Source: Squalus acanthias (Eukaryota). From it: a stretch of 64,000 nt of DNA. A program made the position numbers and the translations under genes. Of the stretch, positions 1 to 64,000 are shown in pieces. The notes under the pieces were generated by a model. That model saw only the letters and a list, made by a program, of their open reading frames with translations, searched no databases and was not told where the DNA came from. Position 1 is the stretch's first letter, and each line of letters begins with the position of its first letter. Where the stretch lies: assembly GCA_030390025.1 (NCBI GenBank), contig CM059432.1, forward strand, positions 2,046,001-2,110,000, in the 5' to 3' direction.

Positions 1-955
1 CAAGAAAAAAAAAGGACCTGCATTTCTATAGCGCCTTTCACGACCTCAGGGCGTCTCAAAGCGCTTTACAGCCAATGAAGTACTTTTTGAAATGTAGTCA
101 CTGTTGTAATGTAGGAAACACAGCAGCCAATTTGCACACAGCAAGCTCCCACAAACAGCAATGTGATAATGACCAGATCATCTGTTTTAGTGATGTTGAT
201 TGAGGGATAAATATTGGCCCCAGGACACCGGGGAGAACTCCCCTGCTCTTCTTCGAAATAGTGGCCACGGGATCTTTTATGCCCACCTGTGAGAGGAGAC
301 GGGGCCTCTGTTTAACGAATCATCCAAAAGATGGCACCTCCGACAGTGCGGTGCTCCCTCAGTACTGGCACATAAGAACATAAGAAATAGGAGCAGGAGT
401 AGGCCATTCGGCCCTTCGAGTCTGCTTCGTCATTCAATAAGATCATGGCTGATCTTCTGCCTCCACTCCATTCACCGGCTCTATCGCCATATCCCTTGAT
501 GCCCTTATTAGTCAGAAATCTATCGACTTCTGTTTTGAATATACCCAATGACTGAGCCTCCACAGCCCTCTGGGGTAGAGAATTCCAAAGGTACACCACC
601 CTCTGTGTGAAGAAATTTCTTCTCATCTCAGTCCTGAATGGCCTACCCTTTATCTTGAGGCTGTGGCCCCTGGTTCTAGACTCCCCAGCCAAGGGAAACA
701 TTCTCCCAGCATCCACCCTATCAAGCCCTGTAATAATTTTGTATGCTTCAATGAGATCCCCTCTCGTTCTTCTGAATTCAAGAGAAGCCAGGCCTAGTTT
801 ACTCAATCTCTTCTCATACGACAGTCTCACCATCCCAGGAATCAATCTCGTGAACCTTTGTTGCACTCCCTCTATGGCAAGTATATCCTTCCTTAGGTAA
901 GGTATCCTTCCTTAGGCACTGGGAGTGTCAGATTGGATTTTTGTGCTCTTGTCTC
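1..955 (-). mobile_element. Deu-type SINE interrupted by a CR1 3' fragment (~372-915)
   Basis: SINE body 15-371 resumes at ~916. ORF 312..866 is a CR1 RT C-terminus ([10 protein letters not shown]...FFTQRVV). Confidence 0.8.
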
Positions 956-2630
956 TTTTGAAAGTCACTATTGAATCTGCTTCCACCGCCCTTTCAGGCA
1001 GCGCATTCCCGATCACCTGTCAGGTCTCTCACCTGGTAGGTGGGAGGCCGGCCAGGAGAGTCTTTGAGCAAGAAAGTAGATAGTCATGTGTCAAGTCCCA
1101 CAGAAAGGTGAGCTGTCTACCTGGAGCTAAAGGAGTGCACAATGAGGAAAAATTAGAAGGTCTACTGAAGTTGGCAGGATCGGACCTTGTGGTGCTTGTC
1201 CATGAGGGACAAACGGCATTGGGACCAATAATACAGCGACTACAAGGCACCAATAATACAGCGACTACAAGGCACATACATGAGGATTGCCTCAAGTTTC
1301 AAAAATAGGGAATGCAAAATAGTGTTCATAGAATGATACAGCTCAGAAGGAGGCCATTCGGCCCATCGAGCCTGTGCTGGCTCTTTGAACGAGCTCTCCA
1401 ATTAGTCCCACTCCCCCCCTGCTCTTTCCCCACAGCCCTGCACATTTCTCCCCTTCAAGTATTTATCCAATTCCCCTTTGAAAGTTACTATTGAATCTCA
1501 GTCAAACGGCCGTTTTTTCCCGTATTTTTATATCTAGTAAACAAAAGTGTTTGAAGAAAGTTTTACGAAACTACAATTTATTTAATACGGCTATGATTTT
1601 TCTCCCGGGTTTCTGCTCGCGCCAGTGTCCTGGAGATTAGTCTTCAATTCCTGGAGACTCCCGGGCAATCCTGGAGGGTTGGTAACCAATGCTCCCTCTA
1701 GTTATTTTTTTTTCTTGTGCGCGGTCCCTGTAAATTTGCTGTGCGGCCGCCCGTGCGCCCGTGCGCGGTATCTGTTCCAGGTGAGCGGCCTGTGCGGGAC
1801 CTCGCGATGGATGTGTGACCACGTGCCTTTGGAGTAACATTGTTGGTACCCCTACCAGTGAGAGAGAGTGATTGTCCGTGCGTGCATGGGATAGGGGGGG
1901 GGGGGCGGCGGGGGGGAAGAGAAGAAGAGTTAAATATTGTAGTATACTGTTAAGTACATCCATGTTTTAAGTCTTCAGAAGAATACACACCTCACCAAAC
2001 TGGAGTCAGCAGAGAATGGGATCAGCCTTTCAGAACTTGCTATTCACTCCGGCGATATATACGTCACTCATTCAGTCGCCATGACACTGTTTTTGCCTTT
2101 TGTCCACTGTGAATTGTGGCCCAAGGCGCAGCAGACTAAACATTTCCACCAATGCACAGGGGAACCGTGAGCAACAGCGCCCCAGTGGGACAGTGTCGTG
2201 AAGGAGGGTCGGGCGAGCCACACACAGACCCAAATTACAATGTCCAGGGCGCGCACACACACACACACACACATCTACCTACTCCGCTTTCTCAATCCGT
2301 TTCAAATCAGTGCTGTAAGATCGACTGTGGAAAAGCCAGCCTGACTACAGGTGAAAATGCAGGTGAACCATTGATTGCTGCAACAGACTCTCGTGAAGAA
2401 GACTAGGAAGGGAACATAGAGGTGATAGAGGTCCCAATAAGCCAAGCAGCAGCAGGTATGTAGAAAAATTCATAAGAAGCACAGTGGTGTTTGGTCTCCG
2501 ATTGGCAACAGAAAAAAAATAAATGGAATAAGCGAGAATAAATTTAAGGTAAAACAAGTGCTGTCGACTAAAACCGCGCGCTTGTAATGTGCAGACACAG
2601 GGCCAACAATCTTAGTACAAATCCGCTTAC

Positions 2631-2715
2631 CTATCATGTGATTGGCCACGTGAACCTGGATGTCCCACTCACATTGAAAGATCATCTGACATTTGATGCA
2701 CTGGTAGGTCTTCTT
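2631..2715 (-). CDS. ZNF521: Next coding exon of ZNF521 (85 bp, one C2H2 finger)
   Basis: Encodes [28 protein letters not shown]. Pyrimidine tract plus ccAG acceptor at 2717-2716 and GTaag donor at 2630-2629. Phase 0 joins in frame to ...PQPEE of the large exon. Confidence 0.94.
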
Positions 2716-3964
2716 CTGGAATGAGAAAAGGGGGAGAAAATAGCAGAGATGCAAAAACTGATAAAAGTTGCCCCCAAAAATGGAAGCCACACAACTTCTT
2801 TTAAATCATTAAAAAAACTTTCAACATCTATTACAAAACAATGGATCATAGAATCATAGAAATTCAGGACATGGAAGGAGGCCATTCGGCCCATCGTGTC
2901 CGCGCCGGCCGACAAAGAGCTATCCAGCCTAATCCCACTCTCCAGCTCTTGGTCCGTGGCCCTGTAGGTTACGGCACTTCAAGTGCACATCCAAGTACTT
3001 TTTAAATGTGATGAGGGTTTCTGTCTCTACCACCCTTTCAGGCAGTGAGTTCCAGACCCCCACCACCCTCTGGGTGAACAAAGTTCTCCTCAACTCCCCT
3101 CTAATCCTTCAACCAATTACTTTAAATCTATGCCCCCTGGTTATTGACCTCTCTGCTAAGGAAATAGGTCCTTCCTATCCACTCTATCTAGGCCCCTCAT
3201 AATTTTATACACCTCAATTAAATCTCCCCTCAGCCTCCTCTGTTCCAAATAAAACAACCCCAGCCTATCCAATCTTTCCTCATAGCTAAACTTCTCCAGC
3301 CCAGGCAACATCCTAGTAAATCTCCTCTGTACCCTCTCCAGTGCAATCACATCCTTCCTGTAATGTGGTGACCAGAACCGTACGCAGTACTCCTGTATCA
3401 TCTGCAGGATGTGCTGATGGGGTGAGATGAAGAGGGGTGGGAGAAGGCTGGTGTGGAGCAGAAACACCGGCACGGACCAGTTGGGCCGAATGGCCTGTTT
3501 CCGTGCTGTACGTGCTGTGTAATTAATTTTAAAGGGGGCACGGTGCCGTCAAGAGAAAACGGCGGCAAACTTAGTTTCTGAGCACACATCACGGCAACGT
3601 AATCACTCAACAACAACCTTCCACTTGAGGGTGTTGGTGTAAGTGACCCACGACCTGCTTTAGCACTTGTCCATTTCCAAACAAAACAGGACTTGCCAAA
3701 CACTTTCAGAAAGACTATTGAAGTTTTTCAGCTCAAAAGTTCCACTACTCTTAATCTGCATTCACAATCTGGTTTCAGCTTTTGTCTTCCAATATTGCCC
3801 TCAAATTAATGCCTTTAAGGGGAAGCTCGATAAACACATGAGGGAGAAAGGAATAGAAGGATATGTTGATGGGGTGAGATGAAGAGGGGTGGGCGGAGGC
3901 TCGTGTGGAGCATAAACCCCGGCACGGAGCAGATGGGCCGAATGGCCTGTTTCTGTGCTGTAGA

Positions 3965-5672
3965 CAACAATAACTTGCATTTATATAGCGCCTTTAACAT
4001 GGTAATACCCAAGCTTCAAAGGAGCGATTATCAAACAAAATTTGACATCGAGCCACATAAGGAGATATTAGGACAGGCGACCAAAACCTGGGTCAAAGAG
4101 GTCGGTTTTAAGGAGCGTTTTAAAGGAGGAGAGAGAGGCGGAGAGGTTTAGGGAGGGAATTCCAGAGCTTAGGGACCAGGCAGCTGAAGGCACGGCCGCC
4201 AATGGTGGAACAATTAAAATCGGGGATGTGCAAGAGGCCAGAATTGGAGGAGCGCAGAGATCTCATAGAATCATAGAATCACAGAAAGTTACAGCACGGA
4301 AGGAGGCCATTTCGGCCCATCGTGTCCGTGCCGGCCAACAAAGAGCTATCCAGCCTAATCCCACTTCCCAGCTCTTGGTCCGTAGCCCTGCAGGTTAGAG
4401 CATCCCAAGTGCACAACCAAGTACTTTTTAAATGTGGTTAGGGTTTCTGCCTCTACCACCCTTTCAGGCAGTGAGTTCCAGACCCCCACAACCCTCTGGG
4501 TGAAGAAATTTCCCCTCAAATCCCCTCTAAACCTTCCCCCAATTACTTTAAATCTGTGCCCCCTGGTTTTTGACCCCTCTGCTAAGGGAAATAGGTCCTT
4601 TCTATCCACTTTATCTATGCCCCTCATAATTTTATACACCTCAATAAGGTCTCCCTTCAGCCTCCTCCGTTCCAAGGAAAACAGACCCAGCCTATCCAGT
4701 CTTTCCTCATAGCTAAGATTCTCTACTCCCAGCAACATCCTTGTAAATCTCCTCTGTACCCTCTCTAGTGCAATCACATCTTTCCTGTAATGTGGTGACC
4801 AGAACTGCACGCAGTACTCTAGCTGAGGCCTAACTAGTGTTTTATTCAGTTGAAGCATAATCCCCCTGCTCTTGTATTCTATGCCATGGCTAATAAAGGC
4901 AAGCATTCCGTATGCCTTCTTAACCACCTTATCTACTTGGCCTGCTACCTTCAGGGATCTGTGGACATGCACTCCAAGGTCACTTTGTTCCTCTACACTA
5001 CTCAGTGTCCGACCATTTAATGTGAATTCCCATTCTTGTTTGCCCTCCCCTAATACATTACCTCACACTTCTCCGGATTGAATTCCATTTGCCACTGTTC
5101 TGCCCACCTGACCAATTTATTGATATCTTCCTGCAGTCTACAGCTTCCTTCTTCAGTATCAACCACACAGCCGATTTTAGTATCATCTGCAAACTTCTTA
5201 ATCATACCCCCTATATTCAAGTCAAGATCGTTGATATATACCACAAAAAGCAAGGGACCTAGTACCGAGCCCTGCGGAACCCCACTGGAAACAGCCTTCC
5301 AGTCACAAAAACACCCATCAACCATTACCCTCTGCTTCCTGTCTCCTAGCCAGTTTTCAATCCAACTTGACACTTTGCCCTGGATCCCATGGGCTTTTAA
5401 CTTCGTGACCAGTCTGCCATGTGGAACCTTTTCAAAAGCCTTGCTAAAGTCCATATACACTACATCAAACGCACTACCCTCATCAACCCTCCTTGTTACC
5501 TCCTCAAAAAATTCAGGAGGGGTGTAGGGCTGGAGGAGGTTACAGAGATAGGGAGGTGCGTGGCCACAGAGGGATTTGAATACAAGGATGAGATTTTTAA
5601 CATTGAGGCGTTGCTGGACCGGGAGCCAATGTAGGTCAGCGAGCACGGGGGGTGATGGGTGAATGGGACTTA
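3965..5672 (-). mobile_element. L2 3' fragment interrupted by a CR1 (4264-5515)
   Basis: L2 motif LADLHWLPV...APPYL and the tail aaggcgctatataaatgcaag. The nested CR1 has GVPQGSVLGP and FADD and resembles 34131-37814. Confidence 0.85.
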
Positions 5673-5964
5673 TTTAACAGTGGCATTTGTTCTTGAGCAC
5701 CTAACTTGGTGTGAGTTATAAGAACATAAGAATTAGGAGCAGGAGTCGGCCATAGGGCCCCTCGAGCCCGCTCCGCCATTCAATAAGATCATGGCCGATC
5801 ATCAACCTCATCTCCACTTTCCGCCCGATCTCCATATCCCTTGATTCCCCTTCGAGGATACTGGCGGCAGAGTTTTGGATGACCTCAAGTTTACGGAGGG
5901 CGGAAGATGGGAGGCCTGTGTATATTTCCGTTTGCCAGTGCCACATCCTCTACCCTTTCAGCAT

Positions 5965-7740
5965 TTAAGTCAGACTAATGTGACTTATTAGTGGTGATAT
6001 ATTGAGCTGGATTGAGAAGTGGCTGGCAGGGCGTAGGCAGAAGGTAGTTATAGATGGATTTGGATCTGTTTGGAGACCGGTCACCAGTGGTGTCCCACAG
6101 GGATTGGTGTTGGGACCGTTGCTCTTTTCTATTTTTATTAATGATCTGGATGTAGGTGTTGGGGGCATGACCTGCAAATTTGCAGATGATGCCAAGATCT
6201 GTGCGAGTGCTGAGACCGTAGACGATGTTCGTCTACTTCAGGCAGATCTTTAATGTGTTGGGAGATTGGGCTCGAGACTGGAAAATGATGTTTCATTTGT
6301 ATTGCATGTGGGCAGCATGAATGCTCAACATTCCTACACCCTTCAGGGAAAAGCATTAAAGAAGGTGGAGAAAGAAAGTGATCTGGAGGTTCCAGTGCAT
6401 AGAGCTCTAAAGGTACATGAGCAATGCTGTGAAGGTTCACTCGGTTGATTTCGGAGATGAGGGGGTTGACTTATGAGGAGAGGTTGAGTAGGTTGGGCCT
6501 CTACTCATTGGAATACAGAAGAATGAGAGGCGATCTTATCGAAACATATAAGATTGTGAGAGGGCTTGATCGGGTGGAGGCGGGGATGATGTTTCCACTG
6601 ATGGGTGAGACTAGAACTAGGGGGCATAATCTTAGAATAAGGGGCTGCCGTTTCAAAACTGAGATGAGGAGAAACTTCTTCACTCGGAGGGTAGTAAATC
6701 CATGGAATTTGCTACCTCAGAGAGCTGTGGAAGCTGCAACATTAAATAAATTTAAAACGGAGATAGACAGTTTCCTAGCTGATAAGGGAATTAAGGGTTA
6801 TGGGGAGCGGGCAGGGAAGTGGACGGGAGTCTAGGTTCGGATCAGCCATGATCCTATTGAATGGCGGAGCAGGCCCGAGGGGTCGTATGGCCTACTCCTG
6901 CTCCTACTTCTTATGTTCTAAGTGATAGCTCGAGCGAACAGGGTCCATTTACAGGACAATTGACTACAAGACAAGACATACCATTTTGTCATTGTACAAG
7001 ACCTTAGTCAGGCCGCACTTGGAACACTGTGTCCAGCTTTGGTCTCCTCACATGGTGGGTGATATTGAGGTTTTGGAGAGGGTGCCGAGGAGGGCCACTA
7101 GACTAATTCCCAGTCTAAAGCATCTTAGTTATCAAGATAGGCTAAAAGAGTTGGGACTCTACACTTTAGAGAAGCGTAGACCTAGGGGTGATCTGATCAT
7201 AGGAACAGGAGGAGGTCATTTAGCCCCTCCAGCCTGTTCTGCCATTCAATGAGATCATGGCTGGTCTGCGACCTAACTCCATATACCCGCCTTTGCCCCA
7301 TATCCTTTAATACCTTATGTTAAGAAAAATCGATCAATCTCACATTTAAAATTAACAATTGATCTAGCATCAACTGCCTGTTGTGGAAGAGAGTTCCAAA
7401 CTTCTACCACCCTTGTGTGTAGAAGTGTTTCCTAACTTCACTCCTGAAAGGTCTGGCTCTAACGTTTAGGCTATGCCCCCTAGTCCTGGACTCCCCAAGG
7501 TTTACAAATAATGAAGGGAATAGATTGTGTTCCAGTTGACAGTTTGTTTCAATTAAATAGGTTAGGGAGGACCGGGGTGACAAATTTAAATTGTATCAGG
7601 CTAGATCCAGGTTAAATGTCAGGAGGTGGGTCTTTTCCCAGAGAATAGTGGACCTCTGGAACAGGCTGCCGTCTCGTGCGGTGGATGCTGATTCGTGGAA
7701 TTTCTTCAAGCGAGAGCTAGCCCTGTTTCTTGTTGGGGCG
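5965..7740 (+). mobile_element. Older CR1 RT fragment with nested younger CR1 3' ends
   Basis: [10 protein letters not shown]...FADD at 6002-6253 continues at 6986-7200 and after 7500. Inserts lie at ~6445-6920 and ~7200-7495. Confidence 0.75.
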
Positions 7741-8299
7741 GAGATCACCTCTTACAGAAGGTAGGTACTGCAGGGAATTCAGGGCCAGAGTGATCGATCT
7801 CCTGGACTAGTTTCGCTCGCCTAGATGGGTCGGAGAGGGATTTCCCAGATTCCCCCCCCGCCCCCAAATTGGCCTGGGGTTTTTTATTTGTTTTTTTTGC
7901 CTCTCCCAGGAGATCACATGGTTTCGGGTGGGGTGGTTTGTATATGTTGTGATACACAAGGTATCGCAATTGTGTGGGACAGGCTCGATGAGCCAGAGGG
8001 TCTTTTGCTGTTTGTCATTGCTCGTATGGTCGTACCATGTGCTTCTGCACTAAGGTGATCATTCTCATTGGGGAATGGGCTTGTCTTGGCTTGTATACAG
8101 CTGTTTGATTGGATCAAGGACTGCGGAACATGCAGGTTGAACCAAACTGAAGATGTGTTTCACGACGTCTAAACCTGTTTTAAAATTGGTTTGGGGGTTC
8201 TTTATGTACAGATCAGACACCCTTCTTCTCTCTAACATGATCTTTGAGAGCCATGGCATAAGCAAGTGCCCGGTTACAGAGTTTCTCTATCAGTGACAC

Positions 8300-9070
8300 A
8301 GAATCATAGAATCACAGAAATTTATTGCACAGAAGGAGGCCATTTGGCCTATCGTGTCCGTGTCGGCTGAAAAAGAGCTCTCCAGCCTAATCCCACTTTC
8401 CAGCTCTTGGTCCGTAGTCCTGTAGGTTACGGCACTTCAAGTGCATATCCAAGTACTTTTTAAATGTGATGAGGGTTTCTGCCTCTACCACCCTTTCAGG
8501 CAGTGAGTTCCAGACCCCCACCACCCTCTGGGTGAAAAAAGTTCTCCTCAAATCCCCTCTAAACCATCCACCCATTACTTTAAATCTATGCCCCCTGGTT
8601 ATTGACCTCCCTGCTAGGGGAAATAGGTCCTTCCTATCCATTCTATCTATGCCCCTCATAATTTTATACACCTCAATCAAGTCTCCCCTCAGCCTCCTCT
8701 GTTCCAAAGAAAACAAACCCAGCCTATCCAATCTTTCCTCGTAGCTAAAATTCTCCAGTCCTGGCAACATCCTCGTAAATCTCCTCTGTACCCCCTCTAG
8801 TGCAATCACATCTTTCCTGTAATGTGCACGCAGTACTCTAGCTGTGGCCTAACTAGTGTTTTATACAGTTGAAGCATAACTTCCCTGCTCTTATATTCTG
8901 TGCCTCGGCTAATAAAGGCAAGTATCCCTTATGCCTTCTTAACCACCTTATCTACCTGTCCTGCTACCTTCAGGGATCTGTGGACCTGCACTCCAAGGTC
9001 CCTTTGTTCCTCTACACTTCTCAGTGTCCTACCATTTAATGTGTATTCCCTTGCCTTGTTAGACCTCCCC
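8300..9070 (-). mobile_element. CR1 3' fragment
   Basis: ORF 8387..8809 is a CR1 RT C-terminus. Many similar fragments occur, e.g. ~2845-3395, 12682-13150, 16352-16790, 17975-18525, 19022-19665, 24095-24600, 26098-26630, 29365-29860, 37958-38475, 38785-39320, 45570-46155, 46478-46890, 56473-56830 and 57962-58430. Confidence 0.85.
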
Positions 9071-9714
9071 TTCATTGCACCTTCAGAGTCAGAAGGTTGT
9101 GGGTTTGAGTCCCACTCCAGAGACGCGAGTACAAGATCTAAGCTGACTCTCCCAGTGCACCCCGACTATTGTCCGAACCCTTCCCCGAGCTGCATCGAGG
9201 TCGGTATCAATATGGGTCGAGTTGGTGACTCAGTGTCTGAGAAGGTGAATGGGATGTTTCAAGAGAAAAATGAGAAATGAGTGCAGGGCAGAGGGTGCGG
9301 GGAGGATTTGAAAAAATATATATTCATTCTCGGGATGTGGGTGTCGCTGGCAAGGCCGGCATTTATTGGCCATTTCTAGTTGCCCTGAGAAGGTGGTGGT
9401 GGGCCTTCCTGAACAACTAGCGGAGGTTCTGATACAACTGAGTCTTGCTAGGCCACTCCAGAGGTCAGTTAAGAGTCAACCACATTGGTGTGCGACTGGA
9501 GTCATGTATTGGGTAAGGCAGGCTTCCTATGAACCAGACAGTTTTAAAAAACCAACCTTCTGTTTCCAGTGATTTTTTTTAAAAACGGAAATCAAAATCT
9601 CAAACTGCCACAATGCGATTTGAACTCACATTTTCTGGTCCGTTAACATAATCACTACACTACCGTACCCTACATTCTGATATGACAGAATCATAGAAAT
9701 GATAGCACTGGTGT

Positions 9715-11229
9715 CAGCCAAAGACTTTTGCTCCAGAACTAGCCGCGCCTCTAGCCAAGCTGTTCCAGTACAGCTACAAAACTGGCATCTACCCGACAAT
9801 GTGGAAAACTGCCCAGGTATGTCCTGTCCACAAAAAGCAGGACAAATCCAATCTGGCCAATTACCGCCCTATCAGTCTATTCTCAATCATCAGCAAACTG
9901 ATGGAAGGTGTCATCAACAATACTATCAAGTGGCACTTACTCACCAATAACCTGCTCACTGATGCCCAGTTTGGGTTCCGCCAAGACCACTCGGCTCCCG
10001 ACCTCATTACAACCTTGGTCCAAACATGGACAAAAGAGCTGAATTCCAGAGGTGAGGTGAGAGTGACTGCCCTTGACATCAAGGCAGCATTTGACCGAGT
10101 GTGGCATCAAGGAGCCCTAATAAAACTGAAGTCAATGGGAATCAGGGGGAAAACTCTCCACTGGCTGGAGTCATAGCTGGCACAAAGTAAGATGGTTGTG
10201 GTGGTTGAAGGTCAACCATCACAGCCCAGGGCATCACTGCAGGAGTTCCTCAGGGCAGTGTCCAAGGCCCAACCATCTTCAGCTGCTTCATCAATGACCT
10301 TCCCTCCAACATAAGGTCACAAATGGGGACGTTCACTGATGACTGCAGTGTTCAACGCCATTCACAACTCCTCAGATAATGAAGCAGTCCATGCCAACAT
10401 GCAACAAGACCTGGACGACGTTCAGGCTTGGGCTAATAAGTGGCAGGTAACATTCGCGCCACAGAAGTGCCAGGCAATTACTATCTCCAACAAGCGAGAG
10501 TCTAACCACCGCTCCTTGACATTCAACGGCATTACCATCGTCGAATCCTCCACCATCAACATCCCAGGTGTCACCATTGACCAGAAACTTAACTGGACCA
10601 GTCACATAAATACCGTGGCAACAAGGGCAGGTCAGAGGCTAGGTATTCTGCGGCGAGTGTCTAACCTCCTGGTTAACCAAAGCCTTTCCACCATCTACAA
10701 GGCACAAGTAAGGAGTGTGATGGAATACTCTCCATTTGCCTGGATGAGTGCAGCTCCAACAACACTCAAGAAGCTCGACACCATCCAGGACAAAGCAGCC
10801 CGCTTGATTGGCACCCCATCCACCATCTTCAACTTCACTCCTTCCACCACCAGTGCACCGTGGCTGCAGTGTGTACCATCTACAAGATGCACTGTAGCAA
10901 CTCACCAAGGCTTCTTCGGCAGCACCTCCCAAACCCGGCGACCTCTTCCACCTAGAAGGACAAGGGCAGCAGGCGCATGGGAACACCACCACCTCCAAGT
11001 TCCCCTCCAAGTCACACATCATCGTGACTTAGAAGTATATCGCCGATCCTTAATCGTCGCTGGGTCAAAATCCTGGAACTCCCTCCCTAAAAGCACTGTG
11101 GGAGCACCTTCACCACACGGACTGCAGCAGTTCAAGAAGGCGGCTCACCACCACCTTCTGAAGGGCAACTAGGGATGGGCAATAAATGCCGGCCTTGCCA
11201 GCAACGCCCACATCCCATGAACGAATAAA
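9715..11229 (+). mobile_element. 5'-truncated LINE of a second family (CR1/L2-related RT)
   Basis: WKTAQVCPVHKK...NYRPISL...QFGFR...ALDIKAAFDRVWH and VRSVMEYS, with stops and frameshifts. The 3' end is gcaataaatgccggcc...aataaaaaa. Confidence 0.85.
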
Positions 11230-11233
11230 AAAC

Positions 11234-11835
11234 GCCGTGACTCAGTGGGTAGCACCCTCGCCTCTGAGTCAGAAGGTTGTGGGTTCAAGTCAAACTCCAG
11301 AGACTTGAGCACAAAAATCTAGGCTGACACTCCAGTGCAGGGCTGAGGGAGTGCTGCACTGTCGGAGGTGCCGTCTTTCGGATGAGACGTTAAACCGAGG
11401 CCCCATCTGCTCTCTCAGTTGGACGTAAAAGATCCCATATTTATCCCTCAATCAACATCACTGGACCAGGACAAAGCAGCCCCGCTTGATTGGCACCTCA
11501 TCCACCACCTTAAACCTTCACTCCCTCCACCACCTGGCGTACCGTGGCTGCAGTGTGTACCATCTACAAGATGCGCTGCAGCAACTCGCCAAGGCTTCTT
11601 CGGCAGCACCTCCCAAACCCGTGACCTCTACCACCGAGAAGGACAGGGGCAGCAGGCGCATGGGAACACCACCACCTCCAAGTTCCCCTACTGTTTGTGG
11701 GAGCTTGCTGTGCGCAAATTGGCTGCCGCGTTTCCCACATCACAACAGTGACTACGCTTCAAAAGTACTTCATTGGCTGTAAAGCGCTTTGGGACGCTGT
11801 GAAAGCCACGGTCGAAATCCAAGTCTTTTGTCTTT
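11234..11835 (+). mobile_element. Deu-type SINE with an internal LINE fragment (~11465-11690)
   Basis: The SINE head and tail flank a piece matching the LINE at 9715-11229. Confidence 0.75.
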
Positions 11836-14589
11836 TTTTCAGAGGCTTGCGACAGTGCTGTCCCTTTAACAAAAAGGAAATCTGGGAATAAACAGCAGGT
11901 TGATCAGTATTTGTGAAGAGGACAGACCGATTATGATGCTCTGTGCGTGTCGACGCGCCAAAGCGTCAGAACCTGTCTTTTCTCTGTGCAGATGCTGACT
12001 GACTTGCAATCTACTTTTGATTCCATTCAGTCAGAAGCCGAGAAAGATTCTCTTTAAATTGCGGGACCGCTATTCCCGCAATGCCGCGCAGGGGAAACAA
12101 CTTCAGCCCAAAGTACAGCAAACAGAAAAGCTCATTAATATTCCGGAGCGCCAGTCCTAACATGTTTGCTCGACCTCAGAATCGTTAAAAATGTCACATC
12201 TCAGACCAGCATGTTTTTAGTCATTTACTGCAGCGCGAGAACGTGGATCCTTCACCAGCGCACCCTACGAACCAGCTTCCATTTGGTACAATCCAATATA
12301 TTCCACACACTCAGGAGGAAAGTCAGACAGGAAGACATTTAAAGCGCGGCACCTGAGTAAACATTAACTGTGTCCCAGCGCCAGGCCTCTCTTTCAGCAC
12401 TACAGAGGGCTTTCTGTCCGTGCTTACACAACCTGTTTATCAGCTCTCCGGTAAACTTATCACCAGCAACTGGACTTGGCAGCTCAGATGGAATTTAAAA
12501 TAAAACATTCCATTTCGACGTTTCCCCTCTCCCCTCTTAAATCCCGTGCAAATGTTGGGCTCGTTCTGCGCTGGAGAAAACACAGTCCCTTCTCAAGTGG
12601 AGGAGGAAGGAGGTGCCTCGTTCGCTCCTGTTTCAGATCAACCCCTCCCTCTCAATCGGGACAGGAGCTGCTCACTTCAAAAGAACATAAGAATTAGGAG
12701 CAGGAGTCGGCCATTTGGCTCCCTCGAGCCTGCTCCGCCATTCAATAAGATCATGGCTGATCTTCGACCTCATCTCCACTTTCCTGCCCGATCCCCATAT
12801 CCCTCGATTCCCCTAGAGTCGAAAAATCTATTGATCTCTGTCTTGAATATACTCAACGACTGAGCATCCACAGCCCTCTGGGGCAGAGAATTCCAAAGAT
12901 TCACAACCCTCTGAGTGAAGAAATTCCTCCTCATCTCAGTCCTAAATCTCGGCCTTATCCTGAGACTATGCCCCCTAGTTCTAGACTCTCCAGCCAGGGG
13001 GAAACAACCTCTCAGCATCTACCCTGTCAATCCCCTTCAGAATCTTATATGTTTCAATGAGATCACCTCTCATTCTTCTAAACTCCAGAGAGTATCAGCC
13101 CATTCTACACAATCTCTCATCATAGGACAACCCTCTCATCCCAGGAATCAAAAGGAACACCTTGCGAGGCTTAGAGTTCCCTTTCTGAACTATCTGGGGT
13201 CGAGGTTATCAGTTGGTTCTCATACCCCAATGGCGGTCTGTGTTAGTAGGGTATTGAAATGAAGGAGAGGGGTTCAGTGCTGAGGCCAAAATCACTACTT
13301 ACACGCCATCATTCACTCTAATGCGTTTTGGCAGCGCACTGCAGTCCACGCTAGGACTTTCGATAATCGGGCGGAATTGTGGCACTGGGCATTGGAACGC
13401 TCGGAGGCCTGGAGTGGCAGGTCAGAGGCCCAACCCCCCCCTGCACCCCCACTCTGCCCAGTTGTCCATCAGCACTGCGCCGAATGAAAGTGGCAGCGTC
13501 TCGGGGGACAAAGAGGAATCATCGGATCGAGTAGTCCAGTCATTGTTGACTCCTGATGGATTAAACCAACGGGAGACATTGGCAGAACTCTGGTGGGGGG
13601 GGTGACCATCCCCCACTCCGATATCATCAGACAAACGATTCCAGGAGTTACCTCCCGAAAAATGAAAGAATCAGGAACTTGCATTGATATTGCGTCTCAA
13701 AGCACCGTCGGAGGTGCCGTCTTTCGGATGAGACGTTAAACCGAGTCTGCCCTCCCCAGGTGGACGTAAAAGATCCCACGGTCACTATTTCGATGAAGAG
13801 CAGGGGGAGATCTCCCCGGTGTCCTGGGGCCAATATTTATCCCTCAACCAACATCAGTAAAAAACAGGTGATCTGGTCATTACCACATTGCTGTTTGTGG
13901 GAGCTTGCTGTGCACAAACTGGGTGCCGCGTTTCCTACAGTGACTTCACTTCAAAAAGGTCGTGAAAGGCGCTATAGAAATGCAAGTTCGTTCTTTTCTT
14001 CATGCTAACCACTTGGTATGTTGGGTCATGTGATTAACAGGGGCCCATCGAAGGTCAGAATCATATGGTCAAAAGCAAAGGCCACCATTACAATCCCACA
14101 GTCACAATGGAATATTTAAGTTTGAAACAACTAAACAATTTAAAAGTTGTTAACAGAAAGCTTGAAGTTGAAGTAACTCCAAACGTAAGATTCAAGTTGC
14201 AACACAAATTTTAAACTAACTCGATAGTCTGGGTCTGAACTATGGTGGGGGAAGGGGAGTCCCGGAGAAACCCGCTTCCAACCGCCCTGCCCCCCACACT
14301 CCGACCATTGGTCACCTGACCCATCCATTGGCCAATAATGGCAGCTACAATACCCACAATCCTCTGTGCTCCAGAAACTGCTCGATCCACCGTGTGGATT
14401 TACTGGGGAGGGCGCGCATGTGCCAGGGCCGCAGTGCATCCTGGGGGTGGCGCGGCCCCGATGGTTGTTGGGAACCTGGCCAAAAACAAACCGGAGACGA
14501 AAATGTCCCCAGGGACTTTTCCCCTTGGCTGCTTGGAGGAGCATCTGGGAGATTAATCGTTTAATCGAGACTCCAGGAAAATTGAACAT

Positions 14590-15148
14590 CAACTTGTATT
14601 TATACAGCGCCTTTAATGTAGTAAAACGTCCCAAGGCGCTTCACAGGAGCGATTATCAGACAAGATTTGACTCCGAGCCACATAAGGAGCTATTAGGGCA
14701 GATGTTTGGTCACAGAGGTAGGTTTTAAGGAGCGTCTTAAAGGAGGAGAGAGAGGAAGAGAGGCGGAGAGGTTTAGGGAGGGAATTCCAGAGCTTAGGGC
14801 CCAGGCAACTGAAGGCACGGCCACCAATGGTGGAACGAAGGAAATCGGGGGATGCTCAAGAGGCCGGAATTAGAGGAGCGCGGAGATCTCGGGGGGTTGT
14901 GGGGCTGGAGGAGGTTACAGAGATAGGGAGGGGCAAGGCCATGGAGGGATTTGAAAACAAGGGTGAGAGTTTTAAAATTATGGCGTTGCTTAACCGGGAG
15001 CCGAGGTAGGTCAGCGAGCACAGGGGGTGACGGGTGAGCGGGACTTGGTGCGAGTTAGAACACGGGCAGCCGAGTTTTGGATGGAGGGTAGAACGCTGAA
15101 GGCCGGCCAGGAGTGCGTTGGAATAGTCAAATCTAGTGGTAACAAAGG
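14590..15148 (-). mobile_element. L2 LINE 3' fragment
   Basis: ORF 14794..15021 reads LADLPRLPV...LAPPYL. Similar pieces lie at ~17370-17595(-), 20045-20440(+), 26945-27320(+), 49260-49613(+) and 50020-50482(-). Confidence 0.8.
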
Positions 15149-15281
15149 AGAGTTGTCAGCCCTACCCTGAACAGGGTTAAGACTCAATTTATGAGCAGGC
15201 TAATTCAAAGTGCCAGCTGCTGAGGCCTCTTCACTTACAGAATCGTACAACACAGGAGGCAGCCATCGAGCCTGGTTTTTT

Positions 15282-15725
15282 TCATTCGTTCCTGGGATGT
15301 GGGCGTCGCTGTCAAGGCCAGCATTTATTGCCCATCCCTAATCGCCCTTGAGAAGGTGGTGGTGAGCCACCTTCTTGAACCGCTGCAGTCCGTGTGGTGA
15401 AGGTCTTTTTTCCTAGCGGTTTGGTACAACTGAGTGTCTCGCTCGGCCATTTCAGAGGGGCAGTTAAGAGTCAACCACATTGCTGTGGGTCTGGAGTCAC
15501 ATATCGGCCAGACCGGGTAAGGACGGCAGATTTTCTTCCCTAAAGGACATTAGTGAACCAGATGGGTTTTTACAACAATCCGATAGTTTCACGATCACCC
15601 TTAACTGATACTAGCTTTTTATTCCGGATTTATTTAATTAACTGAATTTAAATGGGATTTGAACTCACATCTCTGGATCAGGCCTCGGGATTACTAGTCC
15701 AGTAACATTAGCACTACGCTACTGT
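15282..15725 (-). mobile_element. Second tRNA-derived SINE family, with a 3' tail shared with the LINE at 9715-11229
   Basis: Minus-strand head gtagcgtagtgctaatgttactggactagtaatcc...gagttcaaatccc. The tail matches the LINE 3' end. Related copies lie at ~9325-9668 and ~33296-38626. Confidence 0.7.
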
Positions 15726-18700
15726 TCCCCTAATATGCCGGCTCTTTGAAAGAGCTCTCCAATTAGAACATAAGAACATAAGAAATAGGAGCAGGAGTCG
15801 GCCATTCGGCCCCTCGAGCCTGCTCCGCCATTCAATAAGATCATGGCTGATCCAATCGTGGCCTCAACACCACTTTCCCGCTCTTTCCCCATAACCCTCG
15901 ACTCCCTTGTAGTTCAAATGTCTGTCAATCTCCGCCTTGAATGTATTGTATTAGCCCCACACTCCTCCTGTTCAAGTATATTTCCAATTCCCTTTTGAAA
16001 GTTAAATCAATTGGTTTTTTTTAACGATTTTCTCTTTGAGCAATGCCACAACACATAGATATATTTGTGGACTGCATTGTATTGGTGCAGAACATTTTGT
16101 ATTTAGAAGTGGTTTAGTTGTGATATTAATTAACCAAACCAAAACACCTTTTCACAGTTTCCTACAAACTGACTTATAACATTGGAAAGTTTGAACTGCA
16201 CTGTCCTCGTGGTCGTCTTGTGGGCGTGTTTTGAATGGTTGCATTCGTTTGACTATAACCCGATTTTATCCTTTGGCTCCCTGTTCGAGGTGTCCATTAT
16301 TTGATAACTTGGGAGTGGGGGGTAAGGAGGAAGGGGAAACAGCAACAGCATTGAAAGACTGAACGGGCTGGGGCTCATTTCTCTCGAAAAGAGAAGCCAA
16401 GGGGTGACCTGATAGAGGTCTTTAAAATTATGAAGGGGTTCGATAGGGTAGATGTGGAGAAGATGTTTCTACTTGTGGAGGAATCCAAAACTAGGGGCCA
16501 TCAATATAAGATAGTCACTAATAAATCCAATAGGGAATTCAGGAGAAACTTCTTTACCCAGAGAGTGGTGAGAATGTGGAACTCGCTGCCACAGGGAGTG
16601 GTTGAAGCAAATAGTATCGATGCATCTAAGGGGATGCTAGATAAACACATGAGGGAGAAAGGAATGGAAGGATATGGTGATAGGGTGAGATGAAGTAGGG
16701 CGGGAGGAGGCTCGTGTGGAGCAGAAACACCGGCACGGACCGGTTGGGCCGAATGGCCTGTTTCTGTGCTGTACATTCGATGTAATTGCTTCCTGATTCA
16801 CGGTGACCGACTGTGCGACAATCCCCTTTGTTGTGTGTGTGTCTGAAACGTTGGTTATTCTGTTAAACTAAGCCAAACTCGCTCAGACTGTCAATGTCGT
16901 GCCCAAGCCCCTCGTCGCTCCCCCTCCCCCCATGACATGGCGCTCCATCTAGTGGCCAGCCCAAGAACGAACAGTGCGCGCGCTCTCCTTCCACAGCGAG
17001 AGAGCTCGAGTGACAGCCAGTCCAGGGACTCGAACTCACCACCATCTGGCTGGGAGGCAGACGAGCCACCGCCTGCACTTCTGAGCTGCCCCAGATGATG
17101 CATTTCTAATGAAGACGTCGTCCGGTTTCATTACAAATTCAAATCAACTCTTCGCTCAGACCAATTAGGAAATCAACTGGCTCTGTGTGATAATAAATAC
17201 ACCAGACTGACGGATGAGTGAAGCTGTCTTTCAGTTGGGTGGAAAAATACTGCCGGGCACATCTCGGCATTTGCAGCACGTGAGGCTTCAGCCTTGCACG
17301 GTGAACTGACAGCTAACCCCAGAGATGCACCAACATTCAGGACATAAAGCCATCGCTTACCAGTCCGACAACAACAACAATTTCATTTATATAGTGCCTA
17401 CAGTCCCACGGCGCGTCACAGGAGCGATTATCAAACAAAATTTGCCACATAAGGAGATATTGGGACAGGTGACCAAAAGCTTGGTCAAAGAGGTAGGTTT
17501 TAAGGAGCGTCTTAAAGGAGGAGAGAGAGGCGGAGAGGTTTAGGAGGGAATTCCAGAGCTTAGGGCCCAGGCAGGTAAAGGCAAGGCCACCAATGTCATC
17601 CTACAACATCATTGCACAGTCTTCAACTCAGTCCGTCTCAAGACCTCAAACTAAGCTAGTGCTTGCTTCCTTCAGCTTTTCCCCCTCTTCCTCAGGCAAG
17701 GATCTGAGCTAGGCATCATTTAATGACTACTTCTTGTACGCACCTTCTCATTTCAACTTTAGAGGTGTCCCTACACTAAGATCCTTCATTCATCAATAAT
17801 AGTGGCCGTGGGATCTTTTACGTCCACCAGAGAGAGCAGACGGGGCCTCGGTTTAACGTCTCATCCAAAAGATGACACCTCCGACAGTGCAGCACTCCCT
17901 CACCACTGCACTGGGAGTATCAGCATGAGTTACGTGCTCAAGTCTCTGGAATGGGACTTGCAATTATATAGAGCCTTGGAGTATTGTGTACAGTTTTGGT
18001 CTCCTTACCCAAGGAAGGATATACTTACCTTAGAGGGAGTGCAACGAAGGTTCACCAGACTGATTCCTGGGATGGGGGGATTGTCCTATGAGGAGAGATT
18101 GAGTAGACTAAGCCTATATTATCTAGAATTTAGAAGAATAAGAGGTGATCTCATTGAAACATATAAAATTCTTAGAGGGCTTGACAGGGCAGATGCAGGG
18201 AGGATGTTTCCCCTGGCTGGGGAGTCTAGAACCAGGGGTCACAGTCTCAGAATAAGTGGTCAGCCATTTAGGACTGAGATGAGGAGAAATTTCTTCACTC
18301 AGAGGGTGGTGAATCTTTGGAATTCTCTACCCCAGAGGGCTGTGGAGGCTCAGTCATTGAGTATATTCAAGACAGAGATCGATAGATTTTTGGACTCTGG
18401 GGGAATCAAGGGATATGGGGATCGGGCAGGAAAGTGGAGTTGAGGTCGAAGATCAGCCATGATCTTATTGAATGGCGGAGCAGGCTCGAGGGGCCGTATG
18501 ACCTACTCCTGCTCCTATTTCTTATCTTCTTATTGAACCCACAACCTTCTGACTCAGATGAGAGTGCTACCCACTGAGCCACGGCTGACACCTTGAGAAG
18601 AAGTTGGAAGAAAATTGGGGGGGGGAGATACCTGAAAAATATATGGTTGATGTGCAGCTAATGACAGTGTTTGAAGTGTTGAGCATTGGATGTTCCTGGT

Positions 18701-20507
18701 TGGGACTTGAGGTTGGATAGTGTTAAACACTTGAATCAAACCTTCTGCTTAAATTGGTGCTCACTTAATAAAATACTCCCATGTTCAAATTATCTTTCAG
18801 AGGTTTTCATTATGTTTTTAGACCAGAATAACTTTATTAAGAAATCAATTTACAGTTCAGAAGCACGTAATCAAAACACATGGTGAAAAGAAAAAGAAAA
18901 ACAGGATTGAGTAGGTGTTGAGACCCAGATGTCTTGATTTTACAATTAAATATCAATTTTAAGCTCTAATTTTCTATGTGATGAAACTGGGGCTGCAGGG
19001 CAATTATGTCAAACAAATGCAATCATACAGGACAGAAGGAGGCCATTTGGCCCATCGTGCCTGTGCCGGCTCTTTGAAAGAGCTCTCCAATTAGTCCCAC
19101 TCCACCCTGCTCTTTCCCCACAGCCCTGCAAATTTTTCCTTTTCAAGTATTTATCCAATTCCCTTTTGAAAGTCACTATTGAATCTGCTTCCACCGCCCT
19201 TTCAGGCAGCGCGTTCCAGATCACAACAACTCGCTGTGTAAAACAAATTCTGCTCATCTCCGCTCTGGTTCTTTTGTTTAATTCTGTGTCCTCTGGTTAC
19301 CGACCCTCCTGCCAGTGGAAACAGTTTCTCCTTGTTTACTCTATCAAAACCTTACATAATTTTGAACATCTCTATTAAATTTCCCCTTCACCTTCACTGC
19401 TCTAAGGAGAACAATCCCAGCTTCTCCAGTCTCTCCACATAACTGAAGTCCCTCATCCCCGGTACAATTCTAGGAAATCTCCTCTACACCCTCTCCAAGG
19501 CCGTGACATCCTTCCTGAAATGCGGTGCCCAGAATTGGACACAACACTGCAGCTGAGGCCTAACCCATAGCTTATAAAGGTTTAGCATAACTTCCTTACT
19601 TTTGTACTCAAGAATCCCGTATGATTTTTTTGAAACAGCCTGGTCAACTTTTCCTGCCACCTTCAGAGGCGACCTTAAGGAAAATTTATACCATTTTTGC
19701 TTCTTCGGTGCCAAAGGTGTGGAATCGTCCTGTTGGTAGTTCCACGGGTACCACTTGTGCCCCAATACCTCAGGCTAACTGCCCATTCATGATGTGTGAA
19801 GTTGGGCAGTGAATGTATCTGGGTTGCTCACCTTTTTATTTATTCATTCTCGGGTGTGGGTGTCGCTGGCAGGGCTGGCATTTGTTGCCATCCCTCGTTG
19901 CCCTGGAGACCGGGGGAAATCACAGGGAAACCCAGTCCTTTCCTTAGTTCTTGCCCTCTGTAGCATTGGGACCTGCTCTACTGCTGCCTAACTAACTCAG
20001 TACAGTTCAGGATCAAACCCTGGGCTTACTGGGAACACACTGATTCTAAAATTCTCATCCTGGTGTTGAAATCCCTCCATGGCCTCGCCCCCTCCCTATC
20101 TCTGTAATCTCCTCCAGCCCTACAATCCTCCAAGATCTCTGCGCTCCTCCAATTCTGGCCTCTTGAGCATCCCTGATTTCCATCACTGCATTGGCGGCCG
20201 TGCCTTCAGCTGCTTAGGCCCCAAGCTCCGGAATTCCCTCCCTAAACCTCTCTGCCTCTCTACCTCTCTCTCCTCCTTTAAGACGTTCTTTAAAATCTAC
20301 CTCTTTGACCAAGCTTTTGGTCACCTGTCCTAATATCTCCTTATGTGGCTCGGTGCCAAATTCTGTCTGATAATCGCTCCTGTGAAGCGCCTTGGGACGT
20401 TTTACTACATTAAAGGCGCTATATAAATACAAGTTGTTGTGAGTGATTCCAGTCTGCAGACATTCTGAGTAGTTGAAAGACCTCCTATGAAGAAGGCAAG
20501 AAGCCAT

Positions 20508-20597
20508 GGAGGAGGAGGAGGAGAAGGAAGAGAGGATAAGGAGGAAGAAGAGGAGGAGGAGGAGCAGAGGATGAGCAGAAGGAGGAAGAGAGGAAGA

Positions 20598-20631
<34 letters not shown>

Positions 20632-20739
20632 CGAGGAGGCCGAGGAAATGAGGAGGAAAAAGAGGAGAGGATGAGCAGGAGGAGAGGGTGAGGAGGAGGA
20701 GGAGAAGGAAGAGGAGATGAGGAGGAAGAGGAGGAGGAG
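20508..20739. repeat. Degenerate (GAG/GAA)n purine-rich tract
   Basis: About 230 bp of almost pure purine triplets on the plus strand. Confidence 0.9.
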
Positions 20740-21070
20740 TGGATGACGTCGCACTCTCCTGGTTTGAATCCTCTCCTCCTCCGTATCTTGTTCATCCTCT
20801 TCCTCAAAGCGCAGACGCATTGGAAATCCAAGAGGGAAATCCAATATCTGCCTTAAAATGAAATTCTCTCTTTAAAATTGTGGTATAAACGCCAGTTGTT
20901 GTTGTTGACACTACTCCACTGTCTGATGTATTTATCCGCTAATCCACTGAGGAACTCGCCTGTCCCGCCTGAGCCCGCGTGACACAGAAAAGTTGCTGTA
21001 GAACAAAATAACAACAGAAAACGCTGGAAATACTCAGCAGGCCAGGCAGCATCCGTGGAGAGAGAAACAG

Positions 21071-21107
21071 AGTTAACGTTTCAGGTCGAAGACCTTTTGT
21101 CAGAACT
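21071..21107 (-). ncRNA. Hammerhead-like motif with mutated core (CTGACAA, G8>A)
   Basis: Reverse-complement copy of 21927-21963 with one change at a conserved core position. Confidence 0.55.
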
Positions 21108-21926
21108 GGAAAAAAGCAGGAAATGGAATAGATTTTAAAGCAAGTTTAGAGGCTGGGAAAAGGGGGAGGGGATGAAAGAACAAAAGGGAAGGTCAGTGAT
21201 AGGATAGAAAGCAGGAGAGATTAAGAGACATTGAGAGACATTAAGAGATATTCAAGGCTAGAGGAGGTGGTAATGGGACAGGTTAAGGAACAAAGGATGG
21301 CTCTAGATGAAGTGTGAATTGTGCTGGCAGAATGAAGGACAGCTGCCATGTGGGAGGGAAGAAAAAAAGGGCCAAACAAAAAGTGTGGATAAAAAAAATA
21401 TATATGTGATAGGGGCCGAGGTTATGATCTGAAATTGTTGAACTCTATGTTGAGTCCAGAGGGCTGTAGAGTGCCTAATCAAAAGATGAGGTGCTGTTCC
21501 TCGAGCTTACGCTGAGCTTCCGTGGAACAATGCAAGAGGCCGAGGACGGTGAGGTCTGAGTGGGAGTGAAGCGGTGAATTAAAGTGACAGGCGACCGGAA
21601 GCTCGGGTCCCCCTTACGGACTGAACGGATATATATATATTTTTTTATCCACACTTTTTGTTTGTGTCTGTGCTTCTCTCCCACATGGCAGCTGTCCTTC
21701 ACTCTGCCAGCGCAATTCACACTTCATCGAGAGCCATCCTTTGTTCCTTAACCTGTCACATTACCACCTCCTCTTGCCTTGAATATCTCTTAATGTCTCT
21801 CAATGTCTCTTAATCTCTCCTGCTTTCTATCCTATCACTGACCTTCCCTTTTGTTCTTTCATCCCCTCCCCCTTTTCCCAGCCCCTAAACTTGCTTTAAA
21901 ATCTATTCCATTTCCTGCTTTTTTCC

Positions 21927-21963
21927 AGTTCTGACGAAAGGTCTTCGACCTGAAACGTTAACT
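21927..21963 (+). ncRNA. Minimal hammerhead-ribozyme-like motif (PLE family B)
   Basis: AGTT-CTGACGA-A-AGGTC ttc GACCT-GAA-ACGT-T-AACT: stem I, core, stem II, GAAA and a palindromic stem III. Confidence 0.7.
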
Positions 21964-22673
21964 CTGTTTCTCTCTCTCCACGGATGCTGCCTGGCCTGCT
22001 GAGTTTTTCCAGCATTTTCTGTTGTTATTTCGGATTTCCAGCATCCGCAGTATTTTGCTATCGTGTTGCTGTAGAACAATCTCCATTGGACGCCTGAAGT
22101 TTCGCGACGGACGGACTGCCTGCAAAACTCTGGGCAGCTCCTGAAAGTCGCAAAAGCTCGTCAAAGCTGAGAAATCCTGTACTCGAAGGGTTAAAATGTT
22201 TAGGTAAAGAATATCAAAGTCACAAATTTAATTTTACTGCTTCATCTAAGCGCTTCACTATTGTCAAAGAACCTGCAATTCACTGGCAGTTTAATTGCTT
22301 AAGGCAGACATTTCATTTATCTTTATAATTGGCACATTCAGCAGATTATAATGTAGTTAATGGAAATTAAATTACATAATTTACGAATCTTAAAACTGGC
22401 TTAGCATGTGCTAAAGGTAAAGCGCATATCTAAGACAACCTTTAACGACTACCTCTCACTGAAGTGATTGGCACATTATACAGGATGAATTACTTTTTTT
22501 TATAATATCTTAATTACGTTTTTCACTCGTTAATGAGCAAGGATAATCTAATCATTCAAAGATACGTGATTGTCCGATGTTATATGTTGCCTTTTTGTCA
22601 GGCTCCGGAGAGGTAATTGGCTTGCCGAAATGCCACTTCTCTGCCTGCATTCTCTCGTTCACAGGAAAAAGAG

Positions 22674-23138
22674 CAAGACTTGTATTTCTATAGCGCCTTT
22701 CACGACCACTGGACGGCCCAAAGCGCTTTACAGCCAATGAAGCACTTTTTGAAGTGCAGTCACTGTTGTAATGTGGGAAACGCGGCAGCCAATTTGCACA
22801 CAGCAAGCTCCCACAAATAGCAACGTGATAATGACCAGATCATCTGTTTTTAGTGATGTTGATTGAGGGATAAATATTGAACCAGGACACCGGGGATAAC
22901 TTCCCTGCTCTTCTTCGAAATAGTGCCATGGGATCTTTTACATCCACCTGAGAGGGCAGACGGGGCCTCGGTTTAACGTCTCATCCGAAAGACGGCACCT
23001 CCGACAGTGCAGCACTCCCTCAGTACTGCACTGGGAGTGTCAGCCTAGATTTTTGTGCTCAAGTCTCTGGAGTGGGACTCGAACCCACAACCTTCTGACT
23101 GAGAGGCGAGAGAGAGTGCGACCCACTGAGCCATGGCT
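22674..23138 (-). mobile_element. Full-length tRNA-derived SINE (Deu-domain, SacSINE1-like) with L2-type tail
   Basis: On the minus strand: A-box tggctcagtgg, B-box ggttcgagtcc, a body shared with many copies in the window, and the tail aaggcgctatagaaatacaagtc. The family name is from recall. Confidence 0.85.
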
Positions 23139-23305
23139 GTGAAGAGCCCCATGACCTCAGTAAAATGCATGCGGCAGTTCGGGCACGTTCGAAAGAGAGG
23201 ACTTCAATGGAATGGAAGATCGGGCAGGGTGTATTACGGGTGGCCAATCCACTACCGCCGGTTTAACGTCCTGTGGTGCAAATTAAAATCTACCCAGGAG
23301 AGTCA

Positions 23306-23772
23306 GCCGTGGCTCAGTGAGCAGCACCCTCACCACCGAGTCAGAAGGTTGTGGGTTCAAGTCCCACTCCAGAGACCTGAGCACAAAATCCAGGCCGACA
23401 CTCCCAGTGCAGTACTGAGGGAGTGCCGCACTGTCGGAGGTGCCGTCTTTCGGACGAGACGTTAAACCGAGGCCCCGTCTGCTCTCTCAGGCAGATGTAA
23501 AACATCCCATGGCCACTATTTTGAAGAAGAGCAGGGGAGTTCTCCAAAGTGTCCGGACCAATATTTATCCCTCTGAATATTAATCTCACTAAAAACAGAT
23601 TATCTGGTCATTATCACCTTGCTGTTAGTGGGATCTTGCTGTGCGCAAATTGGCTGCCGTGTTTCCCACATTACAACAGTGACTCCACTTCAAAAAGTGC
23701 TTCATTGGCTGTAAAGCGCTTTGGGACGTCCTGAGGTTGTGAATGGCGCTACAGAAATGCAAGACTTTCTTT
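23306..23772 (+). mobile_element. Full-length Deu-type SINE
   Basis: gccgtggctcagtg...ggttcaagtcc...ggcgctacagaaatgcaagac. Confidence 0.85.
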
Positions 23773-26700
23773 TTGAAAATTAAGCTATTAAGGCAATGGA
23801 AAGCCTCATCCAAGACTGGTGTGGTTCTCACAAAATGGCCAAAGCACATAGGTACTTAGCAACTGGGGGAGGCCATTCAGCCCCGCGAGCCTGTTCCGCC
23901 ATTCAGTTAGATCATGGCTGATCTGTAACTTATCCATCTACCTGCCTCGATAACCTGGCCTAACAAAAATCTATCAATCTCCGTTTTGAAATTTTGAATT
24001 GACTCCCAGCCTCAAAAGCTTTTTGTGGAAGAGAGTTCCCGATTTCTGTGAAGAAATGCTTCCTGACATCACCCCAGAACGGCCTAGCTCTAATTTTACC
24101 GAAGGAAGGAGAAATTTGCCTTAGAGGGAGTGCAACGAAGGTTCACCAGACTGATTCCTGGGATGGGGGGTTGTCCTATGAGGAGAGATTGAGTAGACTA
24201 GGCCTATATTCTCTAGAATTTAGAAGAATGAGAGGTGATCTCATTGAAATGTATAAAATTCTTAAGGGTTTGACAGGGTAGATGCAGGGAGGATGTTTCC
24301 CCTGGCTGGGGAGTCTAGAACCAGGGGTCACAGTCTCAGAATAAGGGGTCGGCCATTTAGGACTGAGATGAGGAGAAATTTCTTCACTCAGAGGGTGGTG
24401 AATCTTTGGAATTCTCTACCCCAGAGGGCTGTGGAGGCTCAGTCGTTGAGTATATTCAAGACAGAGATCGATAGATTTTTGGACACTAAGGGAATCAAGG
24501 GATATGGGGATAGTGGGGGAGTGGAGGCAGAAGATCAGCCATGATCTTATTGAATGCAGAGCGAATGGCCGACTCCTGCTCCTATTTCTTATGTTCTTAT
24601 ATTCTTAAGGTTCTGCCCCCTTGTTCTGGACTCCCTCACCAGAGGAAATAGTTTCTCTCTATCTACCCTATCAACTCCTTTAATCATCTTAAACACCTCA
24701 ATTAGATCGCCCGTCAATCTTCTATATTGCAGAAGTGGTCAAAGGATCGTGATAAGAAGCAGTGAAGCCTGGCTGATTTCTACTCCGCTAGGCCGCCAGT
24801 ACCGAGCCCAATTGAAGAAACTCTACTTTCCAGGTGCCGAGCTCGGCGATCTCAGCAGAGGTGAGGGACCGATCGCGGGACGTGTATTGCATTTAACCCG
24901 CTGAGCAAATGGCAGAGTGAATAATCAAGCTCTGTTAAAGGGAAGGCAACAAATGCACAGTAATCCTTGTGTACGGCATTGTGTCCCAGGACAGTTCGCC
25001 AACTCTTTGATATAAATCGCATGTTGTAGGATGCTATATGGCACGTAGGTTGTGTCTCAGATGATGTATTGCGTTCTACTGTAAAACACTAAAACGGGCC
25101 TCGGTGCTGGCTAGTGGATGAGTTCCACTGGGAATTCCTGCATTTATGTCATAGAGTCATAGAGTTATACAGCACAGAAAGAGGCCCTTCGGCCCATCGT
25201 GTCCGCGCCGGCCATCAAGCCCTGTCTATTCTAATCCCATTTTCCAGCACTTGGTCCGTAGCCTTGTATGCTATGGCGTTTCAAGTGCTCATCTAAATGC
25301 TTCTTGAATGTTGTGAGGGTTCCTGCCTCTACCACCCTTTAAGGCAGTGAGTTCCAGATTCCAACCACCCTCTGGGTGAAAAAGTTTTTCCTCAAATCCC
25401 CTCTAAACCTCCTGCCCCTTACCTTGAAACTGTGCCCCCTGGTTATTGACCCCTCTACTAAGGGGAAAGGTTCCTTTCTATCTACCCTATCTATGCCCCT
25501 CATAATTTTGTACACTAATGTCATCATATTAAAGGCACCAGGATAAAATGTACAAGTCCCAGGCACTCGGGAGGAACCTTTAGCAGAGGATCGTACAGCA
25601 CAAGAGGAGGCCATTCGGCTCATCGTGCCTGTGCTGGCTCTTTGAAAGAGCTCTCCAATTAGTCCCACTCCCCCCTGCTCTTTCCCCCATAGCCCTGCAA
25701 ATTTCTCCCCTTCAAGTATTTATCCAATTCCCCTATTCAAAGTTACTATTGAATCTGCCTCCACCACCCCTTTCAGACAGCGCATTCCAGATCACAGCAA
25801 CTCACTGCGTAAAAATAAATACTTGAAGAGGACGAAATTTGCAGGGCTGTGGGGAAAGAGCAGGGAGTGGGACTAATTGGAGAGCTCTTTCAGGGAGCCG
25901 GCACAGGCACGATGGGCCAAGTGGCCTCTTTCTGTGCTGTGTGATTCTATGAATTCCTTCACCAGTCTGACTGAATGGTCCCTAGAAATGGGCCGACTGC
26001 TTCTGGTCTTTAAAGTGCAAATGTATGAGAAAGGAAGTTTCAATAAATGATTGAGGGTCACAGGCATGAGCTAGTTTTCCAGTCCTTCCGTATCTTTCCA
26101 GTTCTGGTCACCACACTTTAGGAAGGATGTGAAGGCCCTTGAGAGGGTGCAGAGGAGATTTACCAGAATGGTTCCGGGGATGGGGGATCTTAGCTACAAG
26201 GACAGGTTGGAGAAGCTGGATTTATTTTCATTCGAGCAAAGGAGGTTGAGGGGTGATTTGATAGAGGTGTACAAGATTATGACGGGTTTGGATAGGCTAG
26301 ACGGGGAAAGGCTGTTCCCAGTAGTTGATGGTACAAGGCCTAGGGGACACAGATTTAAGGTTTTGGGCAAGAGATACAGGGGGGATGTGAGGAAAAACGT
26401 TTTTACGCAGCGAGTGGTGAGGTCCTGGAACTTGCTGCCGACGGAAGTGGTGGAAGCGGAGACACTCAATGTTTTCAAGGGGAGACTGGATAGGCACTTG
26501 AGGGAAATAAACTTGCAGGGCTACAGGGATAGAGCGGGAGGAATGGGACTGACTGGATTGCTCTACAGAGAGCCGGCACGGACTCGATGGGCCGAATGGC
26601 CTCCTTCTGTACCGTTATGACTCTGACTCTATAAAAAGGGTATAAATATGTTAGTTCTATGAGTGATGAGCACAGTGAGAGACGGTAATCAGATAATGAA

Positions 26701-27335
26701 ACTGCAGAAAACTGACAAGTTGCTTTTCCCGCAGGGTAAACATATATAAGTGATGCCCATCAGACAAGAACATGTCCATTTTTATTTAAGAATGATGACA
26801 AATAATATGTTTTAGCCCAGTGTTCCTCATTGGTAATGCCAGCCACATATCTGAGGAACATCTTCAACCTTTGGCAGAAAGTGGGGGATTGAATTAACTT
26901 CAGTTCAGAATCCTCCATCAAAAGCAACAGATGTACATCTGTAAAGATTTTAAAATTCTAATCCTTGTTTTCCAATTCCTCGCCCCCTCCCTATCTCTGT
27001 AATCTCCTCCAGCCCCACAACCCTCCGAGATCTCTGCCCTCCTCCAATTCTGGCCTCTTGAGCATCCCCGATTTCCATCGCTCAACCATTGGCGGCAGTG
27101 CCTTCAGCTGCCTGGGCCCCAAGCTCTGGAATTCCCTCCCTAAACCTCTCCGCCTCTCTACCTCTCTCTCCTCTTTAAGACGCTCCTTAAAACCTACCTC
27201 TTTGACCAAGCTTTTGGTCACCTGCCCTAATATCACCTTATGTGGCTCGGTTTCAAATTGTGTTTGACAATCGCTCCTGTGAAGCGCCCTGGGACGATTT
27301 ACTACGTTAAAGCTGCTGTATGTTGTACACAATAT

Positions 27336-28228
27336 GAGGGAAAAATTCAGTTGGTTGCGCCTCCCGATAGCGCCTTAAGAGGGCGCTAATGGGGCGCAAA
27401 GCAACTAGCGCCCGGGCGCGGCGATGTTTGCGCCGCTCGGGAAATTAACTAGACATTTTGCGGCGGCGCTAAACACTACCGCCACGATCTCCTGCGCCGG
27501 CAGATCGTGACGTCAGTCGAGTGCGCAACGCCCCGGTATCGCCCCGGAGCGGATATTGAGTGGCGCCCCCTGCCTTACCGCCTGACGCAAGCAACGACAG
27601 GTTGAGGGGAGCGTTCTGCAGTCATGAAGGGAAAGGGGGAGCGCTATTTAAAGGTGACCGCTTCCTGCCTTTTATTGTTGGTGCCATTTTTGAACTACGC
27701 ATTCTGAGCGAGAGAGAGAGAGACTTCTGGAGAGATTCAACGCTGTGTGAAGGAGTTTTGGGTACTGAGCAGCACTTTGCAGGTTCATTTTGATTTGCCA
27801 TTCCTTGTATCGATTTAGAAGAGACTGTGGGGGCTGCACTCTGAGCTCTTTGCCTGGTACTCTCCATTGTTCTTTCCAGCAGATTTGATGTGCAGGTCTC
27901 TCCAGGCCGAGATTCAAGGCTGCAATGAGCAGGATGTGGATGGAAAGCAAGATTAACCATCCCCTTTAAGAACTGGTCCGTGCCATTGTGTGTGTGTTCC
28001 ATTGCTGACTGACATTACATGAGCTTCGCCAGCGCTCTGAGGTAGCGCCTCGCTCCTCGGCCTTTGCGCCTTAAGACAGGTGTGAAGTGCCTGATTTAGC
28101 GCTCCAATCACCTCCAGGGGCGATAAAAGTCAAGTTTGCAGTCGGTGGCGATAATTAGCGCCAGGCGCTAATCTTTGCGCCCGGCCGATAATTGCGCCCC
28201 AAATGGGGCGATACTGAATTTCTCCCCC
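27336..28228. mobile_element. ~893-bp PIF/Harbinger-like non-autonomous element, copy 1
   Basis: TIRs gagggaaaaattcagt / actgaatttctccccc, with subtermini rich in gcgcc motifs. Homologous end to end with 47642-48535. TSD unclear. Confidence 0.75.
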
Positions 28229-28534
28229 AAAAATATCACAGACAAACAATCAACAAAGTGGCATCAAATCAGCAAAATGTGGTGTGAACAATCGGGACTT
28301 TGCAAATCACCGAACATCAGCAAGTTACTAACCAGCCTTGTTTCCGAGAGCGCTGGCACAGAAACACACTCAAGATGTGTTTTGACAATTGGCACCATCT
28401 TGTTTATGGTTACCAGGGAGCTGGCTAAACGAGGCACCTGCTTCTCACCGAAGGCAAGGTTCTGCAACTTCCATTTCTACAGCGCCTTTCACAACCTCAG
28501 CGCTTTACAGCCAATGAAGTACTTTTTGAAGTGT

Positions 28535-28736
28535 GATGTGGAGATGCCGGTGTTGGACTGGGGTGGACAAAAGTGAGAAGTCGCACAACACCAGGTTATA
28601 GTCCAACAGTTTTATTTGAAATCACAAGCTTTCGGAGCGACTGTTCCTTCTTCACCTGACGAAGGAGCAGCCGCTCCGAAAGCTTGTGATTTCAAATAAA
28701 ACTGTTGGACTATAACCTGGTGTTGTGCGACTTCTC
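28535..28736 (+). mobile_element. Penelope-like terminal-repeat hairpin insertion (family A) inside a SINE
   Basis: Near-perfect palindrome 28569-28742 with a 34-nt one-sided tail at 28535-28568. TSD actttttgaagtgt at 28521-28534 and 28737-28750. The arm sequence matches the 3' end of the GIY-YIG element at 42318-43179. Confidence 0.85.
28652..28689 (+). ncRNA. Minimal hammerhead-ribozyme-like motif (PLE family A)
   Basis: TCAC-CTGACGA-A-GGAGC agcc GCTCC-GAA-AGCT-T-GTGA. Confidence 0.7.
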
Positions 28737-31700
28737 ACTTTTTGAAGTGTAGTCACTGTTGTAATGTAGGAAACGCGGCCGCCAATTTGCGCTCAGCAAG
28801 CTCCCACAAACAGCAATGTGATAATGACCAGATAATCTGTTTTAGTGATGTTGATTGAGGGATAAATATTGGCCCCAGGACACCGGGGAGAACTCCCCTG
28901 CTCTTCTTCGAAATAGTGCCGTGGGATCTTTTACATCCACCTGAGAGAGCAGACGGGGCCTCGGTTTAATGTCTCATCCGAAAGACAGCACCGCTGATGG
29001 AGTGTCAGCCTAGATTATGTGCTCAAGCCTCTGGAGTGGGCTTTGGACCCACGACCTTCAGATTCAGATGCGAGAGTGCTGCCCACTCAGCCACGGCCGA
29101 CAGCTTTTCCCCTCTTTTTCTCCTGTCTTTACACCATGGCCCGAGCTGGATTCCTCGGCCTCAGCCATTCTGCAGTTGGAGATGTGCGAGCATGGTTAAT
29201 GATGCATGTTGAGGGGAGATAGCTACTCAAACTGCAATTAGATAAAACAAAGCTTTTGGCAGGGAAAGAGTGGGGGAGAAAGGTCCTACGCTATGGGACC
29301 CAGTCAGTAATGAGCAGTTTCATTACAAGTACTAACATAAAGCCAGAAATGTGTTATTTATATACCGCACCACACTTTAGGAAGGACATCAAGGCCTTGG
29401 AGCGGGTGCAGAGGAGATTTTCTAGAATGGTTCCAGGGATGAGGGACTTCAGTTATGTGGAGAGACTGGAGAAGCTGGGGTTGTTCTCCTTCGAGCAGAG
29501 AGGGTTAAGAGGAGATTTAAATTATGAAGGGTTTTGATAGAGCAGATGGGGAGACACTGTTTCCTCTGGCAGGAGGGTCGGTAACCAGAGGACACAGATT
29601 TAAAATATTTGGCATAAAAATCAGGGGGGAGATGAGGTGAAATGTTTTAGCTCAATGAGTTGTTATGATCTGGAAAGGGCGGTGGAAGCAGATTCAATAG
29701 TAACTTTCAAAAGGAGAATTGGATAAATACTTGAAAAGGAAAAATTTGCAGGGCTGTGGGGGAAAGGGCAGGAGGGAGTGGGACTAATTGGAGAGCTCTT
29801 TCAAAGAGCCGGCACAGGCACGATGGGCCGAATGGCCTCCTTCTGCGCTGCAAGATTCTATACTATTTGAGAAAGTAATGATTGGAGAGACGTTTGTGTC
29901 TCCGAGTGACATAATCTGAACCGCAACAGAGCTCTGCACAACCATCTGTTTGTTGATCTGTGTCCCTGTGATCGAAAGTGGTTGTCACATTCCCGGGCAG
30001 TCCGTATCGGGAGGGATTGAACAGGCTGGGGCTCTGCTCTTTAGAAAAGAAAAGACTTAGAGGTGACCTGATAGAGGTCTTTCAAATTCTGAATGGGTTG
30101 GACAGGGGTAGATGTGGGGAGAATGTTTCCACTTGTGGGAGAATCCAAAACTAGGGGCCATCAATACAAAATAGTCACTAGTAAATCCAAAACATAGAAT
30201 TACATAGGATATACGGCACAGAAACAGGCCATTCGGCCCAACCAGTCCATGCCGGCGTTTATGCTCCACTCGAGCCTCCTCCCATCTTTCCTCATCTAAC
30301 TCTATCAGCATAATCCTCTATTCCCTTCTCCCTCATATGCTTGTCCAGCCTCCCCTTAAATGCATCTATACGAATAGGGAAATAAGGAGAAATTTCTTTA
30401 CTCAGAGGTGGTTAGAATATGGAACTGGTTACCACAGGGAGTGGTTGAAGCGAATAGCATCGATGCTTTCAAACGGAAGCTAGACGGTACATGAGAGAAA
30501 AGGCAATAGAAAGATATGCTGAAAGGCTGAGATGAGGGAGATGGACTGGGAGGAGACTTGTGTACAGCATTAACGCCAGCACAGACTAGTTGGGCCAAAT
30601 GGTCTGTTTCTGTGCTGTATAATCTACGTAATTCGACGCATTGCAGTCATTACTGCATCTCATCAGATCATCTAGAGGTAGAGTGGATAGGAAGGACATA
30701 TTTCCCTTAGCAGAGAGGTCAATAACCAGGAGGCAGAGATTTAAAGTAATTGGGAGAAGGATTAGAGGGGAGTTGAGGAGAAATATTTTCACCCAGAGGG
30801 TGGTGGGGGTCTGGAACTCGCTGCCTGAAAGGGTGGTAGAGGCAGAAACCCTCATCACATTTAAAAAGTACTTGGATGTGCACTTGAAGTGCCGTAACCT
30901 ACAGGGCTACGGACCAAGAGCTGGAAAGTGGGATTAGGCTGGGTAGCTCTTTGTCGGCCGGCACAGACACGATGGGCCAAATGGCCTCCTTCTGTGGCGT
31001 AAATTTCCATGATTCTATGATTCATCTTAATCCAAACTTACTTCTTTATTTAAAGAGGCACTATCTCTGGCAAACTAATCTGGAAATCTGTTGCAGCAAG
31101 TTCACATGTAACTCTACAATCTGCGGCCAGATTGGATCATTAGGCCGCCTATTCCACCTGCCTCAATCAGTACATCGACTTAGAATAACAAGAGAATGAA
31201 ACAAATTGCGAAAGTGTAAGCTCAGTGGGCACGGAATTGTTAGAGGAACTGAATCTGACTGAAAGGCCATCTGGGTCCTTCAACCGACGTAACCCGCGAG
31301 TGTAAATGAATTAAAAGTAATACTTTCTTGTTATCTACATCCTGTAGAATCTATCTCACAAGATCATGTTCAACCCTTCACGGGAAATACGAATATGGTA
31401 AGATTCCTGCACAATTCGGAAACACTGCTGTAACCAGATCAGATTTGGCAGATAATCCAACTAATGAAAGAAAAAAAACAGGAGAAGCTGGGATTGTTCT
31501 CCTTGGAGCATAGAAGGAAAAGATTCATAGAATCACAGAAATTTACAGCACAGAAGGAGGCCATTCGGCCCATCGTGTCAGTGCCGGCCGACAAAGAGCT
31601 CTCCCGCCTAATCCCACTTTCCAGCTCTTGGTCCGTAGTCCTGCAGGTTACGGCACTTCAAGTGCATATCCAAGTACTTTTTAAATGCGATGAGGGTTTC

Positions 31701-34130
31701 TGCCTCTACCACCCTTTCAGGCAGTGAGTTCCAGACCCCCACCACCCTCTGGGTGAAAAAAAGTTTCTCAACTCCCCTCTAATCCTTCTACCAATTACTT
31801 TAAATCTATGTAAAGGGGAGATTTAATAGAGGCGTTCAAAATCATGACGGATTTTGACAGAGTAAATAAGGAGAAAATCATTCCAGTGGCAGGAGGGTCG
31901 GTAACCAGAGGACACAGACTTAAGATAATTGGCAAAAGAACCAGAGGATAGATGAGGAGATCTGGAATGCGCTGCCTGAAAGGGCGGTGGAAGCAGATTC
32001 AATAGTAACTTTCAAAAGGGAATGGGAAAAATACTTGAAACGGATAAATTTGCAGGACTATGGGGGAAAGAGCAGGGGGAGTGGGACTAATTGGAGAGCT
32101 CTTTCAAAGAGCCGGCACAGGCACGATGGGCCGAATGGCCTCTTCCTGTGCTGTATGATTCTATGATTCTGAGCCTTTCACTAGCTCCTTTTGTTCCGAG
32201 CGTACGTTGGTACAAAGCTGGGACCCGAATTTCTTTTTTCGTTATTTAAGCAATAGTTCAAGACAGATGTGTAAAATTCAGCTGATCTGGATCGGATTCA
32301 AATTCTCCACATAATGATGCAGAAGTGGAGAGAGATGAAACAGGTCAATCTTTCCAACTGCATTGCTGCAAGTGGGACTGCGGGCAGCTGGAGAATGCCC
32401 ACAACAAATTAAAAACCTGGGCAACATTTCCAGTTGCTTAAAAATGTCAAACCCTGAACGCCTTTTGGGAACTATCAAACGATTCAATTTAAACACATTT
32501 TATGTTGCAGGAATAAACAGTTTATTTATCATCAATCGGAGATGCTGCTCATTCCTGGCGATGGGGGAGGGGAAGGGGAAGGAATGGGAATCATCTCCCT
32601 GAAGCAATGGGGGCACAGTCTCAAACATAGAGCAGCAGCAGGAAGCTACAACCCCGACTCGAGAAATCAACACATCATTTCTCCAAATTTAACTTCCATT
32701 TTCTAGTTTATTTTCACCGTTTATTCAGGAGGAAGGTAGGAAGAGGAGGAGGAGGCCATTCGTCCCCTCGAGCCTGTTCCGCCATTCAATGAGATCATGG
32801 CTGCTCTGTATCTTAACTCCATCTACCCGCCTTGGGTCCGTAATCCTTAATACCTTTGCCCAACAAAGATCTATCAAGCTCAGTTTTGACATTTTCAATT
32901 GACCCCCCCAGCCCCAACAGCTTTTTGGGGGAGAGAGTTGCAGAGTTCCAGATTTCCACTACCCTCCTGACATCACCCCTGAATGGCTTGGCTCTAATTT
33001 TAAGGTTATTCCCCCTTGTTCAGGACTTCCCCCCCCCCCCACCAGAGGAAATAGTTTCTCTCTCTCTACCCCATCAACTCCTTTAACCATCTTAAACACC
33101 TCAGTTAGGTCACCCCCTAATCTTCTATACTCATCAAGGCTTGGTGCGTTGGTTCATGCCACTGCATAGATGGGAAAGGGGACCCCAACACAATCCCTAC
33201 ATTAGAAAACTGCCAAGACAGTCCCTCAGGGACCTTGTTGTCGCCATCTCCTCCACCAAGCGGCAGAGAGTAACGCAAATCCAGAGAGTTCTTTATTTCA
33301 ATCCCGGGATGTGGGCATCGCTGGCAAAGCCGACATTTATTGCCCTCGAGGAGGTGGTGGTGGGCCTTCTTCTTGAACCACTGCAGTCCGTATGGTGAAG
33401 GTGCTCCCACAGTGATGATTCTTTGTAGCTGGTTTGATACAACTGAGTGGCTTGCTAGACCACTTCAAAGGACATTCCCTGGCTGGCTCCCAGGCTGGGG
33501 AGTCCAGAACCAGGGGGTCACAGTCTCAGAATAAGGGGTCGGCCCTTTAGGACTGAGATGAGGAGAAATTTCTTCACTCAGAGGGTGGTGAATCTTTGGA
33601 ATTCTCAACCCCAGCGGGCTGTGGAGGCTCAGTCATTGAGTATATTCAAGATAGAGATCGCTAGATTTTTGAATATTAAGGGAATCAAGGGATATGGGGA
33701 TAGTGCAGGAAAGTGGAGATGAGGTAGAAGATCAACCATGATCTTATTGAATGGCGGAGTAGGCTCGAGGGGCCAAATGGCCAACTCCTACTCCTATTTC
33801 TTATGTTCTTATGTCCTCCTGATGTCTGTTTTGGTCTTATGAGGGCTTTGTTATAGATCTCCAGGTAAACACAAGGGATATGGGGTTAGTGCTGGAAAGT
33901 GGAGATGAGGTCGAAGATCAGCCATGATCTTATTGAATGGCGGAGCAGGCTCGAAGGGCCAAATGGCCAACTCCTGCTCCTAATTCTTATTTCAGAGTCA
34001 ACTATGCTGATGTGGGACTGGAGTCACATATAAGCCCTGACCGGGTAAGGACAGCAGGTTTCCTTCCCTAAAGGACATTAGTGAACTAGTTGGAATTTTT
34101 ATGTCAATGAGAGTTTTATGGTCACTTTTA

Positions 34131-37100
34131 TGGTAGAAAGAGGGATGAGGTCCTGCTGGCAGAGTTTAGGGCGCTAGGAGTCAGATTAAAAAACAGTACC
34201 TCAAAGGTAGTAATCTCCGGATTACTCCCGGTGCCACGTACTAGTGAGTCCAGAAATAGGAGGATAGAGCAGATGAATGCGTGGTTGGAAGGATGGTGCA
34301 GGAGGGAGGGCTTTAGATTCCTGAGGCATTGGGACTGTTTCTGGGGGAGGTGGCACCTGTACAAGCCGGACGGGTTGCACCTCAACAGAGCTGGGACCAA
34401 TATCCTCGCGGGAGGGTTTGCTAGTGCTGTTGGGGAGGGTTTAAACTAGCTTGGCAGGGGGATGGGAACCTAAGAATAGAGTCAGTAGGGTGGGAAGAAA
34501 AACTGGAATTGGAAAACATAAACGTAGAAAGTAAATTGGAAGGACAGAGGAATCAAGGGCTAGATAGTAGTCAACAAGGAGGTTTGCCTGTACTAAATGG
34601 TATATACTTCAATGCAAGGAGTATAGCGAACAAGGCAGATGAGCTGAGGGCACAGGTAGATACTTGGGACTATGATATTATAGCTATTACAGAGATGTGG
34701 CTGAAAGAGGGGCAGGTATGGCAGCTCAACATTCCTGGTTACAGGATTTTCAGACGGGATAGAGTGGGAGGTAAAAAGGGAGGGGGGGGGCGCGGTATTG
34801 ATTAAAGAAACTATTACAGCTGTGAGGAGGGATGATATGTTGGAGGGATCATCAAACGAGGCCACATGGGTCGAATTGAAAAACAAAAAAGGGGCGATCA
34901 CACTGCTGGGAGTGTACTACAGACCCCCAAACAGTGAGCGGGAGATAGAAGAACAAATATGTAGACAAATTTCTGAAAAGTGCAAAAACTATAGGGCTGT
35001 AATAGTAGGGAATTTCAACTACCCCAATATTAACTGGGATAAAATTAGTGTGAAGGGTATAGAGGGTGCGGAATTCCTAAAATGCATCCAGGAAAACTTT
35101 TTTAGCCAGTATGTAGCAAGCCCAACAAGGGAGTGGGCGGTTCTGGACTTAGTTTTAGGGAATGAAGCTGGGCAGGTAGAAGGCGCATCAGTGGGGGAGC
35201 ATTTTGGTGCTAGTGACCATAATTCTGTTAGATTTAAGGTAGTTATGGAAAAGGACAAGGATAGACCAGGAATAAAAATTCTAAATTGGGGAAAAGCAAA
35301 TTTTGCTGAGCTCAGAGGGGATTTAGCCATAGTGGACTGGAAACAGCTACTTGAAGGTAAATCAGTGTCAGAGCAGTGGGAGGCATTCAAGGAGGAGATC
35401 CGGAGGGTTCAGACCAAATATGTGCCCTTAAAGAAAAAAGGTGGGACTAACAAATCTAGAGCCCCCTGGATGTCTAGAGATATACAGGGTAGGAGAAAGA
35501 AAAAAAGGGAGGCGTATGACAGATACCGAGGGCTAAATACTCCAGAATCTTTAGAGGAGTACAGAAAGTGCAGGGGTGCAATTAAAAAGGATATTAGGAA
35601 AGAAAAGAGAGAGCATGAAAAATTCTTGGCAAGTAAAATCAAGGAAAACCCAAAGATGTTTTATAAATATATTAAGAGTAAGAGGATAACTAAAGAAAGG
35701 GTAGGGCCTATTAGAGATCATGAGGGTAATCTGTGTGTGGAGGCGGGAGACGTCGGTAGGGTTCTTAATGAATACTTTGCGTCTGTTTTCACAAAGGAGA
35801 GGGGCGAAGCAGACATTGCTATCGGGGGAGGAGTGTGAAATATTAGATGAAATAAACATAGTGAGAGAGGAAGTATTAAGGGGTTTAGCAGCTTTAAAAG
35901 TGGATAAATCCCCAGGCCCGGATGAAATGTATCCCAGGCTGTTAAGCGAAGCAAAAGAGGAAATAGCAGAGGCCCTGACCATCATTTTCCAATCCTCTCT
36001 CCTTCAGGTGTGGTGCTGGAGGACTGAAGGACTGCTAATGTGGTACCCTTGTTTAAAAAGGGAGAAAAGGATAGACCGAATAATTACAGGCCAGTCAGCC
36101 TAACCTCGGTGGTGGGACAATTATTGGAAAGAATTCTGAAGGACAGGATAAATCTTGATTTAGAAAGACACGGATTAATCAAGAATAGTCCGCACGGATT
36201 TGTTAAGGGAAGGTCGTGTCTGACAAACTTGATTGAATTTTTTGAGGAGGTAACAAGGAGGGTAGATGAGGGTAGTGCATTTGATGCAGTGTATATGGAC
36301 TCTAGCAAGGCTTTTGAAAAGGTTCCACTTGGCAGACTGGTCATGAAGTTAAAAGCTCATGGGATCCAGGGCAAAGTGTCAAGTTGGATTCAAAACTGGC
36401 TCGGAGGCAGGAAGCAGAGGGTAGTGGTTGATGGGTGTTTTTGTGACTGGAAGGCTGTTTCCAGTGGGGTTCCACAGGGTTCAATACTAGGTCCCTTGCT
36501 TTTCGTGGTATATATCAATGATCTAGAATTGAATATCGGGGGTATGATTAAGAAGTTTGCAGATGATACTAAAATCGGCTGTGTGGTTGATACTGAAGAA
36601 GGAAGCTGTAGACTGCAGGAAGATATCAATAAATTAGTCAGGTGGGCAGAACAGTGGCAAATGGAATTCAATCCGGAGAAGTGTGAGGTAATGCATTTGG
36701 GGAGGGCTAACAAGGAAAGGGAATACACATTAAATGGTAGGACACTGAGTAGTGTAGAGGAACAAAGTGACCTTGCAGTGCATGTCCACAGATCCCTGAA
36801 GGTAGCAGGCCAGGTAGATAAGGTGGTTAAGAAGGCATACGGAATGCTTGCCTTTATTAGCCGTGGCATAGAATACAAGAGCAGGGGGGATTATGCTTCA
36901 ACTGTATAAAACACTAGTTAGGCCTCAGCTAGAGTACTGCGTGCAGTTCTGGTCACCACATTACAGGAAAGATGTGATTGCACTAGAGAGGGTACAGAGG
37001 AGATTTACGAGGATGTTGCCGGGAGTAGAGAATCTTAGCTATGAGGAAAGACTGGATAGGCTGGGTTTGTTTTCCTTGGAACAGAGGAGGCTGAGGGGAG

Positions 37101-37814
37101 ACCTTATTGAGGTGTATAAAATTATGAGGGGCCTAGATAAAGTGGATAGAAAGGACCTATTTCCCTTAACAGAGGGGTCAAAAACCAGGGGGCACAGATT
37201 TAAAGTAATTGATGGAAGGTTTAGAGGGGATTTGAGGGGAAATTTCTTCACCCAGAGGGTTGTGGGGGTCTGGAACTCACTGCCTGAAAGGGTGGTAGAG
37301 GCAGAAACCCTCATCACATTTAAAAAGTACAGGAAACTTTCGTTTATCCGGCACCCTAATATCCGGAATTCTCGCTTAACCGGCAAAAATCAGGTAAGTT
37401 TTATTATACAGACAAGACCCCGATTCTGACCTTTCGCCCCCACGAAAGGGGGGTCAACGTTCTTCCGACTCCGACCTGTCGCCGCCACGGAGGAAAAAGC
37501 CGGAGTCCCGTTTACCTTCCCTCTCCGGGTCCCAATTGTTCAGCCTGTGGCCGTGTACGGGGCTCTCGTACCTTGGTAAGTATACCTCTCTGTAATCCGG
37601 CACTTTCGATCAACCGGCACCACGCCGGTCCCGTCGGTGCCGGATAAACGAAAGTTTCCTGTACTTGGATGTGCACTTGGGATACTGTAACCTGCAGGGC
37701 TACGGACCAAGAGCTGGGAAGTGGGATTAGGCGGGATAGCTCTTTGTTGGCCGGCGCGGACACGATGGGCCGAAATGGCCTCCTTCCGTGCTGTAACTTT
37801 CTATGATTCTATGA
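34131..37814 (+). mobile_element. Long 5'-truncated CR1 LINE: ORF1 esterase C-terminus plus frameshifted ORF2 (APE and RT)
   Basis: ORF1 end LYKPDGLHLNRAG (SGNH-type DxxH). APE motifs FNARSI, AITEMW, GVYYRPP, SDHN. RT motifs YRPVSLTS, GVPQGSILGP, FADD. The 3' tail is ctatgatt repeats; possible TSD tttta. ORF2 is split across several frames. Confidence 0.93.
37330..37661. mobile_element. 332-bp Tc1/mariner-type (pogo/Tigger-like) MITE inserted in CR1
   Basis: Perfect 26-bp TIRs caggaaactttcgtttatccggcacc and a TA TSD at 37328-29 and 37662-63. Removing it restores the CR1 sequence aaaaagtacttggatg. Confidence 0.9.
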
Positions 37815-39961
37815 TTTTACTGATACCAGCTTTTTACTTCCAGATTTTTTAAACTGTATTTTAATTAAAGACTAAGATTAATAGATTTTTGGTAGGTAAG
37901 GGTATCAAGGGATATGGAACCAAGGCCGGTAAATGGAGTTGAGGTACAGACCACCCATAGAAACATAGAAACATAGAAGATAGGAGCAGGAGTAGGCCAT
38001 TCGGCCCATCGAGCCTGCTCCGCCATTCAATGGGATCATGGCTGATCATCCAAATTCAGTACCCTGTCCCTGCCTTTTCCCCATATCCCTTGATCCCTTT
38101 AGCCTTAAGAAATATATCTAACTCCTTCTTGAATATATTTAATGAATTGGCCTCCACTGCCTTCTGTGGTAGAGAATTCCACAGGTTCACCACTCTCTGG
38201 GTGAAGAAATTCCTCCTCATCTCTGTCCTAAATGGCTTACCCCTTATCTTTAGACTGTGACCCCTGGTTCTGGACTCCCCGACCATTGGGAACATCCTTC
38301 CTGCATCTAGTCTGTCTAGTCCTGTTAGAATTTTATAAGTTTCAATGAGATCCCCTCTCATTCTTCTAAACTCCAGCGAGTATAAGCCCAATCGACCCAA
38401 ACTCTCCTCATACGTCATTCCTGCCATCCCAGGTATCAGCCTGGTGAATCTTCGCTGCACTCCCTCCATGGCAAGAACCCATGATCTAATTGAATGGTGC
38501 AAAAGGTTCGAGGGGCCGAATGGCCTCCTCCTGTTCCTATATTCTCAAACTGCATGGTGGGATTGTGAACTCAATGTTCTCTGGGATTTGTTATTACTAG
38601 CCCAGTAAAATAGCCACTACACTACCATGTGTAGTAAAGATAAAATGGACAGAGAAGGAGATGGTGCAGCCATGTATGTCAAAGACACCTGGAGGTGAAA
38701 GATGTTGTTCTAGTGGGAGGTAGAAAACTACACAACAAACTACTCAGGTGAGATATCACTAACCTGAAAAATCCAAGCTAACACGACTGTATTGTGTACA
38801 GTTTTGGTCTCCTTACCTAAGGAAGGATATACTTACCTTAGAGGGAGTGCAACGAAGGTTCACCAGACTGGTTCCTGGGATGGGGGGGATTGTCCTATGA
38901 GGAGCGATTGAGGAGACTAGGCTTATATTCCCTAGAATTTAGAAGAATGAGAGGTGATCTCATTGAAACATATAAAATTCTTACAGGGCTTGACAGGGTA
39001 GATGCAGGGAGGATGTTTCCCCTGGCTGGGGAGTCTAGAACCAGGGGTCACAGTCTCAGAATAAGGGGCCGGCCATTTAGGACTGAGATGAGGAGAAATT
39101 TCTTCACTCAGAGGGTGGTGAATCGTTGGAATTCTCTACCTCAGAGGGCTGTGGAGGCTCAGTCGTTGAGTATATTCAAGACAGAGATCGATAGATTTTT
39201 GGATAATAAGGAACCAAGGGATATGGGGATCGGGCGGGAAGGTGGAGATGAGGTAGAAGATCAGCCATGATCTTATTGAATGGCGGAGCAGGCTCGAGGG
39301 GCCGTACGGCTCCTATTTCCTGTGGTCTTATGAGGGCTTTGTTATAGATCTCCAGGTAAGCACTGGGAGGATGACTGTGGCGAGCTCGGAAGGATATGTG
39401 AGAACAGGAAAGTTATTTGAACGAGAGACTTCGAAATAACCCAATATAAAGGGAGCAACCCCCAAGTGCTTTCGCGCCAGCGATGGTAAATGACTGCTTC
39501 ATGGCCCAGTGCATCAGAGAAGCCGCGAGTGGCAGTCTTCATCATCAACTGGGATTCGCACCAAGACCATGACATTATACAAAAAATATAAGTTGTAGTT
39601 GCCCTGGGGGACAGCGAGCACAGATTGATTGAGTTTAACATGATCTGGGATTTTAGCAATAACTGAAGTCCAGGGGCCAGATAGAGAACTTTCAAAGAAC
39701 TCATTTAAAAAGAACTCAGGCAACAAACTAAAGCAAGTGGCATTGGGTGGCGGTTTTTCAACAACACTTAAGTAGAGAACAGTTTTAAAGGGGGTGCAGG
39801 AACAGAGAGACCTGGGGTTATAGGTACACAAATCTATGAAGGTGGCAGGACAAGTTGTGAGGGCTGTTAAAATGGCTTACGGGATCCTTGCCTTTATAAA
39901 CAGAGGCATAGAATATAAAAGCAAGGAAGCTATGCCGAACCTTGATTTTTTTATTTATTAG

Positions 39962-40880
39962 TTTATGGGATGTGGACGGCGCTGGCAAAGCCAGCATTTA
40001 TTTGCCCTTGAGAAGGTGGTGGTGAGCCGCCTTCTTGAACCGTGGCGTGAAGGTGCTCCCACAGTGCTGTTAGGGAGGGAGTTCCAGGATTTTGACCCAG
40101 CGACGATGAAGGATTGGCGATATACTTCTAAGTCAGGATGGTGTGTGACTTGGAGGGGAACTTGGAGGTGGTGGTGTTCCCATGCGCCTGCTGCCGTTGT
40201 CCTTCTAGGTGGTAGAGGTCGCGGGTTTGGGAGGTGCTGTCGAAGGAGCCTTGGCGAGTTGCTGCAGTGCATCTTGTAGATGGTACACACTGCAGCCACG
40301 GTGCGCCGGTGGTGGAGGGAGTGAATGTTTAAGGTGGTGGATGGGGTGCCAATCAAGTGGGCTGCTTTGTCCTGGATGGTGTCGAGCTTCTTGAGTGTTG
40401 TTGGAGCTGCACTCATCCAGGCAAGTGGAGAGTATTCCATCACACTCCTGACTTGTGCCTTGTAGATGGTGGAAAGGCTTTGGGGAGTCAGGAGGTGAGA
40501 CATTCGCCATAGAATGCCCAGCCTCTGACCTGCTCTTGTTGCCACAGTATTTATGTGGCTGGTCCAGTTAAGTTTCTGGTCATTGGTGACCCCCAGGATG
40601 TTGATGGTGGGGGATTCGGCGATGGTAATGCCATCAAATGTCATGGGGCGGTGGTTAGTTGCTCGCTTTTTGGAGATAGTCATTGCCTGGCACTTGTGTG
40701 GCGCGAATGTTACCTGCCACTTAACAGCCCAAGCCTGAACGTCGTCCAGGTCTTGCTGCATGCGGGCATGGACTGCTTCATTATCTGAGGAGTTGTGAAT
40801 GGAACTGAACACTGTGCAGTCATCAGCAAACATCCCCACTTCTGACCTTATGATGGAGGGAAGGTCATTGATGAAGCAGC
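39962..40880 (-). mobile_element. Second-family LINE 3' fragment
   Basis: ORF 39958..40839 (MFADDCTVF...VRSVMEYSPLAW) is homologous to 9715-11229. Confidence 0.85.
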
Positions 40881-42317
40881 TGGTTAGGCCTCAGCTGGAG
40901 TATTGTGGCCAATTCTGGGCACAGTCAGGGCCTTGGAGAGGGTGCAGAATTACTAGATTTACTAGAATGGTAGCAGGGATGAAAGACTTCAGTTACATGG
41001 AGAGATGGGAGAAGCTGCGATTGTTCTACTTAGAGCGGAGAAGGTTATGTGAAGATTTGATAGAGGTGTTTTGAATTCTCTGCCCCAGAGGGCTGTGGAT
41101 GCTCAGTCGTTGAGTATATTCAAGGCTGAGATCGATAGATTTTTGGACTCTCGGGGGAATCAAGGGATACGGGGATCGAGCAGGAAAGTGGAGTTGAGGT
41201 TGAAGATCAGCCATGATCTTATTGAATGGCGGAGCAGGCTCGAGGGGCCGAAAGGCCGACTCCTGCTCCTATTTCTTATGTTCTTATGTGTTCAAAATCA
41301 TGAAGGTTTTGATAGTGTAGATGGGGAGAAACAGTTTCCACTGGCAGCAGGGTCGGTAACCAGAGGACACAGATTGAAGGCAATTGGGAAAAGCACGCGA
41401 GGATTTTTTTTATACGCAGCGAGTTGTTGTGACTGAAAGGATTGTAGAAGCAGATTCAATAGTAACTTTCAAAAGGAATCAGATTAATACTTGAAGGGGA
41501 GAAATTTGCAGGGCTCTGGGGAAAGAGCACGGGGGGAGTGGGACTAATTGGAGAGCTCTTTCAAAGAGCCAGCACAGGCACGATGGGCTGAACGGCCTCC
41601 TTCTGTGCTGTGCGTTTTTGTGATTCTAACCGGAACATCTTCAAGGAAATGATTTTGAAAATGCAGGATAAATACAAACCTGCAAACTCAGACAAATATG
41701 TGTGACTCTACATGGAGTAGTAAACAAATCAGAGAATGATGCAGCGCAGGAGGAGGGCATTCGGCCCATCGTGCCTGTGCCGGCTCTTTGAAAGAGCTCT
41801 CCAATTAGTCCCACTCCCCCCTGCTCTTTCCTTGTAGCCCTGCCATATTTTTCGTTTTCAAGTATTTATCCAATTCCCCTTTTTAAAAGTTATTATTGAA
41901 TCTGCTTCCACCGCCCTTTCAGGCAGCGCGTTCCAGATCACAACAACTCACTGCGTATAAAAAAATCTCATCTCCACTCTGGTTCTTTTGCCAATGACAT
42001 TAAAACTGTGTCCTCTGGTTACCGACCCTCCTGCCAGTGGAAACAATTTCTCCTTCTCTGCACTATCAAAACCTTCATAGTTTTTAACGCCTCTATCAAA
42101 TCTTCCCTTAACCTTCTCTGCTCGAAGGAGAACAATCTCAGCTTCTCCGGTCTCTCCACATAACTGAATTCCCTCATCCCTGGAACCATTCCAGTAAATC
42201 TCCTCTGCAGCCTCTCCAAGACCTTGACATCCTTCCTAAAGTGTGGTGTCCAGAATTGGGGCCTAACCAGTTTAACATATCTTCCTTGCATTTGTACTCT
42301 ATGCCTCTATTAATAAA

Positions 42318-43179
42318 CGACACCACACAACCCTGCCATGGCAAACTCTGCAAGACATGCCAGATCATCAACACAGATACCACCATCACACGTGAGGACA
42401 CTACCCACCAGGTACATGGTACATACTCATGTGACTCGGCCAACGTTGTCTACCTCATACGTTGCAGGAAAGAATGCACCGCGGCATGGTACATCGGCGA
42501 GACCATGCAGACACTGAGACAACGTATGAACGAGCACCGCGCAACAATCGCCAGGCAGGATTGTTACCTCCCAGTCGGGGAACACTTCAGCAGTCAAGGA
42601 CATTCAGCCTCGGATCTGCGGGTAAGCGTTCTCCAAGGCAACCTTAGAAACACACGACAACGCAAAATCATCGAGCAGAAACTGATAGCCAAGTTCTGCA
42701 CTCATGAAGACGGTCTCAATCGGGATCTTGGGTTTATGTCACGATACATGACGTGATCCGGACTCGAGTCGTCGTTAGCTTGTTCACAGATGTGATTCCC
42801 AGTAAAAAAGTAAAAATTTTCCCAGTAAAAAAGTAAATTTTTTTTTTAAAGCTTTTCGTTTTACATACAGACGGCAGCTTTTGACACGTTAGAACCCCTG
42901 CGACTTCACCTCATTGTCTCAGTTGTATCTTGCTATGTCTTTTGATGTGGTACCTTCCTGGCTGACTTAATTAACTTTATCACACCTCGGCAGATAGTCA
43001 GGATGATTTAATTTATTGGTCTGCAATTGTAAAGTACACATGCTTTTTTTTCCATCTATATATGCTCTGACGATTCTGTATCCAATTTACTTCACCTGAG
43101 GAAGGAGCGATAGTTCCGAAAGCTTGTGATTTCAAATAAAACTGTTCGACTATAACCTGGTGTTGTGCGACCTCTCAAT
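42318..43179 (+). mobile_element. 5'-truncated Penelope-like element (family A) with GIY-YIG endonuclease domain and 3' pLTR
   Basis: ORF 42241..42756 contains PCHGKLCKTC...VVYLIRC...WYIGET...LRQRMNEH...VGEHF...E...GLN, a Cys-rich linker plus GIY-YIG that is Neptune-like by inference. 12-bp TSD tctattaataaa at 42306-42317 and 43180-43191, within a CR1 fragment. Confidence 0.9.
43092..43129 (+). ncRNA. Minimal hammerhead-ribozyme-like motif (PLE family A)
   Basis: TCAC-CTGAGGA-A-GGAGC gata GTTCC-GAA-AGCT-T-GTGA. It varies only at the free position 7, the loop, and one G-U wobble. Confidence 0.68.
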
Positions 43180-43354
43180 TCTATTAATAAAGCCCAGGAT
43201 CCCGTATGTATTTTTAACAGTCTTCTCAACTTGTCCCGCCACCATCAAAGATTTGAGCGAATCAAAAGTGAAGAGAAAATATGATCAGTACAAATCCTGC
43301 AGAGTGAAACGTGAAAGGCTTCACTTAGTGTCTCATCCGAAAGACGGCATCACA

Positions 43355-44321
43355 GACAGTGCGGCGCTCCCTCAGTACTGCCCCTCCGACAGTGCGGCGC
43401 TCCCTCGGTACTGCCCCTCCGACAGTGCGGCGCTCCCTCAGTACTGCCCCTATGACAGTGCAGCGCTCCCTCAGTACTGCCCCTCCCACAGTGCGGCGCT
43501 CCCTCAGTACTGCCCCTCCGACAGTGCAGCGCTCCCTCAGTACTGCCCCTCTGACAGTGCAGCACTCCCTCAGTACTGCCCCTCCGACAGTGCGGTGCTC
43601 CCTCAGTACTGCCCCTCTGACAGTGCAGCACTCCCTCAGTACTGCCCCTCCGACAGTGCGGCGCTCCCTCAGTACTGCCCCTCTGACAGTGCAGCACTCC
43701 CTCAGTACTGCCCCTCCGACAGTGCGGTGCTCCCTCAGTACTGCCCCTCCGACAGTGCGGCGCTCCCTCAGTACTGCCCCTCCGACAGTGCGGCGCTCCC
43801 TCAGTACTGCCCCTCCGACAGTGCTGCGCTCCCTCAGTACTGCCCCTCCGACAGTGCGGCGCTCCCTCAGCACTGCCCCCCCTCAGTACTGCCCCTCCGA
43901 CAGTGCGGCGCTCCCTCAGTACTGCCCCTCCGACAGTGCAGCACTCCCTCAGTACTGCCCCTCCGACAGTGCCGCGCTCCCTCAGTACTGCCCCTCCGAC
44001 AGTGCCGCGCTCCCTCAGTACTGCCCCTCCGACAGTGCGGCGCTCCCTCAGTACTGCCCCTCCGACAGCGCAGCGCTCCCTCAGTACTGCCCCTCCGACA
44101 GTGCGGCGCTCCCTCAGTGCTGCCCCTCCGACAGTGCGGCGCTCCCTCAGTACCGCCCCTCCGACAGTGCAGCGCTCCCCCAGTACTGCCCCTCCGACAG
44201 TGCGGCACTCCCACAGTACTGCCCCTCCGACAGTGCCGCGCTCCCTCAGTACTGCCCCTCCGACAGTGCGGCGCTCCCTCAGTACTGCCCCTCCGACAGT
44301 GCCGCGCTCCCTCAGCACTGC
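43355..44321. repeat. 33-bp minisatellite (~29 units) expanded within a SINE
   Basis: Unit ccgacagtgcggcgctccctcagtactgcccct. The flanks at 43325-43354 and 44322-44425 are the host SINE. Confidence 0.95.
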
Positions 44322-46890
44322 ACTGGGAGTGTTAGCCTAGATTTTGTACTCAAGTCTCTGGAGTGGGATTTGAACCCACAACCTTCTGACTCAGAAACAA
44401 GAGTGCTGCCCACTGAGCCACGGTCGACACTTCAACAGATTAACTAAAACAGATGAACTGGTCATTTTTTTCATTGCTGTTTGTAGGAACTGACTGTGTG
44501 CAAATTGGCTGGCATATTTGTCTATAATACAGTGACTACACTTGAGATATCAAATGGACGGGGAGCCTTTTGGGACACCCTTAAGATGTGGAAAGAATTA
44601 TTTAAAGGCAAGTTCTTTCTTTCTTCTTCTTTACATCTACCTTTTCTTAACGAGAATTAATACATCGCATTTACAGCACAGAAACAGGCCATTCGGCCCA
44701 TCTGGTCCGTGCCGGTGTTTCTGCTCCACATGAGCCTCCTCCCACCCCTCTTCATCTCACCCCGTCACCATATCCTTCTGTTCCTTTCTCCCGCATGTGT
44801 TTGTCCAGCTTCCCCTTAAATGCATCTATGCTATTCGCCTCAACCACTCCCTGTGGGAGCGAGTTCCACATTCTCACCACTCTCTGGGTAAAGAAGTTTC
44901 TCCTGAATTCCCTACTGGATTTATTAGTGACCAGCTTACATTTATGTTAATGGAAAATAGCAGGCAGCTTTTCCATTCTTGATCACTTCCCATTATCTCG
45001 CCACACCAGTATGCCAGATATATTTGTGGACCAGATCTGACACACAGTCTGAAACTGGTCACCACTCTGTAAGCAAGCCTGCTGTCACCTCATCATTTTG
45101 TTAAAATTGGCATATCTTGTCTTCTGAACCTTGGCGGTGTGTCTTGCCTTGTGGTCCTTAAACCCTTCACAACTGTTTCTCCATTTAATTTTTGCATGTG
45201 CGAGGCTAGGAAACAGGACATTTGACTACAGGGAGCATCAGGGAAGAATCCACTCTCTTGTCCTCACCCGATAATCACATGCTAACGCTTCCCGCAGCCA
45301 CCACGGGATAGTGAGCAGAGGTGGGAATGCTGGCTGATATCCCGTGCAGTCAAAGGCATTCTACTCAGCTGATCGACAGGGGATAGAATCTGTCTGCTCC
45401 GTAATCTCAGTAAATCTCACCATGGGGAGGGACGATTTGCCTTCCATTTGTCCATTTGTAAAGGGCCAGCGGTTGGGGTTGCCATTCTATTGTGCACCTA
45501 CTCAGTAGAAAGAATGGGTTGCTCGTCATTTACTTATGTCTGCCTTTGGTCAGGTGGGTTAAGGGTTTAATCATAGAATCGTACAGCGCAGGAGGAGGCC
45601 ATTCGGCCCATCGTGCCTGTGCCGGCTCTTTGAAAGAGCTCTCCAATTAGTCCCGCTCCCCCCAGCTCTTTCCCCACAGTCCTGCACATTCCTCCTTTTC
45701 AAGTATTTATCCAATTCCCCTTTTGAAAGTGACTATTGAATCTGCTTCCACCGCCCTTTCAGGCAGCGCATTCCAGATCACAACAACTCGCTGCGTAAAA
45801 ATATTTCTCCTCCTCTCCCCTCTGGTTCTTTTGCCAATTACCTTAAATCTGTGTCCTCTGGTTACCGACCCTCCTGCCACTGGAAACAGTTTCTCCTTAT
45901 CTACTCTATCAAATCCCCTTCATGATTCTGAACACCTCTATTAAATCTCCCCTTGACCTTCTCTGCTCTAAGGAGAACAATCTCAGCTTCTCTCAGCCTC
46001 TCCACACAACTGAAGTCCCTCATCCCTGGAACCATTCCAGTAAATCTCCTCTGCCCCCTCTCCAAGGCCTTGACCTCCTTCCTGAAGTGCGGTGCCCAGA
46101 ATTGGACACAATACTCCAGCTGAAGCCCAACCAGTGACTTACAAAGGTTTAGCATTTATAACTTGCCATTTTCCTTGTGTCAGTGCTTGGTCGGGGAAGG
46201 AATCCCTGACCGCTGCCAATAAGTTTGCTGTGGTCTCGCACGTTGCAGCCACAACAGACCATAAATTACCATAATTATGTAAATATATTTTTGCCTCAGT
46301 AGTGAAGCGTGCTTTTGAATTGAATTTGGTTTGAAATGTCGTCTCATCATTCTCTGAAGACACGCAGGGTTTCATATTTTCTACTCGCTGAAAGTGGTGC
46401 ATAGATTTCCAATGGGTCATGGACGTGGGACAGACAAGAACACCCATAGACGAGTGATTAGAATGACCCACTGTCGAAAGGCTGGGGTTGTTTTCCTTAG
46501 AGCAGAGAAGGCTGAGGGGGGGACATGATTGAGGTGTACAAAATTATGAGGGGCATAGATAGCGTAGATAGAAAGGAACTTTTCCCCTTAGTAGAGGGGT
46601 CAATAACCAGGGGGCATCGTTTCAAGGTAAGGGGCAGGAGGTTTAAAGGGGATTTGAGGAAAAACTTTTTCACCCAGAGGGTGGTTGGAATCTGGAACTC
46701 ACTGCCTGAAAGGGTGGGAGAGGCAGGAACCCTCACAACATTCAAGAAGCATTTAGATGAGCACTCGAAACGCCATAGCATACAAGGCTACGGACCAAGT
46801 GCTGGAAAATGGGATTAGAATAGACAGGGCTTGATGGCCGGCGCGGACACGATGGGCCGAAGGGCCTCTTTCTGTGCTGTATAACGCTAT

Positions 46891-47630
46891 GGGCTGGATT
46901 TTCAATGACCCGTGGAGCCGGGTTTGGAGGCGTGTGGGGGGTTAAAATAGCGAAAAGTGGTGGGCGGACCTGATCCCGACTCCACGCAATTTTGACAAAA
47001 TCGGTCACGGGGTTCCCGACTCCGTCCCACCTCCAAGAGGCGGGAGAGGCCATTAAAGCCCTTAACAAGCCCTAAATTGGCTCTGTAATGCCATTTTGAA
47101 ACGTTTTAGCTAGTTTAACCCTTTTCCGACGTGAAGTACGCCTGATGTGAAACACGCCAGTGAAACCTGGCGGGAGCACAAGTGGATAGCTGACTATCAG
47201 CTGCAGGTCCACTATTACAACGGAGATGTGATGAAGGTAGTAGTAGTATTAGGTCTGAAAGTCGCCTCTGATGCTGCTGCATTGAATGTCTTCAGAGACT
47301 GCCTGGGAGGACTTGGTTGCAAAAAAAATTCTCTCTCTCTCTCTCTGAGATGCTGCTCATTTTGCATCCAGGTCCTCTCACAGCAAAGGCCAGGCAGTGT
47401 CTGAGACCAGGCAGTGTCTGAAAGCCTTCAATGCAGCAGCAATGATGACATCATCAGAGGCGACTTTCAGACTGAAACCACTAATTGGTTCATGGGTTCC
47501 CACATGCTGGAACTCAATTGCCCAATTAAGTGAAAATTGCATCAATCTCCCACATCCAATTGCAGTCGGGTGGATAACACGAAATGCGGATGACACGACC
47601 CCAACCCGCCCCAGTATCAAAATCCAGCCC
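46891..47630. mobile_element. PIF/Harbinger-like MITE
   Basis: 12-bp TIRs gggctggatttt / aaaatccagccc with a 3-bp TSD tat at 46888-90 and 47631-33. Confidence 0.8.
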
Positions 47631-47641
47631 TATGACTCTAT

Positions 47642-48535
47642 GGGGGAAAAATTAGGTCGCGCCCCATTTGGGGCGCAAATATCGTCTGGACGCAAATATT
47701 AGCGCCTGGCGCTAATTATCGGCACTGACTGGAAACTTCACTTTTACCTGCCCCGGGAGGTGAGTGGAGCGCTAAAGCAGGCGCTGCACACCTGTCTTAA
47801 GGCGCAAAGGCCAAGGAGTGAGGCGCTAACTCAGAGCGCTGGCGAAGCTCATGTAATGTCAGTCAGCAATGGAACACACACACAATGGCACGGGCCAGTT
47901 CTTAAAGGGGATGGTTAATCTTGCTTTCCATCCACATCCTGTTCATTGCAGCCTTGAATCTCGGCCTGGAGAGACTTGCACATCAAATGTGCTGGAAAGA
48001 ACAATGGAGAGTACCAGGCAAAGAGCTCAGAGTGCAGCTCCCACAGTCTCTGCTAAATCGATACAAGGAATGGCAAATCAAAATGAACCTGCAAAGTGCT
48101 GCTCAGTACCCAAAACTCCTTCACACAACGTTGAATCTCTCCAGAAGTCTCTCCCTCTCTCTCTCAGAATGCGTAGTTCAAAAATGCCACCAACAATAAA
48201 AGACAGGAAGAGGCCCCCTTTCAATAGCGCCCCCCCCAGCCCCACAGCGATTGATAGCGTTCCAGTCTTCTGGTCGTTGGATGCGCCAGGCGGTAAGGCA
48301 GGGGGCGCCACTCAATTTCCGCTCCGGGGTGCCACAAGGGCGTTGCACCATGGAATGACGTCACAATCTGCGCGCGCAGGTGGTCGCAGCGGTAAAGTTT
48401 AGCGCCGCCGCACAATCTCTAGTTAAGTTCCCGAGCGGCACAAACATCGCTGCGCCCGGGCGTTAGCGGCTTTGCGCCCCATTAGCGCCCTCTTAAGGCG
48501 CTAACGGGAGGCGCAACCAACTGAATTTTTACCCC
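47642..48535. mobile_element. ~894-bp PIF/Harbinger-like non-autonomous element, copy 2
   Basis: Imperfect TIRs gggggaaaaattaggt / actgaatttttacccc, TSD tat at 47639-41 and 48536-38. It is the reverse complement of 27336-28228. Confidence 0.8.
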
Positions 48536-48749
48536 TATGAGATCTTCCAAGTTGAGCAACTGGTATATTTGCAACAAGATATTACAATATCAAATTGGGA
48601 GGGCAGTGTTTTTTCCCACTCATTGTACATGTCACTCTTATGGGTGACTTGAAAGGGAAAAATTTGCAGAGCTCTCCAACTAGCGCCACTCCCCCCTACT
48701 CTTTCCCCACAGCCCTACAGGTCACTACGTGTCAGTCTTACGGGTGTCA

Positions 48750-49160
48750 GCCGCAGCTCAGCGGGTAGCCCCCTCCCCTCTGAATCTAGAAGGTTGTGGG
48801 TTCAAGTTCTAGGCTGACACTCCAGTGCAGCACTGAGGGAGTGCTGCACTGTCGGAGGTGCCGTCTTTCATATGAGATATTAAACCGAGGCTCCGGCTAC
48901 TCTCTCAGGTAGACGTAAAAGACACCATTTCGAAGAAGAGCAGGGGAGTTATCCCCGGTGTCCTGGGGCCAATATTTATCCCTCAATCAACATAACAAAA
49001 AAAACAGATTATCTGGTCATTATCACATTGCTGTTTGTGGGAGCTTGCTGCCACCTTTCCTAACAGTGACTACACTTCAAAAGTACTTCATTGGCTGTAA
49101 AGCGCATTGGGATGTCCGGTGTTCGTGAAAGGTGCTGTAGAAATGCAAGTCTTTCTTTCT
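48750..49160 (+). mobile_element. Deu-type SINE
   Basis: Matches the other copies, with small deletions. Confidence 0.8.
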
Positions 49161-50920
49161 TATTATTTTTCCAAGTTGAAATAGTCTCTTCTGTTTCTCC
49201 CCGCCTTTGTGCGAACTGTTGTCAACGAGCCATGCATCTGGCAATGTTGCTCTTGGAGCTCGCCCCCTCCCTATCTCTGTAATCTCCTCCAGCCCTACAA
49301 CCCCCCCGAGATCTCCGCGCTCCTCCAATTCTGGCCTCTTCCGCACCCCCGATTATAAATCGCTCCACCATTGGCGGCCGTGCCTTCAGCTGCCTGGGCC
49401 CTAAGCTCTGGAATTCCCTCCCTAAACCTCTCCGCCTCTCTCTCCTCCTTTAAGACGCTCCTTAAAACCTCCCTCTTTGACCAAGCTTTTGGTCACCTGC
49501 CCTAATATCTTATGTGGTTCGGTGTCAAATTTTGTCTGATAATCGCTCCTGTGAAGCGCCCTGAGACGTTTTACTACGTTAAAGGCGCTGTATAAATACA
49601 AGTTGTTGTTGTTGGGAGATGTGCAGTCGCAGCCTGGGAATAAGTTTCTCTCCCATTCATTTTCTGTAATAAAACACCTAAGACCTCTGTTCAATGCCTA
49701 TCCACAGCAACAGAACTGAGTTCAGCAACTCAGCATTATGCAAGATAATGGGCATTCTAACCTGTCATGACGCAGACATCCATCTGAACAGGGATGTGAT
49801 GGATTGGAGATTTGTCTCATTTCAAATTACACAAGACAAGACAGTTTTTAAATATTTTGTCGGAGGAATGGCAAGGGTTTGACAGGTTTGAAATGCCTAT
49901 TTCTGTGTCTAGGTGTCAGGCTCATGTGTAGACGCCACTTCAGGACAAGGATGACCCAGCTCTGCCGGGCAGATTGTAAAATAGGCATCACAGATACCGA
50001 TAAGACCACCACCACCACCAATCTACATTTATATAGCGCCTTTAACGTAGTAAAACGTCCCAAGGTGCTTCACAGGAGCGATTATCAAACATAATTTGAC
50101 ACCGAGCCACATAAGGAGATATTAGGCAGGTGACCAAAAGCTTGGTCAAAGAGGTAGGTTTTAAGGAGCATCTTAAAGGAGGAGAGAGAGGCGGAGAGGT
50201 TTAGGGAGTGAATTCCAGAGCTTGGGGCCCAGGCAGCTGAAGGCACGGTCGCCAATGGTGGAGCGATTATAATCAAGAGGGCAGAATTAGAGGAGCGCAG
50301 AGATCTCGGAGGGTTGTTTGGCTGGAGGACATTACAGAGATAGGGAGGGGTGAGGATGAGAATTTTAAAATCGAGGCGTTGCCGGACCGGGAGCCAATGT
50401 AGGTCAGCGAGCACAGGAGGGGTGATGGGTGAACGGGACTTGGTGCGAGTTAGGACATGGGGCAGCGGGAGTTCTGGATGAGCTCCAGAGCTGAAAGTAC
50501 TCTCAAACCCGATTATCAGAGTCACCTTGCTTCACAAGTAGGAACATTATCAGCTTGGTTTTACTCTAGTTTTGATTGACAGCTTTATTTACAAGACCCA
50601 AGCCTGGACACCGCTGTCAGCCCAACCTCAGCATCTCCATGAAACTGGACACTAGTCATAGAACGATACAGCACAGAGGGAGGCCATTCGGCCCATCGTG
50701 CCTGTGCCGGCTCTTTGAAAGAGCTCTCCCATTAGTCCCATTCCCACCTGCCCTTTCCCCATAGCCCTGCAAATTTTTAAGTATTTATCCAATTCCCCTT
50801 TTGAAAGTTATTATTGAATCTGCTTCCACCGCCCTTTCAGGCAGCACATTCCAGATCACAACAACTCGCTGTGTAAAAAAAAATTCTCCTCAGCTCCCCC
50901 CTCTGGTTCTTTGATGAAGA

Positions 50921-51941
50921 GAAGGGGTTCACTGGGAGGAGAAAGGGTTCACTGGGAGGAGAAGGGGTTCACTGGATGTAGAAGGGGTTCACTGGATGGA
51001 GAAGGCGTTCGCTGGGATGAGAAGGGGTTCACTGGGAGGAGAAGGGGTTCACTGGGATGAGAAGGGGTTCACTGGGATGAGAAGGGGTTCACTGGATGGA
51101 GAAGGCGTTCACTGGGATGAGAAGGGGTTAACTGGATGGAGAAGGGGTTCACTGGGATGAGAAGGGGTTCACTGGATGGAGAATGGGTTCAGTGGATGGA
51201 GAAGGTGTTCACTGGGATGAGAAGGGGTTCACTGGGAGGAGAAGGGGTTCACTGGATGGAGAAGGGGTTCACTGGATGGAGAAGGGATTCACTGGATGGA
51301 GAAGGGGTTCAGTGGATGGAGAAGGTGTTCACTGGGATGAGAAGGGGTTCACTGGATGGAGAAGGGGTTCACTGGATGGAGAAGGGGTTCACTGGATGGA
51401 GAAGGCGTTTACTGGGATGAGAAGGGGTTCACTGGGATGAGAAGGGGTTCACTGGGAGGAGAAGGAGTTCACTGGATGGAGAAGGGGTTCACTGGATGGA
51501 GAAGGCGTTTACTGGGATGAGAAGGGGTTCACTGGATGGAGAAGACGTTCACTGGGATGAGAAGGGGTTCACTGGATGGAGAAGGGGTTCACTGGGATGA
51601 GAAGGGGTTCACTGGATGGAGAAGGGGTTCACTGGATGGAGAAGGGGTTCACTGGGATGAGAAGGGGTTCATTGGATGGAGAAGGGGTTCACTGGGATGA
51701 GAAGGGGTTCACTGGATGGAGAAGGGGTTCACTGGGATGAGAAGGGGTTCACTGGGATGAGAAGGGGTTCACTGGGATGAGAAGGGGTTCACTGGGATGG
51801 AGAAGGGGTTCACTGGGATGAGAAGGGGTTCACTGGATGGAGAAGGGGTTCACTGGATGGAGAAGGGGTTCACTGGGATGAGAAGGGGTTCACTGGGATG
51901 AGAAAGGGTTCACTGGATGGAAAAGGGGTTCACTGGGATGA
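50921..51941. repeat. 20-bp G-rich minisatellite (~51 units)
   Basis: Interspersed unit variants gaaggggttcactggatgga and gaaggggttcactgggatga. Confidence 0.95.
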
Positions 51942-51966
51942 ACACAGGACTACACAGAGACACACT

Positions 51967-52234
51967 GGCCCCGATTTTAACTCCAGGCGGATTCCCCACT
52001 CAGACCTGAGTTAAAATTACAGTCGGGCCTCAATGATGTCATCAGGCCACAACATGTGTATGTAAAGAAGGATCCCGTTGGCTCCGGGCGCGTGTCCTTG
52101 CCGCCTGCTCAGGAGAGCGGGTTAAAATGGCAGATGTCGCGATCATGGCGCCTTTCGGACAGGTAAGAGCGAGGGCGATTTTAACTGCCCGCCCGCCAAG
52201 TTTCTGCTGAGCGAGGAGGGTTAAAATCGCCCCC
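51967..52234. mobile_element. Small MITE with Harbinger-like TIRs
   Basis: Imperfect TIRs ggccccgattttaac / gttaaaatcgccccc, with internal gttaaaat repeats. Confidence 0.5.
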
Positions 52235-52947
52235 AATTATTGAACGAGTAATAGAAGAAGCAATGAGAAACAGGCAAGACGCAGTGAAACATTTTTTCAG
52301 TGGCGCACCAGTCGGAGAGCAGTCAGGGATGGAGTGAAAACACCAAAGGATGTAAAACAGGCACGAAACTGAGGATGATCTCCAAATAGTAAATATTCTG
52401 TGTGATTCCTTCTCTGCCAAGTATTCACAAAGGAAGACATGAGAAATGTGCCCTCCCCAAACAGAAATAATCCGTGCAAAATCAATGATTTTGATCGAAA
52501 TGAGATGGCAGCCCAAGACAGGCTACAAGAGCTCAAAATAATTAAGTCCCCAGGAATGGCTGGTATATAAGTGTAGAGAGAGACGAGACTGAGGCATTAA
52601 CTAACACCACAAAGACACTAGCGGGGTCCCAGGATATTGGAAATAGCTAAAGTGGTGCCCATATTCAAAAAGGAGGACAACACAGACACAGGCAATTGCA
52701 GGCTTATTAGTTCTCCCTTCCATGTCAAATAATGGAATCAATTATCAGGAGGAAAGTTGAAGATTATCGGTACGACTATAACGTTAATAAACAGCAGTTG
52801 GTAAGGGTTCCAGGAGGGGAAGGTCCTACTGGAGCAGCTCCTGGACTTCTACGAGGAAATGACGAACCCAAGTGATCCTCCAGGTTTGACATCTCCAATA
52901 CTTTCCACTCCCTACCTTCCCCAAGCTCGACACAAACTCCAACTTGT

Positions 52948-53250
52948 CCCAAACCCGCGACCTCTTCTACCTAGAAGGACAAGGGCAGCAGGCGCATGAG
53001 AACACCACCACCTCCAAGTTCCCCTCCAGGTCACACACACCATCCTGACTTGGAAATATATCGGCCGTTCCTTCATCGTCGCTGGGTCAAAATCCTGGAA
53101 CTCTCTACCTAACAGCACTGTGGGAGCACCTTCACCACACGGACTGCAGCGGTTCAAGAAGGCGGCTCACCACCACCTTCTCAAGGGCAATTAGGGATGG
53201 GCAATAAATGCTGGCCTTGCCAGCGACACCCACATCCCAGGAACGAATTA
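52948..53250 (+). mobile_element. Second-family LINE 3' end
   Basis: Matches ~10930-11229. Confidence 0.8.
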
Positions 53251-53721
53251 AAAAAAAACTCTGCTGCCCACAACTTACTCAGTACTAAGTCCCTCTCACC
53301 TAACACCCATTCCTCACTGAGCTCGACTGCCTGCCCATCTTCCATTGTACGGATTTCAAAATCTTCATCGCTAAATCTCATTGGGGAATGAATGTTCTTA
53401 CTTACACATTTTTCAGTAATTCCTCAAGATAGTAGGGTTCAAAGGCATTTACTGGCTTTCATGAGAATTAAGCATACAATTATAACTATTATTACCAAAT
53501 ATAATTAATAATGACAAATGGACTGCTTGGGTGTACAGAGCGCAATTTCGAAATTTGCAGATGACACGAAACTTGGAAGTATAGTGAACAGTGAGGAGGA
53601 TAGTGATAGACTTCAAGAGGACATAGACAGGCTGGTGGAATGGGTGGACACGTGGCAGATGGAATTTGATGCAGAAAAGTGTGAAGTGATACATTTTGGT
53701 AGGAAAAACGAGGAGAGGCAA

Positions 53722-54493
53722 TGGCTGGAATTTTCCCGTTAAAAAAAACGGGTGGGTTTGGAGCGTGGGGGCAGTTAAAGTGTTAAAAATGTGACTCCCG
53801 ACTCGATCCCGACTCCAGCCCGCCCACTTCCGGTTTTAACGGGGGCGGGGACAGGGGGGGTGGGCAGCCAACCCGCTGCCAGGGGGCGCTACCTCAATTT
53901 AAATATTGTAATGAGGTTGGAAGCCTCTATTTTCCCCTCCATTTTGTGTTGATCTGCCTGTGGACCGCTTTCACACAATTCGTGAAACATAGGCGGGGAC
54001 CGCTGCACCCAGGAGGTAAGTGGCTTTATACCCACCTCCTGGATCCAGGGTCCCTGCCGCACCCACACCCCCCGCAATCGGAGACCCCCACCACGAGGCC
54101 TCCGACCACCTTCCTAGGCCTCTCCCCGCCCCACCAACGATGATGAGGAGGCCGGGCATGATCCCCCCCCCCGCGATCCCCTGCCGATGCTACAACCGCC
54201 CCCCCCCCCCCGCCCCCAACGATGATGAGGAGGCCGGGCATGATCCTCCCCCCCCCCCCCCCTCCGCCGATCCTCTCGCCCCCCCCCCCCCGCCCCCCAA
54301 CGATTCCTCCCCCGGACTGACCCCTCTCAAGCTGGCTGGCTGCGGGCAGGAAACCCAGGCCTCACATTCAAATTAGGCCCAGCAGGTAAAGTCGGCGGGG
54401 CCCGTGGGAAACCCGGCCTCTCGGGCTTCCCGCCCGCCTCAGAAACCACCCCCCCTCCCCCACCCCCAGCCCCCCTGAACAAAATTCCAGCCA
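53722..54493. mobile_element. Harbinger-like MITE interrupting a CR1 RT fragment
   Basis: 13-bp TIRs tggctggaatttt / aaaattccagcca. CR1 sequence resumes on both sides. The interior has C-rich short repeats. Confidence 0.72.
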
Positions 54494-54722
54494 CACACAC
54501 TAAATGGTACCATTTTAAAGGGGGTGCAAGAAGAGAGAGACCTGGGGGTGTTTGTGCACAAATCTCTGAAGGTGGCAGGACAGGTTAACAAAGCAGTTAA
54601 TAAAGCACACGGGATCCTGGGCTTTATAAAGAGATGATGCGGAGATGCCGGTGTTCGACTGGGGTGGACAAATGTGAGAAGTCGCACAACACCAGGTTAT
54701 AGTCCAACAGCTTTATTTGAAA

Positions 54723-54759
54723 TCACAAGCTTTCAGAGCGCTGCTCCTTCGTCAGGTGA
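54723..54759 (-). ncRNA. Minimal hammerhead-ribozyme-like motif (PLE family A), sense to the ZNF521 pre-mRNA
   Basis: Reverse complement reads TCAC-CTGACGA-A-GGAGC agc GCTCT-GAA-AGCT-T-GTGA. Confidence 0.66.
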
Positions 54760-54955
54760 AGTGAAGAGATGCATATAGTCACAGCATATATAGTCAGAGA
54801 ACACAGCCAGATGATTACAGTTAATCTTTCCAACTGCCCTTTATCACACCTCGGCAGAGAGACAATCACGGCAATCACAGGTTAGAAAGATTAACTGTAA
54901 TCATCTGGCAGTGATCTCTGACTATATATGCTGTGACTATATGCATCTCTTCACT

Positions 54956-54992
54956 TCACCTGACGAAGGAGCAGTGCTCTGAAAGCTTGTGA
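54956..54992 (+). ncRNA. Minimal hammerhead-ribozyme-like motif (PLE family A)
   Basis: TCAC-CTGACGA-A-GGAGC agt GCTCT-GAA-AGCT-T-GTGA. Confidence 0.66.
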
Positions 54993-57526
54993 TTTCAAAT
55001 AAAGCTGTTGGACTATAACCTGGTGTTGTGCGACTTCTCACATTTATAAACAGAGGCATCGAGTACAAAAGCCAGGAAGTTATTGCTAAACCTTTATAAA
55101 CACTAGTTCGGCCCCAGCTGGAGTCTTGTGTCCAATTCTGGGCACCGCACTTTAGGAAAGACGTGAAGGCTTTAGAGAGGGTGCAGAGGAGATTTACTAG
55201 AATGGTTCCAGGGATGAGGGACTTCAGATACTTGGATAGACTGGAGAAGCTGGGGTTGTTCTCCTTGGAGCAGGAGGAGGCTAAGAGGAGATTTGATGGA
55301 GGTGTTTAAAATCATGAAGGGTTTAGACAGAGTAGATAGAGAGAAACTGTTTCCAGTGGCTGAAGGGTCGAGAACCAGAGGGCACAGATTTAAGGTGATT
55401 GGCAAAAGAACCAGAGGCGACATGAGGGAAAAAAAAATTACGCAACGAGTGGTTAGGATTTGGAATGCGCTGCCTGATAGGGTGGTGGATACAGATTCAA
55501 TAGTAGCCTTCAAAAGGGAATTAGATAAATTCTTGAAGGAGAAAAAATTGCAGGGATCTGGGGAAAGAGCGGGGGGAGTGGCCATTCAGCCCCTCGAGCC
55601 TGTTCCGCCATTCGTCGAGATCATGGCTGATCTGTATCCTAACTCCATCCACCCACCTTGCCTCCATATCCTTTTATACCCTTGTCTAGCAAACATCTCA
55701 GATATTAAAATTATTAATTGAGCCCCAGCATCGACTGCCTTTCTGTGGGAGAGAGTTCCACACTTCTACCACCCATTGCGTGAAGAAGTGTTTCCTAACT
55801 TCTCTCCTGAATGGCCTGGCTCTGATTTTAAGGTTCTGTCCCCTTGTCCTAGACTCCCCCCACCAGCGGAAAAAGTTTCTCTCCATCTACCCCATCAATC
55901 CTTTCAAAATCTGAAAAACCTCAATCAAATCACCCTTTAACCTTCTATATTCCAGGGATTACAAGCCTAATTTATGTAACCGCTCCTCATAATCTAACCC
56001 TTGGTGCCCTGCTAACATTCTGGTGAATCTGCGCTGCACTCCTTCCAAGGCCATAACTTCTACAAAGCAAGCTTGGAGCTGAATGCCCACCAGCCGAAGT
56101 CTCGGTCTGGTAACTTTCAAGTCCCACTGAACATTGAAACTCACTTCACAGGTAAAGGGTAAAAGTGAATCTAAAGAACTAACCCTTTCCTTACACCCCC
56201 AGTGCTTCGTCCATCCTTCCTCCGCAATCGTCTTCAGCTCTACGTCCGAGCTTGGACCTCCTCCTCCGCCTTCCGTCTCGCTCTGCGCCTCCTCTCTGCT
56301 CTGCCCCACAATCTGTGCTGCAGCTTTCAGTTCCCATGCCCCCCTGCGCTTCAGAATTCCCTTCCTCAGGCCACATCCCTCCCGACTTTCAAAAATCTTC
56401 GTCCAAACCAACTTCTCTAGCCTTAGCTCTTGGTCACCAACCCCACCTCCCCCTCCCGCCCCCATTCCCCCCCTTGACAGGGTAGATGCTGAGAGGTTGT
56501 TTCCCCTGGCTGGGGAGTCTAGAACCAGGGGTCAGAGTCTCAGAATAAGGGGTCGGCCATTTAGGACTGAGATGAGGAGAATTTCTTCACTCAGAGGGTG
56601 GTGAATCTTTGGAATTCTCTACCCCAGAGGGCTGTGGAGGTTCAGTCGTTGAGTATATTCAAGACAGAGATCGATAGATTTTTGGATATTAAGGGAATCA
56701 AGGGATATGGGGATAGTGCAGGAAAGTGGAGTTGAGGTCGAAGATCAGCCATGATCTTATTGCATGGCGGAGCAGGCTCGAGGGGCCGTGTGGCGGAGCA
56801 GGCTCGAGGGGCCGAAATGCCAACTCCTGCTCCTATTTCTTATGTTTCTTAACTACTTTCCTGAACTCGGTGCCCAGTCCCCCGTTACACCAGTGACCAC
56901 ACTTCAAAAGTACTTCACTGGCTGTGAAGCGCTTTGGGACGTCCTGAGCTCGGGAAAGGCACTATAGAAATGTAGGCGCTCGCTTTCTTGTGGAACATTT
57001 TTTTCGATGTGAAAACACGCCGTCTAATCACAAGCTGGTGTTCGGGAAAATGCAAGTCAAGTTTTTCCAATATTACAACTTAGAATTTCCAGTCAGTGGT
57101 GACTCTGATGTTGGCATCAACCCATTGTTCTCTTCTGTGCTGTACAGTTTTATGAGGTCTATTTTTGACTGCAAACCTGGCTGATTTCTGCAGTCTATTA
57201 GCAAATAAACACCCTCGTGCCATACTCCTGGTGTGGCATTCGAATGCATGGGTGCCTTTTATTACAGCTATGAAATTTAAACTATCGTCCCACTTCAATA
57301 GTAATCAAATGTAAAATATAAGTAAGTCGGTCAATCAATCTCTGCCTTTTTAGATTGAACCAAAAGTGGCCAGAGGAGATATTTTGTATTAAAAAAATCT
57401 ACACGGATTTTCAAGTTTTCTGTATTAATTGCTTAGCAAAATTAGGAATTAGAAAACAAGAAGCCATCATGCATATTGTATCCATCAGATAGTTCCACTT
57501 TGTGCACCAACCACTAGTTATGGGTG

Positions 57527-57935
57527 TTAGAAGGTTGTGGGTTCAAGTCTCACTCCAGAGGCTTGAGCACAAAACTCTAGGCTGACACTCCCAGTGCAGT
57601 GCTGAGGGAGTGCCGCACTGTCGGAGGTCCCGTCTTTCGGATGAGACGTTAAACTGAGACCCCGTCTGCTCCCTCAGGTGGACGTAAAAGATCCCACGGC
57701 CACTATTCTGAAGATTTAGCCAATATTTATCGCTCAACCCACATCACTAAAACAGATTATCTGGTCATTATCACTTTGCTGTTTGCGGAAGTTTGATGTG
57801 CGCAAATTGGCTGCCGCGTTTCCCACATTACAACAGTGACTACACTTCAAAAAGTACTGCATTGGTTGTGAAACGCTTTGAGACGTCCTGAGGTCGTGAA
57901 AGGTGCTGTAGAAATGCAAGTCTGTCTTTCTTTCT
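57527..57935 (+). mobile_element. Deu-type SINE with a partial head
   Basis: Matches the other copies from the B-box through the tail. Confidence 0.8.
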
Positions 57936-58679
57936 TAAATGCAAATGTTTATGTGAGGCAAATCCAATTAGTCCCACTCCCCCCTGCTCTTTCCCCACAG
58001 CCCTGCAATTTTCTCCCCTTCCAGTATTTATCCAATTCCCTTTTGAAAGTTATTATTGAATCTGCTTCCACCGCCCTTTCAGGCAGTGCAGTCCAGATCA
58101 CAACAACTCGCTGTGTGAAAAAAAACCTATTCCTCCCCCCCGGTTCTTTCAACAATTACCTTAAATCTGTGTCCTCTGGTTACCGACCCTCCTGCCAGTG
58201 CAAACAGTTTCTCCTTATTTACTCTAGCAAAACCCCTCACAATTTTGAACACCTCTATCAAATCTCCTCTTAACCTTCTCTGCTCCGAGGAGAACAACCC
58301 CAGCTTCCCCAGTCTATCCACGTAACTGAAGTCCCTCATCCCCGGTACCACTCTGGTAAATCTCTGCACCCTCTCCATGGCCTGGACATCCTTCCTGAAG
58401 TTTGGTGCTGAGAATACTCCAGCTGAGGCCGAATCAGTGAGGTGCTGGTGTTGACATACTATCCCCCTTGAAAATCTATGAATCTTTATTGCCAATTGAA
58501 CAAAATATCAAATGAAGAACTCACTGCTCACTCTCATGTTAATCTTATTTCTCCATAGTTAGTCTTCAGTGTGGGCATTTACCGCACTGTCTTGTATCCC
58601 CCTCCTCCTCCACCCCAACCCCCCACCCCGCCCCAACGATGAATGGAATGATGCATTTTCATATGAACCATAACAGTAG

Positions 58680-59340
58680 GTTACATAGAATTACATAAAA
58701 CTTACAGCACAGAAACAGGCCATTCGGCCCAACCAGTCCATGCCGGTGTTTATTCTCCACTCAAGCCTCCTCCCGTCTTTCCTCATCTAAATCTATCAGC
58801 ATAACCCTCTATTCCCGCCTCCCTCATATGCTTGTCTAGCCTCCCCTTAAATGCATCTGTGCTATTCGCCTCAACCACTCCCTGTGGTAGCGAGTACCAC
58901 ATTCTCCCCACTCTCTGGGTAAAGAAGTTTCTTCTGAATTCCCTATTGGATTTCTTGGTGACTATCTTATATCGATGGCCTCTAGTTTTGCTCTTCCCCA
59001 CAAGTGGAAATATTCTCTCTGTGTCTACTCTATCAAAACCTTTCATAATTTTAAAGACCTCTATTAGGTCACCCCTCAGCCTTCTCCTTTCAAGAGAAAA
59101 GAGACCCAGCCTGTTCATCCTTTCCTGATAGGTATAACCTCGCATTTCTGGTATTATCCTTGTAAATCTTCTCTGCACCCTCTCCAGTGCCTCTATATCC
59201 TTTTTATAATATGGCGACCAGAACTGTACGCAATACTCTAAGTGTGGTCTAACCAAGGTTCGATACAGGTTTAGCATAACTTCCCTACTTTTCAATTCTA
59301 TCCCTCTAGAAATAAACCCTAGTGCTTGGTTTGCTTTTTT
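58680..59340 (-). mobile_element. CR1 3' fragment just inside the intron after the large exon
   Basis: ORF 58783..59295 reads [15 protein letters not shown]...FFTQRV. Confidence 0.88.
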
Positions 59341-59527
59341 TGAGAAAGGTTACTCTTTTCCACTTTCCACAATGTGCTCCACGTCTCTCAAGCTTCACAG
59401 CGCGTCAGGAAGTATGAGGAAACCGCTTCAGAACCTTTCCTCGCAAACAACACTACACCGGCGAGCTGAGAATGCCCCCCCGGCAGAAAGGAAAGCTTGC
59501 CGTATCATTGAGCTGTCTGGTAATTAC

Positions 59528-62500
59528 CTCTTCCGGTTGCGGCGGGCTGACTTTGGGCATGGGCGAGACTTGTGGCGTTTTCAGGTGGTTGTTGGTGTCG
59601 GGCACCAGCTCCGTGTGCACCGTCTGGATGTGGTTCTGGAGCTCGCTCTCGGACTCGAACTTCACGTTGCAGTTCAGGCAGCGTGTTTTCACCCCTCCGC
59701 CCTTGCTCTTGTTCTCGGCGGGGCTCTGGTTGGAGATCTGCCGGTTGCCGTTCAGGTTGAGGCTGACGCTCGGGCTGATGTGCTTGTTGCCGTTGACGCA
59801 GTTGGCGCACAGCCCGTACGGCAGCCCGTTGATGTCCAGCTTGACCAGGTCCTGCTTCGACCGGAACTCCTTCAGGCAGGAGGCGCACTTGTACAGTTTC
59901 TGCAGCGGTGGGTTGCGAGGCGCGGGCTGCGCGCTGGCGCCGTTGCCTGTCTTTTGCATGTGGAAGGTCCCGTGGATCTTCAGCTCCAGGGTCGAGGTGA
60001 CGGTCTGCATGCAGACCACGCAGCGGAAGCCGGTCAGGGAGTTTCGCAGGTCGGGGTGCATCTGGCAGTGTTCCAGGAACTCCTCCTCGGACTGAAGGGG
60101 CAGCTTGCAGATCCGGCAGGTCCCGGTGTCCAGGCTTTTGCTGTGGGTGACCTTGTGTTCGGTGAGGGTGAGGAGCGAGGGGAAGCGCTCCCCGCAAATC
60201 GGGCACATGTAGTGTTTCACCGGCCCCAGGTGGGTTTGCGTGTGCTCGCGCAGGCCGCTCTCGGAGAAGAAGGTCCTGGAACAGACGTTGCATTTGTAGT
60301 TCCCTTTGATCAGCTCGGCTTTCTTCTTGACGATGGCGCTCTCGCCCGGGCGGATGTTGTGGTCCCGGAGCTGGTGGTTCTGCAGGAGCGAGTCCATCGT
60401 GTAGGCGGCCCCGCAGATGTCGCAGGCGTACATGGTCTCCGAGGTGTCGATGTCTTCCTCGCTGCCGTCGCGGCTGTTGTGGGACTCCTGGTGGTTGGTG
60501 AGCATGTTCTGCAGCTCCGCCTCCTCCTTGTGGACCTGCTCGCCCGAGCCGTTGGAGGAGCCGCAGTTCTGGGGCTTAGCCTCGAAGACGCAGTGCTTCT
60601 CCCGCAAGTGTTTCTCAAGCAGGATGATGGCGTGGAAGGCTTTGCTGCAGAACTTGCAGTTGTACTTCTTGCTGTGGGTGGTGATGTGGCACTGCAGCTC
60701 CACCTCCGTGCCAAAGATCTCGCCGCAGAAGATGCACTTGTGCATCTTGCCCTGGTGGTCGAGGTGGTTGTGCTTGACGTGGACCTGGAGATCCGCCTCG
60801 TTGCGGAAGTCCCAGTTGCAGGAGGTGCAGCGGTAGACCTTCTTCTCATTGCTGTGCTTGACGGCCAGGTGGAGCTGGATGGAGACCTTGGAGTCAAAGA
60901 CCTCCTGACACAGGGTGCAGCGGAAGAAGACAAAGGTGTGCATGTCCAGCAGGTGCTTCTGCAAGTCGTCCACGGAGGTGAACTGCTTGTCGCAGCTCTC
61001 GCAGATGTAATAGGTCGAGGTGATCATGAAGTGCACGGTGACGTGCTTGAGCAAGGACTCTTGGGACGGGAATTCCTTGCTGCACTGCGGGCAAGACAGC
61101 TTCTTCAGGGCGGTGCCCAGGTGGGACTTCAGGTGCGTCTGAAAACTGTCGAAAGAAGTGAATTTTGCGGCACACTGGTTGCAGCAATACTCGCCCGCTG
61201 TGTGTGACGGCCCAGTGACTCCGCCGTGCACCACCTTAACGGAACTTTGCTCCACGCTTAGTGGCGACAGAGGGCTGGTGGCCCGGCTGGACTTCTTGCT
61301 GCCATTGTTGTAATTGAGCGCTAGCGGAATGTTCTTGTGGTTCTCCTTGATGTGCTTGTTCAGCTTCAGGACGTTGTTGAATATCGGGGAGTTGGTGCAG
61401 TACGAGCAAGAGTAGACCTCCATCACCGGGTCCTTGGACACCCCCAGTAAAGGGGAGTCAAAGCGCATGCTGTTGGCGTCGCAGTGGATCTGCTGAATGT
61501 GCTCCTCCAGTGAGGCCTCAGTCAGGAAGCCCATCAGGCAGTGGGGACAGAAGAAGGCGTTGCTGTCTTTGGTCACCACACTGCTGAAGCTGTGAGAGCA
61601 TCGGATGTGCTCCTGCAGACTGTTGAGGTCACTCAACGCTTCCGAGCAGAAGTTGCACTGGTAGACCAAGACGGGCAGCGCCGAGACGATCAGCGGGTCC
61701 TGCTGGGTCTCGTGGGCCTGCCGGAGATGCTCGTTGAGGTTGTAGAGGGAGGGTAGGACCTCGAGGCAGAACTGGCAGGTGTGCGCCTGCTCGGGCTTGT
61801 CCAGGTGCATGGTCTTCAGGTGGATCTGCAGCACGGCCAGGCTGCTGAAGACCTGCTTGTTGCAGTAGATGCAGCTGTAGGTCACCTTGGGCTGCTTGAG
61901 GACGGGAGCCGCCCCGTCGGTGGCCTGCTGAGAAACTCTCTTCTTGCCTCGAGGCTTCATCGGGTGCGACGCCACGTCCAGCATGGTCGAGCTGTCCACC
62001 GAGAGGTTGGAGTCCGGGGTGGTGCTGGACACAGACGTGTATCCAACGGTCACCATGGAAGGGCTGTTGCTGTGGTTACTGGGCTCGGGCTGCTGGTGGC
62101 TGTCCATGTGGCTGTACAGCTCCTCCACGGACAGGAAATGCTCGGAGCAGATGTTGCAGCGGTTGCCCTTCTCCCGACTGTGCATCTGGTCAATGTGGGT
62201 CAGCAGGCCGCCCTCCTCGGTAAACAGGTCGGAGCAGTAGATGCACTGAAAGGCAGCTCGGTCCTCGCTGGGCGAGCACTCCGGGTGGCACTCGGCGATG
62301 TGCTTCTGCAGATCCTCGGGCAAGTCGAAGCCCTCCTCGCACTGGCTGCACTTCTGCGCGTCCCTCAGCTTCCACTCCTCCAGCCGCGACAGCGACCCGT
62401 CCTTGTTCTTCTCGTGAACCTGCATGTGGCCGTGGAGCGAGCTGGAGGTCAGGAAGCCCCGCCGGCAGATGGCACACTTGTAGGGCTTGCTGGAGGTGTG

Positions 62501-62865
62501 GGTCTTGAGGTGAATCTTCAGGTGGTCGCTGCGGGAGAAGGCGGCGTCGCACTCGCTGCAGTGGTACTTCTTGTCCCCGGTGTGGAGCTTGATGTGGCGG
62601 TCGCGGCTCCGCTTGTGCTTGAAGAGGCGGCTGCAGAAGGTGCACTTGAAGGGCAGCTTGTCGCTGTGGCTCTGCTCATGGTGCTTCAGGTAGCTGAGGC
62701 GGCTGAACGATTTGTCGCAGAACTGGCAGGGGTAAGGCAGCCCAGATCCTCCTTCCTCCTCGCCAAAGTCACAACCGTCCCCGTGACTGGGTGAAGCGTG
62801 GTCCTTGCTGGACGGAGACGAGGGTGGCCACGAGCAGGAGGGATCATCTTCCCCATCGGGACCAT
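59528..62865 (-). CDS. ZNF521: Large internal coding exon of zinc finger protein 521 (about 25 C2H2 fingers)
   Basis: Acceptor ttttgcAG at 62867-62866 and donor GTaatt at 59527-59526. The frame reads (D)[74 protein letters not shown]...[14 protein letters not shown], matching vertebrate ZNF521 as I recall it. It contains ORF 59453..62425. Length 3338 bp, phase-1 start, phase-0 end. Confidence 0.96.
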
Positions 62866-62944
62866 CTGCAAAACATCAATCACTCAATGTCACTACATGC
62901 TCACTTCCTCTCGCTGCCAGAGATACATCAACATCAAAAAATAC

Positions 62945-63817
62945 AGGCCGTTAAAATTGTGAAGGGGTTTCGATAGGGTAGGCGTAGAGAAGATGTTTTC
63001 ACATACAGGGAGACCTGAACTAGGGGCCATCAATATAAGATAGTGAGTAATAAATCCAATGGGGAATTCAGGAGAAACTTCTTTACCCAGAGAGTGGTGA
63101 GAATGTGGAACTCGTCACCACAGGGAGTGGTTGAGGCCAATAGTATAGATACATTTAAGGGGAAGCTAGATAAGCACATGAGGGAGAAAGGAATAGAAGG
63201 ATATGATGATGGGGTGAGATGAAGAGGGGTGGAAGGAGGCTCGTGTGGAGCATAAACACCGGCACGGGCCTGTTGGGCCGAATGGCCTGTCTCAGTGCTG
63301 TAGGTTCTACACGAGCCTCCTCCCACCCCTCTTCACCTCACCCCATCATCATATCCTTCTATTCCTTTCTCCCTCATGTGTTTATCGAGCTTCCCCTTAA
63401 ATGCATCTGTGCTATTCGCCTCAACCACTCCCTGTGGCAGCGAGTTCCACATTCTCACCACTCTCTGGGTAAAGAAGTTTCTCCCAATTCCTTATTGGAT
63501 TTATTAGTGACGATCTTATCTTTATGACCCCTAATTTTGGTCTCCTCCCACAAGTGGAAACATCTTCTCTACGCCTACCCTATCAGACCCCGTCATTATG
63601 TTAAACTCTTCTAACAGGTCACCCCTCAGCCTTCTCTTTTCTAGAGAAAAGAGCCCCAGCCTGTTCAGTCTTTCCTGATAGTTAGAACCTCTCAGTTCTG
63701 GTACCATCTTGTCAATCTTTTTTTTGTTCTTTTTTGTAATATGGAGACCAGAACTGTGCACAGTATCTGAGTGTGGTCTCACGAAGGTTCGATACAAGTT
63801 TAACATAACTTCCCTGC
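62945..63817. mobile_element. Two tail-to-tail CR1 3' fragments (~62945-63303 on +, ~63310-63817 on -)
   Basis: Both match the subfamily of 58680-59340 (aaatccaat...gaaacttctttacccagagagtggtgagaatgtgg). Confidence 0.85.
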
Positions 63818-63844
63818 TATGGCAGCGCCTCTATTATAAACCAT

Positions 63845-64000
63845 TGCTCAGTGGGTAGCACTCTCGCCTCTGAGTCAGAAGGTCGTGGGTTCAAGTCCCA
63901 CTCCAGAGACTTGAGCACAAAAATCTAGGCTGACACTCCAGTGCAGTGCTGAGGGAGTGCTGCACTGTCGGAGGTGCCGTCTTTCGGATGAGACGTTAAA
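63845..64000 (+). mobile_element. Deu-type SINE head, running off the window
   Basis: gctcagtgggtagcactctcgcctctgagtcagaaggtcgtgggttcaagtcc. Confidence 0.8.

Follow-up and report, generated by a model that had tools for sequence, protein, structure and literature searches.

Minimal hammerhead ribozymes are a known feature of the pseudo-LTRs (pLTRs) of metazoan Penelope-like elements (PLEs; Cervera & De la Pena 2014, PMC4209133). In that work, they are type I motifs with CUGANGA followed by one unpaired nucleotide, GAAA, a palindrome at positions 15.2/16.2 without a loop 3, and H at position 17; they have a stem I of 3-4 bp and a pyrimidine-rich 5' flank, lie in each terminal repeat, and persist mostly in solo truncated copies. 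The G10.1-C11.1 pair is typical, not universal: some published rows have A-U. Endonuclease-bearing PLEs of the Neptune and Nematis groups have a single ORF with a reverse transcriptase plus a GIY-YIG domain at the C terminus, a CX2-5CxxC linker common to both groups, and partial tandems, inverted 5'-truncated arms, a 30-40-bp tail at one end and short target duplications (Craig et al. 2021, PMC8557442). In the green anole Poseidon element PAc, the hammerhead lies close to the ORF start, and two 3' ends correspond to two internal starts of reverse transcription (Frangieh et al. 2024, PMC11167929). Animal non-LTR retrozymes, which are PLE-related, carry type I hammerheads with dimer-enhanced cleavage in short non-coding tandem repeats with demonstrated circles (Cervera & de la Pena 2020, PMC7229834; Li et al. 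2026 preprint). For related RNAs, dimer cleavage, protein assistance and circularisation by RtcB have been published. What PLE hammerheads do was left open by Craig 2021 (PMC8557442), and how pLTRs are regenerated by Schostak 2008.

The motifs of Squalus acanthias share the features listed for the 2014 hammerheads, with a variable 10.1-11.1 pair, and their parent elements those listed for Neptune and Nematis. Judged by sequence, the motif class is the known PLE minimal hammerhead, in a host lineage that lies outside the 2014 table. Further differences from the published set are the number of intact motifs (about 95,000 by extrapolation, versus 4,000-9,000 in coelacanth and Xenopus), a stem II closed mostly by A-U in one of the two families, for which Latimeria 2 is a precedent, and a U4C lineage in the other. 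We consider it quite probable that two related, recently active PLEs, families A and B, carry these motifs in their terminal repeats as minimal type I hammerheads, which likely cut the element's RNA only when two copies pair through their AGCU or ACGU palindrome. As in PAc, the hammerhead lies near the ORF start and two tails would mark two internal starts of reverse transcription; unlike in PAc, where the ORF begins within the ribozyme, the ATG lies 91 nt past the predicted cut in family A and the long tail ends at it. The likeness to retrozymes is in the hammerhead type, the PLE relationship and dimer-enhanced cleavage, predicted here from sequence. The copies are not short non-coding head-to-tail repeats, however, but truncated or inverted pieces of autonomous ORF-bearing units known from DNA.

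Motifs in the window and their parent elements

The window, the whole 64-kb stretch of DNA analysed, contains five matches to a strict motif descriptor, compared with none in each of 20 Markov-simulated windows. The six positions given in the initial annotation are correct, and five of the six motifs fit the minimal type I core CUGANGA ... GAAA-N-N-U-H; the sixth, at 21071, reads CTGACAA (G8A) and not CTGACGA as had been quoted. Neither are they six independent intact copies: they belong to four insertions, with 21071/21927 and 54723/54956 forming the arms of inverted pairs. The extra A and the palindrome are present as described, whereas the supposed 2-nt loop III consists of positions 15.2/16.2, which form no loop, the defining trait of the minimal form.

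The family B insertion is an inverted, head-to-head copy (21006..22064) with a short tail on the left arm, a long tail on the right arm and an outer 14-bp target duplication. One arm holds the G8A hammerhead, predicted to be inactive (21071..21107, minus strand), and a remnant of the GIY-YIG endonuclease C terminus, with one internal stop relative to intact family B frames (approximately 21419..21620, minus strand). The other holds a TATA-like box, a putative promoter element that precedes stem I by about 31 nt (21895..21901, plus strand), and a hammerhead with an intact core, A10.1-U11.1 and U17 (21927..21963, plus strand; predicted cut after 21959). The remaining insertions are of family A. 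In a short fold-back copy (28534..28742; 13-bp target duplication, the long tail on the left and the short one on the right), a seventh motif, truncated so that C3-N7 and the stem I 5' strand are missing (28622..28650, minus strand), meets the other arm at a CTTC microhomology, next to an intact hammerhead (28652..28689, plus strand; predicted cut after 28685). A very young 5'-truncated element (42316..43180, plus strand; 11-bp target duplication), 99.7% identical to full-length copies, retains the open C-terminal 145 codons of the ORF with the CX5CxxC linker and GIY-YIG domain (42316..42753, plus strand), the 3' UTR, a TATATA box (43057..43062, plus strand) with transcription probably starting near 43089, about 30 nt downstream, an intact hammerhead (43092..43129, plus strand; predicted cut after 43125) and a short tail. 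The last, an inverted insertion (54634..55045; long tail left, short tail right), has hammerheads at 54723..54759 (minus strand; predicted cut after 54727) and 54956..54992 (plus strand; predicted cut after 54988), both with a C11.1-to-U change that leaves a G.U closing pair. All motif-bearing copies in the window are truncated insertions, short remnant end-pieces of two related, very abundant mobile elements. The six motifs are likely inert, since no two lie on the same strand of one element, four sit in the arms of long hairpins and G8A affects one.

The parent ORFs of 892 aa (A) and 876 aa (B, 5' end incomplete) both contain RVT_1 (E 1e-8 and 2e-5), DKG, YIDD and CX5CxxC, as well as a C-terminal GIY-YIG domain at E values weaker than the Pfam curated cut-off (4e-4 and 3e-4). 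Although the families had been called unrelated, and their DNA is barely alignable, the ORFs share 32.2% identity across 888 aa (E 3e-125). The placement of the hammerheads within PLE terminal repeats stands: full ORF-bearing units carry a motif at each end. Unit length is about 3.14 kb in family A (3,139 bp) and 3,198 bp in family B (locus L131), and the family A motif follows the 3' UTR and precedes the ORF start. Partial tandems, inverted arms and a tail at one end are all present, as in Neptune-type PLEs, and multi-unit arrays occur. Of 30 adjacent inverted pairs, 29 combine a long tail with a short one; the remaining pair extends into the ORF. Biased loci had suggested that two different RNAs contribute to each inverted insertion, which is mostly unsupported: in an unbiased set, even rare haplotypes are common to both arms, and the length of loop II differs between arms in only three pairs. 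On these features, A and B are probably two related, recently active Neptune-type PLEs, Neptune being preferred over Nematis because of the linker motif and its published occurrence in vertebrates.

Abundance and conservation of the hammerheads

In an evenly spaced genome sample of 898,800 bases, the strict descriptor found 23 motifs (13 of family A, 10 of family B), whereas five simulations gave 0, 0, 1, 0 and 0 and a reversed control gave 1; the figure of about 95,000 intact motifs is extrapolated from this sample. Genome-wide, the exact 33-nt family B motif occurs 5,874 times (control 0), and for family A there are 93,351 exact matches to the tail, as well as 411 pLTR-ORF junctions.

Conservation was profiled in 80 family A copies, chosen by their tail alone, and 55 family B copies. 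In family A, C3, G5, A6, A9, G12, A13, A14, A15.1 and U16.1 are invariant, G8 is kept in 79 and U4 in 75 copies, while N7 takes all four letters, loop II varies from 3 to 9 nt, and position 17 is U in 72 and C in 8; G is never found there in the 135 copies of both families. The unpaired A between 9 and 10.1 is present in all copies (80/80 and 55/55). The 15.2/16.2 palindrome, which has no helix III, is AGCU in 80/80 family A copies and ACGU in 49/55 family B copies, the remainder showing CpG-type changes. Family A has G10.1-C11.1 in 80/80; family B has A10.1 in 43, G10.1 in 12 and U11.1 in 51 of 55. The covariation claimed for the stems is borne out both within family A, where one stem I pair is C-G in 56, U-A in 22 and U.G in 2 copies and pair 10.5/11.5 is C-G in 73 and U-A in 4, and between the families, which differ by two-sided changes at all four stem I pairs, three of five stem II pairs and the 15.2/16.2 pair. 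Nor does the core mutate as freely as its flanks: mean identity among 11 lineage representatives is 0.98 in the core, 0.89 in the stems and 0.68 in the upstream 100 nt. In family A, the near-invariant core, set against drift at N7, loop II and the upstream UTR, together with the covarying stem pairs, suggests that catalysis is likely under selection. Two observations count against our best explanation: G8 is kept in only 50 of 55 family B copies, with faster decay at CpG core sites, and the natural U4C lineage of family A is mobile and forms partial tandems. Dimer cleavage of minimal hammerheads was reportedly studied by Lunse et al., whose work may already cover U4C or other variants. Overall, the observation in the initial annotation is partly confirmed and its interpretation partly supported.

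Insertion junctions and a possible life cycle

The 5' ends of copies cluster at the 5' edge of the ribozyme, about 30 nt past the conserved TATA-like box, which is found at C3-37..-45 in 20/20 (A) and C3-34..-37 in 24/24 (B) distinct upstream sequences. Stops within +2..-46 occur in 52 of 112 ordinary copies but in only 1 of 26 full-length arms (p=2.5e-5). The junction hazard of family A is highest at -32..-41 (23 of 89 at risk, compared with 5 of 56 at -53..-80), and in family B, 20 of 77 stop at -23..-41 and 0 of 54 at -53..-80. Eight genuine family A junctions lie at C3-7. The preceding base is G in six of them (p=0.011), although in each case it could have been templated by the partner arm. 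Of 14 short copies whose target duplication is resolved, only 1 shows a lone untemplated G, the signature of a cap, which counts against our best explanation; a cap-derived G is not established. Family B stem I, with its pyrimidines and CAG, might conceivably act as a 3' splice site as in D. virilis, but AG is often retained at the junctions and family A lacks this signal. The 5'-edge pile-up, nearly absent from full-length arms, fits circular or tandem templates without proving them.

At the cut itself, about 1% of copies stop. Genome-wide, 212 junctions fall exactly there, compared with 149 at +4, 109 at -2 and 55 at +8, which also counts against our best explanation. This is a 2-4-fold local excess (by hand count, 33 of the 87 genuine listed matches fall at +1 and about 17 at +4) that is confounded by microhomology: of 20 at-cut junctions inspected, about six are explained by GTGA microhomology and two are small insertions in intact copies. 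Four full-length family A arms end just 49-59 nt upstream of the cut, near the presumed start, a further point against.

How could these ends arise? Transcription probably starts about 30 nt past the TATA-like box, 0-3 nt before stem I, and reverse transcription would begin at two sites, about 55 and 92 nt beyond the cut. Uncut linear RNA would then yield the abundant 90-130-nt insertions that end at the ribozyme 5' edge. Among possible roles of cleavage, the one we rate highest, though only tentatively, has both ribozymes of a full transcript dimerise and excise a unit-length RNA, which a host ligase would circularise to give more-than-unit copies with the promoter rebuilt. That the junctions record the entire PLE life cycle in vivo, from a TATA/initiator start at the first hammerhead nucleotides, through uncut capped RNA primed near its 5' end to give short hairpin insertions, to dimer cleavage, circularisation and rolling-circle copying that restores a promoter-bearing pLTR, is a possibility we rate as rather doubtful in full. 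By nearest-neighbour energies the active dimer is not favoured, and for the intact family B copy a non-hammerhead fold is 3 kcal/mol better; these energies are uninformative on dimer cleavage. The repeated portions of partial tandems differ at 44 of 22,335 bases, too few to tell circles from strand transfer.

Alternative readings and implications

A serious competitor, though we would not bet on it, is an active ribozyme with a regulatory role, which removes a capped mRNA leader of about 35-40 nt or destroys transcripts and so limits expression, while a separate process, either read-through of tandem arrays or strand transfer between the two terminal repeats, produces the more-than-unit copies. 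The inferred start leaves the cut just 33-42 nt from the 5' end, cut RNA serves as template for at most about 1% of copies, and multi-unit arrays exist. Two published findings that count against our best explanation point the same way: Naiad elements form partial tandems despite having no hammerheads (Craig et al. 2021, PMC8557442), and anole hammerhead mutants insert normally in vitro, where no cleavage is needed (Frangieh et al. 2024, PMC11167929). In the anole, moreover, no RNA-seq reads end at the cut, another point against our best explanation. If read-through began in the common one-unit-plus-promoter copies, however, many full-length copies should end at the start site, and 0 of 26 arms end at C3-7, an objection that strand transfer would escape. 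Less probable still, and on balance unlikely, is a motif kept as a folded RNA element for protein binding or packaging, or as a hitchhiker, with cleavage of little importance in vivo and the junction peak caused by polymerase stalling and microhomology in self-complementary sequence. Low published in vitro rates, the parasitism raised by Craig 2021 (PMC8557442), the spread of the U4C and A10.1-U11.1 lineages and the many junctions at microhomologies inside the motif agree with it; yet conservation falls on the catalytic positions, N7 varies freely and G never occurs at position 17, full-length arms traverse the same structure almost without stops, and the peak follows the TATA-like box in both families.

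It is very improbable that the window copies act on a host transcript. Two minus-strand motifs do lie downstream of a large C2H2 exon of a minus-strand zinc-finger gene, but one has G8A and the other C11.1 to U, both are hairpin arms with no same-strand partner within their element, and the families have tens of thousands of copies. We give equally little credit to the idea that the hammerhead variant proposed in the initial annotation (extra A, 2-nt loop III, U17) is undescribed. The suggested comparison with Rfam returned no hammerhead family among 33 matches at E<=10, with no match to the canonical type I model, which has helix III and loop-loop contacts, and the 40 species of the 2014 alignment include no cartilaginous fish. 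That alignment nevertheless refutes the idea: its consensus is already CUGANGAH...GAAAN-palindrome-NU-H, and by hand count 24 of its 56 rows have U17, while 8 of 56, including a turtle AGCU-U, join U17 with the extra A and the 2-nt palindrome (Cervera & De la Pena 2014, PMC4209133).

The motif itself is thus ordinary, and the genome is useful as a test bed: the young, abundant family, its natural core variants and the sharp contrast between short and full-length starts make the start site, cleavage and circle formation directly testable. If the junctions do record the PLE life cycle, the ribozyme would gain a job, and the rebuilding of pLTRs would be explained.

Minimal hammerheads in two related Penelope-like families

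All six hammerhead motifs of the initial annotation lie where it had placed them in the window, at 28652, 43092, 54723 and 54956 (family A) and at 21927 and 21071 (family B). They are distributed over four insertions, three with clear target duplications (11-14 bp) and one with an imperfect duplication. Five of the six match a strict minimal-hammerhead descriptor, while the copy at 21071 carries G8A; position 11.1 is U at 54723 and 54956, and a seventh, shortened motif lies at 28622-28650. The six window copies are likely inert. The descriptor gave 5 matches in the window versus none in 20 simulated windows, and 23 in 90 evenly spaced 10-kb stretches of the genome (898,800 bases; 13 family A, 10 family B, no others) versus 0-1 in each of six controls. 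At that density the 3.71-Gb genome would contain about 95,000 intact copies of the motif. Exact tail matches, downstream of the cut, number 93,351 for family A and 21,783 for one family B variant.

The parent elements are recognizable. A frame at 42316-42753, with at least 150 near-identical genomic copies, encodes the terminal part of a GIY-YIG domain. Complete family A copies comprise a 3,139-bp unit with an 892-aa ORF and one hammerhead per end, the predicted cut lying 91 nt upstream of the ATG; family B has a separate ORF (locus L104) and a 3,198-bp unit (locus L131). Since their proteins share 32% identity across 888 aa, along with DKG, YIDD and CX5CxxC motifs, the families, initially called unrelated, are related Penelope-like elements, probably of the Neptune (or Nematis) type. 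An array of about 4.3 near-identical family A units of 3,138 bp occupies G000:C2:211212000-211227000 (L377-L378). Sequencing runs labelled as several different coded organisms (X1-X8, X19-X24) hold family A sequence at a high word share; family A is therefore young or widely distributed among related species.

CR1-type LINE debris makes up most of the window; within such LINEs, several Penelope-like insertions target one same AT-rich word (window; L361, L363, L063). By its LINE content the host is probably a cartilaginous fish, a group whose genomes are LINE-rich in this way. A large C2H2 zinc-finger exon of ~1,140 codons (59453-62875, minus strand) is presumably ZNF423/ZNF521-like, and the hammerheads may lie in introns of this gene. 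Minisatellites occupy 43219-44390 (33-bp, yielding long spurious ORFs) and 50819-52000 (20-bp). A long near-perfect hairpin of inverted LINE-end fragments (63167-63387) matches plant miRNA models below their thresholds in an Rfam scan, which returned no hammerhead model match for the window motifs.

Conservation and precedent of the ribozyme

Copies were selected by the tail sequence 3' of the cut, leaving the ribozyme out and therefore free to vary. The family A sample (n=115) combined the first 100 matches on contig C1 with 15 from the even sample; family B contributed 107, and copies are not independent events. Among 80 motif-spanning A copies, nine core positions never vary; G8 is kept in 79 and U4 in 75. 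N7 is any of four letters, loop II spans 3-9 nt, and only U or C occurs at position 17. One pair each in stems I and II switches between C-G and U-A; the outer stem I pair is disrupted in 15 copies. Across 11 lineage representatives, core identity is 98% versus 68% and 58% in two upstream 100-nt blocks, so the core does not mutate as freely as its flanks, whereas equal mutability had been named beforehand as speaking against a ribozyme; the tail, which partly served as anchor, reaches 91%. Family B behaves similarly with more CpG decay (55 copies; 12 duplicated or fold-back rows removed). This pattern is the one predicted under selection for catalysis in master lineages.

U17 is the slowest of the residues allowed at its position, and G8 is catalytic. 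The latter role is stated in Frangieh 2024 (PMC11167929) and in Weinberg 2019 or de la Pena 2017. A mobile family A lineage carries U4C (CCGACGA core; G000:C1:906683, 1072574/1072741 and 2004975; L337, L345), includes full-length partial tandems and, in some copies, has stem II compensated by a U-A pair; in a viroid, U4C is a known change, weakened yet viable (Perreault 2011). Within a segmentally duplicated block (G000:C1:6988670-7138422) identical family B insertions recur, and one of the recurring copies has a CTGACAC core.

The extra A, the 15.2-16.2 palindrome (first read as a two-nucleotide loop III) and U17, at first thought possibly undescribed, are all present in Cervera & De la Pena 2014 (PMC4209133). 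That paper defines the minimal motif without helix III, includes this palindrome and an additional nucleotide separating positions 9 and 10.1, and reports low dimer activity. By hand count, 24 of the 56 rows in its alignment have U17 and 8 combine CUGANGA, A9.1, a 2-nt palindrome and U17; the A10.1-U11.1 pair appears there too. Li et al. 2026 sampled a single cartilaginous fish and found hammerhead retrozymes in it. The motif is real and of a known kind, and the host example is new.

Where copies begin

In both families, 5' junctions are most frequent at the 5' edge of the ribozyme, with eight genuine family A junctions at C3-7 and a family B mode at C3-3/-4 (99 of 107 copies, 7 duplicates and an edge copy having been removed; among the family B fold-backs, four are placed too far upstream owing to the fold-back reference). 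This pattern was not found in the literature searched, which covered neither subscription papers nor bioRxiv supplements. Junctions exactly at the cut make up ~1% of copies, a weak enrichment once microhomology is allowed for. A TATA-like box, by a pattern set post hoc without shuffle control, lies ~30 nt before the peak positions (C3-7 and C3-3/-4) in 44/44 distinct upstream sequences, its offset differing between lineages. At some 5' junctions (G000:C1:235594/235725, 547713) the 5' side of stem I recurs as short CTTCAC or CTGTAC units, resembling polymerase stutter at a template end; at 21910-21929 and in family B loci, a pyrimidine tract plus CAG adjoins stem I, like the 3' splice site of D. 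virilis Penelope.

One-ended tails and inverted arms in Penelope-like elements are described by Craig 2021 (PMC8557442) and Arkhipova 2013. Here, 29 of 30 adjacent inverted pairs combine one long and one short tail (4 non-adjacent pairs excluded). Of 27 long arms containing the ORF start, one ends at +31, one within the ribozyme, and 25 extend 49 to >3,000 nt beyond the cut; their repeated parts differ by 0.2%. Stops at the ribozyme's 5' edge region occur in 1/26 such arms versus 52/112 ordinary copies (p=2.5e-5, paired arms not being independent).

What the ribozyme may do

Motif location, core conservation and junction pattern are established here; slow cleavage of minimal motifs, as dimers, comes from published work. 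Short insertions would arise by priming near the 5' end of uncut transcripts, whereas ORF-bearing copies would require a template in which the 3' UTR precedes the site of priming. Read-through or strand transfer could provide it, the ribozyme being merely regulatory. Naiads without hammerheads form tandems too (Craig 2021), and Schostak 2008 viewed tandems as a promoter source, with the mechanism not known there; we therefore hold this reading to be as probable as a circle made by double cleavage. In the anole element, reverse transcription begins at two internal sites and requires the ORF's first 172 nt, cleavage occurs only with protein, and insertion proceeds without cleavage (Frangieh 2024). 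Cut retrozyme RNAs are circularised by RtcB (Cervera 2020, PMC7229834), and a circle by double cleavage was put forward in 2014 (Cervera & De la Pena). We propose this role for the ribozyme only tentatively, and consider it less likely than not: double cleavage would yield a circle that serves as the template needed for ORF-bearing copies, and this would account for the absence of full-length copies ending at the start site.
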